Positions 1 through 53,460 of a stretch of DNA of 53,460 bases are shown here, piece by piece; the first letter of the stretch is position 1; each line of letters opens with the position of its first letter. The position numbers and the translations under genes were made by a program. The notes beneath the pieces were generated by a model. The model made no database searches and was not told the origin of the DNA. It saw only the letters and a list, made by a program, of their open reading frames with translations. The stretch is from positions 1 through 53,460 of the forward strand of contig JADFIY010000001.1 of assembly GCA_022566415.1 (NCBI GenBank), in the 5' to 3' direction. Origin of the DNA: Acidobacteriota bacterium (GTDB lineage: Bacteria; Actinomycetota; Acidimicrobiia; Spongiisociales; UBA5794).

Positions 1-220
1 ACACAGCGGTGCTCAGCCAGCGGGAGCGGAGCGAATGTATCCGCGGCAGTTTCTCTTCCTCGATGTCACGCATCTGGATGGTCGCGGAGATCTTGGCCCG
101 CGTCACGCCGCCGGACTGGGTTACAGACACCGCAGCGGAACTGCCCGGCATCAGGGCGTCTTCGTCGCCCTGGGCGAAGGTGGGTGCGAGGCCGGAAAGC
201 AGCCCAAACACGGCCAGCAC
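1..220 (-). CDS. Partial CDS (5' part, runs off the window start) for a probable secreted protein; start codon uncertain
   Basis: Absent from the ORF track because it has no stop in the window. The minus-strand frame reads ...PRRIGHWTAICAAAVLAVFGLLSGLAPTFAQGDEDALMPGSS..., which has a charged n-region, a hydrophobic core and an AxA-like site, with GC-rich third codon positions. The frame is open back to 301. The first canonical start is GTG at 220, inside the hydrophobic core. Confidence 0.3.
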   Translation of the reverse strand, partial: MLAVFGLLSGLAPTFAQGDEDALMPGSSAAVSVTQSGGVTRAKISATIQMRDIEEEKLPRIHSLRSRWLSTAV

Positions 221-456
221 CGCCGCCGCACAAATCGCCGTCCAGTGCCCGATTCGCCTCGGGGCTGCAGAGTGAACGCCTCCGATCGATGGGCATCCGG
301 ATCATGGGCCAGCGGGACCACTCAGCCTACCGCTCAGGGGACGAGCCGTTGCGGTCCGGAGAGAGCCTGCTCTTTGTTCGCAACGTCGTCGCCTGGGTCC
401 GCTCGCTTCATTGTGACGATGTCCCTCGACCTCCCCGGGGTGAGTGCGGATTTGGC

Positions 457-900
457 ATGATGCTGGAGACGGTCGCCGATCTGGGGAAAATGTGGGGTTG
501 GGAGCTGTCACCGGACGCGACCATGTTGGCGTACGCCAAAGCCCCTGACATGGAATCCTCGCCCGACGTCCTGTGGGTTTGGCCCCTGAGCGGGGGAGAG
601 CAACGCCAAGTGGCCCGCGTCGGAGAGGGCGAGGCAATCCGCGCTGTGCGCTGGACGCCCGACGGTCGCCATCTGCTGTTCGCGACCCAGGAAGCCCAAG
701 GCGAACAGGCGTTCAAACGGATCGTCCGCGTAGCGTTGAACGGCGGGCCGCCCGAACCGATGGAACTCCCAATCGACGGTATCCAACTGGGAGAGCTGAC
801 GTTCGAGCCCAACGGCACGCGTGTGGCGTACCCGGTTTCCTCCAATCGCGACGAAGTCTGGACGCTCTCCGGATTCCCGTGGGATCGCGATCGGGAATAG
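457..900 (+). CDS. TolB/PD40-like beta-propeller repeat protein, short (possibly a truncated fragment)
   Basis: C-terminal part of ORF 184..900. It has PD40-like blades (SPDATMLAY, WTPDGRHLLFA, FEPNGTRVAY). The first ATG before the recognisable domain is at 457, and the upstream part of the ORF is not protein-like. No signal peptide is visible. Confidence 0.45.
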   Translation: MMLETVADLGKMWGWELSPDATMLAYAKAPDMESSPDVLWVWPLSGGEQRQVARVGEGEAIRAVRWTPDGRHLLFATQEAQGEQAFKRIVRVALNGGPPEPMELPIDGIQLGELTFEPNGTRVAYPVSSNRDEVWTLSGFPWDRDRE

Positions 901-939
901 TAATGAGTTGCGGACGGAAAATCGGTGTGCTCGCGGCCG

Positions 940-1470
940 TCATGGCCGCGGGCACACTGTTCGCGGTCGACGCCACGGCTCAACGTCCGGCGCCTCCGGT
1001 GACTCCGTGGTTGGTTCCGCCACCTCCCGGACGAGGCTTTCATCTCGCACCGTGTCCACTTCGTCTGTCGTCGGCATGTGGACCGCCGGGCGCACCGGTG
1101 CCTGCCGAGTCTGCGCCACCAGGTAGGTCTCCTCGAGGACGATGATCTCGATTCCGCCAACCAGGTCGGAAATGAGGTTATAGATGAGCGCGCCCAGCGT
1201 CATGAGGCCGGTTAGCACGATAACGCTGATCACGGTGAGAAGGACGATGACCCTGAAGTAGAGCTCACCCTCGGCGTTGAAGACGAGGGCGAAATTGGCG
1301 AAGAACTCAGTGATCTGGTCAGGGATGCCGCGCTGGATCGCCAGCGACCACATCACCCACACCCCGAGGACGATCACCAACCCGGCGATCGCGTTGAAGA
1401 TCAACGAAACCTTGAGAACCGTCCATGGATCGATCTTGCGGATGACGCGCCGAACGCGGCGAACTCCCAT
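940..1470 (-). CDS. DUF3566-family membrane protein (Rv0007-like, conserved next to gyrA in Actinobacteria)
   Basis: 176 aa. IDPWTVLKVSLIFNAIAGL...LGALIYNLISDLVGGIEIIVLEE matches the DUF3566 transmembrane domain. It sits directly downstream of gyrA, as in mycobacteria. Confidence 0.8.
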   Translation of the reverse strand: MGVRRVRRVIRKIDPWTVLKVSLIFNAIAGLVIVLGVWVMWSLAIQRGIPDQITEFFANFALVFNAEGELYFRVIVLLTVISVIVLTGLMTLGALIYNLISDLVGGIEIIVLEETYLVAQTRQAPVRPAVHMPTTDEVDTVRDESLVREVAEPTTESPEAPDVEPWRRPRTVCPRP

Positions 1471-1516
1471 GCGGACGATTCTAGAGAGAGGCCCGGATAA
1501 GGCCGATGTTTAGAAA

Positions 1517-1569
1517 TTCCCGGTTCCCAGTTCCCAGACTTGGGGCTTGCGACTTGCGGCTTGCAATTC
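1517..1569 (-). repeat. Phased heptamer array between the gyrA stop and the DUF3566 gene start
   Basis: Plus-strand reading is TTCCCGG TTCCCAG TTCCCAG ACTTGGG GCTTGCG ACTTGCG GCTTGCA, seven units in one register. In gene orientation this is (NCGCAAG)x4 then (CTGGGAA)x3, the same composite as 36358-36429. Confidence 0.75.
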
Positions 1570-3993
1570 TCAGTCTCCGTTCTTCGGCACCAAGGCAGCG
1601 GCCGACAACGTGGCGCCATCCTCCAGGTTCATCACCTTGACGCCGGTCGACTCTCGTTTCTGCCGACTGATGTCGCTGACCGCCTGCCGGATGACGATCC
1701 CATCGGATGAGATCATGAATACTTCGTCGTCAGCGGTGACGGCTCTGGCCGCGACCAGGCTCCCTCTCACCTTGGTCAGCTTCATCGCCTTGACTCCGAA
1801 CCCGCCTCGCCTCTGACGCCGGAAATGCTCCAAGTTGGTCCGTTTGGCGTATCCGCCTGAGGTCATCAGCAGGATCTCGCTTCCCTCTTCGGCTGTGGCG
1901 GCGGCGACGACCTCGTCGCCTTCCCTCAGTTTGATCCCCCTCACCCCTTGGGAGGCCCGACCCATCGGGCGAGCGTCCTTCTCCGAGAATCGGATCCCCT
2001 TACCGCTCTTGGTGAACATGAGCAAGTCGTCCTCGCCACTCGTTGCTCTGACGGCAACGACCTCATCGTCGTCTTGGAGCTTGATCGCCACCAAGACTTG
2101 GTTCCTCGAGTCGTAGTCGGTGAACTTGGATTTCTTTACTTGCCCCTTCTTGGTGAACATCACCAAATGACGATGCGTCTCGTAGTCGCGGGTGTCGATC
2201 ACTGCTTCGATGACTTCGTCGCCATCCATCGGAAGGACCGATTGGATCAGCACTCCCTTGGCATTCCTGTCCTTGCGCGGGATCTCATGTGCTCGGACCC
2301 GATACACCTTCCCGCGGTTCGTGAAGAAGAGGAGGTAGGCATGGGCTGACGTGTGCAGCACGTGTTCGACGACGTCGTCCTCACGCAACGCCGCCCCGCG
2401 GATCCCGCGTCCACCCCTCCCCTGCGTCCGATACGTCGTGGCGAGGACCGACTTGACGTAGCCCGCTGCGGATACGGTCACCACGAGCTCTTCGTCTGCA
2501 ATCAGATCCTCCAGGGAAGCCTCCCCGGTGTCCGGGATGATCCGGCTCCTGCGGGCATCCCCGAACTTGTCGCGGATAGCGTTGAGCTCCTCGCCGATCA
2601 GCGCCCGACGTTTCTCCTCGCTCCCGAGTAGAGCCTTCAGCTCGGTGATGAGTCCCTGAAGCTGCTCGTGCTCTTCGCGCAGCTTGCCTGTTTCCAGCGC
2701 AGTGAGGCGACGCAGTGGCATGTCGAGGATGTGTGCTGCCTGGATTTCGCTGAACTCGAAGCGCTCCCTCAGGGCCGCTTTGGCCGCGCCTACGTCCTCG
2801 GAAGCCTTGATGATCTCGATCACCTCATCGATGTGATCGAGAGCGATCAGCAGCCCTTCGACGATGTGGGAACGTGCTTCGTTTTGCGCTAGGCGGAAGC
2901 GGCTGCGTCGTTCGATCACCTCCAGCTGATGATCGACGTAGTAATGAACCAGTTCGCTGAGGTTCAGCGTCCTTGGCACAGAATCGACGAGGGCGACCTG
3001 GTTGACCGAAAAGTTCTCCTCGAGCTGTGTTCCCTTGAATAGCTGGTTGAGTACGACCTGCGGATTCGCGTCCTTCTTCAACTCGAACACCAGCCGGGTC
3101 CCGTCGCGATCGGATTCGTCGCGAAGATCGGAGATCCCGGTGATCGTCTTCTTTCTCACCAGCTCGGCGGTCTTCTCCATGATGCGATCACGCGACACCT
3201 GATACGGGATCTCGGTGGCGACGATCGCTGTGCGGTTTCGTTTCGTTTCGACAACGTCGGTCACCGCTCGCATCTTCACCGAGCCGCGGCCGGTCGCCAG
3301 CGCGTCCTTTACCCCGTTGACACCGACGATGTAGGCGCCGGTGGGAAAGTCGGGGCCCTTGACGAACTCGGCCAGATCGTCGACGGTGGCGTCCGAATGG
3401 TCGAGCGCGTAGAGGATTGCGTCGACGACCTCGGTCAGGTTGTGCGGGGGGATGTTGGTGGCCATACCGACGGCGATGCCGGTCGAACCGTTGACGAGGA
3501 GGTTGGGGAACCGGGCCGGCATCACCACCGGTTCGTCACGCTCCCCTGAGTAGTTTGGGGTCCAGTCCACTGTGTCTTCGCCGATGCCCTCCAACAAGTG
3601 GGCAGCGAGTGGAGCCATCCTCGCCTCGGTGTAACGCATCGCAGCCGGCGGGTCATCAACGGTGCCGAAGTTCCCCTGCGGATCGATGAGCGGGTAGCGC
3701 ATCGAGAAGTCCTGAGCGAGCCGGACCATGGCGTCATACACCGCTTCCGGCGAGTGTGGGTGGTACCAACCGACGACGTCACCTATCACCCGCGCCGACT
3801 TGCGGTACGGAGTGCCGGATCGGATCCCCGCGTCATGCATCGCATACAGGATTCTGCGATGCACCGGCTTCAACCCATCGCGCACGTCGGGAAGCGCCCG
3901 GGACACGATCACCGACATCGCGTATTCGAGGAACGAGTCCTCCATCTCGCGTGTGATGTCGATCTGGGAAACTTGTGGTCTATCGGTCATCAT
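1570..3993 (-). CDS. gyrA: DNA gyrase subunit A
   Basis: 807 aa. The N-terminus [35 protein letters not shown] and the C-terminal beta-pinwheel repeats fit GyrA. It lies immediately downstream of gyrB. Confidence 0.98.
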
Positions 3994-3998
3994 CGCGT

Positions 3999-6047
<2,049 letters not shown>

Positions 6048-6398
6048 TCAAAGGTTTTTCCTCGCCACTTTTTGTGGAACGACACGAACCCGCACGTTGT
6101 CGACCAGCCCACCTCCGAATCGGCCCGAGATCCGTCTCAACAGGTCTGCTACATCGTGCTTGAGCACGGTGGCATCGGTCCCCGATCGCACCTCGACGAG
6201 AAGCACTCTGCCCCGCACTCCCACCGGACGAGCCCTATCTCGCCATCGTTCGGGAACGATGTCCTTCCACTCCGCGACGAGGGTTCCGGCGTCGACGCTG
6301 GCCCCTGTGCCCACTCGGGAAATGATCGATCCAAGCAATTCGGTGATCTCCTCTAGTTCCCGATCCGGTTCCCCCGGCTGGTAATACTTCGCTCTCAT
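6048..6398 (-). CDS. DUF721 / DciA-like protein (Rv0004 position)
   Basis: 116 aa lying between recF and gyrB, as DUF721 does in Actinobacteria. It overlaps the recF stop by 4 nt (ATGA). Confidence 0.8.
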   Translation of the reverse strand: MRAKYYQPGEPDRELEEITELLGSIISRVGTGASVDAGTLVAEWKDIVPERWRDRARPVGVRGRVLLVEVRSGTDATVLKHDVADLLRRISGRFGGGLVDNVRVRVVPQKVARKNL

Positions 6399-7483
6399 CT
6401 GACGACACCTCCTTCCACCACCCAGCGTCTCCCATCGACCGGAACGTCATCATCGCGTGCGGTTGTGACAAAAACCTGCCCACCACCGAACAGGTCGAGC
6501 ACGCCCCTTGCCCGTCTTGGGTCGAGCTCGGAAAAGACATCATCGAGGAGAAGAATCGGTAGCGTTGGGCGTTCTTGGGCGAGGACACGGTAGGCGCCGA
6601 CCCTGAGGGAGACCGCGATCGTCCGCTGCTCGCCCTGGCTCGCCATCGTCCTTGCCGGGCGCCCGTCCACAACCAACATCGGATCGTCACGGTGGGGCCC
6701 GGTCGTCGTCGTACGTTGATCGAGATCACGGTCGCGCCGCGCCGCCAAAGCACGGCTCAGTTTCGCCTCGGCAGCGGCGAGGTCGTCTGCAGCCGCCGCC
6801 CCCCAATTGGAAATGTATTCCCATGCCAGCCTGCCGCTTGCTCCCACCAATCGGTACGCCTCTCCAAGATGCTCATCGAGAACGTCCAGCACTCTGAGCC
6901 GATGCACGAAGACCCTGGCCCCGGCCTCAGTCACACGGGCGTCCCATGCATCCAACGTCGCCCGATCGGCACTCCTGCCCTCTTGACGTAGCAGGGCGTT
7001 GCGTTGTCGCAATGCCCTGTCGTATTCCGCCTGATCGGCAGCAGCCTGCGGTCGTAGCTGGGCTGCCAGGTCGTCCAGATACCCCCTGCGCAGGCTCGGG
7101 CCACGCTTCACGACATCGAGATCATCCGGATGGAATACCACGACCGGTACTTGGGCGAGCACGTCGCGATTTCGTTTGGGACGTTTCCCGTTCAGCAGGA
7201 TCGCGCGTCGCCCATCTTGTGCGATCTCGACCTCGACGCGCACCGAGCCGGACGGTACGGAGAACTCCCCTCGAAGTACCGCGGACTCGGCCTCGGTCGA
7301 GACTATGGACTCGTCCGGAATGCCACGAAACGAGCGCAGTAACCCGAGATAAGCGATCGCTTCTAACACGCTGGTCTTGCCGGTGCCGTTATTCCCGACG
7401 AGCACATTCACGCCAGGTGCCGGCTCGAAATGGAGGTTTGCGTAGCAGCGGTAACCGTTCAACTCCAGCCAGTTCAGTTCCAC
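6395..7483 (-). CDS. recF: DNA replication and repair protein RecF
   Basis: 362 aa with Walker A GNNGTGKTSVLEAI and an SMC-like C-terminus LLLDDVFSELD. Synteny is dnaN-recF. Confidence 0.95.
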   Translation of the reverse strand: MELNWLELNGYRCYANLHFEPAPGVNVLVGNNGTGKTSVLEAIAYLGLLRSFRGIPDESIVSTEAESAVLRGEFSVPSGSVRVEVEIAQDGRRAILLNGKRPKRNRDVLAQVPVVVFHPDDLDVVKRGPSLRRGYLDDLAAQLRPQAAADQAEYDRALRQRNALLRQEGRSADRATLDAWDARVTEAGARVFVHRLRVLDVLDEHLGEAYRLVGASGRLAWEYISNWGAAAADDLAAAEAKLSRALAARRDRDLDQRTTTTGPHRDDPMLVVDGRPARTMASQGEQRTIAVSLRVGAYRVLAQERPTLPILLLDDVFSELDPRRARGVLDLFGGGQVFVTTARDDDVPVDGRRWVVEGGVVR

Positions 7484-7513
7484 CTGCCTATACGGGCGTC
7501 GTGGCCGCCGCCT

Positions 7514-8593
7514 TCACAGACGGACCGGCATCAGGAGATATCGGAACTCGTCCCCGTCGGCACCGTGCAACAATCCCGGCTTGAGAGGGTCGCTGGTCTC
7601 CAACACGACCGTATCTCCATGTACTGCCGCAGCACCATCGGTCAGGTATCGGGTATTGAACGCGATCGTCATCTCGTCACCTTTGTAAATACCTTCGATG
7701 TGCTCGGTTTCCTCTCCGACTTCCTGTCGGACCACGCTCAGCTCTACTCCCCCGTCGTGGAGGTTGAGCCGCACCGGAATGTGATCCTCGGCAACAAGTG
7801 CCGCCCTCCCCACCGCTTCCAGCAAGGCCTCCTTGGATACCTCCAGCGAGTTCGGGAACTCGTCCGGCAGCAACTGCCGGTAGTTGGGAAAGGTGGCGTC
7901 GATGATCCGAGCCGTGAGGCGCCCGATCTCAGATTCGAAGGTCGCCTCGCGCTCGCCGAGCGTCACCGTCATCGGGCCATCACCGATCGTCCGTTGTAGC
8001 TCACGAAGGGCGCGATACGGCACCAGACGGGAGCCCTTAACACCGATCGAGGGGACATCCCTCACCCCCAGCCGGTATGAATCAGTTGCCACAAGACGAA
8101 GCGCACCTTCGTTTTCCTCGAAAAGGACGCCGGTGAGCGTGGGCCGTGCGTCGTCCCCGGAAGCGGCAGTGCCTACCTGGGTCAGCGCGTCGATCAACAC
8201 CTTGCCATCTACCTCAACGCTATCTCCCTCTGTGCTTTCGGACACCGCCGGGAAATCGTCTACGTTCATCTCCCGCAGCCGGAATCGTGGGCCGTTTCCT
8301 GTGATCTCGACCTCTCCGTCGGCAGCCGTCATCGACACCGCTCCCTGGGGGAGCTTTCTCACCGCGTCCGCTGCCAGCTTGGCCTGAACGACCGTTGCTC
8401 CATCCTCCAGGCCTTCGACCTCGAGGAATGACCGCACAGTCACCTCGTTATCGGTGCCGGTCACCTGGAACCGTCCCCCTCTCACCTCACAAAGAATCCC
8501 CTGCAGGATCGGTAGTGGCGATCGCGTTCCTACAGCTCGGCCGGCCCTAGTGAGGACATCGGCAAGGTCGTCTCGTTCAGCCCGGATACGCAC
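7514..8593 (-). CDS. dnaN: DNA polymerase III beta sliding clamp
   Basis: 359 aa starting MRIRAERDDLADVLTRAGRAV..PILQGIL, ending LMPVRL. GTG start at 8593. Confidence 0.95.
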   Translation of the reverse strand: MRIRAERDDLADVLTRAGRAVGTRSPLPILQGILCEVRGGRFQVTGTDNEVTVRSFLEVEGLEDGATVVQAKLAADAVRKLPQGAVSMTAADGEVEITGNGPRFRLREMNVDDFPAVSESTEGDSVEVDGKVLIDALTQVGTAASGDDARPTLTGVLFEENEGALRLVATDSYRLGVRDVPSIGVKGSRLVPYRALRELQRTIGDGPMTVTLGEREATFESEIGRLTARIIDATFPNYRQLLPDEFPNSLEVSKEALLEAVGRAALVAEDHIPVRLNLHDGGVELSVVRQEVGEETEHIEGIYKGDEMTIAFNTRYLTDGAAAVHGDTVVLETSDPLKPGLLHGADGDEFRYLLMPVRL

Positions 8594-8778
8594 AGTTGGT
8601 TTCTTCCTCTGCTTTCTTATTGAAGTTCAAATCTTAGTGGTAGTAGTAGGGGGTGTGGATTTGGGATAACGCGGAAAAGTTACTGCCGCGTATGAGTTTT
8701 TCGATCCACATCGTGTGTTGACAAGGTGGGGGTTATCGACAATCGGTGATCGACCGGGCTGGGGGTTGGGGAGAACGG
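8594..8778. other. Candidate oriC (dnaA-dnaN spacer) with an AT-rich stretch and DnaA-box-like 9-mers
   Basis: AT-rich 8601-8650 (ttcttcctctgctttcttattgaagttcaaatcttagtggtagtagtag). Box-like sites are GTGTGGATT 8653-8661, TGGGATAAC 8662-8670, GATCCACA 8703-8710 and TTATCGACA 8733-8741. This is the canonical actinobacterial oriC position. Confidence 0.6.
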
Positions 8779-10167
8779 TCATGTTGTCCTCAGTTTGTGG
8801 GTGAGTTGTGAAACCTCGTCGAAGACTTGTTTGTCGCTCCGCATGAGGGTCTTGATCTTGTCGACGGCATGGATGACCGTTGTGTGGTCTCTGTCTCCAA
8901 AGGCCTTGCCTATCTTGGGGAGAGAGAGATCGGTGTTTTCGCGACAGAGGTACATCGCGATCTGTCGCGAGCGAGCCAGGGGCTGCTTGCGGCTTGGTCC
9001 GATCAGATCGGCCGGGGTGATTGCGAAGTGGTCGGCTGTGATAGCGATGATGTGGTCGGCGGTCGGGGGTGCGGTGTCATGGTGGCGGATCACATCGGCG
9101 AGCACCTGTTGCGCCATCGACAGCGTGATTTGCTCGTTGGTCAGGGCGGCAAACGCGGTCACTCTGGTGAGTGCGCCCTCGAGTTCTCTGATGTTCTGGT
9201 GGACGTTTTCTGCAATGTAGGTCATCACCTCCTTCGGAACGGCCGTCGGGGCGAACTCTGCGTTTTTGCGGAGAATGGCGAGGCGGGTTTCGATGTCCGG
9301 TGGTTGGATGTCGGTGAGCAGACCCCACTCGAATCGGCTACGAAGGCGGTCTTCGAGCGTGGACAGGCGCTGGGGGTGGCGATCCGAGCTGATCACCAGC
9401 TGTTTCCCGGCTTCGTACAAGCTGTTGAAGGTGTGGAAAAACTCTTCGAGGATCTGTTCCTTGCCGTCAAAGAACTGCACGTCGTCCAGGAGTAGGACGT
9501 CGATCTTGCGGTAGCGGTCCTTGAACTCATTCATACGCTTGCGTCGGATGCCGTTGATGAATTCGTTGAAAAATTGTTCTGAGGACACGTAGCGCACACG
9601 TGCCGAGTTGTCGATTTCCATCCGGTGGTGGCCGACGGCGTGCAGGAGGTGGGTCTTGCCGAGCCCGGCGTTTGCGTAGATGAACAACGGGTTGTATTGG
9701 CTCCCGGGTTGTTCGGCGACGGCGAGGGCAGCGGCGTTGGCGAATCGATTGGACTGGCCGACCACAAAGTTGTCGAAGGTATATCTCGGAACCAGGCGGG
9801 GGCCGGGAGTGGGCGGCGACGACGGTTCCTCCTCGATGGGAAGGCTCGATTGCACAGGCGGTGTCGTTGTTGCGGGATCCGATTCGACGTCTGGCTCGCG
9901 GAAACCAAATTCGATGCCGATACCGAAGACATCCTGGGCGGTTTGTTCGATGACCGGGAGATATCGATCCCCCACCCAGCGGTAGTGGAACTCGGTGGGA
10001 GCAACGACCCGGAGAGTTCCGGACTCGGTCGAGGATTTCAACGGCTCGATCCACGTCTGCCATGCCGCCTCAGGGATGCGACGACGCAATTCCCGGTGAA
10101 ACGTATCCCAGTCAACGGTCGTCGTTTGAGGATCCCCCACTTTTCCCAACTCCTCCTGGTGCTGCAT
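8779..10167 (-). CDS. dnaA: Chromosomal replication initiator DnaA
   Basis: AAA+ region (GLGKTHLLHA, LLLDDVQF) and a C-terminal DNA-binding domain (DHTTVIHA). The 586-aa track ORF is over-extended. Domain I begins after ATG 10167 (MQHQEEL...); ATG 10182 is an alternative. Confidence 0.93.
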   Translation of the reverse strand: MQHQEELGKVGDPQTTTVDWDTFHRELRRRIPEAAWQTWIEPLKSSTESGTLRVVAPTEFHYRWVGDRYLPVIEQTAQDVFGIGIEFGFREPDVESDPATTTPPVQSSLPIEEEPSSPPTPGPRLVPRYTFDNFVVGQSNRFANAAALAVAEQPGSQYNPLFIYANAGLGKTHLLHAVGHHRMEIDNSARVRYVSSEQFFNEFINGIRRKRMNEFKDRYRKIDVLLLDDVQFFDGKEQILEEFFHTFNSLYEAGKQLVISSDRHPQRLSTLEDRLRSRFEWGLLTDIQPPDIETRLAILRKNAEFAPTAVPKEVMTYIAENVHQNIRELEGALTRVTAFAALTNEQITLSMAQQVLADVIRHHDTAPPTADHIIAITADHFAITPADLIGPSRKQPLARSRQIAMYLCRENTDLSLPKIGKAFGDRDHTTVIHAVDKIKTLMRSDKQVFDEVSQLTHKLRTT

Positions 10168-10172
10168 CGCTG

Positions 10173-10204
10173 CTGTCCACATACCTGTCCACAGGTTGTG
10201 GAGA
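10173..10204. promoter_or_regulatory. Cluster of three DnaA boxes at the dnaA translation start
   Basis: CTGTCCACA 10173-10181, CTGTCCACA 10185-10193, and inverted TTGTGGAGA 10196-10204. These match the high-GC actinobacterial box consensus (T/C)(T/C)GTCCACA. Confidence 0.55.
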
Positions 10205-10587
10205 ACCTTTCCTCGCGTTCCTGGCCGTCTCAGAGGCCGGTGCTCGAGAGTCAACCTCCCCAGGGAAAGCTGCGACGGACGCTGAGAGCGGCGGGAGTAT
10301 ATTGCAGATACAAACTCGGCGGCAAGAGCGCCAAATCCACCGGTAACGGTTGCTCTGCGAATTGGGCGGATGGGCCGACAACCGTACAGGTAAAGGGTAT
10401 CGGGCGATTCACGGGATGGGTGGGTTTCGCGCGCCGGCCACGGAATGGGGCGAAAAGCCACTGTGCGTTGTTTCGCGACCAACGCGGAGTTTTCGCGCGA
10501 TGGTGGCTGCGGCGGCGTACCGAGGCAGCGCGGGTACACTTTCGGCGTCCGTGACCGCCATCCCGATGATCAGGGGCCGATCTCGTT

Positions 10588-10722
10588 ATGAAGCGTACGT
10601 ATCAACCCAATGTCCGGCGGCGTAAGCGAAAGCACGGGTATCGCTCCCGGATGCGAACTCGCGCGGGTCGCGCCGTGGTAAGGAAGCGCCGGCTCAAGGG
10701 TCGGCGACGGCTCACTGCGTAG
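10588..10722 (+). CDS. rpmH: 50S ribosomal protein L34
   Basis: Below the ORF-track size cut-off. Translation is [44 protein letters not shown], divergent from dnaA. Confidence 0.95.
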
Positions 10723-11044
10723 CGGCCGACCGTTTGTTGCGCTCGCGTCCTCGCGATTTGCCGCGGTGTATGGACGCGGCAGACGTTCCGGGGATGAGGG
10801 ATTAGTCGTGATAAGCGCCTCTGGCGACTCGGGACCAGCACAGGTGGGTATCGTTGCGGGCCGAGGCGTGGGGAACGCGGTTCGCAGGAACCGGGCGAAG
10901 CGACGTCTCAGAGAGGCGCTGAGTCTGGTTGAGTTACGGCCGGGCACAGCATATGTTGTGATCGCTTCCCACGAAGTGGTGGCGATGCCGTTCGACCGAC
11001 TTGTACGGCGGCTCGCCCAGGCCATCGAAGGGACTGAGGAGTAA
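10715..11044 (+). CDS. rnpA: RNase P protein component; start uncertain (possibly CTG 10715, first canonical start is GTG 10766)
   Basis: Contains [11 protein letters not shown]...[24 protein letters not shown]. The conserved N-terminal F-x-x-V region lies upstream of the first ATG/GTG/TTG. The frame is open from 10682 and overlaps the rpmH 3' end. Confidence 0.8.
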
Positions 11045-11050
11045 CGGGAG

Positions 11051-11326
11051 ATGAGCAGCCAGACGGCGCAGAGGGTTTCGCCGGTAGCGCGCCTGCTCAT
11101 GGTGTTGGTGCGGGCGTACCAGAAAATCCTTTCCCCGTTCATGGGTGGGAAATGCCGTTTTCATCCGTCCTGCTCGGTCTATGGCTATGAGGCTCTCGAA
11201 AGGCACGGTGCCGTCAAGGGTTCCTGGATGGCGATCAAGCGGATCGGTAGGTGCCAACCGTTCCGTGAAGGTGGTCTCGATCCGGTCCCCGGCTCCCCCG
11301 ATGATCGGTTGGGGACGACTATATGA
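11051..11326 (+). CDS. yidD: Membrane protein insertion efficiency factor YidD
   Basis: LVRAYQKILSPFMGGKCRFHPSCSVYGYEALERHG is the YidD signature. Confidence 0.9.
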   Translation: MSSQTAQRVSPVARLLMVLVRAYQKILSPFMGGKCRFHPSCSVYGYEALERHGAVKGSWMAIKRIGRCQPFREGGLDPVPGSPDDRLGTTI

Positions 11327-12180
11327 CACCCAACTGGACGCTATTGGCCATTCCAATTTGGGACCAACTGGTCGACCTCCTTGGCGCTTCGCTCAACTTT
11401 TTTTACCAGTTTATTCCAAATCTGGGAGTGGCAATCGTGATGCTCACGATCGGGTTGTCGCTCTTGATGTTCCCGCTGACGCTGAAACAAACCCGCTCGA
11501 TGCGAGCCATGCAGGAGATCCAGCCCGAGGTCAAGCGGATCCAGAAGGAGCTCAAGGGGAACAGAGAGGAGCTCAACAAGGAACTGATGGCGCTGTATTC
11601 GGAGCGCGGCGTCAACCCTGCGGCGGGCTGTCTACCGCTGATCGTCCAGATGCCGATCTGGTTTGCGCTGTTTTCAGTGTTGCGCAACACCGGCAACTAC
11701 ATCGACGCCGACCAGATCAACACCACGTTCCTCGGCATGGATCTGACCCTTTCCCCGAGCTCGGCGATTCCGGATGCGTTCAGCAGCGGCGACATCCTGG
11801 CGGCGGTGCCCTACATAGTTCTCCTGATCTTCATAGTTTCTGCCGGATTTTACCAGCAGTATCAAACCACCAAGACCCGGAACGGTGACGATTCGGAAAA
11901 GACCCCGCAACAGCAGTCGATGCAGACGGTAATGAAGGTGATGCCACTGTTCTTCGGTTTCATCAGCTGGACGCTCACCGCAGGGCTTGGGATCTATTTT
12001 GCGACGTCGAGCACGTTCCGCATCGGGCAGCAGTCACTGATCTACTGGATTGACGGCCGGGAGAAGGGCGGGGAAACCGAGGAGGCGGGAAGACCTAGCG
12101 AAATCCCGGAGGGTGACCAACCGCCAAAGGGGCTGTCCCCGAACGCCAGCAAGAAGAAAAAGGGCCGGAGGAGGAAGTAA
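11323..12180 (+). CDS. yidC: YidC/Oxa1-family membrane protein insertase
   Basis: 285 aa with LTLKQTRSMRAMQEIQPEVKRIQ and multiple TM segments. ATGA overlap with yidD. Confidence 0.93.
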   Translation: MTPNWTLLAIPIWDQLVDLLGASLNFFYQFIPNLGVAIVMLTIGLSLLMFPLTLKQTRSMRAMQEIQPEVKRIQKELKGNREELNKELMALYSERGVNPAAGCLPLIVQMPIWFALFSVLRNTGNYIDADQINTTFLGMDLTLSPSSAIPDAFSSGDILAAVPYIVLLIFIVSAGFYQQYQTTKTRNGDDSEKTPQQQSMQTVMKVMPLFFGFISWTLTAGLGIYFATSSTFRIGQQSLIYWIDGREKGGETEEAGRPSEIPEGDQPPKGLSPNASKKKKGRRRK

Positions 12181-12184
12181 GCCG

Positions 12185-13066
12185 ATGGAGTGGGTCGAAG
12201 TAACCGGCAGCACCGTCGAAATAGCCGTGGAGGCAGCACTCGAGGAACTCGGGATAGACTCGGTGGAGAACGCTGAGGTCGAGGTCCTTCAGAAGGCTGC
12301 CGGCGGCTTCCTCGGCATGGGCAGCCGACCTGCCATTGTCAAAGTCGTCAAGGCACCCAGCAGGAGCAAGCGTCGTCGGCGTCGGGGTGGATCATCGGGA
12401 CAGCCACAGCCACAGCCACAGCCACAGCAACAGCAACAGCAACAGAACCAGCACAAGAAAAGGCAGCAACAACAAGGCGAGACGCAGGCCGCGAAGAGCG
12501 GGCAACGCTCGCAACGGCGGCGGGCACAGCAGGATGGGAAGGGTCGATCCATGGAAAACGGACAAGCCGGTAACAAGACGGAGCGACCAGAGCCTGCACC
12601 GATTGAGGAGCAAGCCAAGGTGGCAACGGCATTCCTCGACGGATTGCTGGATGCGTTTGGCCTGGAGGGCGAGATAACGTCACGAATTGAAGACGACGTG
12701 CTCTATCTCGACGTCGTAGGCGACCAGACCGAGGCGTTGGTGGGGGCAAAAGGCGCCGCCATGTACTCGGTGCTCGAACTCACCCGCACCACGGTGCAGC
12801 GCAAGACTTTTGGTGCTCCTCGTATGCGAATCGATATCGCTGGCTACGGTGCTCGGCGGCGTGAGGCCCTGACCATCTACACGCACCGGCTGGCCGAACA
12901 GGTGGTCGCCGAAGGGGGCGAGGTGATGCTGGAGCCGATGAATGCCGCCGATCGCAAGGTCGTGCACGACGCCGCCGGTGAGATCGACGGGGTTCGAACG
13001 CACTCCGAGGGCGAGGACCCGCGACGAGCAGTGGTCATCTCACCGGTGGACGGCGCAACCAGCTGA
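12185..13066 (+). CDS. jag: Jag/R3H-domain RNA-binding protein with a PQ/Q-rich linker
   Basis: Jag_N begins at ATG 12185 (MEWVEVTGSTVEIAVEAALEELG). A KH/R3H-like C-terminus follows (MLEPMNAADRKVVHDA). Synteny is yidC-jag-rsmG. Confidence 0.88.
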   Translation: MEWVEVTGSTVEIAVEAALEELGIDSVENAEVEVLQKAAGGFLGMGSRPAIVKVVKAPSRSKRRRRRGGSSGQPQPQPQPQQQQQQQNQHKKRQQQQGETQAAKSGQRSQRRRAQQDGKGRSMENGQAGNKTERPEPAPIEEQAKVATAFLDGLLDAFGLEGEITSRIEDDVLYLDVVGDQTEALVGAKGAAMYSVLELTRTTVQRKTFGAPRMRIDIAGYGARRREALTIYTHRLAEQVVAEGGEVMLEPMNAADRKVVHDAAGEIDGVRTHSEGEDPRRAVVISPVDGATS

Positions 13067-13078
13067 GCCTCAGTGCGT

Positions 13079-13213
13079 GCACCGATAGGTGACCGGTCGT
13101 CTCGACAGAAGTTGGGCCCCTTACCCGCTTTCGCTGCGTCCTCGGGCCCCTCGGGCCACGGCACCGCAAATGGCCTCACCAAGAAGAAACGGATCGCCCC
13201 CTATTTGCGGAAT
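13079..13213 (+). repeat. Hairpin-repeat family, locus 1 (leader + 1 degenerate unit)
   Basis: Leader GCACCGATAGGTGACCGGTCGTCTCGACAGAAG at 13079-13111. Unit arms are CCGCAAA 13164-13170 and TTTGCGG 13204-13210. It fills the jag-rsmG spacer. Confidence 0.75.
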
Positions 13214-13222
13214 CTCTTCGGC

Positions 13223-13861
13223 ATGTTTCCCGTGAAACATGCCGAAAGCGCGCTGCGGCGGGCTGCCGGCTGGGCGGGGATCGAATTGTCGCCTGATCAA
13301 CTAGATCTGCTTACCCGCTACGCCGAGTGGTTGGTTGTGGAGGCCGTACCTGCTGGCGGGGTTGGACCTGGCGAAGCCGCTCGAATCATCGACCGCCACG
13401 TCGCCGACTCCCTGGTATTCGGGATAGGCTTTGTCGACAACCCACCGGCTACCCTTATCGATGTTGGATCGGGGGTTGGACTACCGGGCATCCCGTTGGC
13501 CATCGCCTATCCGGGGACGGCGGTGACCTTGCTCGATCGTTCGGAGCGGCGTACCCTGCTCGCCGGACGAGCGTTGCGGATCCTCAGTCTGGCCAATGCC
13601 GTTACGGTGCAAGGCGATGTGCGCGATCTCACCAGCACGTATGCCGCGGCCACATTCCGAGCCTCGCTGCCGATCGGAGATGCCCTGGACGCGGCCCGCT
13701 CCACCCTCGACACCGGAGGCACGGCCGTCATCGGGCTCAGTCGCTCACATCCGCCTGCACATACCCCACCAGCTGAACCAGGAGAAACGCTTCAGCTGCT
13801 CGAAACCCCCGAAGGTATCCTTGACTCGCCGGCATGGCACCTTAGGATGACACGCAATTGA
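13223..13861 (+). CDS. rsmG: 16S rRNA (guanine527-N7)-methyltransferase RsmG/GidB
   Basis: SAM motif IDVGSGVGLPGIPLAI. Start at ATG 13223 (MFPVKH); the upstream part of the track ORF is the repeat element. Confidence 0.9.
   Translation: MFPVKHAESALRRAAGWAGIELSPDQLDLLTRYAEWLVVEAVPAGGVGPGEAARIIDRHVADSLVFGIGFVDNPPATLIDVGSGVGLPGIPLAIAYPGTAVTLLDRSERRTLLAGRALRILSLANAVTVQGDVRDLTSTYAAATFRASLPIGDALDAARSTLDTGGTAVIGLSRSHPPAHTPPAEPGETLQLLETPEGILDSPAWHLRMTRN
13224..13239. promoter_or_regulatory. parS centromere-like site (15/16 match to TGTTTCACGTGAAACA)
   Basis: TGTTTCCCGTGAAACA lies within codons 1-6 of rsmG, about 640 nt upstream of parA. Confidence 0.7.
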
Positions 13862-13880
13862 AAGGGTTCTGAGCCTTCAA

Positions 13881-14657
13881 ATGCCAAACGCCACCATTGT
13901 CGCCATCGCCAATCAGAAAGGTGGCGTTGGGAAGTCGACGACCGCCATCAACCTCGGAGCCGGGCTTGCTTTTCAGGGTGAGCGAGTGCTTCTTGTCGAT
14001 CTCGACCCTCAGGGAAACACGACAAGCGGTCTTGGCGTCGACCGCAGCGCCATCAAACAATCCACCTACGATCTCTTGGTCGACGACGTTGCGGCAGAGG
14101 ACGTCATCGAAGCATCCTCGGTCCGCGATCTGTTCTTGGTGCCGGCCACGATTGACCTCGCCGGCGCCGAAATCGAGCTGGTGTCGATGTTTTCTCGAGA
14201 GCATCGTCTGGAGAACGCCCTGAAAACCGTGGTCGACGATTACGATTTCGTGCTGATCGACAGCCCGCCCTCGCTGGGACTGCTCACCATCAATGGCCTT
14301 ACGGCCGCAGACGAAGTGCTGATTCCGATCCAATGCGAGTATTACGCGCTGGAGGGTGTCGGGCAACTCATACGCAACATTCAACTGGTGCAAACCAGCC
14401 TTAACCCTCAACTAGATGTCGAAGGTGTCGTGCTCACCATGTACGACGGGCGCACGACGCTCTCGAAACAGGTCACAAGGGAGGTGCGGGATCATTTTGG
14501 GAAGACGGCATACAAGACGGTGATCCCGAGGACGGTTCGCCTGTCCGAAGCGCCTTCGCACGGTGAGCCGATCGAGGCATACGATCGCATGAACCGTGGT
14601 GCCATCGCGTATCGCGAGCTCGCCAGCGAATTCAGGAGGCGTCATGGCCGCACGTAA
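13881..14657 (+). CDS. parA: Chromosome partitioning ATPase ParA/Soj
   Basis: Deviant Walker A (IANQKGGVGKSTTAINL), 258 aa. Confidence 0.95.
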   Translation: MPNATIVAIANQKGGVGKSTTAINLGAGLAFQGERVLLVDLDPQGNTTSGLGVDRSAIKQSTYDLLVDDVAAEDVIEASSVRDLFLVPATIDLAGAEIELVSMFSREHRLENALKTVVDDYDFVLIDSPPSLGLLTINGLTAADEVLIPIQCEYYALEGVGQLIRNIQLVQTSLNPQLDVEGVVLTMYDGRTTLSKQVTREVRDHFGKTAYKTVIPRTVRLSEAPSHGEPIEAYDRMNRGAIAYRELASEFRRRHGRT

Positions 14658-15501
14658 GAGCGGGCTGGGTCGGGGGTTGGATGCACTGATCCCCGTCGAT
14701 CTCCCGGTCGTCGGCTTCGCCGAGGTCGACATTGCAGCGGTGAAGCCAAATCCGCGGCAGCCTCGGCATCGCTTCGACGATGAGGCGATGGAGGAGTTGG
14801 CGGCCTCGATTCGGGAGGTAGGAGTGCTCCAGCCGATTGTGCTTCGCCCGGGGACCGCCCAGGGCGCCTACGTCCTGGTCGCAGGGGAAAGAAGGTTGCG
14901 GGCTGCGGCGCTTGCCGGGATGTCCAAAATCCCGGCTGTGATCCGGCCGACAAGTAGCGATGAGCGGAACCTCACCGAGGCCCTTATCGAGAACCTACAG
15001 CGAACCGACCTGTCGCCCCTCGAGGAGGCCGCAGCCTTCCAGAGCCTTCTGGAAGATTTTGGCATGACACACGAAAACGTCGCAGACCGGGTCGGGAAGA
15101 GCCGCAGTGCTGTGACCAATACCCTGCGACTCCTGCAGCTGCCACCCGCCATCCAGGGGATGCTGGACCGGGGGGAACTGGCGGCCGGCCATGCCAGAGC
15201 CTTGCTGTCGGTTGATGATCCTGCCTACGCCCTCCACATCGCGCGGCGAGCGGTCGACGAGGGACTGTCGGTCCGAAGTGTCGAAGAAGCAGCGCGGGAG
15301 CGGGCGATTGCCGAGGCGTCACCACCGAGCCGCAGACCCCGCCAAGCTCGGCCCGCCGCCATCATCGAACTCGAGGAGAGACTGACCAATCGGCTGGGCA
15401 CCGAGGTTTCGATCAAGCCAAGGGGCGAAGGCGGCAGGCTCGTGATTCGGTATTCCTCGCTCGACGATCTGGAGCGGATCTACCGGGCGCTGTTCTCCTG
15501 A
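14644..15501 (+). CDS. parB: Chromosome partitioning protein ParB/Spo0J
   Basis: MAARKSGLGRGLDALIP start at 14644, with GERRLRAA and an HTH region. Overlaps the parA stop by 14 nt. Confidence 0.95.
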   Translation: MAARKSGLGRGLDALIPVDLPVVGFAEVDIAAVKPNPRQPRHRFDDEAMEELAASIREVGVLQPIVLRPGTAQGAYVLVAGERRLRAAALAGMSKIPAVIRPTSSDERNLTEALIENLQRTDLSPLEEAAAFQSLLEDFGMTHENVADRVGKSRSAVTNTLRLLQLPPAIQGMLDRGELAAGHARALLSVDDPAYALHIARRAVDEGLSVRSVEEAARERAIAEASPPSRRPRQARPAAIIELEERLTNRLGTEVSIKPRGEGGRLVIRYSSLDDLERIYRALFS

Positions 15502-16460
15502 GGTACTCCGTGGAGGAAGAGCTCGATGACCTCAGCAGCGATCACCTTGCCGGTCGCGCTGGTGAGCAGGTCGGTGGCTACCACCACGGCGGGAGCGCGG
15601 GTCTCACGCAGCATCGGAGTCGCTCTAGCCGCGACGGGTAGCCCGAGCCCGGAGCCGATCGTCTCGGCGAGGACTCGGCCCGCCGGGCTGGAGGACAAAT
15701 CGGTTCCGAAGTAGAAGGCTCCCTCTTCGAACGCGGCGGCGGTGGTGAGGGAGATAACGAGATCGGCGTCGAGGCGGTTGGCCCGCCGAGCGCGAACGTG
15801 CTCTGCCGGAAGAGTATCGATGCTTCGCGACAGCAAGGGCATCGCCCCAGCTTCACGCAATGGTGTGGATGCGCCCATGGCGGCCTGCCACGTCAGGGCT
15901 GCCGAGGGTTCATCGGGGCAGGCAGGGTCGAGGTAGATACGCGCCCCGGCGATCGGGTAAGGCAGCGAGGCGATCCACGCCTGCTCCCGTACGACCTCCC
16001 TGCCACGTTTCGATGTCTCCCTTTGCATGAGGGCGAGTTCCTCGATGACTGCTGCACCTACGATGCCATCCTCCGCCATGCCCCGGTTGTGTTGGAAGTC
16101 GAGGACCGCGCTCAGGGTGGAATGGCCAAATAGGCCATCAACTTTTCCGGCTTCGAACCCCAGCGAGTTGAGCCGCTGCTGCAGATGGGAGATGTCGTCA
16201 CCTCGCATCATCGGGACCCGTCGATACAACATGCGATCCCCGAGGTGGTAGCCGGCATCGACAAGCGCCTGCCAGGTGTCGGGTCCCACGATTCCGTCTT
16301 GTGGCAGCCCCCGGGAGCGCTGAAAGTCGGTGACGGCGGCGACGGTTGTGGCTCCGTAGACTCCCAGAGGGTCAGGATCCGTCCTCTGGCCGAGCGATGT
16401 GAGGCGACGCTGAATGTCTCGAACCGGCTCCCCGCGATCTCCTGCGTGGAACTGTCTCAC
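15480..16460 (-). CDS. cwlM: CwlM-like N-acetylmuramoyl-L-alanine amidase (two PG-binding domains + Amidase_3)
   Basis: Two PG_binding_1 repeats (DIQRRLTSLG..., HLQQRLNSLG...) followed by an amidase_3-like C-terminus. Synteny trxB-trxA-cwlM matches M. tuberculosis Rv3913-3915. Confidence 0.85.
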   Translation of the reverse strand: MRQFHAGDRGEPVRDIQRRLTSLGQRTDPDPLGVYGATTVAAVTDFQRSRGLPQDGIVGPDTWQALVDAGYHLGDRMLYRRVPMMRGDDISHLQQRLNSLGFEAGKVDGLFGHSTLSAVLDFQHNRGMAEDGIVGAAVIEELALMQRETSKRGREVVREQAWIASLPYPIAGARIYLDPACPDEPSAALTWQAAMGASTPLREAGAMPLLSRSIDTLPAEHVRARRANRLDADLVISLTTAAAFEEGAFYFGTDLSSSPAGRVLAETIGSGLGLPVAARATPMLRETRAPAVVVATDLLTSATGKVIAAEVIELFLHGVPQENSAR

Positions 16461-16715
16461 CAGCCCCTCGGTTCGCCGAGAGGCTCCGCAAAAAGCGCGC
16501 GATCGGGTCTGTGTCGGCTACGGCGATTTGCGGAGCCGTGGCCGGAGCGGCCCGCCGCCAAGCGGCGAGAGCGGGAGAGATGGCGCTCCGCAAAAAGCGC
16601 GCGATCGGGTCTGTGTCGGCTACGGCGATTTGCGGAGCCGTGGCCGGAGCGGGCCGTAGCCAGGAGCGGGAAAATGGCTCCACTTCTGTCGAGACGGCCG
16701 GTCACCTAGCGGTGC
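16461..16715 (-). repeat. Hairpin-repeat family, locus 2 (leader + 2 units, period 102 nt), minus orientation
   Basis: Arms GCTCCGCAAA / TTTGCGGAGC occur at 16483-16536 and 16585-16638. The reverse-complemented leader is at 16683-16715. It fills the trxA-cwlM spacer. Confidence 0.88.
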
Positions 16716-16720
16716 GCGCT

Positions 16721-17047
16721 CTAACCGACGAACGAGGCGAGCTCGGCCTCGAGCTGTTTCCTGCTGCGCGCTCCGACGAGTCGCTTCATCTCCTGGCCGT
16801 CCTGGAACACAATCAGGGTCGGGATGCTCATCACGCCATATTGCATGGCGGTTTGCTGGTTTTCATCGACGTTGAGTTTGACGACGTTGAGTTTTCCAGA
16901 CTGCTCTCCGGCGATCTCCTCGAGTGGTCCTTCCATCATCTTGCATGGCCCGCACCACTCCGCCCAGAAGTCGACGAGCGTTGGCGTGGACTCACCGACC
17001 AGTTCGGCAAACGTCGCGTCCGTCGCTTCGATGGTGTTCTTACCCAT
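16721..17047 (-). CDS. trxA: Thioredoxin
   Basis: 108 aa with the WCGPC active site. Confidence 0.95.
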   Translation of the reverse strand: MGKNTIEATDATFAELVGESTPTLVDFWAEWCGPCKMMEGPLEEIAGEQSGKLNVVKLNVDENQQTAMQYGVMSIPTLIVFQDGQEMKRLVGARSRKQLEAELASFVG

Positions 17048-17095
17048 GAGTTCTCCTTGTTTAGACGTACAAGAGGTTGAACCGTAACCCGGTCG

Positions 17096-18025
17096 TCAAA
17101 CTTCCCAAGCTTCTAGCAGTCGCTCCGCGTCCAACGCCGCCTCGCATCCCATCCCGGCGGCGGTTACTGCCTGCCGGTATACGTGGTCGATCACGTCGCC
17201 GGCGGCGAAGACCCCTTCGACCGAAGTCTTGGTAGTACCCGACTCGGTGACGATGTACCCGCCCTTGTCGAGCTCGAGCTGGTTCTGGAAGAAACCGGTA
17301 TTCGGATCATGCCCGATGGCGACGAACACACCGTCGACCGCTAATTCCGATCGTTCCCCAGTCTCGGTGTTGTTGAGACGGACGCCGGTGACCAACTCAT
17401 CGCCGAGCACCTCGACGACCTCGCTGTTCCATACGACGTCGACCTTCGGGTTGTCCAGGACTCGCTGCGCCATGATCTTGGAGGCACGGAACTCGCCACG
17501 TCGGTGAACGATCGTGACCTTTGAGGCGAACTTCGTGAGGAAGCTCGCCTCCTCCATCGCGCTGTCGCCGCCCCCGACAACGGCCAGATCCTTATCGCGG
17601 AAGAAAAACCCGTCACAGGTCGCGCAGGCGGAAACGCCATAGCCGCGGAGACGGTGCTCCCCCGGAACGTCGAGCCATCGCGCTGAGGCGCCGGTGGACA
17701 CGATCAGCGTCTCGGCCTCGTAGAGGTCCTGGCCGACCCACACCTTGAACGGTCGCTCGGATAGGTCGACGGTGGTGATATCCGACGAAATGATTTTCGT
17801 ACCGAACCGCTCCGCCTGCTTGCGCATCGCCTCCATGAGCTCAGGCCCCATGATGCCGTCGGGAAATCCCGGGTAGTTCTCAACGTCGGTGGTGAGCATC
17901 AGCTGACCGCCGCGCTCGAAACCCTCGATCATCACCGGGGCCAGATCGGCGCGCGCTGCATAGATCGCCGCGGTCAGACCCGCGGGACCCGACCCGAGGA
18001 TGAGAACCTTTTCTGTCACTGTCAC
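17096..18025 (-). CDS. trxB: Thioredoxin-disulfide reductase
   Basis: [16 protein letters not shown], the CATCDG redox centre and an NADPH motif. The likely start is GTG 18025 (GTGA overlap with the upstream stop) or GTG 18019; the 374-aa track ORF is over-extended. Confidence 0.93.
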
Positions 18026-18327
18026 TCCTGGCCCGTCTCGTCGTCTTTGGGAAAGCGTCGTATCCAGAGCAACGCTCCGACCACGATGAGTATGCCCCCG
18101 GTGATGGCGTAGGCCACTTCCTGACCGACAAGCTCGCCAAAGGCCCGGAAGAAGGCGACGAGCAGCCAGATGGTGACGAGGCCGCCGATGGTGGCGAACA
18201 ACAAACCGAACGCAGTCCATGTGATAGACCGCTCTGCCCGGTCGACCGTGAGCGACCGGATCTTGATCGCGAACGATTCAATCAAGTCTGCGATTTGCGC
18301 GGGGTAATCGCCGTCCTGGTTCGCCAT
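18022..18327 (-). CDS. Small two-TM membrane protein (actinobacterial holin-X/DUF1469-like)
   Basis: 101 aa with two hydrophobic helices ([24 protein letters not shown] and [18 protein letters not shown]). Translationally coupled to trxB. Confidence 0.6.
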
Positions 18328-18357
18328 GCGGGCGAGGTTAGTCCGGGCCGAACTTGG

Positions 18358-19206
18358 TCACGGTCCTGCCGACGTCACCCGGCACGTTGTGAGGTCGACG
18401 ATGATCACGGTCTCGGCGCCGGTGTTGGCATCGGTGATGACCACGACCACGTTGTCGCCGGTCACCGAGAGCGTGCCAACCAGCACAGCCTCGCCGATCA
18501 CGCTGTCGGCGGAGCCGAAGCACCCGGCAGCAGCGTCGTAGTCGATCGTCGCCCTTGCGGTGGAGTTGAGAGCGGCATTCTCGACGCCATCGGCGGCGAA
18601 ATCGTCTCTCAGCACAGGCAGCTCGAGTTCACCAGACGCGTCCGTCGTTTGTGCCAGCGAGTACAGCATGGCATCGGGTTCTGCGGTTTCGGCGGCGACC
18701 GCTGTGGTCGGAGTCGGCTCTTGGACCCGCTGCTCCTCGGCTGAGTCTTCGGCTATGCCGCCGAGGGGATCAGCCTCCAGCGAAGGAGCCGCGGCGGCTG
18801 CGGTCGTCCGCGGCGCCGGTGCGCCGGCAAGATCGGCAGCGTCCTCACCACCGAATGTGCCGGGTAGAACGACGACCGCGGTGACGATCACGGCCGCGGT
18901 GGCAAGACCGGCGAGCGGTGCCCACCACCGGCTCCACCTTCGGGTGGGAGCGGCAACCGGCGCTACTCCGGTTTTGTCGTCGAGGAACAACCCGGCCCTC
19001 AGCGCACCGTGGAGTTCGTCGCGCTCGGGGGCGGTCATCGATACCGCGAGGGCGGACCGCAGTGCGGTCGACACCGCGAGCTGCTCGTCGTAGGCGGCTT
19101 TCATCTCGGCGTCGATCTCCAAGCGAGCGCGTACGTCTGCCTGCTCGGCGGGGGAGAGCGCCCCGTCGAGCAAGGCGACGATCAGATGGCGGTCGCTGTC
19201 GTTCAT
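18358..19206 (-). CDS. Anti-sigma factor (single TM, Ala-rich extracytoplasmic part)
   Basis: The N-terminus LLDGALSPAEQADVRARLEIDAEMKAAYDEQ is typical of anti-sigma domains. A TM segment follows WWAPLAGLATAAVIVTAVVVL. 4-nt overlap with the sigma gene. Confidence 0.65.
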   Translation of the reverse strand: MNDSDRHLIVALLDGALSPAEQADVRARLEIDAEMKAAYDEQLAVSTALRSALAVSMTAPERDELHGALRAGLFLDDKTGVAPVAAPTRRWSRWWAPLAGLATAAVIVTAVVVLPGTFGGEDAADLAGAPAPRTTAAAAAPSLEADPLGGIAEDSAEEQRVQEPTPTTAVAAETAEPDAMLYSLAQTTDASGELELPVLRDDFAADGVENAALNSTARATIDYDAAAGCFGSADSVIGEAVLVGTLSVTGDNVVVVITDANTGAETVIIVDLTTCRVTSAGP

Positions 19207-19778
19207 GGTTCCTTGTTTGGATGCGTTGGAGGGGGAGCGAGGTTCCCGAGTTCTTTTGCTAATAGGCGTCTGGCACGAAACACTCTGCTTTTGACCGTCC
19301 CGATCGGCACTCCGAGGGTATCGGAGGCCTCCTGTAGCGACATGCCTTCGAGGTCGACGAGAATCGCCGCCGCGCGAAACTCGGGTGCGATGCTTTGCAG
19401 GGCGCGCTCGATATCGGGCCGAAGCTCGACGGCGCCGATGGCATCTCCGCTTCTTGGATCAGGCGGGTCGAGGTGCTCGGGCATCGCCTCGGTTCGCTTG
19501 CGTTTGTTACGTCGGAGGTGGTCGTAGCAGGTGTTGACGGTCACCCGGTACAGCCATGTGCTGAACGCGGCTTGTTCTCGATAACGATCGACTTTGCGAA
19601 ACACGGTGAGGAAGACGTCCTGAGTGGCATCGAGCGCAGACTGGCGGTCGCGCAGCATGCGGAGGCATATGGAGAACACCCGGCCCTCGTGAGCTGCCAT
19701 GAGAGCCTCGAACGCGTCGGAATCGCCTGCCAAATAGCGGCGGATCAGATCGCGGTCTTCTGCGGAACGGCCGGTCAT
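19203..19778 (-). CDS. ECF RNA polymerase sigma factor (SigM-like position)
   Basis: Region 2 (DATQDVFLTVF, FSTWLYRVTVN) and region 4 (SLQEASDTLGVPIGTVKSRVFRAR). Confidence 0.9.
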   Translation of the reverse strand: MTGRSAEDRDLIRRYLAGDSDAFEALMAAHEGRVFSICLRMLRDRQSALDATQDVFLTVFRKVDRYREQAAFSTWLYRVTVNTCYDHLRRNKRKRTEAMPEHLDPPDPRSGDAIGAVELRPDIERALQSIAPEFRAAAILVDLEGMSLQEASDTLGVPIGTVKSRVFRARRLLAKELGNLAPPPTHPNKEP

Positions 19779-19868
19779 TGCGAGTGATTCTCGCGCAGCC
19801 GAGTGGCCGAGTCGCGGTGCGGCCCAGTCGCTGTGTAGATCTGGTGATCGTTGGTAGCCGGTGGCCGG

Positions 19869-21155
19869 CTACGGGATCAGGGAGACGCTCCAGATCTCTG
19901 CAGCGAAGGTGCCGTCAGACTGCTCCGGAAGGTGGGTGAGCCAGATGAGCCAGGCACCCTCCGCGGTGGGAACCTGGTGCCGCGTGATCCCGGTGAGCAG
20001 CGTCCCTGATCCGGCTGGCTGCCAACCGTCGTAGGTTGGTTGGGGCTCCGTTGCCCATGCCAGCATGTAACGCGTATCGCGAGAGCCTGAGATTTCGATG
20101 GCCGAGATCGGGCCATCGGCGGTGAGTACGAGGCCTACGCCTGCCTTTGTATCGGGCAGCGGGCCCGGGTAGCGCTCCGTTTGCCAACTCGTTCCCCGGT
20201 CGCCATCGAGTACGGCCTCGGCATCGTCGTTGTTCTCCGCACCGTCCCCGAGTGGGTCGTAGGCGATTGCGGTTGCTGCCACCGATTGATCGACGGGTGC
20301 CTCGACGATCGGAATTGTCGTCGTCGGCGAGGTCGGTTCCCGCTCCGAAGAAGCGGCCGGATAGAGGAAGGGTGAATCCGGATCGATGTCGAGCCGAAGG
20401 CCAAGGGCGGCGAGCACGACGATCGCGACCACGATCGCGGCGAAGGCGAAGAGGCCGCGCGGGGACCAGGCCACCCGAGGCTCCTGACGCGGCGAGAACG
20501 GGATGGCGCGGAGGGCGGCGGCGAGTCCGGCAGCGTCGAGAGAGCCGGCGGCCGCCGCGGTCAACGCCTCGTCCACGGACCCCGGCAACCCTTCGGCCAC
20601 CTGGGACGGGAGCACCCAGGGATTGTCGCTGCCGGTGATGGCGGTGCGTAGCACGTGAGCAAGGGCGACGGTGTCCTCTTCCTGGGTCGAGGTGGTCGGG
20701 ATCCGGCCGAAGCCAGCGAGACGGGCTGGATGGGCGGCGGAGAAGTGGATGGCGGCGGCATCGATCGCCCCGTGGATCCCACCGTTGGCGTGAAACGCGG
20801 AGAGCCCATCGGCGAGGCCCGCTGCATTCGGGAGGTATTCGGCGACCGGAATGGTTTCTCCCACCTTGAGACGGTCGGCGACGGTTACCGCCCCATCCCA
20901 CTCAGCGACGGCAAAGGCGGAGCCGTGGAACTCGCCGGCGGCGAAGACCTTCTGGACGTGCTGATGGCTCGTGGCCGCCGCGGCGCGCACACCCTTCAAG
21001 AAGCCATCCATGCGGTCGGGGGTACCGGCGGGACCGGGGAACCGGATGAGGACCGGTCGTTCCAGTTGCTCGTCCGTCGCCAGCCACTCCTCGACATCAC
21101 CGTCCGAGCCGAGTCTGACGTTGAGCCGGTAGCGCTCTGGTAGGCGTGGCGGCAT
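19869..21155 (-). CDS. Stand-alone pseudokinase + TM + extracellular domain protein (like the C-terminal half of mycobacterial MviN/MurJ Rv3910)
   Basis: Kinase-like fold but no glycine loop. VLIRF stands in place of VAIK, and HGAIDAAAIHF in place of HRDLKPxN. One TM (GLFAFAAIVVAIVVLAALGL), then a ~150-aa extracellular domain. Confidence 0.7.
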   Translation of the reverse strand: MPPRLPERYRLNVRLGSDGDVEEWLATDEQLERPVLIRFPGPAGTPDRMDGFLKGVRAAAATSHQHVQKVFAAGEFHGSAFAVAEWDGAVTVADRLKVGETIPVAEYLPNAAGLADGLSAFHANGGIHGAIDAAAIHFSAAHPARLAGFGRIPTTSTQEEDTVALAHVLRTAITGSDNPWVLPSQVAEGLPGSVDEALTAAAAGSLDAAGLAAALRAIPFSPRQEPRVAWSPRGLFAFAAIVVAIVVLAALGLRLDIDPDSPFLYPAASSEREPTSPTTTIPIVEAPVDQSVAATAIAYDPLGDGAENNDDAEAVLDGDRGTSWQTERYPGPLPDTKAGVGLVLTADGPISAIEISGSRDTRYMLAWATEPQPTYDGWQPAGSGTLLTGITRHQVPTAEGAWLIWLTHLPEQSDGTFAAEIWSVSLIP

Positions 21156-21161
21156 AGGAGT

Positions 21162-21920
21162 TCAGCTCCGGCGAAACACCGTGAGGGATTCAGGCTGAGT
21201 GACGAACCCCTCTGATGCGTAGAGCCGAATCGCTGCTTCATTTTCCTGTTGGGTGTTCAACACCATCGCCCGCGTTCCTGCCGTTCGTGCCACCCGGACC
21301 GAAGCGCGCACCAAAGAGCGGCCCATGCCGGAGCGTTGCCAGTCGGGGTGAACGGCAAGGCGCTGCAGGTAGGAGATGGCATGCCCGAGGCCGATGACCG
21401 CGTACGCCACCGGGTCGGCCTCGGGTCCGCGGATGGTCAGCGTTCTGGCATTGCTGGTCGCGTTGATCGCCTCCTCGAGACCGACCCGGTCAAACTGCCA
21501 GAAATCGTCGAATGCGACGTGATCGATGCGAAGAAGGTCATCGAGGACCACGTCGTCCGAGACGACGGGGTGGTTCGGCGCGGGCACCGGTTGTGCCAAC
21601 TCGAGACGCATCAGTGTCAGAGGGACCGACCGCTGGTATCCGACAGACTCCCACTTCCTGGCCGCGCCCGAGCCCAGGGGCGGGGAAAGCACAGACGGAG
21701 CTCCGTTGGCGATGAGCCAGGCGGTGCACGCGTCCAGGAAGGAAGCACCCCCTCGAACGATGCGCAAGTTGGCATCGGGCGTCCTGTCGTTCCATGGGCG
21801 CGCGTCTGCCCGAGCCCAACCACGTCGTAGCCGGATCGGCCCCGGCCACCGGCCGCGCTGCTGCACGGGCGGTGCGCTCTCCGTAACCGACATTTTCCCT
21901 CCACGGTGACCAGCAGACAC
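21162..21920 (-). CDS. GNAT-family N-acetyltransferase (start uncertain)
   Basis: C-terminal acetyl-CoA motif LQRLAVHPDWQRSGMGRSLV and ...NEAAIRLYASEGF. Confidence 0.75.
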   Translation of the reverse strand: MSAGHRGGKMSVTESAPPVQQRGRWPGPIRLRRGWARADARPWNDRTPDANLRIVRGGASFLDACTAWLIANGAPSVLSPPLGSGAARKWESVGYQRSVPLTLMRLELAQPVPAPNHPVVSDDVVLDDLLRIDHVAFDDFWQFDRVGLEEAINATSNARTLTIRGPEADPVAYAVIGLGHAISYLQRLAVHPDWQRSGMGRSLVRASVRVARTAGTRAMVLNTQQENEAAIRLYASEGFVTQPESLTVFRRS

Positions 21921-21962
21921 GGGCAGCGTACCGGCGACCGTGGGGTGTGAGACGGTTCCCCA

Positions 21963-22025
21963 AGTGCGTGTTACGTATCACGTTCCACGTATCACGTATC
22001 ACGAACGACGTACCGCGTAATACGT
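21963..22025. repeat. Nine phased heptamers NNNNCGT in the GNAT / deacetylase divergent spacer
   Basis: AGTGCGT GTTACGT ATCACGT TCCACGT ATCACGT ATCACGA ACGACGT ACCGCGT AATACGT in one register. Confidence 0.8.
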
Positions 22026-22081
22026 GGACTCATGATTCTGGACTCCCGACTCTCGGCGCGGACCCTGCAAGGATGCGGCCG

Positions 22082-23095
22082 ATGCGGGTCGCACTCGTCA
22101 CCCATCCTTCGAGTTTCGACCACGTGCCGACGCCGGGCCATCCGGAGCGCCCCGAGCGGGTGATAGCCGCCGTCGACGGCGTGGTCCGGTCTGGCCTCGC
22201 CGTTGTGGAGGTCGATGCAGATCCCGCCACCCAAGCTGACCTGGTTGCCATTCACGACGAAGCGTTCATGTCCGCACTCGAGCGTCTGTGCGCAGAGGGA
22301 GGCGGCAGCATCGATGCCGACACCTACGCTTCCCCTGGCTCGTGGGACGCCGCCGTCAACGCCGCCGGCGCCGGTGCCACCGCGGTCCGGAGCCTCGAAG
22401 CCGGGGCGGCCGACGTGGGGTTCGTTGCCATGCGTCCCCCAGGGCATCACGCCGAAGCCGACCGAGCCATGGGCTTCTGCATGCTCAACAATGTGGCGGT
22501 GACCGCAGCCAAGCTGGCGGCCTCGGGACAACGGGTGGCAATCGTCGACTGGGACGTTCACCACGGCAACGGCACCCAGGCGATTTTCGCTGCGAACCCC
22601 GATGTCTTGTACGCATCGATACATCAGTACCCCTTCTATCCGGGCACCGGATGGAGCGACGAGATCGGCGAAGGTGCAGGGACGGGCGCCACCGTCAACA
22701 TCCCCGTGCCCGGGGGTGCCGACGGAGCCATCTACGAGGAGGCTTTCGCCAGGGTCATCGTCCCGATTGTCCAGCAGTTCGGCCCAGGCTGGCTTCTGGT
22801 GAGTGCGGGATACGACGCACACATCGCCGATCCGCTCGCCGATATCCGCCTGGTCGATGATGACTTTGCGATGATGGCTTCTGCGCTGGCGCCGTTGCCG
22901 CCTGCCGGACGAACCGTTTTCTGGCTCGAAGGAGGTTACGACCTGGATGCCATCGGCGACTCGGTTTCCGCCACTCTTCGCGGGCACGCCTACCCGTCAC
23001 CTGGTCTCCGATTCTCAGGCAGCGCAAGCGAATCCGCCGATCATGCCGTGGATCGGGCAGTTGAGGCGCTTTCACCGTATTGGGATGTCGTTTAA
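22082..23095 (+). CDS. Histone deacetylase-family (AcuC/arginase-fold) deacetylase
   Basis: HPERPER, RPPGHHA and DWDVHHGNGTQ motifs. ATG 22082 is preceded by AAGGA. Confidence 0.9.
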   Translation: MRVALVTHPSSFDHVPTPGHPERPERVIAAVDGVVRSGLAVVEVDADPATQADLVAIHDEAFMSALERLCAEGGGSIDADTYASPGSWDAAVNAAGAGATAVRSLEAGAADVGFVAMRPPGHHAEADRAMGFCMLNNVAVTAAKLAASGQRVAIVDWDVHHGNGTQAIFAANPDVLYASIHQYPFYPGTGWSDEIGEGAGTGATVNIPVPGGADGAIYEEAFARVIVPIVQQFGPGWLLVSAGYDAHIADPLADIRLVDDDFAMMASALAPLPPAGRTVFWLEGGYDLDAIGDSVSATLRGHAYPSPGLRFSGSASESADHAVDRAVEALSPYWDVV

Positions 23096-23128
23096 GCCCT
23101 TGCCGGAGCAGGCCGATACCGAAACTGT

Positions 23129-24256
23129 ATGGGAACACTTGTGGAAGGTTTACCCGTGAGCTCACCGCTGCCTTCCCTCGATGAACTGCTGGACAAGCTC
23201 AGCGGCGTCGGGGGATCGGATTTGCATCTGAAGGTCGGTTCACCTCCGGTGTTTCGGATCAATGGTGTCGTCCATCGCGCCGAGCTGCCTACCTTGACTC
23301 CCGACGACACCGAGCATTATCTCAACGGCATCATCACCGACCGCGCCAGGCACACGTTCAATGAGGCTGGCGAAGCCGACTTTGCCATCAGTCGACCCGG
23401 GCGGGGGCGGTTTCGCGTCTCTAGTTTCAGGCAGCGGGGCTCTGTCAGCTTGGTGTTGCGCCGGGTGTCGCCGGTCAAGGGCACGTTTCGCGAGCTCGGG
23501 TTGCCCGGGGTGGTGCTCGAGAAGCTGGCCGACGAACGTCCCGGCCTCGTTTTTGTGACAGGGCCGGCCGGCTCCGGCAAGACGACCACGGCCGGCGCCT
23601 TGATCAACCGGATCAACGCCACCAGGCGAACCAGCGTCGTGACGCTGGAAGATCCGATCGAGATCCTCTACCCGGACCAGCAGTCGATCATCTCTCAACG
23701 CGAGATCGGAGTCGACACTGCCTCGTACGCGGTTGGGATCACCGCCGCGGTCGGCCAGGACACCGACGTGATCTTCGTAGGCGGACTTCCCGACATGGAA
23801 ACGATGACGGCGGCCATCAACGCTGCCGAGAGCGGCCATCTCATCATTGCAGTCCTCCCCACATTCGACGGGGTCGAGACCATCCGCCGGCTCGTTGAGT
23901 TCTTCCCCCCGCACCAGCAGCAGAAGATCCGCAAGACGCTGGCGACGAATCTCAAAGGCATCGTGAGCCAGCAGCTCATCCCTCGAGCCGATGGCAAGGG
24001 CAGGGTCGCCGCGGTCGAGGTGCTGGTCAACACCGAAAGGGTGGCAGCCAGAATCGCCGATCCGGAGTTGCTGGACGAGATCGTCGAGGACATCGCTGAA
24101 GGCGATTTCTTCGGAATGCGCTCCTACGACCAGGCCATCTTCAAGCTATACGAGAACGGCGATATCAGCTTTGAAGCAGCGACGTCGCATGCAGCCTCGG
24201 TAACGGACTTCAAAGCGGCGGCACAGGGGCGGCGTCTGGAGCGAGTCGCCAACTGA
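23129..24256 (+). CDS. pilT: Type IV pilus retraction ATPase PilT family
   Basis: SDLHLKVGSPPVFRINGV, Walker A GPAGSGKTTT, and a PilT-type C-terminus. No other pilus genes in the window. Confidence 0.9.
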   Translation: MGTLVEGLPVSSPLPSLDELLDKLSGVGGSDLHLKVGSPPVFRINGVVHRAELPTLTPDDTEHYLNGIITDRARHTFNEAGEADFAISRPGRGRFRVSSFRQRGSVSLVLRRVSPVKGTFRELGLPGVVLEKLADERPGLVFVTGPAGSGKTTTAGALINRINATRRTSVVTLEDPIEILYPDQQSIISQREIGVDTASYAVGITAAVGQDTDVIFVGGLPDMETMTAAINAAESGHLIIAVLPTFDGVETIRRLVEFFPPHQQQKIRKTLATNLKGIVSQQLIPRADGKGRVAAVEVLVNTERVAARIADPELLDEIVEDIAEGDFFGMRSYDQAIFKLYENGDISFEAATSHAASVTDFKAAAQGRRLERVAN

Positions 24257-24260
24257 GAGC

Positions 24261-24600
24261 GCACCGATAATTGACCGGTCTTCTCGACAAAGGTTGACCA
24301 TCCTCTCCCGCTCCTGGCTATGGCCCGCTCGTGCCACGGCTCCGCAAATGGTCTTACCAAAACAGACCGGACGGCGCACTGTCTACGGAGCGTCATTTTT
24401 CCCGCTCTTGCCGCTTCGCGGCGGGGGCCGCTCGGGCCACGGCTCCGCAAATGGTCTTACCAAAACAGACCGGACGGCGCACTGTTTGCGGAGCGTCATT
24501 TTTCCCGCTCTTGCCGCTTCGCGGCGGGGCCGCTCGGGCCACGGCTCCGCAAATGGTCTTACCAAAACAGACCGGACGGCGCACTGTTTGCGGAGCCTCT
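24261..24600 (+). repeat. Hairpin-repeat family, locus 3 (leader + 3 units, period 102-103 nt)
   Basis: CCACGGCTCCGCAAA starts at 24334, 24437 and 24539. Units 2 and 3 are essentially identical. It fills the pilT-rnhA spacer. Confidence 0.92.
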
Positions 24601-24641
24601 ACCGCGATCGGCGGTCCGAACGCCGGTACCCTCCCCGGGCG

Positions 24642-25238
24642 ATGGCCGATTTCACCTGCGAGAGCTGCGGGACGACGTTTTCGCTTCCCGAGCGAGTGCT
24701 CGACCGATATCCGGGATGGACCCCACGGTTGTGTCAATCATGTCGCGATGAGGGTGGAGCGGCATCCACCACCGTCGCAACCGATGGTGATCCCGACACC
24801 GGTGTGTTCACCGATGGGGCGTGTGCCGGCAACCCCGGTCCCGGGGGGTGGGGGGCGGTATACGTCGTCGACGGGCAGATCATCGATGAGGCGCATGGAT
24901 TCGATCCCGACACCACCAACAACCGGATGGAGCTGTTTGCCCTGATCGAGGGCCTCAAGCTGGTCCCTGACGGCACGCCGGTGACGGTGTACTCGGATTC
25001 GGACCTTGCGGTCAAAACCATCAACGAGTGGGCGAGCGCCTGGGAAGAGCGCGGCTGGCAGCGAAAGAGAGCCGGGCCAGACGGTTCCAAGGTTCCGAAG
25101 AACCTGGACCTGGTCAAGAGCGCCTACCGAGCGTACGGTGATCGCCCCGAGGTCGAACTGGTCTGGATCAAGGGTCACGCCAACTACACATGGAACGAGT
25201 ACGCAGACGCCCTGGCAAACAAGTGGAGAAAAGATTGA
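24642..25238 (+). CDS. rnhA: Ribonuclease HI with an N-terminal 4-Cys zinc-ribbon-like extension
   Basis: RNase H core (TDGACAGNPGPGGWG, NNRMEL, YSDSDL, GHANYTWNEYAD) preceded by FTCESCG...LCQSC. Start at ATG 24642; the upstream part of the track ORF is repeat DNA. Confidence 0.88.
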   Translation: MADFTCESCGTTFSLPERVLDRYPGWTPRLCQSCRDEGGAASTTVATDGDPDTGVFTDGACAGNPGPGGWGAVYVVDGQIIDEAHGFDPDTTNNRMELFALIEGLKLVPDGTPVTVYSDSDLAVKTINEWASAWEERGWQRKRAGPDGSKVPKNLDLVKSAYRAYGDRPEVELVWIKGHANYTWNEYADALANKWRKD

Positions 25239-25278
25239 GTCGGAAGTCGCGAGTAGCGAGTAGCGAGTCGCGAGTCGC
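25237..25278 (+). repeat. Six phased heptamers occupying the whole rnhA-cca spacer
   Basis: GAGTCGG AAGTCGC GAGTAGC GAGTAGC GAGTCGC GAGTCGC. The run goes from inside the TGA stop (25236-25238) to the ATG at 25279. Confidence 0.85.
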
Positions 25279-26676
25279 ATGATTCCGCCGCGGCTGGAGG
25301 CAGCGCTGGCTCCGGCCAGCCCGTCGCGTCAGTTAGCGGCACTGTTCGGTGCCTCCGGTCACGAGCTGTACCTGGTCGGCGGAAGCGTCCGCGACGCGCT
25401 CCTCGATCGGCCGAACGCCGATCTCGACTTCGCCACCGACGCAACACCGGACGTGATAGAAGAGATCGTCAGGCCATGGGCGGGAGACGTGTACGTCGCC
25501 GGCAAACGGTTCGGAACCATCGGGGTGATCCGCGAAGGGAACATCTACGAGATCACGACGTTCCGGTCTGAGGTCTACCGCGACGACAGCAGGAAGCCGG
25601 AGGTGGTGTTCTCAGAGAGTATCGAGGAGGATCTGTTCCGCCGCGACTTCACCATCAACGCAATGGGCATCGGTATCCCGGGCCGCGACCAGGGCACACC
25701 CGAGATGATCGACCCGACCGGTGGCCTTGGCGACCTACAGGCGGGGCTGCTGCGGACCCCGTTGGATCCAGAAGTTTCCTTTGGTGACGACCCCTTGCGG
25801 ATGCTGCGGCTGTTTCGCTTCGTATCGACCTTGGGCTTTGCCCCGAGCGAGGAGGCGGTGGCCGCCGTGCATCGGATGCACGATCGACTCGACATCGTGT
25901 CCGCCGAACGGATCAGGGGTGAATTCGACCGGCTCATCGTCGGCGATGATGTCGGGACGGCGTTGGTTGGCCTGGTTGCGACCGGCCTAGCAGGCGAGTT
26001 CATCCAGGAGCTTCCCGCTCTCGCCCTAGAGAGCGACCCGATCCACCACCACAAGGATGTTCTGACGCACACGATCGCCGTGGTCGAGAAGACGTCCCCT
26101 CGACTGCGACTCCGGCTTGCGGCTCTGTTCCATGACGTCGGCAAGCCGGAGACGAGAGAGTTCGGACCGGGCGGTGTCTCGTTCCACCACCACGAGGTGG
26201 TCGGTGCCCGGATGACGAGGAGGAAGATGACCGAGCTCCGTTATCGCAAGTCCGTGGTGGACGACGTGTCGCGGCTGGTCTTCCTGCACATGCGGCCCCA
26301 TACCTACAAGATGGGTTGGACGGATTCCGCAGTACGCCGCTACGTCCGCGACGCCGGCCCGCTCCTCGAGGACCTGAACGAACTGGTGCGCAGCGATGTG
26401 ACGACGAGGAACGCAAAGCGGGCTCGAGCCATCGCCAACCGGATCGACGAGCTGGAACAGAGGATCGAGGAGCTTGGTCAGCGCGAGGAGCTAGACGCCA
26501 TGCGCCCACCGATCGACGGCAACCAGGTAATGGACTACCTCGGTCTCGAGTCAGGGCCCAGAATCGGGGAGATCATGGATATGCTTCTCGAGCGGCGCAT
26601 CGACGACGGGCCGTATTCGGAAAAGGAGGCGTTTGCGTTGCTCGACTCCTGGGCTGGTGAAGGTTCTGGATCATGA
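25279..26676 (+). CDS. cca: CCA-adding tRNA nucleotidyltransferase / poly(A) polymerase family with HD domain
   Basis: LVGGSVRDALL, DLDFAT, RRDFTINAM and HD region HHKDVLTHT. Synteny with Rv3907c pcnA. Confidence 0.9.
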   Translation: MIPPRLEAALAPASPSRQLAALFGASGHELYLVGGSVRDALLDRPNADLDFATDATPDVIEEIVRPWAGDVYVAGKRFGTIGVIREGNIYEITTFRSEVYRDDSRKPEVVFSESIEEDLFRRDFTINAMGIGIPGRDQGTPEMIDPTGGLGDLQAGLLRTPLDPEVSFGDDPLRMLRLFRFVSTLGFAPSEEAVAAVHRMHDRLDIVSAERIRGEFDRLIVGDDVGTALVGLVATGLAGEFIQELPALALESDPIHHHKDVLTHTIAVVEKTSPRLRLRLAALFHDVGKPETREFGPGGVSFHHHEVVGARMTRRKMTELRYRKSVVDDVSRLVFLHMRPHTYKMGWTDSAVRRYVRDAGPLLEDLNELVRSDVTTRNAKRARAIANRIDELEQRIEELGQREELDAMRPPIDGNQVMDYLGLESGPRIGEIMDMLLERRIDDGPYSEKEAFALLDSWAGEGSGS

Positions 26677-26704
26677 GGCCACGTGGCTCAACTATCGGCG
26701 TCCG

Positions 26705-27277
26705 ATGACGAACCGGTTGTTGCTTGTGGTCGGCGCCGCGATCCTCGCCGCCTGCTCCGGCTCGACCACAGCGTCGACCGTAACGACGACCGCAACGACG
26801 ACGGAGGCGACTCCGGCGCCCAGCACAACGAGTCGAGGAGCAGCTATGCAACTGACCTCCCCCGCCTTTACCCATGAAGGCACGATCCCGGACCGGTTCA
26901 CCTGTGACGGTGCCGATGTGTCGCCCGAACTGGCAATCGAGGGTGTTCCGGAAGGCACGATGTCGTTGGTCCTCGTCGTGGACGACCCGGATGCTCCTGG
27001 GGGAACCTGGGATCACTGGGTTGTCTTTGACATCCCGGTGATCGCATCAATTCCCGAGGATGTCGGCGAGACCGGGACCGGCGGTCTCAACTCGTGGCAG
27101 CGAACCGGCTACGGGGGACCGTGCCCTCCGTCCGGTACCCATCGTTATTTCTTCACCATTCTGGCGATCGATGCCGAACTGGGTCTAGCGGAGGGAGCGA
27201 CCAAGGTCGAGGTCCTGGCTGCCGCCGAGGGTCATGTGCTCGGCGATGCGGTGTTGATGGGCACCTACGCCAGGTAG
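26705..27277 (+). CDS. PEBP/YbhB-family lipoprotein
   Basis: Lipobox LAAC, then TCDGADVSPEL, VDDPDAP and GPCPPSGTHRYFF motifs. Start at ATG 26705. Confidence 0.85.
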   Translation: MTNRLLLVVGAAILAACSGSTTASTVTTTATTTEATPAPSTTSRGAAMQLTSPAFTHEGTIPDRFTCDGADVSPELAIEGVPEGTMSLVLVVDDPDAPGGTWDHWVVFDIPVIASIPEDVGETGTGGLNSWQRTGYGGPCPPSGTHRYFFTILAIDAELGLAEGATKVEVLAAAEGHVLGDAVLMGTYAR

Positions 27278-27660
27278 GCGCCGTCGGATTGAGCAGCCAG
27301 CGAGCGCGTGGCCGCCGATTTTCTGGGGTTGTCTCAACCCGGGTTGGCTCTCAAAGACTCGGGCCTGTTCAGAGGCCAGCGGTGTGGGGGTGAGCTGAAG
27401 CGCGGCCTTGATACGCGGGCTCGGGTCGTCACTGCCGGAGACCGTCAACTCAACGCCGAGCATGGTGGCCACCGTTGAAGCTCGCTGGCGGCTTCGGGGT
27501 TGAGGTTTGGGCACCGGGCCCGTAGCGGTCAGGCTCGGCATCGAGGACGAGCTCGCAGAGGCTGAGTCGCAGTATCTCCCGGCGTTGGTCGCCGGTCTCC
27601 TTGTCCAGCGCTCGGACCACCGCCTATAGGGATCCGCCGTTTCTGCCGACATACCAACGT

Positions 27661-28128
27661 ATGAAGGCCATCGCCGCCGCCATCGCCGCCGGCTTGCTGA
27701 CCGCCTCGTGCGCCAGCGCCGCCGCCAACGCTGAGCCAGCGACCGTGGACCCGAACACGACCGTAATCCAAGGCGGGAGCGTCGTGGATTTCGTAAGAGA
27801 GCAAGCCCCCGAGGCGGCAGCCGCCACCCTTGGGTCCGACGAGGAAATCTTCGCGCACCTCCAGCGCATCATCGCTGCGGCCCAGACTGCGATTGCCCAA
27901 GGCGGAGAATGCCAACTGGGCTTCAACTCCTACCTAATTGGCGCCCTCAGCAGGGAGACCGAACTCGACCCCGACCAGACCTACAACCGCAGCACCACAT
28001 ACTTCTTCGCCGCCTACTTGGCGACGGACCGCAACGCTCCTGAGGGGGACTGGCTCTTCTCGTGCTTCGACTCGAACGGGGACGGGAAACAAGACAGGAT
28101 GCCAGGGCTGAACCCCCTGCTGCCCTAA
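27661..28128 (+). CDS. Hypothetical secreted/lipoprotein
   Basis: MKAIAAAIAAGLLTASCASAAANA is a signal/lipobox-like N-terminus at ATG 27661. No recognisable domain. Confidence 0.55.
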   Translation: MKAIAAAIAAGLLTASCASAAANAEPATVDPNTTVIQGGSVVDFVREQAPEAAAATLGSDEEIFAHLQRIIAAAQTAIAQGGECQLGFNSYLIGALSRETELDPDQTYNRSTTYFFAAYLATDRNAPEGDWLFSCFDSNGDGKQDRMPGLNPLLP

Positions 28129-28252
28129 ACCCACCAAGGCCCGAAGAGTCAGCGACGCCCCGCGCCGGGATTCGGGCGGGCTTGCGAAAGTCCCGAAGGT
28201 GATGCGGGTCCGCCTCGCGGCAGCCCTCCCAGTCGCTCGGTCGGCGGCCGAC

Positions 28253-28693
28253 CTACTTCTGGTAGACGACCTCCATCATCATGCCTGCCTCGTAGTGGCC
28301 TGGGATCAAGCAGACGACCCAGCCGTACTCACCGTCGAAGGTCACGGTCAGCTCGCCGGTCTCACCTGAAGCCAGGGTCAGCTTTTCAGCCATGTCCATG
28401 TCGTCCATGCCTTCGTCGTGCTCGTCGTGGCCCCCTTCGAGATGCTCCTCGATGGCGGCATCGTTCGATAGCTCGAACTCGTGCTCGGCAACGCCGTCGT
28501 TTGTCACGACGAACCTCACCGTCTCACCTTGCTCGACCTCGACCACGGCGGGGCTGAAGTAGAATTCGGACAACGTGACCGCCACAACCCGAATGCCGTC
28601 GCTCCCGAGGTCGGTTGGTAGGTCATCGGCGGCAGTTCCGCACGCCGCTGCGACCAACACCGCGGCGAGAGCGAGTGTCAGGGTCTTCTTCAT
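28253..28693 (-). CDS. Cupredoxin-fold (plastocyanin/azurin-like) copper lipoprotein
   Basis: Signal peptide with Cys (LVAAACG). Type-1 Cu ligand pattern H (AEHEF) ... C-x4-H-x4-M (CLIPGHYEAGM). A His/Asp/Met-rich insert (HLEGGHDEHDEGMDDMDM). Strong AAGGAGG RBS. Confidence 0.8.
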   Translation of the reverse strand: MKKTLTLALAAVLVAAACGTAADDLPTDLGSDGIRVVAVTLSEFYFSPAVVEVEQGETVRFVVTNDGVAEHEFELSNDAAIEEHLEGGHDEHDEGMDDMDMAEKLTLASGETGELTVTFDGEYGWVVCLIPGHYEAGMMMEVVYQK

Positions 28694-28945
28694 GTGCTCC
28701 TCCTTGTGAATCGTTTCTCAAGGGTCTCGTACATGTAACGCGAACGAGGGACACCCCATCAGGGCCGAAAGACCCTTCTCGCTTCGGGGCCGTGACGTAG
28801 GGGCTCGCGAGACTTCCGAAAAACTTCCGCGGCGAAGCCTTTCGGGTGATGGAGGGTTCACTGCGAAAGGTGAACGGGTTTGCCCTCTTCGCACCTCGGC
28901 ACTTTTCACAAGCTCCCGACAGACGACAGGCCCCACTGTTAGCCA

Positions 28946-29032
28946 GAGGGGGCAACCAAGGCCGAGGTCCTGGCCGCGGCCGACGGTCATGTGCTCGGCG
29001 AAGCGGTGTTGGTGGGCGCCTGCGCCAGATAG
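28946..29032 (+). pseudogene. 3'-terminal remnant of a second PEBP-family gene
   Basis: Translates PEGATKAEVLAAADGHVLGEAVLVGACAR*, against AEGATKVEVLAAAEGHVLGDAVLMGTYAR* at 27191-27277. A TAG sits immediately upstream in frame. Nucleotide similarity continues ~95 nt past both stops. Confidence 0.65.
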
Positions 29033-29313
29033 GCGTCGTCGGGCTACCCAGCCGACGATCGCGGGGCCGTTGAGTTTCTAGGGCTGTCTCGGACCCGGTT
29101 TAGCTCTGCATCCTCGGGTCCGAGGCAAACTCACGCCGCTCGGTCGAATGTCCTCCGACAACGCTCACAGGCGGCGACGGGACAGCGGTTGACGGCCACC
29201 GCCGTGACGCCGGCTTTCGCAAACCACGCTTCGAGCGCCTTGTCGTTGCCAATGTCTGGTGTCGTTCGTTTCATCATGTCAACACCGTATCTGTTGGGTG
29301 TGACACGTTTGGA

Positions 29314-29334
29314 GTCGCAAGTCGCAAATCGCAA
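29314..29334 (+). repeat. Three heptamers GTCGCAA GTCGCAA ATCGCAA upstream of the RidA-family gene
   Basis: Direct reading. Same motif as 36358-36371 and, reverse-complemented, 1545-1565. Confidence 0.65.
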
Positions 29335-29355
29335 GTACCCGCTTAGCATCAACTG

Positions 29356-29739
29356 ATGCCGAGACAGTACGTCAGGTCGGGCTCCCCGTATGAAGAGCGT
29401 TATGGGTTCTCCCGCGGGGTGCGCTTCGGGGACCGCATCGAGATCGCCGGGACCGCACCCATCCCGCCAGAGGGGGAACCGGTCGCCGCCACCGCCTACG
29501 AGCAGATGTTGCGTTGCGGCGAGATCGCCATCGCCGCCTTGGCCGAGTTCGGGGCACCGCCGTCCGACGTGGTTCGCACCCGGATGTACATCACCGACGC
29601 CGCCGACTCTGACGACATCGGTCGTGCCCACCGCGAGCTGTTCGGCGAGGCGGCACCCGCGGCAACGATGATCGTCGTCGCTGCGCTGTTGGATCCGGCG
29701 TGGAAGGTCGAGCTTGAGGTGGAAGCCGCGGTCGACTAG
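29356..29739 (+). CDS. RidA/YjgF/Endoribonuclease L-PSP family protein
   Basis: 127 aa with GDRIEIAGT, VVRTRMYITD and VELEVEA, typical of the family. Confidence 0.88.
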   Translation: MPRQYVRSGSPYEERYGFSRGVRFGDRIEIAGTAPIPPEGEPVAATAYEQMLRCGEIAIAALAEFGAPPSDVVRTRMYITDAADSDDIGRAHRELFGEAAPAATMIVVAALLDPAWKVELEVEAAVD

Positions 29740-29848
29740 GAGGGTGTTGAACAATGACGAGTGCTACGGGCCGCCGCCTGCTCGAGCGTTGCGGTGACTC
29801 GGTTTCTCCCGGCCGCGACGGCCCGCTGGAGAATTGCACAACACCCGA

Positions 29849-32800
29849 CTAGGCCTCGGCGGCCTCGGACCCAGAGACCCCCTCGATCTCGTCGAGTTGC
29901 GCGAGAAGTCGATCGGCGCCCATTCGTTCTGCTTGCTCTCGGGCGGCGGCGATCGTCGGGCCAAGCCGATCGTCACTCAGCACACGTGCGGCGTCGATTC
30001 GGGCCAGGGTGGCGTCGGTGGTTCGGCCGAAGTCTTCAGCGACGGCGACGGCTTCCAGAAAATACTCGACGGCCTTCTCGAGATCGCCGCGGGCCTCCGC
30101 CAGGTGCCCCTCGGCGCGCGCCCGGCCAACGGTTGCCGCGCTCCCGATCGCCGGCGACCCCTCCAGCAGCATCTCGATGCGATCGATGTCTTCGAGCCGT
30201 GCCAGCGGCCCGGTCGCCCATGGCATCCAGATCGTGCGAAAGACCTCCGTTGCGGTATCGCCGAACTCGTCGGTCATCGCGATTGCGTCTGCAATGGCGC
30301 CTTCATCGAAGGCCATCGTGACGGCAACCCCAAGAAGCGGTGCCAGCACCTGCAGATCCCGGATCTCACGTCCGTTCTCGAGCAGTTCGGCCCAGTCGGC
30401 ACGTGCAGTGTCCACGCCTTGATAGTGCTCGATGAAGGCGATGTGCGACCGGGCGCCTCCGCCTGCCTGGCTCCCCCCGCGCTCATCGTCGGCCTCGACG
30501 ACCCCCCGGGCGAGCGCAACCGACTCGGCCCAGTCGCCGGTCGAGATGAGGATCCCGGACTTCGTGGATCGGAGCCACTCCGCAGACCTCGGAAGGCCGC
30601 GCTCCTCGGCCAATTCGATGCCTTCGTTGATCATCGCCACCGCGTCTTGCGGCGATCGCAGTTGCTCGGTCAGCGCTGCCAGGTTGTTGCGAATGGTTGC
30701 GGATCGGTAGGAAAAGTTGCGGTCGTCTGCGATTCCCATTGCCGTGGCCATGTCTTCAAGCCCCTCATCGCTGAGCCCGGTGTTGGCCAGAGCGGCGCCT
30801 CTGAGCGACAGCAGCTTGATCTGGTCTTCGGCGGTACCTGCGGCATCGACGACGGGTGCCGCCTGATCCGCCGCGGCGACCGCCTCTGCATCCAGCCCGC
30901 GGAGAAAGAGCTTGCCAACGCTGTTCACCAACGCCGCTGCCTTGGCCTCGGAGTCGGGCCGGTTCTCGACCAGGGCGATCGACTCGCGGATCAGCTCGTC
31001 GGCACGTTCGGTTTCACCTCGCCACCAGGCCCAGCCGGACATCTGGGTGAGCGCGTCCGCCTGCCCTTCGGGATCGCCGGCCTCCCGGTAAAGGGCGAGC
31101 GACTCCTCGAGCCACTGCTCCGCCTGGTCGACATCGTCCTGGCTGAGCTGTCCTGCCCACAACAGCGCCTCCGCACGATCGGTGTTGGATTCAGCGGCGT
31201 CGACCGCCTTGAGGTAATACAAGGCCCCGTGGGTCGGATCGAGGCTACGCGCCCGCTCACCGGCCTGCATGAGCACCCGATAGGCCCGAGCCCGAAGCTC
31301 GGGGCCGGGATCGGAGATCAGTGTTAGCGCTTCACCGAGGTGGTAGGCGAGGAGCTCGGCGACGTCTACGCCGCGCTCGCCGCTCACCGCCTCGATCCAG
31401 CTCGCTGCCGCCTGATGCATCTCGGCACGGTCGCCACGGGCAATCTGGCCGTAAGCGACATCGCGGACCAGGGCATGGACAAAGGCGTATTCCTCCTGGC
31501 CGTATATCGAGGTGTCCCGGATGGGCCTGATCATCTCCCGCCGCATCAACTCGCGCAACGTCGATAGCGGGTGCGCCGTGGGGCGTAGCGCCGCCACAGC
31601 TCCCGACCAGAACACCTTGCCCATGACCGCGGCCGCTTGCAAGGTCTCCTTCTCTTCGGTGCTGAGCAAATCGAGACGAGCCGCGATGATCGCCTGCACC
31701 GAGTCGGGCAGGGCCAAGTTCACGATCTCGCCCGTTTTGTCGAGGAGGTCGCTGTCGGCGGCGAAACGGACGAACTCGGTGACGTAGAGGGGGTTGCCTC
31801 CGGCCCGTTCCAGGATCATCTGCTGGGTCTCTGCGGGCAGAACGGCGCGGTCGAGCAGGGCAGCCAGCAGCACCGCGGCATCGTCGTTGGCCAGCGGGTT
31901 CAGGCTGATCGTGGTCGCGTTGCGAATGCCCCCGCCCCAAGTGGGCCGGCTGGCCAGCAGCTCGGGGCGGGCTGCGGCAACGAGCAAGATCGGGGTGTCG
32001 ACCGCCCATTCGGCCAGGTACTCGAGGAAGTCGAGCAAGGCGTCGTCGGCCCAATGGATGTCCTCGACGACAAGCACCAGCGGATGCCGCTGAGCCATCG
32101 CCTCGAGGAATCGGAGCCAGGCGGAGAAAAGCTCACCTTGCTCGATCTTTTGCCCTTCCGAACTCCCGCCGGCGAGGGGCGCGAGACGGGACAGCACCCA
32201 TTCCGCTTGAGCCGGATCGGCGATCAGCGTGGTCACGGCATGACGGAGCTTGCGGTCGGCGTCGGACTCGGTATCGGACTCCAGGATCCCGGCTTGGGCT
32301 TTCACGATCTCGCCGAGGGCCCAGAATGTGATCCCCTCGCCGTAGGGGAGACAGCGCCCCTGCTTCCACCAGAATGTATCGGTCCTCGTGTCGAGCACAG
32401 CCCTGAATTCGTGGAGGAGGCGGCTCTTGCCGGCGCCTGGCTCGCCGACCACCGTGACTAGCTGGATAGTCTCGCTGGCGGTCGTCCGATCCAACGAGTC
32501 AACGAGGATCGCCAGCTCGGCGGCGCGTCCCACGAACGGGCCCTTATGACGCTCCTCGACGGCGACCCCCTGGCGCGCTCGTGTACCGGTGGCGAGCCAG
32601 ATCGCCGTGGGGTCGGCCTTGCCCCTGAGGTCGACCGTATCGAGATCATCGAAGGCGATGTCTCGGCGTGACGCCAGGTAGGTGCGCTCGTCCACCACCA
32701 CTCCTCCTGGTGGGGCCACCGCCTCGAGCCGCGACGCGGTGTTGACAACGTCGCCGATGATCGTCTCCCGGTCCTGGTCGTCACCGTCGAGCTGGACGAT

Positions 32801-33313
32801 GGCCTCGCCCGTGGTCACTGCCACTCGCACCGCAAGGGCAAGGTCGGGGTCGTTGTCGTTGAGCCCGTCGATCGCCTCTTGCAGGCGAAGCGCGGCACGT
32901 ACCGCCCGCTCCGGATCGTCCTCATGGGCGGCGGGAACCCCAAAGACGGCGAATACGCCGTCGCCCATCAGCTTCTCGACCCGACCGCCGTGAGCTTCCA
33001 CCTGTTCTCGAGCGGTCTGGTGATAGATGGTGAGTCGGGCACGGACGTCCTCCGGGTCGGAACGCTCGGTCCGTTCGGTGAACCCGACCAGGTCGGCGAA
33101 CAGTACCGACACCACTTTGCGCTCCTCAGCCGGTCGGGTGCCGGCCGCTGCCTCCCCGTGCAGTGCGGTTCCGCAGGTGGCGCAGAAGTGCGCGTCGGGT
33201 GCGGCGTCGGCACCGCACGAAGGACAGGTTGCGCTGAGCGAGGTACCACACGAGGCGCAAAATCGCGCTCCCGGGGCAGCTTCAGCGCTGCACGAAGGAC
33301 AGGCGATTGTCAT
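29849..33313 (-). CDS. Double-zinc-ribbon + class III adenylate/guanylate cyclase + P-loop NTPase + TPR (STAND-like) signalling protein
   Basis: 1154 aa. N-terminus CPSC..CASCG..CPSCG..CATCG. Cyclase domain ([31 protein letters not shown]). Walker A GEPGAGKS. Long TPR-like C-terminus. Confidence 0.9.
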
Positions 33314-33370
33314 GGGGCAACTCTAGGTGCAACGTCGCCGATTGAACCGAGGCGCGGTAGCCTGTCGCAC

Positions 33371-33766
33371 ATGACAGATCACACCGAATCTTCGCTGAAG
33401 GAGTGGCTCACGCCCCTCCAGTTCCACGTCACTCAGGAGGCGGGGACCGAGCGCCCCTTCACCGGCGAGTTCTGGGATAACCATGACTCAGGCACGTATG
33501 TGTGCGTGGTGTGCGGGGAACCCTTGTTCTCGAGCGAGACCAAGTTCGAGTCGGGCAGCGGATGGCCCAGTTTCTACGAGCCGACCGCTGAAGCTGCCGT
33601 AAAAAGCAAGGTCGATCGCAGTCTGCTGATGAAGCGCACCGAGGTGGCGTGTATGAACTGCGGAGCCCACCTCGGCCACGTTTTCAACGATGGCCCGAAT
33701 CCGACAGGGCTCCGCTACTGCATCAACTCAGCGTCGCTGGATTTCGATGGGAGCGACGAGACCTAG
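33371..33766 (+). CDS. msrB: Peptide-methionine (R)-S-oxide reductase
   Basis: CVVCGEPLF...GWPSF...[12 protein letters not shown]...RYCINS. Start at ATG 33371. Confidence 0.95.
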
Positions 33767-33860
33767 GCCCGTTCAACGGGGCACGGCGGTGGCTGACTAC
33801 GCGCTGGGGGACCTCGATAGCGCAGTGCCCGCGAGTGGGTGCCCGACCATCACCCGAGGC

Positions 33861-34607
33861 CTACAAGGCGAAGGGCACGACCCAGCGCCACACCACGACG
33901 AAGTGCAGGGCGGTGGCGGAGACGGTCATGATGTGGAACACCTCGTGATACGAGAACACCCTTGGCCATAGCAGGGGCCGGTTGGTGACGAGGAACACCA
34001 TCCCGATCGTGTAGATGACGCCGCCGGCCGCTATCCAGCCTATCGGTAGCCATCCCAGGCGCTCGATGAGCGGCCAGATGAACAGCAGCGACAGCCACCC
34101 AAGCGCGGTGCTCATCGCCACCGGCACCCATCCGGGAACCTTTGGGAACAGACCCTGTTGCAAGACGCCGCTGATGGCGATGCCCCAGGCGATTGCGAGC
34201 ACGATCCACCGCAACGGGCCATCCAGCACGATGACCGCAAACGGCGTATACGTGCCGGCGATGAGTATGAAGATCATGGAGCGGTCCAGCCGCTGCATGC
34301 GCTTCTTCCACCGCTCTCGCCACGGGATGGCGTGGTACAGAGAGCTCGTGGTGTAGAGGGCCACGATGGCGAGGCCAAACACCATCACGCCCGCCCGGCG
34401 CGACCAGGTCGGAGCATGAAGGATCAGCAACACCGTTCCCACCATCCCGGCGAGCGCGGCGCTGCCGTGGAGGATGCCCCTCACCGGGTTCTGCATCCTC
34501 CCCAGCGTCCGACGAGGCAGGTGAAAGTGCACATCGACAGCGTACCGATGAGCGTCGGTAACGGATTCCATTACTGGAGCGGCCATAGATGTTGTATCGG
34601 CCGCCAA
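33861..34607 (-). CDS. Hemolysin III / PAQR-family membrane protein
   Basis: 248 aa, 7 TM, with SSLYH, DRSMIFILIAGTYTPF and HEVFHIMTV motifs. Confidence 0.88.
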   Translation of the reverse strand: MAADTTSMAAPVMESVTDAHRYAVDVHFHLPRRTLGRMQNPVRGILHGSAALAGMVGTVLLILHAPTWSRRAGVMVFGLAIVALYTTSSLYHAIPWRERWKKRMQRLDRSMIFILIAGTYTPFAVIVLDGPLRWIVLAIAWGIAISGVLQQGLFPKVPGWVPVAMSTALGWLSLLFIWPLIERLGWLPIGWIAAGGVIYTIGMVFLVTNRPLLWPRVFSYHEVFHIMTVSATALHFVVVWRWVVPFAL

Positions 34608-34682
34608 TGGGGGGTGGGTTAATGCCGAGTTGGTAACCCCGGATCACGATTACCAGCCCACTGGCATCAGCTCAGTGGTGAT

Positions 34683-34710
34683 CTACCAGCTACCAGCGAC
34701 CAACTGCCTA
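34683..34710 (-). repeat. Four phased heptamers just downstream of the minus-strand gene ending at 34714
   Basis: Plus-strand reading CTACCAG CTACCAG CGACCAA CTGCCTA. Confidence 0.5.
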
Positions 34711-34713
34711 CGT

Positions 34714-35106
34714 TCAGCGGTGACGGGTTTGCTTGATGCCGGAGCTGCGCAATGTCGAGGCCGGCACCCCGGCCTCACGCCAGGCCGTCCAGGTGATGCC
34801 CTTCCGGTCGGAGTATGAGGCGGCGTGCTCGATGAACCCTGGCTCGAGCGCCTCGAGGTCGGCGGCGCTGTCGAGGTCGTCGAGGGCACGTTGGGTGTCG
34901 ATCCTGGCCTGGATCAGCTCGACCCTGGCGAGCGGATCGTCCTCAGTACCCACCTTCTCGTCGAGGGATACGATCTTCTCCTCGAGCAAGGCTCGCGTCA
35001 CCGGCCTGCCCCGCTTCTTCGGTATGGTCGCGACTGCGAGATACGCCTTGATTGCCCTGGCTTCGGCACGCCCCTGGGCCAGCGCCGCCTTGTGTTCCTC
35101 CGACAT
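34714..35106 (-). CDS. Hypothetical protein with an AT-hook-like KKRGRP motif
   Basis: Start taken at ATG 35106 (MSEEHKAALAQGRAEARAIKAYL). Contains PKKRGRPVT and a C-terminus loosely reminiscent of Lsr2-type DNA-binding tails. No firm family assignment. Confidence 0.5.
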   Translation of the reverse strand: MSEEHKAALAQGRAEARAIKAYLAVATIPKKRGRPVTRALLEEKIVSLDEKVGTEDDPLARVELIQARIDTQRALDDLDSAADLEALEPGFIEHAASYSDRKGITWTAWREAGVPASTLRSSGIKQTRHR

Positions 35107-35565
35107 GGCCACGATGGCTCTCCCCTTTCTGTCGTCCACATCTTGGCACCAAGCTGCGCTTTCAAACAAAGCGGCGAGCGGGCGTCGAGGCGCCCTTCCG
35201 CCTCAGTGCTCGTCCGCCTCAGTGCTCTCCCGTTCCAGCGCCTTGGTGGACTCCTGCCAGGCCTTCTTGTGCTCACCGCCTTGTCGAGCTCGCAATCGTC
35301 ATCGGCCGTCGCCGCCAAACGCCATCTCGTCGCTCGCTGCGATCAACGGCAGGAGGGCCGCCAGCATGGCGAGCGGTGCGAACCATGGTACGGGCGAGCT
35401 TCTTCGGCTTGTCACGAGCACGTCGTCCGCTTGCGTGGTCATGGCCGGCCGGCAGCACCCGCCATCGATTGCCTAGCCACTGCGCACAACCACCACTCCC
35501 TGCTGGCTGCGCCGAAACCGGTTAGGGCGAGCGCCCTATTCACCATTCGCCGGCAAACTCCTAGC

Positions 35566-36357
35566 ATGCGGCGCATGGGATTCGGGGATCTGGCCACACG
35601 CCCCCTCTACCGCCTTTACGAGGGGCACCTGCTCTCCGGACTCGACCGGAGCAAGCTGCCTCAGCACATCGGGGTGATCCACGACGGCCACCGCAGATAC
35701 GCCAGGAGCGAAGGCCTGCCCGACTACGCGGCGTCGTACCGGGTCGGGATGGCCAAGTTCATCGAGTTCCTGCAATGGACCGAGGACCTCGAAATCCCCA
35801 CCGTTACCTGCTGGCTCCTATCGAAGGAGAACCTGGAGCGCCCCGACGCGGAGCTGGTTCCCTACTACGAGGTGCTCGAGGAGCTGTTCGAGGAGATTCC
35901 AGCCGCTCTGGCGGCGCACGACGTTGGGGTTGGCTTCATCGGGAGCCTCGACCTATTGCCGCCCGATCTCGTCGCCGAGGCAAAGACGCTGGAAGAACGG
36001 ATGCCGGACGGCGAACGACGGCTGACGATCGCACTGGCGTATGGGGGCCGCCAGGAGATCGTCGATGCGGTGAAAGACCTTGTTGGCACTTTGGCCGACG
36101 AAGGCATGCCGGCCGACCAGATCGTGGAACGCATCGACGCCGACGGCATCGGGGCGAACCTGTACACGGCGGGGCTCCCCGACCCGGATTTGGTGATTCG
36201 AACCTCAGGAGAGGCACGGCTTTCGGGGTTTCTGCTGTGGCAGGCCGCCTACGCCGAATACGCCTTTGTCGACGTGTACTGGCCCGCCTTTCGCCACGTC
36301 GATTTCCTGCGGGCCTTGCGGGATTTCACCCGCAGGAACCGCCGATACGGGAAATAG
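35566..36357 (+). CDS. uppS: Isoprenyl (Z-prenyl/undecaprenyl) diphosphate synthase
   Basis: HIGVIHDGHRRYA, IRTSGEARLSGFLLWQAAYAE and RRYG. Start at ATG 35566. Confidence 0.9.
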   Translation: MRRMGFGDLATRPLYRLYEGHLLSGLDRSKLPQHIGVIHDGHRRYARSEGLPDYAASYRVGMAKFIEFLQWTEDLEIPTVTCWLLSKENLERPDAELVPYYEVLEELFEEIPAALAAHDVGVGFIGSLDLLPPDLVAEAKTLEERMPDGERRLTIALAYGGRQEIVDAVKDLVGTLADEGMPADQIVERIDADGIGANLYTAGLPDPDLVIRTSGEARLSGFLLWQAAYAEYAFVDVYWPAFRHVDFLRALRDFTRRNRRYGK

Positions 36358-36429
36358 TCGCAAGTCGCAAGTCAGAACAGCTGGGAACCGGGAACTGGGG
36401 ACTGGGAACTTGAGACTGGGAACTTGGCC
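36358..36429 (+). repeat. Composite heptamer array (TCGCAAG x2, then CTGGGAA-type x7) starting at the uppS stop codon
   Basis: TCGCAAG TCGCAAG 36358-36371. Then CTGGGAA CCGGGAA CTGGGGA CTGGGAA CTTGAGA CTGGGAA CTTGGCC 36381-36429. It contains GGGaaccGGGaactGGGGactGGG 36383-36406. Confidence 0.85.
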
Positions 36430-36433
36430 TCGC

Positions 36434-37117
36434 CTATTTCGTCCTTGCATCCTTGGGCAGATGCTCTCGGTCGTTGAAGGTACGCAGCGACCAGGCAAAC
36501 CCCCCGGCGATCGGGATGGCTCGCATCCTGGCAAATGAGGCATGGTAGAGGATGAAACGCTCCCACTCCCAGGGCGTGGGGTCGGCGCCGAGAAGGTATC
36601 CGATGGCGACGGCGTTGGTGCCTCCGTGGGCGACGATCGCAATGCGTTGGTCTGGGTCGTCGACGGTCCACAGGTGCTCTTGCCGGCGATCGGGGTGCAC
36701 TCCGCGTTCGGCTAGCACCGTGGTGAGCGATCGGGTGATCCGGTCGTGGAAGCTGCGAAAGGACTCACCACCCTCCAACCCATCCCACCATTCCTCTGGC
36801 GGACGGTGGCGGGCCTCGGCGAAGATGCGCTGCACGGTCTCTTCGAGTTCGCCTGACCAATCCGGCATCTTGATCTCGATGATGTCGTCGACGGTCTTGA
36901 TGGATAAGCCGGTTTTGGCGGCGATCGGGGCTGCGGTCTCTTGCGACCGTGCTGCCGGGGACACGATGAGCTCGCTGAGCGGCCGCTTGTCGCGGACGAG
37001 GCGCGCCGCGGCCAGATCCGCCTGCCGTCTCCCCAACTCTGTCAGGTGCGGGTCGGTTTGCGATAGGCCGTCGACGGACCAGGCGGGCTGGCCGTGACGA
37101 ATGAAGAGAAGCTCCAT
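36434..37117 (-). CDS. Histidine phosphatase (phosphoglycerate mutase-like) family protein
   Basis: MELLFIRHGQP with the RHG motif, and a later HGGT motif. A GTG 37147 start is also possible. Confidence 0.8.
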   Translation of the reverse strand: MELLFIRHGQPAWSVDGLSQTDPHLTELGRRQADLAAARLVRDKRPLSELIVSPAARSQETAAPIAAKTGLSIKTVDDIIEIKMPDWSGELEETVQRIFAEARHRPPEEWWDGLEGGESFRSFHDRITRSLTTVLAERGVHPDRRQEHLWTVDDPDQRIAIVAHGGTNAVAIGYLLGADPTPWEWERFILYHASFARMRAIPIAGGFAWSLRTFNDREHLPKDARTK

Positions 37118-37355
37118 GTGAGGGAAAAGATAGATTGCTTGGGACACTTCGGGTGCTTGTACCGGCCGCTAGTTATCGGCGGTCTGGCTGGCGGCCGGAG
37201 CCGGGCAACTGGCGACTTTCTTACTCCGGACGAACCGAGGGCCGCCTTGCGGCGGCCTCGGCTCGGGCTAGACGGGAGGTAGGAAGGCATCCTGTCTGAT
37301 TAACGTATCGACTGACCCACAACCGTTCTTGAGCGACTTTCGAGATTTTTTTGTG

Positions 37356-37913
37356 ATGACCGAAATCGACCCAAAAGGCCATTTGGTAGAACATCTGCGC
37401 CACCACTCGGTCCGGACCGACGGCCCGTTCACGCTGCGCTCCGGCGAGACCTCAGACTGGTACATAGACGCCCGACAAACGACCTTCGACGGCTGGGGCG
37501 CCATTTTGGTCGGCGAAACAGTGCTTGCCGCTCTCGACTCCCGGGTGACCGCAGTCGGGGGAATGACGCTGGGCGCAGACCCGATTGCGGTTGCCACCGC
37601 CATCTCTGCGGCGCGCGCTCGCAAGCCAATCCAATCGTTCTCCATTCGTAAGGAATCCAAGGATCATGGCACCGGCGGCCGCCTGGTAGGCCCGGTGGGC
37701 GCCGATGACGTGGTCGCCGTGCTCGAAGATACGACGACGACCGGGGCCGCCCTGATCGAGGCAATCGAGGTGCTCATCGATGCGGGCATCGAGGTGGTAC
37801 AGGCGATTGCTCTTGTCGACCGGAGCGGCGGCGCGGTTAGTGCTCGCCTCGCCGAAGCCGGCGTCCCGTACATTACCCTGATCACCCCGGAAGATCTTGG
37901 AGTGGCACCGTGA
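37356..37913 (+). CDS. pyrE: Orotate phosphoribosyltransferase
   Basis: FTLRSGETSDWYID and the PRPP loop VLEDTTTTGAA. Start could be ATG 37356, GTG 37353 or TTG 37329. Confidence 0.9.
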   Translation: MTEIDPKGHLVEHLRHHSVRTDGPFTLRSGETSDWYIDARQTTFDGWGAILVGETVLAALDSRVTAVGGMTLGADPIAVATAISAARARKPIQSFSIRKESKDHGTGGRLVGPVGADDVVAVLEDTTTTGAALIEAIEVLIDAGIEVVQAIALVDRSGGAVSARLAEAGVPYITLITPEDLGVAP

Positions 37914-38494
37914 AACTGCTCCAGGTGCACCGGTCGCCGATACGGCTTTTTCTCTTCGGGCTGGTCGGTCTCGTGCTCATGGTGACCGCGGTGGATGTGA
38001 TGTGGGGTCACTGGGTTTCGACGCCACCGGAATCTCAAGACGGCCTCCTCACCACCACCGGGGCGAACCAACAACGTGCCGACTTCTTTTGGGGAGTTCC
38101 GATGCTGTTGGCCGGTGTCGGGCTTTTCGGCTACGCCGTAATCTCGCTGTTGCAGCGAGAACCGGTGTTGGTTTTGCGTGACGACGGAGTCGAGTTTCAC
38201 GTCGGAGCGCCTGGCACCGGTCCAGCGTTCGTGCCATGGGACGCCATCGTCGATGTCTACCTTGCGCACGATCCGGACCCGGACGACGGGTCACCGACCG
38301 ACGTTGTGGTGTTCGTCGTGACCGACACTCATCTTCTCCCGGAACAGCCGTGGGATGCGCAATGGGAGGGCAACAGGCTGAAGGTGAACGCCACCAGCTG
38401 GGAACGCCACTCGGAGGACGTCGTCGTCCACGCCAGGGTGGCCATGGAGGCGTTCCATCGTGATCGACCTCTCGAGGACCGCAACGATGGCTGA
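37910..38494 (+). CDS. Hypothetical membrane protein (two N-terminal TM helices)
   Basis: 194 aa. GTGA overlap with the pyrE stop and overlap with the nfo start suggest an operon. No recognised domain. Confidence 0.6.
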
Positions 38495-39284
38495 CTACTT
38501 GATAGGGGCACACGTCGGGTCGGAGGATCCATTGCAAGCCGCCGCGGCGAGATCGGCGGACGCCGTCCAGATCTTCCTTGGCAATCCGCAGTCGTGGAAG
38601 AAGCCGGACCCTCGCGACGACGTGGATGCGCTGAGGGCGAACAAGCTCCCGATTTATGTGCACGCCCCGTATCCGATGAACCTGGCCTCCGGCAACAACA
38701 GGGTTCGCATTCCATCGCGCAAGACCCTCGCCCATATTGTCAGCGCGGCAGCTGAGTTCGGCGCCGCAGGGGTGGTCGTGCACGGCGGGAGCGTGGAGGA
38801 CGACGAAGACCTCGCTGTCGGGTTCGAACGGTGGCGCAAGGCGTTGGACTCCTTCGATGTGACCGTACCGATCCTCGTCGAGAACACCGCGGGCAGCGGC
38901 AATTCCGTGATGCAGGATTTGAATAACTACGGCCCGCTGTGGGAGGCGATAGGGGACTACGACGTGGGTGTGTGCCTCGACACCTGCCACGCCTGGGCCG
39001 CGGGTGCCGCCATGGAGGACGCAGTCGCCCTCATCGCCGGGCTGACAGGAGGTATAGCCCTTGTCCATGCCAACGATTCACGAGACCCGGCAGGTTCCAA
39101 CCGTGACCGCCACGAGAACCTGGGTCACGGCGAGATCCCAGAAGAACTGCTGGTTGGTGTAGTCCTCGCAGCAAAGGCAACTGCGATCGTTGAGACCAGG
39201 GGCGACTCTGAGCAGCAGGCGGCCGACATCGCCTGGCTGCGCGAGAGGCTCGAGGCCGGTACCAATTCACCAGGTCAGCCCTGA
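38487..39284 (+). CDS. nfo: Deoxyribonuclease IV (AP endonuclease family 2)
   Basis: [35 protein letters not shown] and HANDS motifs. Start at ATG 38487. Confidence 0.9.
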
Positions 39285-40645
39285 GCGTTGCGGATGAGGC
39301 GGCAGAAGAATGAGACCGCCGATTCGGCATCGGATGTCCGCACGCGTTCGCCGGTGCCGTGGATTCGGGTGAGCGACTCCAGGTCTCCGGTGAACCCATT
39401 GAATCTGTAGACATCGCCGGCGAAGTCTCTCAAGTGCCGGGAGTCTGTTGCGCCGCTCGTGACCCACGGCGCAACCGCGGTATCGGGAAAGGTCTCTTCG
39501 ATGCTCCGCTTCAGCACTGTCCACGCATCGGACTCAGTGGAAGAGAATTGGGTTGGCTCGGTGCGCAGGTCGCCGAAGGGCGCGGCCGAAACGTTGGGCC
39601 CAACCAGCTTTTCGACATGGGCGATGACCGATTCGGTGGAGTCGCCAGGCACGATGCGGAAGTTCACCACGGCGGACGCCTCCTGGGGAAGGACGTTCGG
39701 CTTCACGCCTCCAGAGACCATCGTCACCGCGGTGGTGGTACGGATGGATGCGGCAGTTTGCGGCCGCCTGGTGAGCATCTTGGCGACGATTGGCCCGAAA
39801 AGCCACAGGTTGGTCAGCACGAGGCGGAGCCAGCGATTCATCCGCGGAGCCAACGCCGCGAACTGCGACTCGAGTACTTCGATGTGTGTGGGAAGCGGGT
39901 TGGCCTCGAGGCGCTCGATGGCGGCGGCGAGCTTTCCGATCGCGGTCGACCTGGGGGGGATGGACGAGTGGCCACCTTCGCCAACGGCGATGAGCTCGAG
40001 GTTGAGGTAGCCCTTTTCCGCAGTGCCAACCAGGGCAACGGGCTCGCTGGTGAGTGGGGGGATCTCGTCGACTACCCAACCGCCCTCGTCCACCACGAAC
40101 CAGGGGCGGATACCGCGCTTGCGAAGCAGCTCTGCTGTCCGCTTCGTACCCTCCAGCCCACCGATCTCCTCGTCGTGGCCGAACGCGATGATCACGGTTC
40201 GGTTCGGTTCGAAACCGCTCTCGAGTAGATGTTCCACTGCCTCCATCACCGCAATGAGCGGTCCCTTGTCATCGAGGCTGCCCCGGCCCCACAGCTCGCC
40301 GTCGACGGTCGCTCCGCCGAACGGGTCGTGGTCCCAGTCGTCCTCGGTCCCGGGCTCGATTGGGACGACATCCATGTGTGCCATCAGCACGATGGGGTCG
40401 GCCTCGGTGTCGGTCCCTTGCCAGGTGAATAGCAGCGAGAGGCCCGTCACGGTCTCAACGAGGCAGCGTTCGTGGACGAGGGGGTATGTGTCGCGCAGGA
40501 ACGCATGGATGGCAAGGACGTCGCCCGGATCGTTGCGCTCGCGGTCCTCGTGGGAGACGGTCGGCAACCGGATCGCCTCAGCCAGGTGATCGAGGAATGC
40601 CTGCCCGTCGATCCCGGGTTCGTGGACTGGAGCGGTGCGGTCCAC
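39275..40645 (-). CDS. M20-family metallopeptidase
   Basis: [26 protein letters not shown] and HGTGERV motifs, 456 aa. Confidence 0.88.
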
Positions 40646-40654
40646 CGAGGTGCC

Positions 40655-41137
40655 TCAGTATCCGCCGCTGAGTTTCCGGTAGTCCCAAGACACGACTTCA
40701 ACCGGTTCAACAACCACCGCCGTCTGTTTTGCCGCGAAGCCGGCGAAGTACTCCCTGACCTCTTCCTCGGGGGTGGCGCCCGGCTCGACGCCGGCGAAGA
40801 ACGCATATCGGTTGGCGAGTGCCACGTATAGATCGAGGCAATAGTCGGCGTCGTCGACGAGGTTGGCCTCGCCCTTGACCATCACTCCTCGTAGCTCGGT
40901 GTAGCCAGTTCCTTCTTCGACGAGCACGGTGAGGTTGGGGTCGCGGCGCAGGTTCAGGATCTTCTGCGATTTCGAGAAGGATCGGAACACGATCTTGCCG
41001 TCTTCGACGACGAACCACATCGGAACCAGGTGCGGATAACCGTCGGGGTCGTTCGATGCGACCTGGAGGGACTTCTGCCCTTCGCTGAGAAACTCGAGGA
41101 GCTCGGCCTCGGTCATCGATATGTCTTTGCGGGCCAT
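40655..41137 (-). CDS. PPOX-class (pyridoxamine 5'-phosphate oxidase-like, probably F420/FMN-binding) protein
   Basis: 160 aa. LQVASNDPDGYPHLVPMWFVVEDGKIVFRS is a typical split-barrel N-terminus. Confidence 0.78.
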   Translation of the reverse strand: MARKDISMTEAELLEFLSEGQKSLQVASNDPDGYPHLVPMWFVVEDGKIVFRSFSKSQKILNLRRDPNLTVLVEEGTGYTELRGVMVKGEANLVDDADYCLDLYVALANRYAFFAGVEPGATPEEEVREYFAGFAAKQTAVVVEPVEVVSWDYRKLSGGY

Positions 41138-41312
41138 GGGACCACGCTAGCTGTCCCGGAATCCCGGAGAGTTTGGTAGCGTTGTATTCCAGGAACCGCA
41201 GGCACGGGCGACCAACGGGCCTCCGAGGCGGCCGATGCCACACCCGGTTCCACAGTGGAGAGACTGCACAGACGTTCCCCCAACCCGAAGCGGTGGGGAG
41301 AGAGGAGCAGCA

Positions 41313-42176
41313 ATGGCCAAGATCACCGCCCCCGGTATTCGCTCGCGCAAGGGCGGAGCAAGGATCAGGATGGTCACCGCCTACGACCACCCATCTGCGG
41401 TTATCGCCGATCGGGCCGGTGCCGACATCATTCTGGTCGGGGACTCGGTAGCAAACGTCGTCCTCGGCCACGAGGACACCCTGGCCGTGGATGTCGACGT
41501 CATGGTGCACCACACCGCGGCCGTGTCGCGGGCCAAGCCGGACGCGCTCGTAGTCGGCGACATGCCATGGATGAGCTATCACGTCTCGGCCGAGGACACC
41601 GTGCGCAACGCCGGCCGCTTCGTTCGCGAGGGCGGCGCAGGAGCCGTGAAACTCGAGGGCGGAAGGAAACGACTCGAGGCAATCGAGAAGGTCATCGATG
41701 CCGAGATCCCGATTATGGGCCATCTCGGGCTCACCCCCCAGTCCATCCACACCATGGGCGGATACAAAGTGCAAGGGAAACAGGCACAAGCGGCGTATGA
41801 GCTCATCAGCGACGCTCAATCGCTGGCCGGTGCCGGAGTGTTCGCTCTCGTGCTCGAGGCGGTCCCCGACAAGGTTGCCGAGATCGTCACCAGGGAGATC
41901 CCGATCCCGACCATCGGCATAGGTGCCGGCCCTCACTGCGATGGGCAGGTGCTCGTTTACCACGATGTGCTCGGCCTCGGCAGCGGCGACTTCCAGCCGA
42001 AGTTCGTCCGCCGTTACGCCAACCTGGCAGACGACGCCGTCGCCGCCATGAAACGATTCTTTGCCGACATCGAATCTGGCGATTTCCCTTCGGAGGAAGA
42101 GACCTACCACATGGCTACAGACTCCGCCGAGATTCTCGCCGGCCTGGCCGATCTGGAGGCACACGCCAAACAGTGA
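41313..42176 (+). CDS. panB: 3-methyl-2-oxobutanoate hydroxymethyltransferase
   Basis: MVTAYD, LVGDSVANVVLGH, VKLEGG and GHLGLTPQS motifs. ATG 41313 is preceded by GAGAGGAG. Confidence 0.95.
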   Translation: MAKITAPGIRSRKGGARIRMVTAYDHPSAVIADRAGADIILVGDSVANVVLGHEDTLAVDVDVMVHHTAAVSRAKPDALVVGDMPWMSYHVSAEDTVRNAGRFVREGGAGAVKLEGGRKRLEAIEKVIDAEIPIMGHLGLTPQSIHTMGGYKVQGKQAQAAYELISDAQSLAGAGVFALVLEAVPDKVAEIVTREIPIPTIGIGAGPHCDGQVLVYHDVLGLGSGDFQPKFVRRYANLADDAVAAMKRFFADIESGDFPSEEETYHMATDSAEILAGLADLEAHAKQ

Positions 42177-42185
42177 CCTGAGCAA

Positions 42186-42414
42186 GCACCGATAGGTGAC
42201 CCGTCGACAGAAGGGGGAGCCCTGTTCCCGCTCACGGCTACGGCCCGCTCGGGCCATGACTCCGCAAAATCGATCGTCGACTGAGACCGAATCGAGCTCT
42301 ATCTGCGGAGCGCCATTTTCCCGTTCTCGCCGCTTCGCGGCGGGCCGCTCGGGCCACGGCTCCGCAAATGGTCTTTTCAACGAGGACGGATCGCGCTTTA
42401 TTGCGGAGCCTCTC
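42186..42414 (+). repeat. Hairpin-repeat family, locus 4 (leader + 2 units, period 100 nt)
   Basis: Leader GCACCGATAGGTGACC-CGTCGACAGAAG at 42186. CTCCGCAAA at 42260 and 42360. The 3' arms are 42302-42311 (degenerate) and 42401-42409. Confidence 0.88.
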
Positions 42415-42436
42415 CGGCGCGGTACGGTTCCGTTCC

Positions 42437-42883
42437 ATGGCAACCCGACTGCTGGCGCTGGTTTTCGTGGCGGCCACCGTTGTCGCGTGCACTGGATCGT
42501 CGGCGCCCACCCTGGCGGGTTTGACTTCAACCACCATCTCCATCGACAACAACGAGCTCACCGTGGCCGTTGCCGATACCCCGCAGGCTCGCGGCCGGGG
42601 GTTGATGGGCATCACCGACCTCGGTGAGTTCGACGGCATGCTGTTCGTGTTCGATACCGACGTCGAAACCGGGTTCTGGATGAAGGACACGCTGATCCCG
42701 CTCGACATTGCCTTCTTCGATGCCGACGGGCTGGCCGTGGACCGGCTGCGCATGGAGCCATGCACCGCCGACCCGTGCCCGACGTACAACGCGGCGGGTC
42801 CGTACCGGTTCGCCGTCGAAGCCCTTGCTGGTGACCTGAGCTTTGTCGGTGAAGGTTCGGTGTTGGCTCTGCTAGATGAGTAG
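42437..42883 (+). CDS. DUF192-family lipoprotein
   Basis: Lipobox VVAC, then GLMGITDLGEFDGMLFVF...WMKDTLIPLDIAF, typical of DUF192. Start at ATG 42437. Confidence 0.8.
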   Translation: MATRLLALVFVAATVVACTGSSAPTLAGLTSTTISIDNNELTVAVADTPQARGRGLMGITDLGEFDGMLFVFDTDVETGFWMKDTLIPLDIAFFDADGLAVDRLRMEPCTADPCPTYNAAGPYRFAVEALAGDLSFVGEGSVLALLDE

Positions 42884-42960
42884 CGAAATAGCGAAGTAGC
42901 CCAGTAGCCCAGTAGCGAAGGAAGACACTGATCTACTGATCTACTGATCTACTGGATGTA
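42881..42960 (+). repeat. Ten phased octamers starting with the DUF192 stop codon
   Basis: TAGCGAAA TAGCGAAG TAGCCCAG TAGCCCAG TAGCGAAG GAAGACAC TGATCTAC TGATCTAC TGATCTAC TGGATGTA, a single 8-nt register over 80 nt. Confidence 0.88.
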
Positions 42961-43063
42961 CACTCCCCGCCACAACGCGACCCCATCTAGCTGAGATCGC
43001 GACGCAAACGATCCTGTCCCTGAACGGGACCATCCGCCGCGCGGATGTCCAGAGGAGCTTGAC

Positions 43064-43357
43064 ATGCGCTCGTATGAGCTGACCATCATTCACCGGCCCG
43101 ACATGGCCGAAGCGGATGTTCAAAAGCAGATCGCGGAAGTTTCGGCGACCATTGACACCAGCGGATCGGTCACTGGATCTGACTTCTGGGGAAAGCGCCG
43201 CTTCGCTTACGAGATCGACCACATGAACGAGGGTTATTACTCGGTGCTCGATTTCGAAGGCGACATCAACCTTGTCGAGGCCCTGGACCGGGCACTGGGC
43301 CTCTCCGACGCAGTGGTTCGCCACAAGGTTCTGCGCAGGGTCGATCGCGAGAGCTGA
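43064..43357 (+). CDS. rpsF: 30S ribosomal protein S6
   Basis: MRSYELTIIHRPD..., 97 aa. Operon rpsF-ssb-rpsR-rplI. Confidence 0.95.
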   Translation: MRSYELTIIHRPDMAEADVQKQIAEVSATIDTSGSVTGSDFWGKRRFAYEIDHMNEGYYSVLDFEGDINLVEALDRALGLSDAVVRHKVLRRVDRES

Positions 43358-43423
43358 TTTCGTGTCACAGGCTCCCGGCAGGATGCAGGGGCGCAACGCG
43401 AGAGTGAGAGAAGAGAGAAGCGA

Positions 43424-43876
43424 ATGAGCAATACGAATAGCGTCACCCTCATCGGAAACCTCGTCGACGATCCGGAGCTCCGGTTCACGCCGTCCGGCGT
43501 CGCCATGACCAAGATTCGCTTCGCCGTCAACAAGCGGTACCAGAACCGCGACGGCGAGTGGCAGGAAGAGACCAGTTTCTTTGGCGGCACGTGCTGGCGT
43601 GATATGGCAGAGAATGTCGCCGAGTCTCTGCAGAAAGGCCTGCGCGTGATCGTCGTCGGCGAGCTCCAGCAGCGGTCGTGGGAGACGCAGGAGGGCGAGA
43701 AGCGGTCGGTCGTCGAGGTCGACATCAAGGAGATCGGGCCATCGGTGCGGTGGGCAACCACCACCGTCACCAAGACGCCGAGGGACGGAGCGTGGGCCGA
43801 CCAGAGCGACGAGAAGGTAGCCGCGGCCGCCCCGGTCGCCAAGACCGACTACGGCCCGGACGAGGCGCCCTTCTAA
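43424..43876 (+). CDS. ssb: Single-stranded DNA-binding protein
   Basis: [32 protein letters not shown] is an OB fold. The acidic tip is DEAPF. Confidence 0.95.
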
Positions 43877-43892
43877 ACAGGAGAACACCCCG

Positions 43893-44189
43893 ATGCCCAG
43901 ATCCAAGGATCGCAAACCGAAACGCCGTCGTCAGCGGGACGAGCCGAGGCGCCGCAAGCGGATCGTCCACAAGTTTGCCGAGGACGACTATGTCGACTAC
44001 AAGGACATCGCCTTGCTGCGCAAATTCATGTCAGACCGCGGCAAGATCCGGTCGCGACGCGTCACCGGGCTGAGTGCCAAACGTCAACGCCAGGTTGCCA
44101 TCGCAATCAAGAACGCGCGTGAGATGGCCATGCTCCCGTACATGTCAACGAAGCAACCTTCGAAGCAGGGGTCGAGGCAACGGCGATGA
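43893..44189 (+). CDS. rpsR: 30S ribosomal protein S18
   Basis: [50 protein letters not shown]. Confidence 0.95.
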
Positions 44190-44632
44190 GACTCATCCTC
44201 ACCCGCGACGTCGACGACCTCGGTCACAAGGGCGATGTCGTTGACGTGGCTGACGGTTACGCCCGCAACTACCTGGTGCCACGTTCATTTGCCATAAAGG
44301 CAACCGACGGGGCGCTGCGACAGGCCGAAACGATGCGCCTTGCCCGCGAGGAAGCGCTGGCGGCGGCCAAGGATGAAGCGGAGACCTTTGCCCAGTCCCT
44401 GACCGGGACCAGGGTGGTCATCGCTGCTCACGCCGGCGACGAGGGCAAGTTGTTCGGATCGATCGGCGAGGCCGACATCGCGGCTGCCATCACCAAGTTC
44501 ACCGGCATCGAGGTCGATCCCAAGCTGGTTGTGCTCGATGCGCCGATCAAGGACATCGGCCTCCACGAGGTCGCGCTCCAGCCCCACCGCGATGTGGAGT
44601 TCATGGTGACCCTGGACGTGATACCTGCCTGA
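44186..44632 (+). CDS. rplI: 50S ribosomal protein L9
   Basis: [33 protein letters not shown], 148 aa. Confidence 0.95.
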
Positions 44633-44636
44633 GGAA

Positions 44637-44706
44637 GTCATCAGTGCTCAGTCTTCAGCCTTGAGTTCGGATCACGCTCTTGCTGACGACTGATGACTGA
44701 CGACTT
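44637..44706 (+). repeat. Heptamer-phased array after the rplI stop
   Basis: GTCATCA GTGCTCA GTCTTCA GCCTTGA, then 21 nt (3x7), then ACGACTG ATGACTG ACGACTT, all in one 7-nt register. Confidence 0.7.
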
Positions 44707-44875
44707 AACGGCGCTCCGTCGCGAAAACAAAGCGGGCGTGGCACAGTCACCGACACGCGACTGCGCGTAAGCTTCTCCCACTTCCCGCACCGCCCGCGGC
44801 GGTCCGACGCGTTCGCGTCATACCCCCGTGCGATGCTTTGAGTAGGACCAGGCCAGGCGAGGACAGGATGAATCT

Positions 44876-46234
44876 GTGACGAGCGTTGCCGAACGCCCAG
44901 CAGCTCGGACGCTGCAAGTTCCCCCACACAGCGTTGAAGCGGAAGAGTCGGTCCTCGGTGCTGTGCTGCTGTCGGCGGAGGCCGCCAACATTGCTCTCGA
45001 GAAGCTGCACGGCGAGGATTTCTATCGACCCGCCCATCAGCAGGTTTTCGAGGCGGTCCAGGGGTTGTTCGATGAGAACGAGCCGATCGATGCGGTGACG
45101 GTGTCCGAAGTTCTGCGGCGCGACGGCTCCCTGGAACTCATGGGAGGCATCGATTTCCTCACCCGACTGCTCGATGCGGTGCCGACGACCTCCAACATCG
45201 ATTACTACGCCGACATCGTCGAGGAGCATGCGCTGCGGCGTCGTCTGATTCGGGTCGCAGGAACCATCGGCTCGATCGCAGGGGAAATGCAGGAGCCGAT
45301 CGCCGACGTGCTCGATCGCTCGGAGCAGGAGATCTTCCTCGTTTCGGAGCGGCGGGTTGGCGCCGGCCTCGCCTCCATCGACCCGCTGCTTGGCCCCGCC
45401 ATCGAGAAGGCGGAGGAGCTCCAGCGGCTCGGTGAAGAGGTGACCGGCATACCTACCGGCTTCCGGGACCTCGACCGGAAGCTCGCAGGGCTGCACCCGA
45501 CCAACCTGTTGATCGTGGCGGCCAGGCCGGGCATGGGAAAGACAGCACTTGTGCTGAACATCGCCCAAAACGTTGCCCTCCAGGGCAAACCGGTGGCGAT
45601 CTTCTCCCTGGAGATGAGCCGCGAGGAAATCGTATCGCGGATGTTGTGCGCGGCGGGCAGGATCGATTCGCAGCGACTCCGCACCGGGCACCTGACCGAG
45701 TCGGACTTCACCAAGCTGTCCAACGCGGCCAGCCAGCTGTACAAGAAGCCGATTTTCGTTGACGACTCTCCAGGGCTCACCGTGACCGAGATCCGGGCCA
45801 AGTCGAGGCGGCTCCGCCGCCGCCCCGGGCTGGGGCTTGTGATCGTCGACTATCTGCAACTGATGCACGGCTCGGGCGGTGAGAACCGGCAGCAGGAGAT
45901 CGCGCTGATATCGCGGTCGTTGAAGAACCTGGCGCGCGAGCTGGAGGTTCCCGTCATTGCCGTGTCTCAGCTCAACAGGGCGCTGGAACAGCGTGAGGAC
46001 AAACGGCCACGGCTCGGCGATCTTCGTGAGAGCGGGGCTTTGGAGCAGGATGCCGACGTGGTGATGTTCATCTACCGCGACGAGTACTACAACCCGGACA
46101 AGGTGGAGTCCAAAGGGATTGCCGAGGTCGTTATCGCCAAGCACCGGCAGGGTGCGGTGGGGAAGGTCGCGATGACCTTCCTCCCCGAGTTCACCCTGTT
46201 TGCCGACATGGGGAGGGACGTCCCGGTTGCTTAG
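44876..46234 (+). CDS. dnaB: Replicative DNA helicase DnaB
   Basis: PPHSVEAEESVLGAVL, Walker A ARPGMGKTA and IVDYLQLM. GTG start, no intein. Confidence 0.95.
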   Translation: MTSVAERPAARTLQVPPHSVEAEESVLGAVLLSAEAANIALEKLHGEDFYRPAHQQVFEAVQGLFDENEPIDAVTVSEVLRRDGSLELMGGIDFLTRLLDAVPTTSNIDYYADIVEEHALRRRLIRVAGTIGSIAGEMQEPIADVLDRSEQEIFLVSERRVGAGLASIDPLLGPAIEKAEELQRLGEEVTGIPTGFRDLDRKLAGLHPTNLLIVAARPGMGKTALVLNIAQNVALQGKPVAIFSLEMSREEIVSRMLCAAGRIDSQRLRTGHLTESDFTKLSNAASQLYKKPIFVDDSPGLTVTEIRAKSRRLRRRPGLGLVIVDYLQLMHGSGGENRQQEIALISRSLKNLARELEVPVIAVSQLNRALEQREDKRPRLGDLRESGALEQDADVVMFIYRDEYYNPDKVESKGIAEVVIAKHRQGAVGKVAMTFLPEFTLFADMGRDVPVA

Positions 46235-46280
46235 CCTCGCCTCGATCGCGAGCCAACGGTTCGCGACTCTAGCTATGGGC

Positions 46281-46620
46281 GCGCACGATAGGTGACCGGT
46301 CGTCTCGATATATGTACAGCGATTTTGCCCGCTCTTGCCGCTTCGCGCCCGCCCGGGCCCCGGCTCCACAAATGACCTCACCGACACGCGGACCTGATCG
46401 CTCCGTATTTGCGGAGCGCCATTTTTCCGCTCTTGGCTACGGCCCGTTCGGGCCACGGCTTCGTAAATTGGCCTCGCTGACAGAGACCGGGTCGCGCCGT
46501 ATTTTGCGGAGCGCCATTTTTCCGCTCTTGCTGTTTCGCAGCGGGCCGCTCGGGCCCCGGCTCCGCAAAATTGGCCTCGCCGACAAGAAGCTGGATCGCG
46601 CCGTATTTTGCGGAGCCTCC
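46281..46620 (+). repeat. Hairpin-repeat family, locus 5 (leader + 3 diverged units, periods 95 and 102 nt)
   Basis: Leader GCGCACGATAGGTGACCGGTCGTCTCGATA at 46281. The 5' arms are at 46362, 46457 and 46559. The 3' arms TTTGCGGAGC are at 46408, 46503 and 46607. Confidence 0.9.
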
Positions 46621-46691
46621 AGGGCGTCTCGAGTCGCGGAACGGGACGCGTCCAAGGTCTGGCGAGCGCAACACCCCGGTAGCATCGACGA

Positions 46692-47588
46692 ATGTCCACC
46701 GCCCCATTTGATCCCAGGCAGCGGACGGTCGCCGCGGTTGCCCTGGCGATTCTCGCCGTCTCGTTTGGGGCTATTCCGCTGATCGTCCGCGCCGGCATCC
46801 CGGCGACCCATCTGGTTGCCATGCGGGTGACCCTGGGCGCCCTAGTCCTCATCGCGTTTGCTCTCGTCACCGGCAGGTTCCGCGTTCCTACCACCGGCCG
46901 GGGCCGTCTTCTGCTGCTGGGTGTGCTGCTCTCCGCCCACTGGCTCACCTTCTTTCTCGCCATCCAATTGACGACAGTCGCCGTCGCCCTAGCCGTGGTG
47001 TACACAGGGCCGATCGTTGCCGCCGTGCTCTCCGGGCCGGTGCTCGGGGAGCGCAACGTCGGATCGGCGTGGATCGGGCTCGCCCTTGCCGCCGGCGGCA
47101 TGCTCGTCGTCGTCCGCCCGGGCTCGGGAGCGACCCTCGACGGTGTCGTGGTGGCGCTGGTATCGGCAGTGCTCTTTGCCGCCTTGTTCATTGTCGGTAA
47201 GCCGCTGGCGTCGTCGCTGGGAGGACTGGCCGTGGCCACCTGGGAAGCGGTGGTGGCATCGATCGTGCTGGCGCCGTTCACCGTCCAGGCCGTTCGCCAA
47301 TCCTCTGAGTTCTGGCGCGAGTTCTTGATCCTCGGGGTCGTCTTCACCGGGATTGCCGGTGTCATCTGGTGGGGCTCGATGCGCCGCCTCCCCGTCGCCG
47401 TCGTGTCGGTGATCATGTATCTGGAACCGGCATCTGCGGTGGTGTGGGCAGCGTTCTTCCTCGGCGAATCGCCTGAGCCGTTGACCTGGCTCGGGGTGGG
47501 GCTTGTGGTCGCTGGAGGGGTCGTTGCCGGGGTAGGAGCAACTCAGGCGGCACCAATTTTCACTGACGAGAAGCACCCCGCGGTGTAG
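46692..47588 (+). CDS. EamA/DMT-family transporter
   Basis: 298 aa, ~10 TM, with two EamA-like halves. Confidence 0.85.
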   Translation: MSTAPFDPRQRTVAAVALAILAVSFGAIPLIVRAGIPATHLVAMRVTLGALVLIAFALVTGRFRVPTTGRGRLLLLGVLLSAHWLTFFLAIQLTTVAVALAVVYTGPIVAAVLSGPVLGERNVGSAWIGLALAAGGMLVVVRPGSGATLDGVVVALVSAVLFAALFIVGKPLASSLGGLAVATWEAVVASIVLAPFTVQAVRQSSEFWREFLILGVVFTGIAGVIWWGSMRRLPVAVVSVIMYLEPASAVVWAAFFLGESPEPLTWLGVGLVVAGGVVAGVGATQAAPIFTDEKHPAV

Positions 47589-47615
47589 GTTTGGCCCGAT
47601 GAGAATGGAGGTCGA

Positions 47616-48968
47616 ATGATGAGTCTTGTGATCATCGGGCTCCTGGTGTTGGCCATTGCCGTCGGCGTCGTTGCCTACTTCGCAGGTACCCGCCGCACCG
47701 CAGGCGGTGGTTCTCCGGACGGCTCCGGTGCGGAACCGCGACTCGAGGAGTTTGGCTTCTATCCGTTCGCAGTAGACACCGACGGCCACGTTGCATTCAA
47801 CGACGAGGCGTTCGACGAGGCTGTCCTGCACTTTCTCCAACATCGCAATCAGCGTGCCGCCCGTGAGCTCATCGTCATCGGTGAGCAGAACCTGGTGCGT
47901 GACACCTTCCCCAGCGAGGCGCTCGGCCGCTACAAGGAGCTGTATCAAACCTACGACGGTGACGCCGTGGTGAGCGACAACGCGCTCTTCCTGGAGAACT
48001 ACATGCGGATCGTCAACCAAATCGGGCGATCGTTCCCGAATACCGGGATCGAGATCCTGCTCCACAACCTGGTGAATCCGTCTCGATCACTAGTAGCGAT
48101 CGAGAACGCCGACGTGACCGGCCGGACGGTCGGCGCCGGCGCCACCAACCTTGTGCTCGATCTCAAGACGCGTCGTCAACGCGGCGAGGACAAGGTCAAT
48201 TACGAGCTCAACATCGGGTCCCGTCAATTCAAGTGCACCACCATCCCGATCTTTCGACCCGACTACGGCCTGGTCGGTGCGATCTGCATCAACATCGACA
48301 CCCGGTTCCTCCGCGACGACGTGATGCAAAACGTGGACCATCTCGAGGCGTTCTTCGACAACCTGTTGCGGACAGACTTCCAGCTCGATGAAAACATCCT
48401 GTCCAAGGACGAGTACCGCAACGCCCTCAACGGTAAACGGCACTTTCTGGACGAGGCGATTCGCACCGGCGGGGGAGCCAAGGAGCGGCGGCTAGCGGCG
48501 ATCCTGTTCTCCGACATCGTCGGCTTCACCGCGATCATGGGCGAGGACGAGGCAACCGGGCTCGAGATCCTGGACGCTAACGCCAAGATCCATCGCCAGG
48601 TGTTCGCGGACCGCCGGGGCAGGTTGCTCAGAGAGCTCGGCGACGGCATGCTGGCCAGCTTCACATCGGTATCGAACGCGGTCGCCACCGCCCAAGACAT
48701 TCAGCGGGCGGTGGCGGACGACGGCCGGTTCCAGGTCAGGATCGGGATCCATCTGGGTGAGGTCATCCACGCCGACGGCGATGTGCACGGTGACGGGGTC
48801 AACATCGCCTCCCGCATCGAGGCGGAAACCCCACCCGGCGGGATCGGTGTCTCCGCCGTGGTCTACGACAACATCAAGAACAAGGAAGGCTTTAACGCCA
48901 CCCTGCTCGGCGAGCGGCAGTTGAAGAACGTCGCCGAGCCGATGACGCTGTACACGATCGACGGTTGA
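47616..48968 (+). CDS. Membrane-anchored YheO-like PAS domain fused to a class III adenylate/guanylate cyclase
   Basis: N-terminal TM helix. The YheO-like region is IEILLHNLVNPSRSLVAIENADVTGRTVGAGATNLVLDL...GAICINIDTRFL. The C-terminal cyclase has ILFSDIVGFT, LGDGMLASF and GDGVNIASRIE. Confidence 0.85.
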   Translation: MMSLVIIGLLVLAIAVGVVAYFAGTRRTAGGGSPDGSGAEPRLEEFGFYPFAVDTDGHVAFNDEAFDEAVLHFLQHRNQRAARELIVIGEQNLVRDTFPSEALGRYKELYQTYDGDAVVSDNALFLENYMRIVNQIGRSFPNTGIEILLHNLVNPSRSLVAIENADVTGRTVGAGATNLVLDLKTRRQRGEDKVNYELNIGSRQFKCTTIPIFRPDYGLVGAICINIDTRFLRDDVMQNVDHLEAFFDNLLRTDFQLDENILSKDEYRNALNGKRHFLDEAIRTGGGAKERRLAAILFSDIVGFTAIMGEDEATGLEILDANAKIHRQVFADRRGRLLRELGDGMLASFTSVSNAVATAQDIQRAVADDGRFQVRIGIHLGEVIHADGDVHGDGVNIASRIEAETPPGGIGVSAVVYDNIKNKEGFNATLLGERQLKNVAEPMTLYTIDG

Positions 48969-48980
48969 TCGGGCACGGTG

Positions 48981-49319
48981 CTATTCGGCGTCGGCGACGT
49001 CGAATTCATTGCCCTGCGGATCGGTGCAAATCGTCCAGTGGAACCCCTCGATCTCGTGATCGTGGACTCTCTTCCCACCAAGCTCGATGACCTTGGCGAC
49101 AACCTTCTCCCGATCGTCTGCCGCCAGGTCGATGTGCACCCGGTTCTTGACCTTCTTCGGTTCGGGTACGAGCTGGAAGGCGCGACTGGGTCCATCTGTC
49201 GACACCGTGCTCATGAATACGAAACTCGGATAACGAGCACGCTCTTCGAGATCGAGCAGCTCCCCCCAGAAGGCAACCATCTCGTCGAGATCGTTGCAGT
49301 CAATCATGATCGAGCTCAC
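48981..49319 (-). CDS. VOC (glyoxalase/bleomycin-resistance-like) family protein
   Basis: IMIDCNDLDEMVAFWGELL...VHIDLAADD...VIELGG. Start could be GTG 49319 or ATG 49307; the longer track ORF overlaps dcd. Confidence 0.75.
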   Translation of the reverse strand: MSSIMIDCNDLDEMVAFWGELLDLEERARYPSFVFMSTVSTDGPSRAFQLVPEPKKVKNRVHIDLAADDREKVVAKVIELGGKRVHDHEIEGFHWTICTDPQGNEFDVADAE

Positions 49320-49338
49320 CCGCGGGGTTGCGGTCACC

Positions 49339-49908
49339 TCAGTCCTCCTCGAAGTCCTCGTGCATGCGACTCGGCGTCGGACCACTCTGTCCCTGGTACT
49401 TGGACCCAAGCCCCGCGGAACCGTATGGATGCTCGGCGGCGGTCGTCATCTGATAGAAGCTGATCTGCCCGATCCTCATCCCGGGGTATATCGTGATCGG
49501 GAGGTTGGCGACGTTGGACAGCTCGAGGGTCACCTGCCCCTGAAATCCCGGGTCTATGAAGCCGGCAGTCGAGTGAATGAGCAGGCCGAGCCGGCCCAGC
49601 GAGGACTTTCCTTCGAGTCGAGCGACGACATCGTCGCCAAGGCCGATGCTTTCCAACGTTGCGCCAAGCACGAACTCACCCGGATGCAGGATGAACGGGT
49701 CGGCTTCGGTCACCTTGATCTCGGTGGTCAGGTCTGCCTGCACCGCCTTGGGGTCGATTTGGGGGTACCGATGGTTCTCGAAGACGAGGAACCGGTCATC
49801 GCAACGCACATCGACGCTCGAGGGCTGGACCAAGGACGGGTCATACGGATCGAGCCGGATCCGCCCGTTTGCAATCGCCTCGCGGATGGAGCGGTCGGAA
49901 AAGATCAT
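49339..49908 (-). CDS. dcd: dCTP deaminase
   Basis: [12 protein letters not shown]...VQPSSVDVR...[10 protein letters not shown]...GFIDPGF, 189 aa. Confidence 0.95.
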
Positions 49909-49951
49909 GGGTAGCGATGCTAGTGAGGCCCGGATGGGTCCCTGGGCGTCG

Positions 49952-50022
49952 AGCGGGTGAGGGGAATCGAACCCCCGTATTCAGCTTGGGAAGCTGATGT
50001 TCTGCCATTGAACTACACCCGC
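49952..50022 (-). tRNA. tRNA-Gly (anticodon CCC), CCA not encoded
   Basis: Manual cloverleaf: acceptor GCGGGTG/CACCCGC, D stem GTTC/GAAC, anticodon stem TCAGC/GCTGA with loop TTCCCAA, T arm GGGGG-TTCGATT-CCCCT. Length 71 nt. Confidence 0.93.
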
Positions 50023-50079
50023 AGCAACCTCAATTATACCGGAGCGCAGGCATCCGTTCTTGCGTAGACCACCGCAATA

Positions 50080-50104
50080 TGATGCGGTTTCTTACGCCAG
50101 AACG
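50080..50104 (+). repeat. Left 25-nt direct repeat flanking the DUF559 gene
   Basis: TGATGCGGTTTCTTACGCCAGAACG, a 24/25 match to 51064-51088. An inverted copy of its 3' half (CCGTTCTTGCGTA) lies at 50054-50066. Confidence 0.8.
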
Positions 50105-50148
50105 CCAGGGGGGTTCAATTCGGGGCGCTGAGGTGGCACGGTGCTCGC

Positions 50149-51066
50149 GTGCATCATCGCGATCTGTTGCTCTCCAAGGTCGCCTCCAGCCAGTACGGGG
50201 TGTTCACGCTCGAGCAAGCCCTGGCCTGCGGATTCAGTGAGCGAGCGATCGAGGCGCGCGTGCGGCGCGGCGCCCTCGCCCGTCTCCACCCTGGCATCTA
50301 TGCGGTGGGCGGAACCCCACCGAGTTGGCATCGAAGCGTCATGGCGGCTGTGCTCTCGGTGAACGAGCGGACTGCGGCCTCGCACCGGACCGCCGCCTAT
50401 CTCTGGGGACTGATGAGCAGGAAACCCACGCGTACGGAAGTGGTGACGACTAGGCATGATCGCGCCCACCGCGATTCGTTCATCGTTCACGAGTCACTGG
50501 ATCTGGTCGAGCATGACATCGTCGTTGTCGACGGCCTACCGGTGACGACAGCGGCAAGAACCGTGGTCGATCTCGGCGCCGTTGCTCGCCCGAGACTGGT
50601 CGAAGCGTGCCTGGATGTTGGGCTGAGACAGCGGCTGTTCACGCTCGACGAAGTGAGGCATTTCGTCAATCGTGTTGCCAGGCGGGGCAGACGCGGAGTT
50701 GGTGTGATACGACCGATGCTCGATGTGCGAGCGGATTGGGATGGCCTGACGGAGAGCCAGCTCGAGGATCTGTTTGTGAGCATCGTCAGAGCGAGCCACC
50801 TACCGATGCCTCGTTCGCAATACACAGTGCGAGACAGGCAGGGACGGTTCGTGTGCCGGGCCGACTTCGCCTACGAAGCCCAGAAGGCGCTGATCGAACT
50901 GGACAGCGAGAAACACCATATGGATCCTGGGACCTTCGCCCGAGATCGCGACAAACAGAACCGGGCCGTGAGCATCGGTTGGATGGTGTACCGATTCACC
51001 TGGCGGCAGCTCGTCGACGCTCCGGAACAGGTCCTCTCCGTTCTTGCGCAGATAACCTCGCATTGA
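50149..51066 (+). CDS. DUF559 / Vsr-like endonuclease-fold protein with an AbiEi-type N-terminal domain
   Basis: 305 aa. The N-terminus GVFTLEQALACGFSERAIEARVRRGALARLHPGIY and the C-terminus ADFAYEAQKALIELDSEKHH...DRDKQN...GWMVYRFTW are typical of the abundant actinobacterial DUF559 proteins. Confidence 0.8.
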   Translation: MHHRDLLLSKVASSQYGVFTLEQALACGFSERAIEARVRRGALARLHPGIYAVGGTPPSWHRSVMAAVLSVNERTAASHRTAAYLWGLMSRKPTRTEVVTTRHDRAHRDSFIVHESLDLVEHDIVVVDGLPVTTAARTVVDLGAVARPRLVEACLDVGLRQRLFTLDEVRHFVNRVARRGRRGVGVIRPMLDVRADWDGLTESQLEDLFVSIVRASHLPMPRSQYTVRDRQGRFVCRADFAYEAQKALIELDSEKHHMDPGTFARDRDKQNRAVSIGWMVYRFTWRQLVDAPEQVLSVLAQITSH

Positions 51067-51088
51067 TGCGGTTTCTTACGCAAGAACG
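51064..51088 (+). repeat. Right 25-nt direct repeat (overlaps the DUF559 stop codon)
   Basis: TGATGCGGTTTCTTACGCAAGAACG. Confidence 0.8.
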
Positions 51089-51096
51089 GGAGATGC

Positions 51097-51315
51097 CTAC
51101 AGGCTGGCCAGCCCCCAGACCGTCATCACTGCGCCTACGGCGAGCAGCCACCACGCTCTTCCCGGCCTGAAATTCCCTTCTTCGCCCTTCGGACTCTTCC
51201 CTCTCCTTGCCTGGATGATGGCGAACCCGTTGCCGGCGATCAGCGCCAGCCCGATGGCAAGCAACATGAGCACCAGGAGTCGGTCGAGGTCGAAAATGTC
51301 AGGGGGATCGTTCAC
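51097..51315 (-). CDS. Small hypothetical two-TM membrane protein
   Basis: GTG 51315 gives VNDPPDIFDLDRLLVLMLLAIGLALIAGNGFAII...WWLLAVGAVMTVWGLASL (72 aa). The upstream part of the track ORF is not protein-like. Confidence 0.4.
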   Translation of the reverse strand: MNDPPDIFDLDRLLVLMLLAIGLALIAGNGFAIIQARRGKSPKGEEGNFRPGRAWWLLAVGAVMTVWGLASL

Positions 51316-51410
51316 CCGAGAAACGCTAGCCAGCAGGAGAGTGCACGGTCTGACATACCGCGCCCCGCGCCGCCCGGTCCGCTCGCATACAATCGACGGG
51401 AGGAAAGGTG

Positions 51411-53198
51411 ATGCAGACCTATACGGCCCCCGGCGAACAACCGGTCGAACCCGGAGACAATCCGGTGTCGCTCCTCGTGGAGCGAGCAACCCACCATCCG
51501 GATTCCATCGCGTTGAGCTATCGCGTTGCCGAGGGCTTCCTACCGATCACCAGCGCCGAGATGCTCGCCAGCGTCAAGGAACTCGCCGCCGGGCTGCTGG
51601 CACTCGGCGTCCAGAAAGGTGACAGGGTCGCCCTGTTCACCTCGACCCGATACGAGTTCACCCTGCTCGATTACGCCATATGGGCCGCAGGTGCGGTCAC
51701 GGTGACCATCTACGACACCTCGTCCGCAGAGCAGGTCGAGTGGATCGTGGGCAACTCGGAATCAACGGTGCTCGTCTGTGAGACGCCGGCGATGAAGGCG
51801 ATCTATGACGAGGTCGCCGAACGCCTCCCTTCGTGTCGCCATGTGTTGGTTATCGAGGACGGGGGGTTGGCTCAGTTGTCCGAGGCGGCGACTGATCTGC
51901 TGCGCAACGAGGTGGAGCGACGGATCGGCGAGATCGACCACGGCGACCTCGCCACCCTGATCTACACTTCGGGGACAACGGGCCGTCCCAAGGGTTGCAT
52001 GCTCACCCACGGCAACCTCGCCTTCGAGCTGATCCAACTCGAGGTCAGAGTCCCCGCGTTGTTGCGCGAGGGGGAACGGACGTTGCTGTTTCTTCCCTTG
52101 GCTCACATTGCGTCGCGGGTCATCCAAATCGGCTGTGTGTCTCGCGGCGTCGAGATCGCCTATGCCTCTTCGGTTGACGCCCTGGTCGAGGAACTTTCGA
52201 TGGTCCGGCCTTCCTGGCTATTCGCCGTGCCAAGGGTCTTCGAGAAGATCTACAACGGTGCAACGCAGAAGGCGCATGCCGAGGGCAAAGGAGCGATCTT
52301 CGACCGGGCGGCGAACGTGGCCATCGCCTATTCGGAGGGCATTGCTCGTGGCAAGATTGGTGTCCTCACCAAGATCCAACACGCCTTGTTCGACCGCCTG
52401 GTGTACGGCAAGCTGCGCGCAGTCTTCGGCGGCGAGCTCGTGTATTCGATTTCGGCAGCTGCGCCCCTCGGGGAGCGGCTCGGGCATTTCTTCAGGGGGA
52501 TAGGGCTCACTCCGATCGAGGCGTACGGGCTGACCGAGACAACCGGGGCATCGAACAGCAATGGCACCGACTTCCAGAAGATCGGGACCGTGGGACGTCC
52601 GCTCCCCGGGGTAGCCATCGGGATCGCCGATGACGGGGAGATCATGATCAAGGGCGGTTGCGTCATGGCCGGTTATTGGAGGAACGATGCTGCCACCGAG
52701 GAAGCCATCGACCCAGACGGATGGTTCCACTCCGGCGACATCGGCGAGTTCGACGAGGACGGGTTCCTGCGGATCACCGGCCGCAAGAAGGAGCTCATCA
52801 TCACAGCAAGCGGGAAGAACGTCGCTCCAGCGGTGCTCGAGGACAGGCTGCGGGCCGACTCGCTGGTGAGCCAATGCATGGTCGTCGGCGATGCCCGACC
52901 GTTCATCGCCGCCCTGGTAACGATCGACGAGGAGGCACTTTTGGTGTGGGCGGAGGCGAACGGCAAGGACGGGGTCAACCTGGAGGACCTGATCGACGAT
53001 CCCGATCTTGTTACTGCCATACAGACGGCAATCGACGAGGCCAACAAGGCGGTGTCGCGCCCAGAGTCGATCCGTACCTTCCGAATCCTCCCTCATGACC
53101 TCACCATCGAGAACGGCGCTCTGACCCCGACACTCAAGGTGAAGCGGTCTGTGGTCTTGGAGGAGTACGCCAACGTCGTCGACGAGATATACGGGTAG
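51411..53198 (+). CDS. Long-chain acyl-CoA synthetase (AMP-forming, FadD15-like)
   Basis: AMP-binding motif YTSGTTGRPKG, plus GYGLTET and GWFHSGDIG. GGAGG lies 7 nt upstream of ATG 51411. Confidence 0.9.
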   Translation: MQTYTAPGEQPVEPGDNPVSLLVERATHHPDSIALSYRVAEGFLPITSAEMLASVKELAAGLLALGVQKGDRVALFTSTRYEFTLLDYAIWAAGAVTVTIYDTSSAEQVEWIVGNSESTVLVCETPAMKAIYDEVAERLPSCRHVLVIEDGGLAQLSEAATDLLRNEVERRIGEIDHGDLATLIYTSGTTGRPKGCMLTHGNLAFELIQLEVRVPALLREGERTLLFLPLAHIASRVIQIGCVSRGVEIAYASSVDALVEELSMVRPSWLFAVPRVFEKIYNGATQKAHAEGKGAIFDRAANVAIAYSEGIARGKIGVLTKIQHALFDRLVYGKLRAVFGGELVYSISAAAPLGERLGHFFRGIGLTPIEAYGLTETTGASNSNGTDFQKIGTVGRPLPGVAIGIADDGEIMIKGGCVMAGYWRNDAATEEAIDPDGWFHSGDIGEFDEDGFLRITGRKKELIITASGKNVAPAVLEDRLRADSLVSQCMVVGDARPFIAALVTIDEEALLVWAEANGKDGVNLEDLIDDPDLVTAIQTAIDEANKAVSRPESIRTFRILPHDLTIENGALTPTLKVKRSVVLEEYANVVDEIYG

Positions 53199-53199
53199 G

Positions 53200-53220
53200 G
53201 GAGTCGCCTGCGGCGACTCC
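53200..53220 (+). terminator. Perfect 9-bp stem / 3-nt loop hairpin 2 nt after the acyl-CoA ligase stop (no U-tract)
   Basis: GGAGTCGCC tgc GGCGACTCC. Confidence 0.45.
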
Positions 53221-53245
53221 GTGTTACGTATTACGAGTCGGACCT

Positions 53246-53325
53246 GAGTGACCGGTCGTCTCGGCAGAAGTGTGGAGCAATTTCTCCCGCTCTCGGCTAC
53301 CCCCCGCTGGGGCCCCGGCTCCGCA
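53246..53325 (+). repeat. Hairpin-repeat family, locus 6 (leader + truncated unit lacking the 3' arm)
   Basis: GAGTGACCGGTCGTCTCGGCAGAAG, then GTGGAGCAATTTCTCCCGCTCTCGGCTACCCCCCGCTGGGGCCCCGGCTCCGCA. No TTTGCGGAGC follows. Confidence 0.65.
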
Positions 53326-53460
53326 CGGGCCTAGCCGCGTACCCAGGGCTCACACCGGCGTATCCGGGGTTGTAGTGGCGCGGGACATCCCGTACAGGTG
53401 TCGCGGGTCTTCCCTGACAGGTGGTGGTGGTCATGGGGTTGGTCTTCCTGGTCGGTTGTG

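Follow-up and report, generated by a model that had tools for sequence, protein, structure and literature searches.

Six intergenic hairpin-repeat loci in a bacterial genome segment are probably fixed copies of a non-autonomous transposable element

Results

Six repeat loci in the window

The window, by which we mean the whole stretch of 53,460 nt of DNA that was analysed, comes from an actinobacterium that is uncultured and probably Acidimicrobiia-like. It carries six copies of a dispersed repeat family, here called loci A to F (Table 1). According to Pfam the neighbours are Jag/R3H and RsmG at locus A, a thioredoxin and a PG_binding protein at B, a T2SSE ATPase and RNase H at C, PanB and a DUF192 protein at D, and DnaB and an EamA protein at E. 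A six-locus family had already been proposed in the initial annotation, and nhmmer searches with one unit and one leader as queries bore this out: exactly six loci with a total of 11 full units and 6 leaders were found where they had been described, and none elsewhere in the window. The E-values of the full-element profile range from 1e-36 to 8e-13 across the loci, and the six elements add up to about 1.4 kb (2.6% of the window).

Table 1. Repeat loci and unoccupied target sites in the window
Feature	Position	Strand	Upstream gene (stop codon)	Downstream gene	Make-up and remarks
Locus A	13073-13216	+	jag (13064-13066)	rsmG (ATG at 13223)	leader + 1 unit; full-profile E=3e-36
Locus B	16480-16721	-	trxA (TAG)	cwlM	leader + 2 units
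Locus C	24257-24599	+	PilT-like ATPase gene (TGA, 24254-24256)	RNase H gene	leader + 3 units; begins right behind the stop
Locus D	42180-42412	+	panB (42174-42176)	DUF192 gene	shortened leader + 2 units; 3 nt past the stop
Locus E	46277-46619	+	dnaB (46232-46234)	EamA transporter gene	leader + 3 units; separate hairpin at 46246-46266 intervenes
Locus F	~53235-53335	+	acyl-CoA ligase gene (53196-53198)		decayed leader + half unit; profile positions 19-102, E=8e-13; hairpin at 53200-53220 intervenes
Empty target site	34667-34669				TCA; filled in relatives L175 and L195
Empty target site	15499-15501		parB (TGA stop)		filled in relative L241

It had also been stated that each copy lies just after a stop codon. 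All copies are indeed close to a stop; elements E and F, however, begin 42 nt and about 36 nt away from it, each behind a separate hairpin. At locus B the first G of the element (16721) doubles as the last base of the trxA stop codon, and the triplet TTA is found at 16722-16724 on its 5' side. In the output of some gene callers, rsmG runs on through element A.

Structure of the element

The basic element of about 146 bp has the form 5'-GAGCGCGCACC...GCGGAGCCTC-3'. Its 5' end is a leader of about 45 nt, GAGCGCGCACCGATAGGTGACCGGTCGTCTCGACAGAAGTGGAGCC, whose sequence is a diverged version of a unit's 3' half. In the core, ATTTTCCCGCTC is followed by an optional GCCGC-TTC-GCGGC mini-hairpin and by GGGCCGCTCGGGCC. 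The main hairpin has a 12-bp stem, GGCTCCGCAAAT-(~30 nt)-ATTTGCGGAGCC, and its 3' arm continues into the 3' terminus ...CTC. Core and hairpin together form the repeated module, which is present in 1 to 5 copies per array and exists in two subtypes with or without the small hairpin; its length of about 85-103 bp is not confined to multiples of three. From A to F the leader is accompanied by 1, 2, 3, 2, 3 and about 0.5 units, the element at F having retained the leader and the 5' part of one unit and lost the 3' arm. Arrays reach up to about 530 bp. No transposase ORF is present within any copy, and one reading frame is open, but over the element's own length only.

Both the tandem units and the conserved hairpin that had been noticed by eye are real. 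Tandem Repeats Finder recovered the 3-unit arrays with periods of 103 and 95, and the arm pattern GCTCCGCAAA-N20-45-TTTGCGGAGC gave five perfect matches in the window versus none in 100 shuffles. Each of the remaining window units has at least one arm mismatch. In the hairpins, 94.7% of the cells are paired, and five pairs show double changes compared to 1.5 in shuffles. An Rfam search of the whole window at gathering thresholds yielded no match in the repeats, in agreement with the view that the sequence lies outside the named RNA families, and a tRNA at 49952-50022 was the sole match. A permissive Rfam scan of locus C returned only matches with E>3.

Presence, absence and unit number in relatives

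About 0.85 Mb (853 kb) of related DNA in 131 loci was sampled and found to contain 276 units, 121 leaders and 189 arrays; the non-redundant arrays number 109. The commonest layout is a leader followed by 1-5 units, single-unit copies being the most frequent form. Relatives with about 87-94% DNA identity share the positions of the window copies. L242 and L243 have no element between jag and rsmG, where the spacer is only 6 nt long, and none is present between trxA and cwlM in L241 and L242, whose spacers there measure 55 and 25 nt, respectively. Two sites that are unoccupied in the window are filled in relatives. At 34667, L175 carries 1 unit and L195 3 units with TTA/TTA flanks, antisense to both neighbouring genes; in L241 the element sits exactly at the parB-stop site with the flanks TGA and TCA. 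A further filled/empty pair is given by L203 (...GACG TAA, element, TAA ACTAGCC) and L135 (...GGCG TAA ACTGGCC).

Relatives also differ in how many units they carry at a given locus, in line with the VNTR behaviour envisaged initially. Orthologous sites were seen with 1 versus 3, 3 versus 5 and 2 versus 3 units: a one-unit array free of gaps occupies the site of locus C in L118, the site of locus D harbours 3 units in L152 and 2 units without leader in L188, and that of locus E 5 units in L188 and 3 units in L208. For locus B, further assemblies of the species from which the window comes show between 2 and at least 4 units, with scaffold gaps. In L132, L168 and L225 whole elements are arranged in tandem, exactly 3 bp apart.

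Target sites and termini

Both termini are present in 31 non-redundant arrays; the 3-nt flanks are identical in 10 of these, whereas permutation predicts 3.4 (P~1e-4). The matching flanks are TAA/TAA (5), TTA/TTA (4) and CTA/CTA (1), and TAA/TTA cross pairs did not occur. The duplicated triplets seen are TTA, TAA, CTA and TGA, with C enriched before and G after them. The flanks are non-identical in two-thirds of the arrays, and an intact duplication is found at none of the six window copies. We read the arrays with unequal flanks and the six window copies as old copies; the flanking triplets TCA and TTC of locus A are a decayed duplication.

The 853 kb contain 82 unoccupied CTWAG sites, of which 16 are located at stop codons, 30 in intergenic and 36 in coding DNA (coding DNA accounts for 84% of the sequence); the G+C content of the host genome is 63%. 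Of the 109 arrays, 34 have a stop codon that overlaps the duplication or a terminus, 14 at the 5' end and 20 at the 3' end. When the terminus GAGCGCGCACCGATAGG is anchored against the reverse complement GAGGCTCCGCAAATAGG, 10 of 17 positions agree (GAG... and ...ATAGG), and a local alignment of the two element ends was no better than that of shuffles. The strong inverted repeat is instead an internal-to-3'-terminal one, with a perfect repeat of 12 bp.

Orientation and gene context

In the window each of the six copies has the orientation of its upstream gene, and five lie between co-directional genes, as the initial annotation had claimed. With random orientation the chance of six sense copies out of six is 1/64. 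The further claim that the orientation always follows the upstream gene did not hold for the family. For the 109 non-redundant arrays the context was derived from gene calls of our own codon-model caller, with a Pfam check on a sample. Between co-directional genes 33 arrays are sense and 26 antisense (28 versus 26 when the window is left out), and in five antisense cases both flanking genes were verified by Pfam. Convergent contexts outnumber divergent ones (23 versus 8), whereas the background consists of 109 convergent and 120 divergent gene pairs. The closeness to 3' gene ends is real. Of the two biases on which the earlier reading had been staked, proximity to stops is therefore present and a bias in orientation is absent; some lineage-specific retention bias toward sense copies may exist in the lineage of the window.

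Discussion

The best explanation, to which we assign a probability of about 80%, is that a non-autonomous MITE with a tandem-amplified internal hairpin module inserted at the six loci long ago and became fixed there. The element is non-coding and in its basic form well below the MITE size limit of about 500 bp; it has a target-site duplication and occurs in dispersed, polymorphic copies. Its weak terminal inverted repeats speak against this reading. Insertions go in either orientation, overwhelmingly at gene 3' ends, and the stop codon is often inside the duplication. Neither the sampled loci (about 0.85 Mb) nor the plasmid collection contained an autonomous IS with the same ends. No transposase gene with matching ends was found in the sampled DNA either. 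Judged by the 3-bp duplication of a TNA-type target, the enzyme is probably a member of the IS5 family (IS1031/IS427-like).

A transposase supplied in trans would cut TNA with a 3-bp stagger. TNA triplets, as well as the preferred CTWAG context, would be rare in a genome of 63% G+C and concentrated at stop codons and spacers, and insertions within genes would be purged. Both termini appear to read G...C outward, so that the junction would rebuild TA+G, TAA or TGA and the host gene would retain its stop. Arrays could grow or shrink through unequal recombination, or slippage, of the repeated segments that contain GGAGCC. As a second route, the element may insert again into its own duplicated target, as suggested by whole elements in tandem with a spacing of exactly 3 bp. 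The hairpins would be transcribed passively as part of operon mRNAs.

We considered several alternatives. First, the operon copies could be exapted RNA elements, that is intercistronic or 3'-UTR hairpins whose unit number tunes the downstream gene, for instance as partial terminator, attenuator, RNase barrier or processing site. This is compatible with a transposon origin, and we regard it as rather unlikely. The window copies are all sense, lie between or after genes, are old and have kept their positions in relatives; family-wide, antisense copies are nearly as frequent as sense copies between co-directional genes. At internal unit junctions a T5 run follows 3-4 nt after the hairpin (GCGGAGCGYCATTTTTCCC), but such a run is absent from the last unit and from all single-unit copies. 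A scan for the intrinsic-terminator consensus in window positions 12900-25000, which include arrays A, B and C, gave no site within the arrays, and these arrays, with a main hairpin loop of about 30 nt, do not have the make-up of intrinsic terminators. The array folds more stably than shuffles (z = -2.6), and the stems show a few compensatory changes. Inverted repeats that serve one transposase as two binding sites would, however, be expected to show such changes just as well, and RNAalifold yielded no covariation term.

Second, the repeats could be of the REP/BIME or REPIN type, palindromes which are mobilised as single-stranded hairpins by a RAYT (an IS200/IS605-like tyrosine transposase) and whose units alternate in orientation as in E. 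coli BIMEs. Like these, the window family is extragenic and found at gene 3' ends, its hairpins are conserved and its loops variable, and the arms GCTCCGCAAA and TTTGCGGAGC alternate along tandem arrays with two alternating spacers, pairing being possible either way. REP elements have no target duplication and require a tyrosine HUH transposase; HUH/Y1 transposition is known to proceed without target duplication. The duplications and clean empty sites in relatives, the inclusion of the non-palindromic leader of about 45 nt in the mobile unit and the absence of the conserved GTAG/CTAC tetranucleotide make this reading highly unlikely, and none of the copies in the sampled loci has a RAYT-like gene next to it.

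Third, the initial annotation had drawn a parallel to MIRUs, which are described as co-oriented with operons and as having overlapping small ORFs. The repeats would then be an intercistronic minisatellite that arose in place within operons, co-oriented with them and possibly coupling neighbouring genes by small ORFs. An actinobacterial host, tandem units of about 85-103 bp (MIRUs belong to the 40-100-bp class), short intercistronic spacers, VNTR behaviour and the sense orientation of all window copies speak for this, as do the open frame of the element and the gene calls running through element A. MIRUs have, to our knowledge, neither bounding target duplications nor a distinct leader. The window family, in contrast, moves as a block: leader and units come and go as one, together with a 3-bp duplication, and duplications, empty sites and presence/absence polymorphism are hallmarks of a transposon which MIRUs are not known to show. 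Furthermore, single-unit copies are the commonest form, the unit length is free of a multiple-of-three constraint, and family-wide the copies are orientation-neutral, with copies antisense to operons and 23 between convergent genes. The empty-site and orientation data largely refute the MIRU-like reading as a full explanation, and we give it very little credence.

Finally, mis-assembled or chimeric arrays, as runs of N and differing unit counts in other assemblies of the same species might suggest, can practically be dismissed, as the same loci and flanks occur in at least seven independent assemblies and many metagenomes, point changes distinguish the units of one array, and diverged units occupy the same sites in diverged relatives.

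As a probable MITE the element adds to a familiar class of selfish DNA and does not represent a new kind of system. With the IS1031 and IS427 groups of IS5 and with PIF/Harbinger-Tourist elements it shares a 3-bp T-N-A duplication in a C-TWA-G context, and this duplication and target are the basis of its probable assignment to IS5. The IS5 family comprises the bacterial relatives of eukaryotic PIF/Harbinger elements, and maize PIF has the target CWCTTAGWG and a TTA duplication. Among actinobacterial ISs, the IS1031 group of IS5 is described as having a three-nucleotide target (PMC2516522).

Correia elements (CREE/NEMIS) of Neisseria and ERIC resemble the window family in being non-coding, multicopy sequences of 100-200 bp with short A/T-rich target duplications; they are likewise intergenic, able to form long hairpins and present or absent depending on the strain, and their co-transcription with the neighbouring genes (PMC10969869) would apply to the window family as well. 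Correia elements have good terminal inverted repeats of 26 bp and a TA duplication, whereas the window family has weak terminal repeats and a 3-bp TNA duplication. They are also mostly placed upstream of genes (review PMC10969869), in contrast to the 3' ends and stop codons occupied by the window family, and the tandem amplification of an internal module is a further difference. The BrickBuilt MITE of Porphyromonas gingivalis consists of a leader, a tandem minisatellite and a tail (PMC4596501) and thus resembles the window family in its overall layout as well as in intergenic dispersal and variable unit number. Its units are 23 nt long and devoid of hairpins, its host belongs to the Bacteroidota, and it is found 49-591 nt away from coding sequences (PMC4596501), whereas the window family has hairpin modules of about 85-103 nt and abuts stop codons.

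A consequence for the host would arise if the fixed sense copies in the housekeeping operons, i.e. those in jag-rsmG, trxA-cwlM, pilT-like-rnhA, panB-DUF192 and dnaB-eamA, had been domesticated as intercistronic RNA modules, forming a MITE-borne VNTR attenuator, which we consider unlikely. In that case each extra hairpin-plus-U5 unit would lower read-through or change mRNA decay, and the unit number, which varies from strain to strain, would be a heritable rheostat for the downstream gene.

Structure of the repeats and size of the family

All six stretches of the window share a common plan, read by eye, with a leader of ~45 nt (consensus GAGCGCGCACCGATAGGTGACCGGTCGTCTCGACAGAAGTGGAGCC) and behind it one to three units, each about 85-103 nt long. 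In order, the parts of a unit are ATTTTCCCGCTC, the small hairpin GCCGC-TTC-GCGGC (optional), GGGCCGCTCGGGCC, the dinucleotide AC, the arm GGCTCCGCAAAT, a semi-variable loop of ~30 nt, and the arm ATTTGCGGAGCC. The element starts with GAGCGCGC and ends with GGAGCCTC; successive units are joined by one of two junctions, GGAGC-GCC-ATTTTT or GGAGCCTC-TGG-(G)TTTCCC. With nhmmer 11 units and 6 leaders were found in the window, and a full-element profile also recovered exactly the six loci grouped as one family in the initial annotation, without any further match. The names given there to the neighboring genes agree with Pfam. The perfect-arm pattern matched five times in the window versus zero times in shuffles. 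A CRISPR-like reading (conserved repeat and variable loop) was dropped, since the loops are near-identical inside one array, that is, one leader with its units, and vary only between loci. Two short, G+C-rich hairpins between stop codon and element, TCGCGA-N9-TCGCGA after dnaB and GGAGTCGCC-TGC-GGCGACTCC after the acyl-CoA ligase gene, may belong to the respective genes as terminator-like structures, behind which the element inserted.

Metagenomes scanned for a 24-nt core pattern yielded at least 119 loci, and a scan of public genomes with a 16-nt pattern, which is unspecific and gave mostly chance matches, at least 12 genuine loci from three MAGs. The sample for profile searches comprised 131 loci (0.85 Mb). 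In these listed loci 276 units and 121 leaders were arranged in 189 arrays, most commonly as a leader with one (64), two (25), or three units (13) and with five units at most. Matches to only the leader or only the 3' part are internally deleted remnants. A search of a plasmid collection for the element gave two short chance matches only, and a search of the literature for its sequence words gave incidental primer fragments only.

Evidence for transposition

The repeat family is a transposon. In an alignment of the flanks, T-T/A-A typically stands before the 5' end, in many cases as part of C-TWA-G, and the same triplet follows the 3' end (...GCGGAGCCTC). Identical 3-nt flanks were present in 10 of the 31 non-redundant arrays with recognizable termini, compared with 3.4 expected by permutation (P~1e-4). 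The matching pairs were TAA/TAA (five), TTA/TTA (four), and CTA/CTA (one); a TAA-TTA pairing was never seen among the 31 arrays. A duplication of TA only, as in IS630/mariner-like elements, was rejected, since the third base co-varies between the flanks and TTA- and TAA-type copies would need different ends.

For the identification of empty sites both flanks of each array were joined and sought in the other loci. The cleanest pair is GACG-TAA-[element]-TAA-ACTAGCC in one sampled locus (L203) versus GGCG-TAA-ACTGGCC in another (L135). More distant relatives (L241, L242, and L243) were found via their DnaA proteins. Downstream of trxA, the element-free spacer is 55 nt in L241 (79% DnaA identity) and 25 nt in L242 (73%), and in L242 and L243 6 nt separate jag from rsmG. 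Two sites of the window are thereby seen in their ancestral state. Two other sites are empty in the window and filled in relatives (see table). In L241 the jag-rsmG spacer is ~240 nt long and contains a leader-like stretch, GGCCCGTCTCGGCAGACG, below profile recognition; this stretch may be the heavily decayed remnant of a copy inserted where the window has its copy after jag. The six window copies are read as old insertions, because none retains an intact duplication and they are common to relatives of 87-94% DNA identity.

Coordinates of sites and features in the window and in sampled public loci (L-numbers)
Feature	Sequence	Position	Remark
Empty site	window	34667-34669	filled in L175 and L195, element between TTA and TTA
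Empty site, parB stop	window	15499-15501	filled in L241, element between TGA and TCA
jag-rsmG spacer	L241	6670-6914	leader-like stretch
Hairpin after dnaB	window	46246-46266	before element
Hairpin after acyl-CoA ligase gene	window	53200-53220	before element
Open frame through element	window	13073-13861	also in gene calls of L118-L120
Array after trxA	L116-L121	~10330-10850	N runs, differing apparent unit number
Array after PilT-like gene	L120	~2470-2660	N runs, differing apparent unit number
23-nt tandem repeat	window	53375-53424	2.2 copies, just downstream of the decayed copy after the acyl-CoA ligase gene
ACAGCC hexanucleotide repeat	window	12400-12453	jag coding region, probably low-complexity linker
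Second dispersed repeat	window	42880-42955	directly after DUF192 gene stop
Second dispersed repeat	L076	140-470	same kind of structure inside a MITE copy
Second dispersed repeat	L126	~9830-10290	
Second dispersed repeat	L112		5' flank
Second dispersed repeat	L150	7573-7727	3' flank
gyrA	window	1570-3993	807 aa, without intein
gyrA	L242/L243	16113-19796	1227 aa, intein and LAGLIDADG domain

Other repeats of the window are listed as well. Among these is a second dispersed intergenic repeat, which is built from a pair of short-period tandem arrays, (GTAGCNNN)n and (CTGATCTA)n, each the reverse complement of the other (CAGTAG / CTACTG).

Orientation and proximity to stop codons

Gene calling relied on codon log-odds, with long ORFs from the sampled loci as the training set; this caller was chosen over a GC3-only finder, by which jag, rsmG, parB, and the RNase H gene went undetected. 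The context was counted for 109 non-redundant, non-edge arrays. Between co-directional genes 33 arrays lie in sense and 26 in antisense orientation; 23 arrays lie between convergent and 8 between divergent genes. The same DNA contains 109 convergent and 120 divergent gene pairs, so that both arrangements are about equally frequent. In five antisense cases that were checked, all 10 flanking ORFs had clear Pfam domains on the called strand. The proposal that the orientation follows the upstream gene is correct for the window, where six of six copies are sense, but not for the family, in which 28 sense arrays stand against 26 antisense arrays when the window is left out. The all-sense pattern of the window is therefore a small-sample or lineage effect and not a family property. 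An orientation rule drawn from six copies thus fell once about a hundred were examined, which calls for caution in scanning.

The reported closeness to 3' gene ends and stop codons holds across the 109 arrays. In 28 arrays the 5' end lies at most 20 nt from the stop codon of a gene with the same orientation, and in 40 the 3' end lies at most 20 nt from the stop codon of a gene on the other strand. Physical overlap of a stop codon with the duplication or the terminal base occurs in 34 arrays, at the 5' end in 14 and at the 3' end in 20. The triplets found duplicated are TAA, TGA, and the complements of both, or else TTA/CTA, which read TAG together with the terminal G/C of the element. CTWAG is very rare (82 free sites in 853 kb); 20% of the free sites overlap stop codons and 37% are intergenic, yet 84% of the DNA is coding. 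A transposase with a preference for TNA/CTWAG would land disproportionately on stop codons and in short spacers, and insertions within genes would be lost. With G as its first and C as its last base, the element would restore the host stop codon in either orientation; trxA (GGT-TA|G) is one example and the PilT-like gene (TGA|GAG) another.

Maintenance of the hairpin

Since the RNAalifold consensus was unconvincing, pairs were counted on a hand-drawn structure with four helices in 38 single-unit copies; the RNAalifold covariation term was zero. In these copies 94.7% of the helix cells are paired, and double changes were found at 5 pairs, the majority of them in the main hairpin, versus 1.5 pairs in shuffles. 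One subfamily has the arms GGATCAGCGGAT/ATCCGCTGATCC. These counts show that the inverted repeat is maintained, which fits a hairpin of RNA or single-stranded DNA and two binding sites for the same protein alike. The fold of the three-unit array is somewhat more stable than that of shuffled sequences (z = -2.6), and a scan of window positions 12900-25000 for terminators and promoters found nothing inside the arrays after jag, trxA, and the PilT-like gene. That old sense copies were exapted for regulation in this lineage is improbable, and no result of this analysis speaks for it.

Growth of the arrays

The number of units differs between relatives: one in L175 and three in L195 at a shared site, three in the window and five in L188 at dnaB, and two in the window and three in L152 at panB. 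Moreover, L132, L168, and L225 contain tandem whole elements with exactly 3 bp between them. We infer two routes of array growth. First, arrays could grow by unequal recombination or slippage between repeated GGAGCC segments; second, the element could re-insert into the C-TNA-G target regenerated at its own end.

Unit counts also differ between same-species assemblies, but these counts are unreliable and were given less weight as proof of VNTR behavior because of N gaps inside several arrays and possible repeat collapse. Differences between relatives are more reliable because the units themselves have diverged. Since the arrays break short-read assemblies and leave N gaps inside, the unit counts of the window may be underestimates. 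Since one frame of the element is free of stop codons, some gene callers carry rsmG through the copy after jag. The rsmG product (GidB) is called as 255 aa instead of 212 aa in some assemblies; the 255-aa form is an annotation artefact of the insertion.

Relation to known elements

No transposase gene was found in the sampled DNA (131 loci, ~0.85 Mb). A scan for an autonomous IS, with GAG...CTC ends at a distance of 0.5-3.5 kb and TNA flanks that match, had a single match, over ordinary operon genes of L045, an unrelated chance-match locus labeled Dormiibacterota. The two termini form a weak inverted repeat, with matches at 10 of 17 positions (not significant). By its 3-bp TNA duplication and its CTWAG context, the element is probably an IS5-family derivative. 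Target and duplication also resemble those of PIF/Harbinger. A three-nucleotide target has been described for the IS1031 group in a survey of actinobacterial IS (PMC2516522).

The likeness to mycobacterial MIRUs suggested initially was not borne out: obligate co-orientation and origin in place, as MIRUs would require, were both tested and both fail. REP/RAYT systems leave no duplication, in contrast to the element, and no Rfam family matches, as had been anticipated. The element behaves like the bacterial MITEs of a review in which actinobacteria are unmentioned (PMC10969869), and BrickBuilt (PMC4596501) is a precedent for the layout of leader, units, and tail. The element is thus an addition to the known MITE class.

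Host organisms

The gene calls of the window show the orders gyrA-gyrB-recF-dnaN-dnaA and yidC-jag-rsmG-parA-parB, further a cwlM-like gene, trxA, trxB, and anti-sigma and sigma factor genes, and rpsF-ssb-rpsR-rplI-dnaB. In comparison with Mycobacterium this is a typical actinobacterial origin region. The G+C content is 63%, and DnaA homologues with 63-73% identity are labeled Actinomycetota or Acidimicrobiia by their sources. The hosts are probably uncultured Acidimicrobiia-like actinobacteria.

Several MAGs bearing the element are titled 'Kiloniellales' and 'Acidobacteria', namely those with L241 (CAXMOP010000045.1, assembly GCA_964195155.1), with L007, L065, and others (CAXMPL01), and with L012, L060, and L076 (JACZST01). 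These labels look wrong, or the bins mixed, because L241 shows the gene order of an actinobacterial origin region and its DnaA shares 79% identity with that of the window. The gyrA genes of the window and of the relatives with 73% DnaA identity are listed in the table.

Implications

The repeats represent a previously undescribed MITE family of uncultured, probably Acidimicrobiia-like, actinobacteria with two modestly interesting traits, stop-preserving insertion and an internally amplified hairpin module. Unit number and presence or absence of copies could be used as strain markers in metagenomes. With target triplets that are stop codons and G...C termini that rebuild them, a selfish element would come to lie just after the stop without any role in gene expression, a simple mechanistic account for a functional-looking pattern.

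What the first reader, a model, noticed from the sequence alone, without database searches (positions are those of the whole stretch)
24261..24293. Conserved ~33-nt leader motif heads every repeat locus and begins 4-12 nt after the stop codon in four of six cases
The leaders align as follows.
- Locus 1: GCACCGATAGGTGACCGGTCGTCTCGACAGAAG (13079).
- Locus 2, reverse complement: GCACCGCTAGGTGACCGGCCGTCTCGACAGAAG (16715 downwards).
- Locus 3: GCACCGATAATTGACCGGTCTTCTCGACAAAGG (24261).
- Locus 4: GCACCGATAGGTGACC-----CGTCGACAGAAG (42186).
- Locus 5: GCAC-GATAGGTGACCGGTCGTCTCGATATATG (46283).
- Locus 6: GAGTGACCGGTCGTCTCGGCAGAAG (53246).
Gaps from the stop codon to the leader are 12, 5, 4 and 9 nt for loci 1-4, and ~47 nt for loci 5-6. 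The leader contains a small CACC-N4-GGTG hairpin whose loop varies (GATA vs GCTA) while the stem is kept. It also contains the palindrome GACCGGTC. The leader occurs once per locus and is not repeated with the units. That suggests a polar element (insertion-site, processing or termination signal) rather than a simple slippage satellite.
Basis: seen in the sequence. Interest (0 to 1): 0.7.

Follow-up and report, generated by a model that had tools for sequence, protein, structure and literature searches.

The report
Left end of a small transposon
The "leader" is the left end of a small non-coding mobile element (a MITE) present in hundreds of copies in uncultured marine-sediment Acidimicrobiia; it inserts at T-N-A sites, often on stop codons, so it is a new example of a well-known kind of genomic parasite rather than a new signal.

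Summary
All six loci exist at the stated coordinates, each with one leader and one to three ~100-nt units.

The leader is not a polar signal. It is the left terminal module of a composite non-coding mobile element:
- The element ends ...GCGGAGCCTC.
- Both ends are flanked by a T-N-A trinucleotide.

Evidence that it is mobile:
- The left and right trinucleotides match far more often than chance (13/40 against 6.0 expected, p=0.0005).
- A base-level filled/empty comparison shows GGGCC-TTA-[146 bp GAG...CTC]-TTA-GAGCGACTG against GGGCC-TGA-GAGCAACTG.
- trxA orthologues carry 0, 1, 2 or 3 units.

A 3-bp T-N-A duplication is what the IS1031 group of the IS5 family makes. No transposase was found.

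The element starts with G and ends with C. Insertion at C|TWA|G therefore rebuilds TAG or TAA on both strands, which explains why it sits next to stop codons.

In related genomes about half the copies are reversed. There the other end, not the leader, abuts the stop codon.

No Rfam family matched, no canonical intrinsic terminator was found at locus 3, and RNA contig depth gave no sign of abundance beyond copy number.

Verdict: a new member of a known kind (a BOX-like modular MITE); modest interest.

The parts
24254..24256 (+). pilT stop codon TGA, which occupies the left T-N-A (target duplication) position of element 3
   Evidence: ORF 23129-24256 is a T2SSE ATPase. It is followed directly by GAGC-GCACC. 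The T-N-A position comes from the profile of 99 copies.
24257..24599 (+). Element 3 (343 bp). It carries three units (nhmmer 24306-24391, 24399-24494, 24502-24596) and ends GCGGAGCCTC at 24599. The right flank TAC (24600-24602) is a decayed duplication.
13073..13216 (+). Element 1 (144 bp, one unit), 6 nt after the jag stop codon (13064-13066). The T-N-A position is TCA, 13070-13072. The orthologous site in a related MAG (L010:2178) holds 4 units.
16480..16721 (-). Element 2 (242 bp, two units). The left duplication TTA is 16724-16722. The element's first G (16721) completes trxA's TAG stop codon.
   Evidence: trxA orthologues with 0, 1 or 3 units are shown.
42180..42412 (+). Element 4 (233 bp, two units), 3 nt after the panB stop codon (42174-42176). 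Its leader has a 5-nt deletion.
46277..46619 (+). Element 5 (343 bp, three diverged units), 42 nt after the dnaB stop codon and behind a small palindrome.
53235..53330 (+). Element 6: a degenerate leader plus a partial unit, 36 nt after the stop codon of the AMP-binding enzyme gene and behind a G+C-rich hairpin. It lies near the window end and its boundaries are approximate.
34647..34680 (.). Empty orthologous site. A related MAG (L008) carries a 2-unit element here; the flanks are 86-88% identical.

Best explanation
The leader is the left terminal module of a lineage-specific, non-autonomous DNA transposon (a MITE).

**Structure**
- Layout: 5'-GAGCGCGCACCGATAGGTGACCGGTCGTCTCGACAGAAGTGGAGCCATTTT - n x [~100-nt unit holding a long GGCTCCGCAAA...TTTGCGGAGCC hairpin] - CTC-3'.
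- The commonest form has one unit and is 139-148 bp.

**Shown**
- The element is flanked by a 3-bp target duplication of the type T-N-A (mostly TTA or TAA).
- The preferred target is C|TWA|G.
- Related genomes have filled and empty sites.
- The unit number changes at orthologous sites (1 against 4; 1, 2 or 3).

**Inferred**
- The element is moved in trans by a DDE transposase of the IS5 family, IS1031-group type. That group makes exactly such 3-bp T-N-A duplications.
- Unit number changes by slippage or unequal recombination between the GGAGC(G)CCATTTT junctions.

**Why it sits at stop codons**
- The element begins with G and ends with C. An insertion at C|TTA|G or C|TAA|G therefore rebuilds TTAG/TAAG at the left junction and CTTA/CTAA at the right. 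A TAG or TAA is kept on both strands.
- The left end also carries TAG (GATAGG) and TGA (GGTGACC) in the other two frames.
- Insertions on a stop codon, or within the last few codons of a gene, are therefore harmless and survive.
- Either end can face the gene, so the 'polarity' seen in this window is not a property of the element.
For: 1. **Lineage-specific and multi-copy.** A 19-nt leader pattern hits 27 places in 185,579 species genomes, all in two MAGs. A 22-nt pattern hits 57 marine-sediment contigs. The unit core is about 100-500x the depth of flanking single-copy DNA in 8 metagenomes.
2. **Boundaries.** Conservation starts abruptly at T-N-A|GAGCGC and stops at GCCTC|T-N-A.
3. **Target duplication.** Left and right trinucleotides are identical in 13 of 40 non-redundant complete copies, against 6.0 expected by permutation (p=0.00045). 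The matches include the rare types TCA/TCA and TAG/TAG and 3 of the 4 right-hand TAA. Both unit subtypes show the match.
4. **Base-level empty site.**
   - L014: GGGCC-TTA-[146 bp GAGGCTCC...GTGCTC]-TTA-GAGCGACTGCAGCAACCCGTAAG.
   - L096: GGGCC-TGA-GAGCAACTGAAGCAACCCGTAAG.
   - The insertion cut 3 codons off an LCP gene and supplied its new TAG.
5. **trxA site.** It is filled with 2 units in the window, 3 in L010 and 1 in L090. It is empty in L091-L094. Removing the element and one TTA from L010 leaves GCT-TAG-GCAACCGAGGAGCCG-GTG, a normal gene junction.
6. **Other presence/absence differences**.
7. **Orientation is not fixed**.
8. **Literature.** The IS1031 group prefers 5'-TNA-3' and makes an exclusive 3-bp repeat (PMC12016507; also PMC2516522). 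Related eukaryotic transposons use TWA or C|TNA|G (PMC4482050).
Against: - No autonomous copy or transposase with matching ends was found in about 600 kb of fetched loci or in plasmids.
- The terminal inverted repeats are weak. Only GAG/CTC and scattered matches over about 40 nt agree (score 23.5 against 16.9 +/- 3.2 for shuffles; 15 of 500 shuffles as high).
- Two-thirds of copies lack a perfect duplication. All window copies are decayed.
- In the one clean empty site the target reads TGA, not TTA. Three other 'empty' sites are too diverged, or look like deletions, to define the cut.
- Enrichment at stop codons is about 5-fold stronger than target preference alone predicts. Selection, or a further targeting factor, is therefore assumed and not shown.
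- All six window copies are co-oriented with the upstream gene. Outside the window, copies between tandem genes run about 3 to 13 the other way. This difference is unexplained.
Confidence: 0.85

Rival explanations
1. A functional RNA signal. The leader plus hairpins would act as a terminator, a processing site or a 3'-end stabiliser placed after genes, as some REP/BIME, ERIC or SPRITE copies do. The sequence family would be kept for that role.
For: - The hairpins are long and stable (-70 kcal/mol for a one-unit element, z=-2.7).
- The main helix is 86% paired, with more double changes than in shuffles (32 against 15.8).
- Internal unit junctions have a T5 run just after the stem.
- All six window copies are co-oriented with the upstream gene.
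- The copies after jag and after trxA have persisted across species.
Against: - Orientation relative to transcription is mixed in the wider sample (7 co-oriented, 13 reversed).
- There is no Rfam match.
- No canonical terminator was found at locus 3, and the last unit of an element lacks the T run.
- RNA-seq contig depth of units relative to flanks (140-280x) is similar to DNA (110-500x).
- Orthologous copies decay freely (L090).
- The leader stem shows no covariation.
- Relatives do without the element at the same gene junction.
Confidence: 0.07
2. A REP/BIME-type (REPIN) element moved by a RAYT, or an IS200/IS605-type palindrome-associated element moved by a Y1 HUH transposase acting on single-stranded hairpins.
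For: - Each unit is a long imperfect palindrome.
- Tandem arrays with linker motifs recall BIME-2 clusters.
- The two ends are asymmetric, with subterminal hairpins.
Against: - Those systems make no target duplication, and their right flank is arbitrary. Here both flanks are T-N-A and match each other. A clean 3-bp duplication is seen against an empty site.
- No RAYT or TnpA gene was seen next to any copy. Neighbouring genes were not searched systematically.
Confidence: 0.05
3. A MIRU-like or minisatellite locus that arose in place by slippage, with the leader being merely conserved flanking sequence.
For: - The units are in tandem, and the copy number varies between orthologous loci.
Against: - The same leader, units and terminus occur at 66 or more unrelated sites with unrelated flanks.
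- The commonest form has a single unit.
- Unit lengths (95-103 nt) are not multiples of 3.
- Filled/empty sites show insertion of the whole block.
Confidence: 0.01

Closest known systems
Bacterial MITEs (Correia/NEMIS, ERIC, RUP, Nezha; review PMC2229807)
   Same: - Small (about 145 bp), non-coding and highly folded.
- Hundreds of dispersed copies.
- Makes a target duplication.
- Lies mostly just downstream of genes, in either orientation.
- Its termini carry stop codons, so ORFs can end in them.
   Different: - G+C-rich rather than A+T-rich.
- A 3-bp T-N-A duplication instead of TA.
- Very weak terminal inverted repeats.
- An internal unit that multiplies in tandem.
BOX elements of Streptococcus pneumoniae (boxA - n x boxB - boxC; PMC3049150)
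   Same: - The same architecture: a unique 5' module, a variable number of tandem internal modules, and a distinct 3' terminus.
- Unit number varies between strains or species.
- Predicted stem-loops.
- Enriched downstream of genes.
   Different: - No sequence relationship, and a different phylum.
- Here the 3' terminus is the end of the last unit rather than a separate boxC.
- The target duplication is defined here.
IS1031 group of the IS5 family (for example ISLrh, PMC12016507; ISLxx6, PMC2516522) and its eukaryotic relatives PIF/Harbinger and NuwaII (PMC4482050)
   Same: - Target 5'-TNA-3' with an exclusive 3-bp direct repeat.
- C|TNA|G context, as in NuwaII.
- Ends begin with GA(G). This point comes from my memory of the ISfinder table; the ISLrh inverted repeat starts GAACC.
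   Different: - No transposase gene is present in the element, and none was found nearby.
- The ends are not shown to match any IS.
REP/BIME and REPIN elements; MIRU of mycobacteria
   Same: - Extragenic palindromic units, sometimes in tandem arrays inside operons.
- Copy number varies, as in VNTR loci.
   Different: - REPs have no target duplication and depend on RAYT.
- From memory, MIRUs are co-oriented with their genes and carry short ORFs overlapping the neighbouring genes. Neither holds here.

Membership tests
MITE (non-autonomous DNA transposon) | Short, non-coding, many dispersed copies | tested here: met
   - One-unit elements are 139-148 bp.
- Unit periods of 95-103 nt are not in frame.
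- There are 100 copies in 85 loci at 66 distinct sites.
- Depth is 100-500x single-copy DNA.
MITE (non-autonomous DNA transposon) | Target site duplication | tested here: met
   - 13/40 identical flanking trinucleotides against 6.0 expected, p=0.00045.
- TTA...TTA around a 146-bp insert, against a single TGA in the empty orthologue.
MITE (non-autonomous DNA transposon) | Filled and empty sites among relatives | tested here: met
   - trxA site: 0, 1, 2 or 3 units.
- LCP gene site.
- Window 34647-34680 is empty where L008 is filled.
MITE (non-autonomous DNA transposon) | Terminal inverted repeats | tested here: inconclusive
   - Both ends read 5'-GAG inward, and both carry ATAGG at positions 13-17.
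- The overall alignment score is 23.5 against shuffles of 16.9 +/- 3.2, with 15 of 500 shuffles as high.
MITE (non-autonomous DNA transposon) | A cognate autonomous IS with matching ends | tested here: not met
   - No inward-facing end pair encloses an ORF in about 600 kb of loci.
- Nothing was found in plasmids.
- Whole genomes could not be searched.
IS5 family, IS1031 group (as the mobilising enzyme) | 3-bp direct repeat at 5'-TNA-3' | tested here: met
   - The N position carries 0 bits, while T and A are conserved.
- The duplications seen are TTA, TAA, TCA and TAG.
- The rule is taken from PMC12016507.
IS5 family, IS1031 group (as the mobilising enzyme) | A DDE transposase of that group in the same genomes | not testable with these tools
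   The MAGs could only be reached around pattern hits.
REP/BIME (RAYT-dependent) | No target duplication; RAYT gene flanked by the repeats | tested here: not met
   A duplication is present. No RAYT was seen, but neighbours were not searched systematically.
MIRU-type minisatellite | Co-oriented with the flanking genes; unit ORFs overlap the neighbouring genes (features taken from memory) | tested here: not met
   - Orientation between tandem genes is 7 co-oriented against 13 reversed.
- Unit length varies from 95 to 103 nt.
Any Rfam RNA family / intrinsic terminator | A match to a curated covariance model; a stem followed by a T run | tested here: not met
   - Only a tRNA-Gly reaches the gathering score in the window.
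- There are 0 terminator-like sites in 24200-24700.

The most novel reading that the evidence does not exclude
The family may be adapted for 'safe' insertion on stop codons. With G...C termini and a TWA duplication, it rebuilds a stop codon on both strands, and the left end adds stops in the other two frames. A subset of old, co-oriented copies might also have been taken over as operon punctuation (attenuator or mRNA 3'-end stabiliser). Candidates are those retained after jag and trxA across species, together with all six copies in this origin-proximal window. That would explain why the window's copies all point with transcription while younger copies do not.
Probability: 0.15. Interest if true: 0.55.

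Novelty: new member of a known kind. Interest (0 to 1): 0.3.

Why it matters
- **Annotation.** It gives an annotation rule for a widespread, uncultured marine-sediment Acidimicrobiia lineage. Hundreds of intergenic blocks of 145-345 bp per genome are one MITE family, not regulatory RNAs or CRISPR-like arrays.
- **Assembly and typing.** These blocks break short-read assemblies. They could also serve as VNTR-like strain markers.
- **Gene ends.** It shows how a G...C-ended element with a TWA duplication can sit exactly on stop codons, or replace the last codons of a gene, without harm. This matters when calling gene ends in these MAGs.
- **What it is not.** It does not reveal a new kind of signal.

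Tried and rejected
- **Rfam** at gathering thresholds found nothing but a tRNA.
- **RNAalifold** on 98 units returned no consensus structure, because the alignment mixes two 5' subtypes. I counted pairs on an explicit structure instead.
- **First Python scan** timed out.
- **Viral contigs:** 5 hits to the 18-nt core. I took them as chance matches and did not inspect them.
- **RNA evidence:**
  - The 'metatranscriptomic WGA' runs behave like DNA.
  - True RNA-seq runs are held only as contigs. They show that units are present in RNA at about the ratio expected from copy number, with no information on transcript ends.
- **Population-level empty alleles** of two young copies (L044): none in 4 metagenomes.
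- **Three candidate empty sites** (L019/L083, L011/L088, L008/window) were too diverged, or looked like partial deletions, to define the cut.
- **Autonomous IS:** a search for inward-facing end pairs, and for leader-to-right-end distances of 0.7-3 kb, found none.
- **Plasmid database:** only chance hits.
- **Siguier et al. IS review:** two look-ups failed.
- **Rejected ideas:**
  - *CRISPR-like or guide-like 'variable loop':* the loop is only a less conserved part of one consensus.
  - *A promoter in the leader:* no sigma-70-like site.
  - *A replication-strand rule:* locus 2 is reversed and follows its gene.

Full report
**1. The observation**

The window (63% G+C) covers the replication-origin region of an uncultured bacterium: gyrA, gyrB, recF, dnaN and dnaA on the minus strand, and yidC, jag, rsmG, parA and parB on the plus strand. 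It is found in marine-sediment metagenomes. A TrxA homologue 89% identical to the window's comes from a MAG named Acidimicrobiia bacterium.

The six loci are as described.
- The leader core occurs 5 times at up to 3 mismatches, against 0.18 expected. The sixth copy has the stated 5-nt deletion.
- Each locus has one leader followed by 1-3 units of 95-103 nt.
- No unit lies outside a leader-headed locus.
- The stop-to-leader gaps of 12, 5, 4, 9, 48 and 47 nt are correct.
- The upstream genes are Jag, TrxA, a PilT-type ATPase, PanB, DnaB and an AMP-binding enzyme.

**2. Distribution**

- A 19-nt leader pattern scanned over one genome for each of 185,579 species hit 27 places. All lie in two MAGs, labelled Acidobacteria and Kiloniellales, and there were no chance hits elsewhere.
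- A 22-nt pattern hit 57 metagenome contigs, all apparently from sediment.
- In eight metagenomes the conserved unit core has about 100-500 times the depth of the flanking single-copy DNA.
- The family is therefore lineage-specific and present in hundreds of copies.

**3. True boundaries**

The left end reads T-N-A|GAGCGCGCACCGATAGGTGACCGGTCGTCTCGACAGAAGTGGAGCCATTTT, with zero information at N.
- The other end reads ...TTTGCGGAGCCTC|T-N-A.
- The commonest element has one unit and is 139-148 bp. Two- and three-unit forms are about 240 and 345 bp.
- Exact window coordinates:

| Element | Coordinates | Strand |
|---|---|---|
| 1 | 13073-13216 | + |
| 2 | 16480-16721 | - |
| 3 | 24257-24599 | + |
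| 4 | 42180-42412 | + |
| 5 | 46277-46619 | + |
| 6 | about 53235-53330 (degenerate) | + |

**4. It is a mobile insertion with a 3-bp duplication**

In 40 non-redundant complete copies the left and right flanking trinucleotides are identical 13 times, against 6.0 expected by permutation (p=0.00045).
- The matches include the rare types TCA/TCA and TAG/TAG, and 3 of the 4 right-hand TAA.
- The matching types are spread over both unit subtypes, so they are not inherited subfamily markers.
- Reconstructed targets are mostly C|TTA|G or C|TAA|G.

A base-level filled/empty pair settles the boundaries.
- Downstream of an LCP gene, L014 reads GGGCC-TTA-[146 bp GAGGCTCC...GTGCTC]-TTA-GAGCGACTGCAGCAACCCGTAAG.
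- The orthologue in another Acidimicrobiia MAG (L096, 82% protein identity) reads GGGCC-TGA-GAGCAACTGAAGCAACCCGTAAG.
- That insertion fell 9 nt before the ancestral stop codon. The gene now ends at TAG, made of the TA of the duplication plus the element's terminal G.

The trxA site is filled in some relatives and empty in others.
- It holds 2 units in the window, 3 in L010 and 1 decayed unit in L090.
- It is empty in four more distant relatives (L091-L094). There the stop codon is followed by only 10-25 nt before the next gene.
- Deleting the element and one TTA from L010 leaves GCT-TAG-GCAACCGAGGAGCCG-GTG, an ordinary junction with a ribosome-binding site.

Other differences between relatives:
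- Window 34647-34680 is empty where L008 has a 2-unit element.
- Unit number differs at orthologous sites (1 against 4 after jag; 1 against 3 in L011/L087; 1 against 2 in L049/L066). The internal array therefore behaves like a minisatellite inside the element.

**5. Why stop codons, and why no polarity**

The element starts with G and ends with C. Insertion at C|TWA|G therefore regenerates TTAG/TAAG on the left and CTTA/CTAA on the right. This leaves a TAG or TAA on each strand.

The left end also has TAG (GATAGG) and TGA (GGTGACC) in the other two frames. Several upstream ORFs end in these: L012 and L031 at TAG; L014b, L018 and L025 at TGA.

Among 39 non-redundant complete elements with both neighbours called:

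| Gene arrangement around the element | Elements | Elements with an end flush with a stop codon |
|---|---|---|
| Any | 39 | 27 have at least one end at a stop; 15 have the left end at one, 16 the right end |
| Tandem genes, element co-oriented | 7 | 6 have the leader at the stop |
| Tandem genes, element reversed | 13 | 8 have the right end at the upstream gene's stop |
| Convergent genes | 14 | 13 |
| Divergent genes | 5 | 0 |

- Pfam confirmed 9 of 10 ORFs flanking reversed copies as real domain proteins.
- As background, only 50 of 530 non-coding TWA sites and 405 of 2,625 non-coding TNA sites overlap a stop codon.
- The association with stop codons is therefore real, but it belongs to both ends. 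It is stronger than target preference alone predicts. I attribute the excess to selection against insertions elsewhere and to tolerated insertions in the last codons of genes. This part is inferred.
- The window's six co-oriented copies out of six are not representative. I cannot explain that contrast. The window copies are older, with decayed ends and no matching duplications.

**6. RNA-level tests**

- Only a tRNA reaches an Rfam gathering score.
- There is no sigma-70-like promoter and no canonical terminator at locus 3.
- The element folds strongly. The 5' AAGAGCG pairs with CGCTCTT at the start of the first unit, and each unit forms a long hairpin.
- The main helix is 86% paired, with modest covariation (32 double-change cells against 15.8 in shuffles). 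This fits a palindromic repeat, whether it acts as DNA or as RNA.
- The leader's CACC/GGTG stem shows no compensatory change.
- RNA-seq contigs contain units at a unit-to-flank ratio of 140-280x, similar to DNA. Contigs give no information on transcript ends.

**7. Comparison with known systems**

- The features of a MITE are met, except for clear terminal inverted repeats and a known autonomous partner.
- A 3-bp duplication at 5'-TNA-3' is the stated hallmark of the IS1031 group of the IS5 family (PMC12016507; PMC2516522). The eukaryotic relatives PIF/Harbinger and NuwaII use TWA and C|TNA|G (PMC4482050).
- The architecture of unique 5' module, repeated internal module and distinct terminus parallels pneumococcal BOX elements (PMC3049150).
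- REP/RAYT and IS200/IS605-type elements are disfavoured because they make no duplication.
- MIRU-type minisatellites are disfavoured by the mixed orientation, the unit lengths that are not in frame, and the many unrelated sites.

**8. Verdict**

The leader is the left end of a new, modular MITE family of marine Acidimicrobiia. The reading as an insertion-site element is supported. The reading as a polar processing or termination signal is not. This is a new member of a known kind, and interest is modest.

Noticed in passing
window 42884-42960 (minus strand); L007:190-380; L030:7513-7600; right flanks of L039/L070: A second repeat family. It is a 7-8-nt microsatellite, (CAGTAGAT)n, followed by CAGTGTCT(G/T)CCTTCGCTACTG. 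In the window it lies after the DUF192 gene. The same block sits inside a leader-headed element in L007. (TACTTGC)n arrays follow a leader-like start in L030 and flank L039/L070.
   Followed up: partly
L009, L010:6060-6200, L023, L032, L089: A variant first unit. It has a different hairpin (GGCTCAGCGGA...TCCGCTTCGCC) in place of the GGCTCCGCAAA stem, so the family has unit subtypes. Two 5' subtypes of the normal unit also exist (GCCGCTTCGCGGC against GGCTACGG).
   Followed up: partly
L029:925-1060: A variant leader. It keeps TAAGGGCGCGCACC, then has a different hairpin (TGCGAACCC-AGG-GTTCGCA) instead of GATAGGTGACCGGTCGTCTCGACAGAAG, followed by a normal unit.
   Followed up: no
L021:641-830, L071, L035 against L058:1096: A complete element directly abuts a second, truncated leader; the two share the TA of CTCTTA|AGAGCGC. 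An orthologous contig has only the truncated leader. Either new copies insert beside old ends, or recombination between the two leaders deleted the element. L015 and L020 also have a partial left end right after the right end.
   Followed up: partly
window loci 1-6 against L006-L089: All six window copies point with the upstream gene. Outside the window, copies between tandem genes are about 3 co-oriented to 13 reversed. The window copies are also the most decayed. This may be chance, an age effect, or selection near the origin.
   Followed up: partly
window 46235-46276 and 53199-53222: Small G+C-rich palindromes (TCGCGA...TCGCGA; GGGGAGTCGCC-TGC-GGCGACTCC) lie between the stop codon and elements 5 and 6.
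   Followed up: no
L006-L032 record titles; P0023, P0122: The two MAGs that carry the element are labelled 'Acidobacteria bacterium' and 'uncultured Kiloniellales bacterium'. However, their genes are 86-92% identical to the window in DNA, and the nearest named proteins are from Acidimicrobiia. The labels look wrong, or the bins are mixed.
   Followed up: partly
L019:7282 (minus strand) against L083:11260-11410: At a site filled in L019, the 'empty' allele in L083 keeps 17 nt (TGATTGGCCGGTCCTCC) that resemble the middle of the leader. This suggests loss by internal deletion rather than a never-occupied site.
   Followed up: partly
L022:1850-2140: Two leaders face each other about 170 nt apart around a partial unit. 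This is a head-to-head or nested arrangement.
   Followed up: no

Follow-up and report, generated by a model that had tools for sequence, protein, structure and literature searches.

The window, a stretch of 53,460 nucleotides, contains two genes whose stop codons are followed by tandem 7-nt repeats. One is an uppS-like ORF, identified as UppS by its match to TIGR00055 (177.8 bits, above the cutoff), which ends with a TAG stop at 36355-36357 on the plus strand. The stop is followed by two copies of TCGCAAG (36358-36371), by TCAGAACAG (36372-36380) and by seven CTGGGAA-like units (36381-36429); the unit GGGGACT is also present within this array. The two kinds of unit are referred to below as A and B. 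TRF delimits the A arm as (AGTCGCA) x2.6 at 36356-36373 (plus strand), with AGT on the uppS sense strand, and in this frame the arm begins within the stop codon: the A and G of the stop plus the next T make the first AGT. The junction between the arms, read from the sequence, is AGAACAG (36374-36380). The B arm (36381-36429), located by inspection and by TRF, comprises seven units that resemble AGTTCCC when read on the minus strand and CTGGGAA when read on the plus strand, so that uppS has the G-rich strand as its sense strand. Its end lies 4 nt from the TAG stop (36434-36436, minus strand) of a histidine-phosphatase-family gene (36434-37147, minus strand; identified by ORF and profile), which is convergent with uppS. 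Because stop-adjacent B arrays are C-rich on the sense strand of the gene that they abut (see below), the B arm was assigned to the phosphatase gene. Each of the two convergent genes at the uppS site has its own post-stop block: A goes with the uppS stop and B, which reads AGTTCCC on the opposite strand, with that of the phosphatase gene.

The second gene is gyrA (NF004043, 1110 bits), whose TGA stop, placed by sequence and profile identity, is at 1570-1572 on the minus strand. Read on that strand, the sequence after the TGA starts with four (T/C)(T/C/G)GCAAG-like units (1569-1538) and continues with CTGGGAA CTGGGAA CCGGGAA (1537-1517). In the TRF frame the A arm (1538-1569, minus strand) reads GAATTGC AAGCCGC AAGTCGC AAGCCCC AAGT; it is AGT-sense and abuts the stop. 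The B arm (1517-1537), also found by TRF, has its AGTTCCC-type units on the plus strand, contains only three G-tracts and lies 46 nt upstream of the ATG (1470) of the next gene. The non-repeat part of the spacer, TTTCTAAACATCGGCCTTATCCGG...CTCTCTAGAATCG (1471-1516, minus strand), lies outside the repeat and, unlike the arrays, has been conserved in relatives whose GyrA proteins are 90-98% identical; the downstream 176-aa gene probably has its promoter/5'UTR here. The sequence-only reading had described one and the same pair of blocks after both uppS and gyrA, ordered alike and starting at the stop, and this description was exact.

In relatives both with and without arrays the uppS C-terminus (RRYGK*) and the position of the stop are unchanged, and therefore the stop was not created by the array. 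The B block at uppS is missing in a relative with 97% UppS identity, where the remaining spacer is conserved, and AAGTCAGAAC is kept at the equivalent position in G006 (88% UppS identity). At gyrA the A arm differs in unit number and by substitutions in relatives with 98% and 95% GyrA identity; the B arm has two units in the former and is absent in the latter, again with the remaining spacer conserved.

The genome from which the window comes (G000) is an Acidimicrobiia MAG of 2.57 Mb, 64% GC and 92% completeness. Period 7 was found by TRF to be its commonest tandem period, with 516 arrays, of which 443 (86%) are intergenic; by contrast, arrays of periods 6, 9 and 12 are about 90% coding. Among the approximately 80 unit types the commonest are TCGCAAG and CTGGGAA. 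The A unit forms the commonest family, with 75 arrays by TRF and 154 if one mismatch per unit is allowed, and B units make up 113 arrays. An exact (AGTCGCA)3 occurs 59 times in the genome and the reversed control sequence not at all. The units, as read from the sequence, are non-palindromic. An AGT/ACT core is present in 64% of the arrays vs 14% expected, a 4.6-fold enrichment.

The position and the direction of the arrays are tied to gene ends. Within 3 nt of a stop 91 arrays were counted, whereas random placement in the same spacers gave 35.7 ± 4.5; near starts the arrays are depleted (8 observed, 18.5 expected from the same placement). Of 103 arrays no farther than 10 nt from a stop, 96 have AGT on the sense strand; at 31-80 nt 6 of 55 do so, and upstream of starts 5 of 31. 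When co-directional spacers were divided into quartiles from stop to start, the AGT-sense fractions were 61/76, 9/33, 7/30 and 1/15. Of the 62 stop-adjacent A arrays (≤10 nt), 58 carry the forward unit on the sense strand. The polarity was replicated, with other units, in G197, G004 and G006. It is thus a near-absolute rule that the AGT strand reads from a gene outward into the spacer beside it, starting at or inside the stop codon. A replication-strand bias was rejected as the basis of the orientation: local GC skew is equal for both orientations, and the rule holds for both genes of convergent pairs (41/46).

It follows from this polarity that arrays face each other across a spacer. The array pairs comprised 57 facing, 2 back-to-back and 13 same-direction pairs, and the facing order, (AGTNNNN)n followed by (NNNNACT)m on one strand, is what is seen after both uppS and gyrA. 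The two arms match in 31 of the 57 facing pairs. At uppS and gyrA they are heterologous (AGTCGCA vs AGTTCCC), consequently they cannot pair into a hairpin, and none was predicted by folding. A and B do not form a combined unit: A/B facing pairs number 6 where 5.2 are expected from the arm frequencies, and B lies beside A in either orientation. The genome search proposed in the sequence-only reading did return further copies, as the arrays counted above include 21 A/B adjacencies in both relative orientations, but what stands after uppS and gyrA is not one distinct composite particular to these genes; it is two independent arrays of a genome-wide intergenic family of about 450. That reading had also held that absence of the composite from relatives with a conserved spacer would speak against it. 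This is borne out in part: the B block is gone at 95% GyrA and 97% UppS identity, whereas further copies exist.

The same reading had singled out the uppS copy as a G-quadruplex (G4) motif, and GGGaaccGGGaactGGGGactGGG (36383-36406) does fit the pattern G3+N1-7 x4. An element of this kind, in which the B block would act as a G4-forming 3'-UTR structure specific to uppS and gyrA, possibly together with a GGA-type RNA-binding-protein sponge, gains some credit from the 32 of the genome's 144 G4 motifs that involve a B unit, and from the closely similar units GGGGACT and GGGAATC, which form G4s in vitro (PMC4692102). The size distributions argue against it. Phased G-tract runs with 3, 4 and 5 tracts number 218, 24 and 6, and B arrays with 2, 3, 4, 5 and 8 units number 52, 38, 18, 4 and 1; most B arrays have only two or three units and there is no preference for four, unlike in the repeats of PMC4692102. 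The strand is also the wrong one beside stops. Of 19 B arrays lying no more than 10 nt from a stop, one is G-rich and 18 are C-rich on the sense strand, and at 11-30 nt 4 of 13 are G-rich there; the B block at uppS is oriented for the phosphatase gene. Upstream of starts, at 31-80 nt, 23 of 29 B arrays have a G-rich sense strand, an orientation shared by the gyrA B arm with its three G-tracts. The A block and most other units contain no G-runs, and close relatives lack the B block at each of the two loci. On these grounds the G4 was rejected as a selected feature at the level of the family, and a G4 or sponge element particular to the two genes is very unlikely. The motif on the uppS strand would be a by-product of a B arm oriented toward the phosphatase gene, and those who annotate such genomes should be aware that a repeat family can give rise incidentally to G4 and 'sponge' motifs. 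As for the sponge, a profile search of G000 for CsrA (PF02599) found none in this 92%-complete genome, although the positive controls were detected; there is also no structured hairpin presentation of the GGA triplets, and a CsrA-type sponge was rejected.

RNA structure does not account for the repeats either. The spacer RNAs at both loci are less structured than shuffled sequences (z = +0.6 to +1.8), and a hairpin or terminator was rejected for both loci; no consensus terminator or promoter was found at 36200-36600, and the spacer RNAs matched no Rfam family. Unstructured RNA with more C than G directly after stops could serve for loading Rho (rut-like tracts). The arrays are unstructured, the sense strand of post-stop arrays contains 30% C and 25% G, and for units without an AGT core C>G predicts the orientation by 21 to 4. 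Where the two predictors conflict, however, the AGT core prevails over C>G by 19 to 3, and the main post-stop unit of G004, AGTCGCG, in which G exceeds C, is still AGT-sense in 8 of 8 cases. C>G tracts were consequently rejected as the basis of the orientation, and a Rho-loading role is extremely improbable.

The lead of the AGT core over base composition in these conflicts would suit a functional gene-end element. HutP reads UAG-N4 triplets at 7-nt spacing and is the closest analogy: the post-stop (AGUNNNN)n, or the array in DNA, might be a phased protein platform acting as polar insulator, roadblock, terminator substitute or stabiliser of the mRNA 3' end, by which each gene would be shielded against incoming transcription. 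The strict orientation to gene ends with onset in the stop codon is consistent with such a role, as are the array density, highest in convergent spacers (2.36 per kb vs 0.89 in divergent ones), and the two weakly structured spacers without hairpin terminators. Against it, only about 7% of stops bear an array, most genera of the same family have no arrays, arrays have been gained, lost or replaced between 95-97% identical genomes with unchanged flanks, and the sole, putative, candidate for a binder is the PF05635 protein described below. We consider a dedicated gene-end element unlikely; a local function of the arrays, for example as a protein-binding platform or through an effect on 3'-end formation, may exist.

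Turnover was followed by comparing G000 with G003, which is ~96% identical to it, at orthologous spacers. The spacers differ by indels of 7 and 14 nt, i.e. by whole units, and occasionally one unit family has been replaced by another. Array change is thus microsatellite-type slippage by whole units with occasional replacement of the unit family. It is conceivable that nothing else is involved. Rehm et al. 2015 (PMC4692102) cite from Mrazek a polymerase-footprint idea by which units of 7 nt would slip unusually readily; selection would purge copies that damage coding sequence, promoters or RNA, and PF05635 genes would lie in repeat-rich spacers by mere coincidence or be preferentially tolerated in them. 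The whole-unit indels between close relatives agree with pure slippage, and so do the steadily declining copy-number distributions, the lineage-specific units and the failure to find a mobility enzyme. What it leaves unexplained is the common, 4.6-fold enriched AGT core, the near-absolute polarity with its facing architecture (57 to 2), and a patchy phyletic distribution that tracks PF05635. Slippage as the whole explanation is therefore rather doubtful, the more so in view of the following association.

PF05635 proteins are Avd-like four-helix-bundle proteins. All six PF05635 genes of G000 are bracketed by inward-pointing inverted heptamer arms, and so are all 11 PF05635 loci of 10 other genomes, each having arms made of a lineage-specific unit. 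These 17 of 17 contrast with the 28 of 1952 modelled genes (1.4%) that have arrays on both sides. Other cargo was rejected: inward arrays flank four modelled genes, all of them ordinary housekeeping genes. Among genomes, PF05635 is present in 11 of 14 array-bearing and 3 of 27 array-free ones, counts that are non-independent because the genomes are related; at the genus level the figures are 5/7 and 3/26. The array-bearing genomes without a PF05635 match are G013, G197 and G224, all MAGs. In a tree of the 17 PF05635 proteins the closest paralogs share AGTA arms, and across genomes the units do not follow the protein clades.

Arm pairs also occur without a gene. G002 (C59) has a gene-less facing pair at the site where G000, G001, G004, G005 and G006 hold a cassette, and such pairs are approximately tenfold more numerous than PF05635 cassettes. 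No PF05635 remnant was found inside the gene-less pairs, the single weak match (C37) being a membrane protein. The gaps between the arms are 9 nt at uppS and 0 nt at gyrA; neither contains a PF05635 gene, nor does this position in any relative, thus the two loci could be empty arm pairs at most. Neither a transposase nor a reverse transcriptase was found in association with arrays or cassettes. A reverse-transcriptase, DGR or telomerase-like origin was rejected, as no RVT_1 domain was found, and for lack of a reverse transcriptase the PF05635 system seen here is not a DGR.

Taken together, these observations suggest that the 'composites' after uppS and gyrA are probably facing pairs of heptamer arms that belong to a genome-wide polar 7-nt array family, the same arms that enclose PF05635 genes. 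The gene-less pairs at the two genes would be empty or solo arm pairs of a repeat/cassette system, tolerated where coding sequence, promoters and ribosome-binding sites are undisturbed, and they would serve neither uppS nor gyrA in any specific way. The arms could conceivably derive from cassettes, or the PF05635 protein could act on them. A more specific proposal, which we regard as possible but somewhat short of an even chance, is that the arrays are the arms of a mobile cassette without transposase and the gene-less facing pairs its docking or empty sites, and that its sole gene product, the Avd-like protein, recognises phased AGT-N4 in DNA or RNA and so drives both spread and polarity.

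The flagged locus taken alone is an ordinary pair of heptamer microsatellites and not a regulator of uppS or gyrA. The excess of heptamer SSRs in bacteria has been recognized for decades, and we know of no explanation for it; likewise, no function of PF05635 proteins is known to us except in DGRs. The physical link between heptamer arrays and PF05635, shown here in Actinomycetota with an empty-site comparison (G002), provides each with a concrete and testable partner. Our literature search, which was not exhaustive, found no paper linking PF05635 to heptamer repeats.

Heptamer repeats of other bacteria share several of these features. The cyanobacterial STRR (short tandemly repeated repetitive) sequences are heptanucleotides, and Mazel et al. 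are said to have described, in 1990, the units CCCCAGT, TTGGTCA and CAACAGT. Like the present arrays they are dispersed tandem heptamers with several unit families per genome, and an (A/G)GT core is common to both; AGTTCCC differs at one position from AGTCCCC, a rotation of STRR1. The STRR belong to a different phylum, the genome studied here is of high GC, and to our knowledge their description includes neither polarity nor facing pairs nor a cassette association.

Rehm et al. 2015 (PMC4692102) described G-rich heptameric SSRs of unknown function, GGGAATC in Xanthomonas and GGGGA(C/T)T in Nostoc PCC 7120. These resemble the B arrays in being dispersed, mostly non-coding tandem 7-nt units with a G3-4 tract, with few between divergent genes; they lie ≤50 bp from ORF ends, some overlapping stops, in an orientation set by the nearest ORF end, and vary in length and sequence at the same locus among close relatives. 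Here, in contrast, four units are not preferred, beside stops it is the C-rich strand that is coding and not the G-rich one, and the G-rich unit is one of about 80 that share the AGT core rather than G-richness. The host is of an actinobacterial class (Acidimicrobiia), and the link to a PF05635 cassette is not in PMC4692102. The intergenic TAACTGA direct repeats of Beggiatoaceae, some Cyanobacteria and some Bacteroidetes (MacGregor 2015, PMC4679880) are likewise abundant heptamers, in sets of 2-6 copies; their unit contains ACT, i.e. AGT on the other strand, and their patchy phyletic distribution suggests horizontal spread without an evident mechanism. They are, however, a single unit situated mostly a few nt upstream of starts, whereas the arrays studied here abut stops, avoid starts and are built of many units.

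The relationship of the PF05635 family to the Avd protein of DGRs is stated in PMC10053308. The cassettes, six in this genome, are similar to 23S rRNA intervening sequences and free-standing PF05635 genes in that a small four-helix-bundle ORF lies within inverted repeats. They differ in that none of the PF05635 copies seen is in an rRNA gene, and the uppS and gyrA loci hold no gene. If the cassette reading is correct, the STRR, the Xanthomonas and Nostoc heptamers and TAACTGA on the one hand and the '23S rRNA intervening-sequence protein' on the other would be two faces of one element, whose footprints would be the repeats after uppS and gyrA. Another family of short, abundant extragenic repeats that are concentrated at gene 3' ends, often as inverted pairs, is the proteobacterial REP/BIME (REPIN) family, which is tied to RAYT transposases; its elements are imperfect palindromes of ~35 nt, unlike the non-palindromic tandem heptamers found here.

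The isoprenyl-transferase gene uppS (TIGR00055, 177.8 bits) ends on the plus strand with TAG at 36355-36357, and is followed by two copies of TCGCAAG (arm A), TCAGAACAG and seven CTGGGAA-like units (arm B), whose last base is 36429. Only four bases beyond the repeats, a histidine-phosphatase-family gene convergent with uppS has its stop codon (36434-36436), thus the 76 nt spacer between the two genes is wholly filled by the repeats. The gyrA gene (NF004043, 1110 bits) ends on the minus strand with TGA at 1572-1570; on the same strand, 1569-1538 holds four TCGCAAG-like units and 1537-1517 three CTGGGAA-like units, and 46 nt without repeats separate the latter from the ATG of the next gene. Re-reading of the window reproduced both sequences exactly as the sequence-only reading had given them. 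We conclude with high confidence that they are heterologous, facing heptamer-repeat arms of a fast-evolving and strongly polar family.

This family is genome-wide and is not a two-locus element. In the MAG that holds the window (G000; class Acidimicrobiia, judging by its GyrA relatives; 2.57 Mb, 64% GC) 7 is the commonest tandem period, with 516 arrays detected by TRF. Of these 443 are intergenic, whereas arrays of periods 6, 9 and 12 are approximately 90% coding. The two most frequent units are those of the uppS and gyrA spacers (AAGTCGC, 75 arrays; AACTGGG, 56 arrays), and if one mismatch per unit is allowed, there are 154 A and 113 B arrays, so further copies of both blocks exist. Exact matches to (AGTCGCA)3 number 59, as opposed to 0 for the reversed control. 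AGT/ACT is contained in 64% of intergenic arrays vs 14% of random intergenic heptamers, and the aligned units yield the logo AGT-[C/T]-[G/C]-C-[A/C/G], of which AGTCGCA (block A) and AGTTCCC (block B read in reverse) are two variants.

Some repeats of the window deserve separate mention. At 25237-25278 the spacer of two co-directional genes consists, from stop codon to next ATG, of six GAGTCGC-type heptamers only; in the relative G003 it is equally long, with units differing by substitutions. A spacer at 42881-42954 holds period-8 arrays (AGTAGCGA/AGTAGCCC and ACTGATCT), thus the phenomenon is not confined strictly to 7 nt units. Two tandem arrays with units of about 95-103 bp (24325-24596 and 46347-46616; 2.7 copies each, 97% and 78% matches), each unit carrying the inverted repeat GGCTCCGCAAA ... 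TTTGCGGAGCG, are a separate family unrelated to the heptamers.

A functional platform at gene ends is one rival explanation of the arrays, and their placement bears on it. Of 437 flanking 3' ends, 91 are no more than 3 nt from the array (35.7 ± 4.5 expected from random positions within the same spacers), and starts are avoided (8 vs 18.5 expected). In 24 of the 91 stop-abutting cases the context is TGA-GT, the A of the stop codon doubling as the first A of AGT. Array orientation relative to the neighbouring gene is almost fully determined by position: the sense strand of the gene carries AGT in 96 of 103 arrays not more than 10 nt from a stop, but only in 6 of 55 at 31-80 nt from the stop and in 5 of 31 located 11-30 nt upstream of starts. 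In co-directional spacers the AGT-sense fraction per quartile from stop to start is 61/76, 9/33, 7/30 and 1/15. The AGT strand thus runs outward from the adjoining gene into the spacer, and arrays at the two ends of a spacer point towards one another; with gaps up to 80 nt there are 57 facing, 2 back-to-back and 13 same-direction pairs. Local GC skew did not differ between the two array orientations. The rule was replicated in four further genomes using other units. AGT-sense arrays were 7/7 within 30 nt of stops and 0/7 upstream of starts in G197 (main unit AGTGGTC). Within 10 nt of stops and at 31-80 nt they were 8/8 and 0/5 in G004 (AGTCGCG) and 15/17 and 0/6 in G006 (mixed units); G016 (AGTCGCG/AGTTGCT) had 2/2 within 10 nt.

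The two spacers follow this rule. In the uppS spacer, uppS has block A as its post-stop array, and the phosphatase gene has block B, as read on the opposite strand (TAG gcgaggcc AAGTTCC CAGTCTC AAGTTCC CAGTCCC CAGTTCC CGGTTCC CAG). B arrays up to 10 nt from a stop have the C-rich strand as the sense strand of that gene in 18 of 19 cases, which ties this arm to the phosphatase gene. At gyrA, the A arm nearest the stop is AGT-sense, and the distal B arm, 46 nt 5' of the next start, is G-rich on the sense strand, the usual state for B arrays at 31-80 nt (23/29). The two composites do share blocks, order and stop-relative position, as noted from the sequence. This order and position, and the shared orientation, result from the polarity rule and the abundance of both units and are no sign of a dedicated composite, A/B combinations among facing pairs numbering 6 against 5.2 expected from arm frequencies. 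A lies within 40 nt of B at 21 places, with B oriented as in the two spacers in 8 and inverted in 13.

The repeats had also been read as a G-quadruplex (G4) element or a GGA sponge for an RNA-binding protein. The G4 motif at 36383-36406 is indeed present in the uppS spacer and may fold in vitro; the gyrA copy of B has three G-tracts only. The nearest published class are the G-rich heptamers of Xanthomonas and Nostoc, which are dispersed, non-coding, near or overlapping stops and variable among relatives, and form G4 in vitro, their function being unknown (PMC4692102). Two signatures of that class fail in G000. Four units are not preferred (52, 38, 18 and 4 B arrays with 2-5 units; 218, 24 and 6 phased runs with 3, 4 and 5 G-tracts), and the G-rich strand is the coding strand near stops in 1 of 19 cases. 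Most heptamer units lack any G-run, and nothing suggests G4 as the reason for the existence of the uppS sequence. A Rho-loading tract is another rival explanation. The sponge proposal is not supported, as CsrA was not found in the 92%-complete genome and the spacer RNAs, folded from both strands, did not exceed shuffles (z = +0.6 to +1.8). The array region contained no terminator or promoter consensus and matched no Rfam family.

The family is tied physically and phyletically to Avd-like four-helix-bundle genes. PF05635 ('23S rRNA intervening-sequence protein') is Avd-like (PMC10053308), and G000 has six such genes of 39-68% mutual identity: C59:20653-21033 and C4:7104-7493 on the plus strand, C101:1281-1652, C82:27763-28116, C48:5064-5471 and C197:9727-10161 on the minus strand. 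All six have (AGTNNNN)n on the 5' and (NNNNACT)n on the 3' side, usually one unit in inverted copies, with a different unit family for each gene. The 5' arm often begins inside the stop codon of the upstream gene, and several of the genes have a GGGTTCCAAC-like motif about 25-30 nt 5' of the start codon. Of 1952 modelled genes, just 28 are flanked by arrays on either side. Five of the six PF05635 genes were overlooked by the crude gene finder used. All 11 PF05635 loci outside G000 (ten genomes, seven genera) are bracketed likewise by lineage-specific units, including the non-AGT units AGCTGCA (G002), AGATCCC (G056) and GGCAATT (G016). Among 41 relatives, PF05635 is present in 11/14 array-bearing and 3/27 array-free genomes (Fisher p = 3e-5), and at the genus level in 5/7 and 3/26 (p = 0.004), although, the genomes being related, these p-values exaggerate the association. 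G056, one of the three exceptions, does have arrays, with a non-AGT unit.

A PF05635 cassette separates secA from a LuxR-type regulator gene in five genomes of the genus (in G000 at C101:1204-1716), whereas G002 has at this site a gene-less facing pair of 60 nt with its own unit, AGCTCCA / GCTTGNN (C59:430-507, L113); its member of this PF05635 clade sits at a different locus, between AGCTGCA arms. Gene-less pairs of the uppS/gyrA type thus occur where sister genomes hold cassettes, and we have moderate confidence that the arm pairs derive from cassettes. No PF05635 remnants were found inside gene-less pairs, no reverse transcriptase was found encoded in the genome, and in a tree of 17 PF05635 proteins arm units were not seen to track protein clades.

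The arms turn over rapidly. In the gyrA spacer, a 98% relative has A with other substitutions and two B units, a 95% relative three A units and no B, a 90% relative a degenerate sequence and 74% relatives no arrays; the distal promoter-like part is kept in all relatives compared. In the uppS spacer, G005 (97%) has three A units followed by AGTGACC AGTCCGC in the same direction and no B, and G006 (88%) retains A, TCAGAAC and a GGGATCT/GGGAACT block with different unit counts; the spacer is ordinary in G004, G002, G001 and other genera. Nowhere do the C-terminus and the stop position of uppS change, thus the stop was not created by the arrays. Pure slippage is a further rival, and 24 orthologous spacers of G000 and G003 (~96% identity) showed clean 7 and 14 nt indels and homogenised units; in one of them the unit family was swapped for another. 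At this site (G000:C244:5393-5502) G000 has ACGTAAT arrays, and G003 instead has AGTCGTC and GGACTGA arrays and 77 more bases. Most likely, the uppS and gyrA arm pairs serve no uppS- or gyrA-specific function and are a passive or selfish element of the spacer.

Exact (AGTCGCA)3 occurs only in 4 of 7 genomes of the genus and in none of 200 others sampled from the class. Five genomes of the genus are rich in the generic pattern (AGTN4)4AGT, which is missing in most sister genera and found in several further families of the order, where every family has a unit of its own. Two records with 95% and 98% GyrA identity, L001 (CAXMPL010000201.1) and L003 (JACZST010000022.1), were deposited as 'Kiloniellales' and 'Acidobacteria bacterium', names that clash with the other relatives, which are placed in Acidimicrobiia; mislabelling of these two MAG bins is likely.
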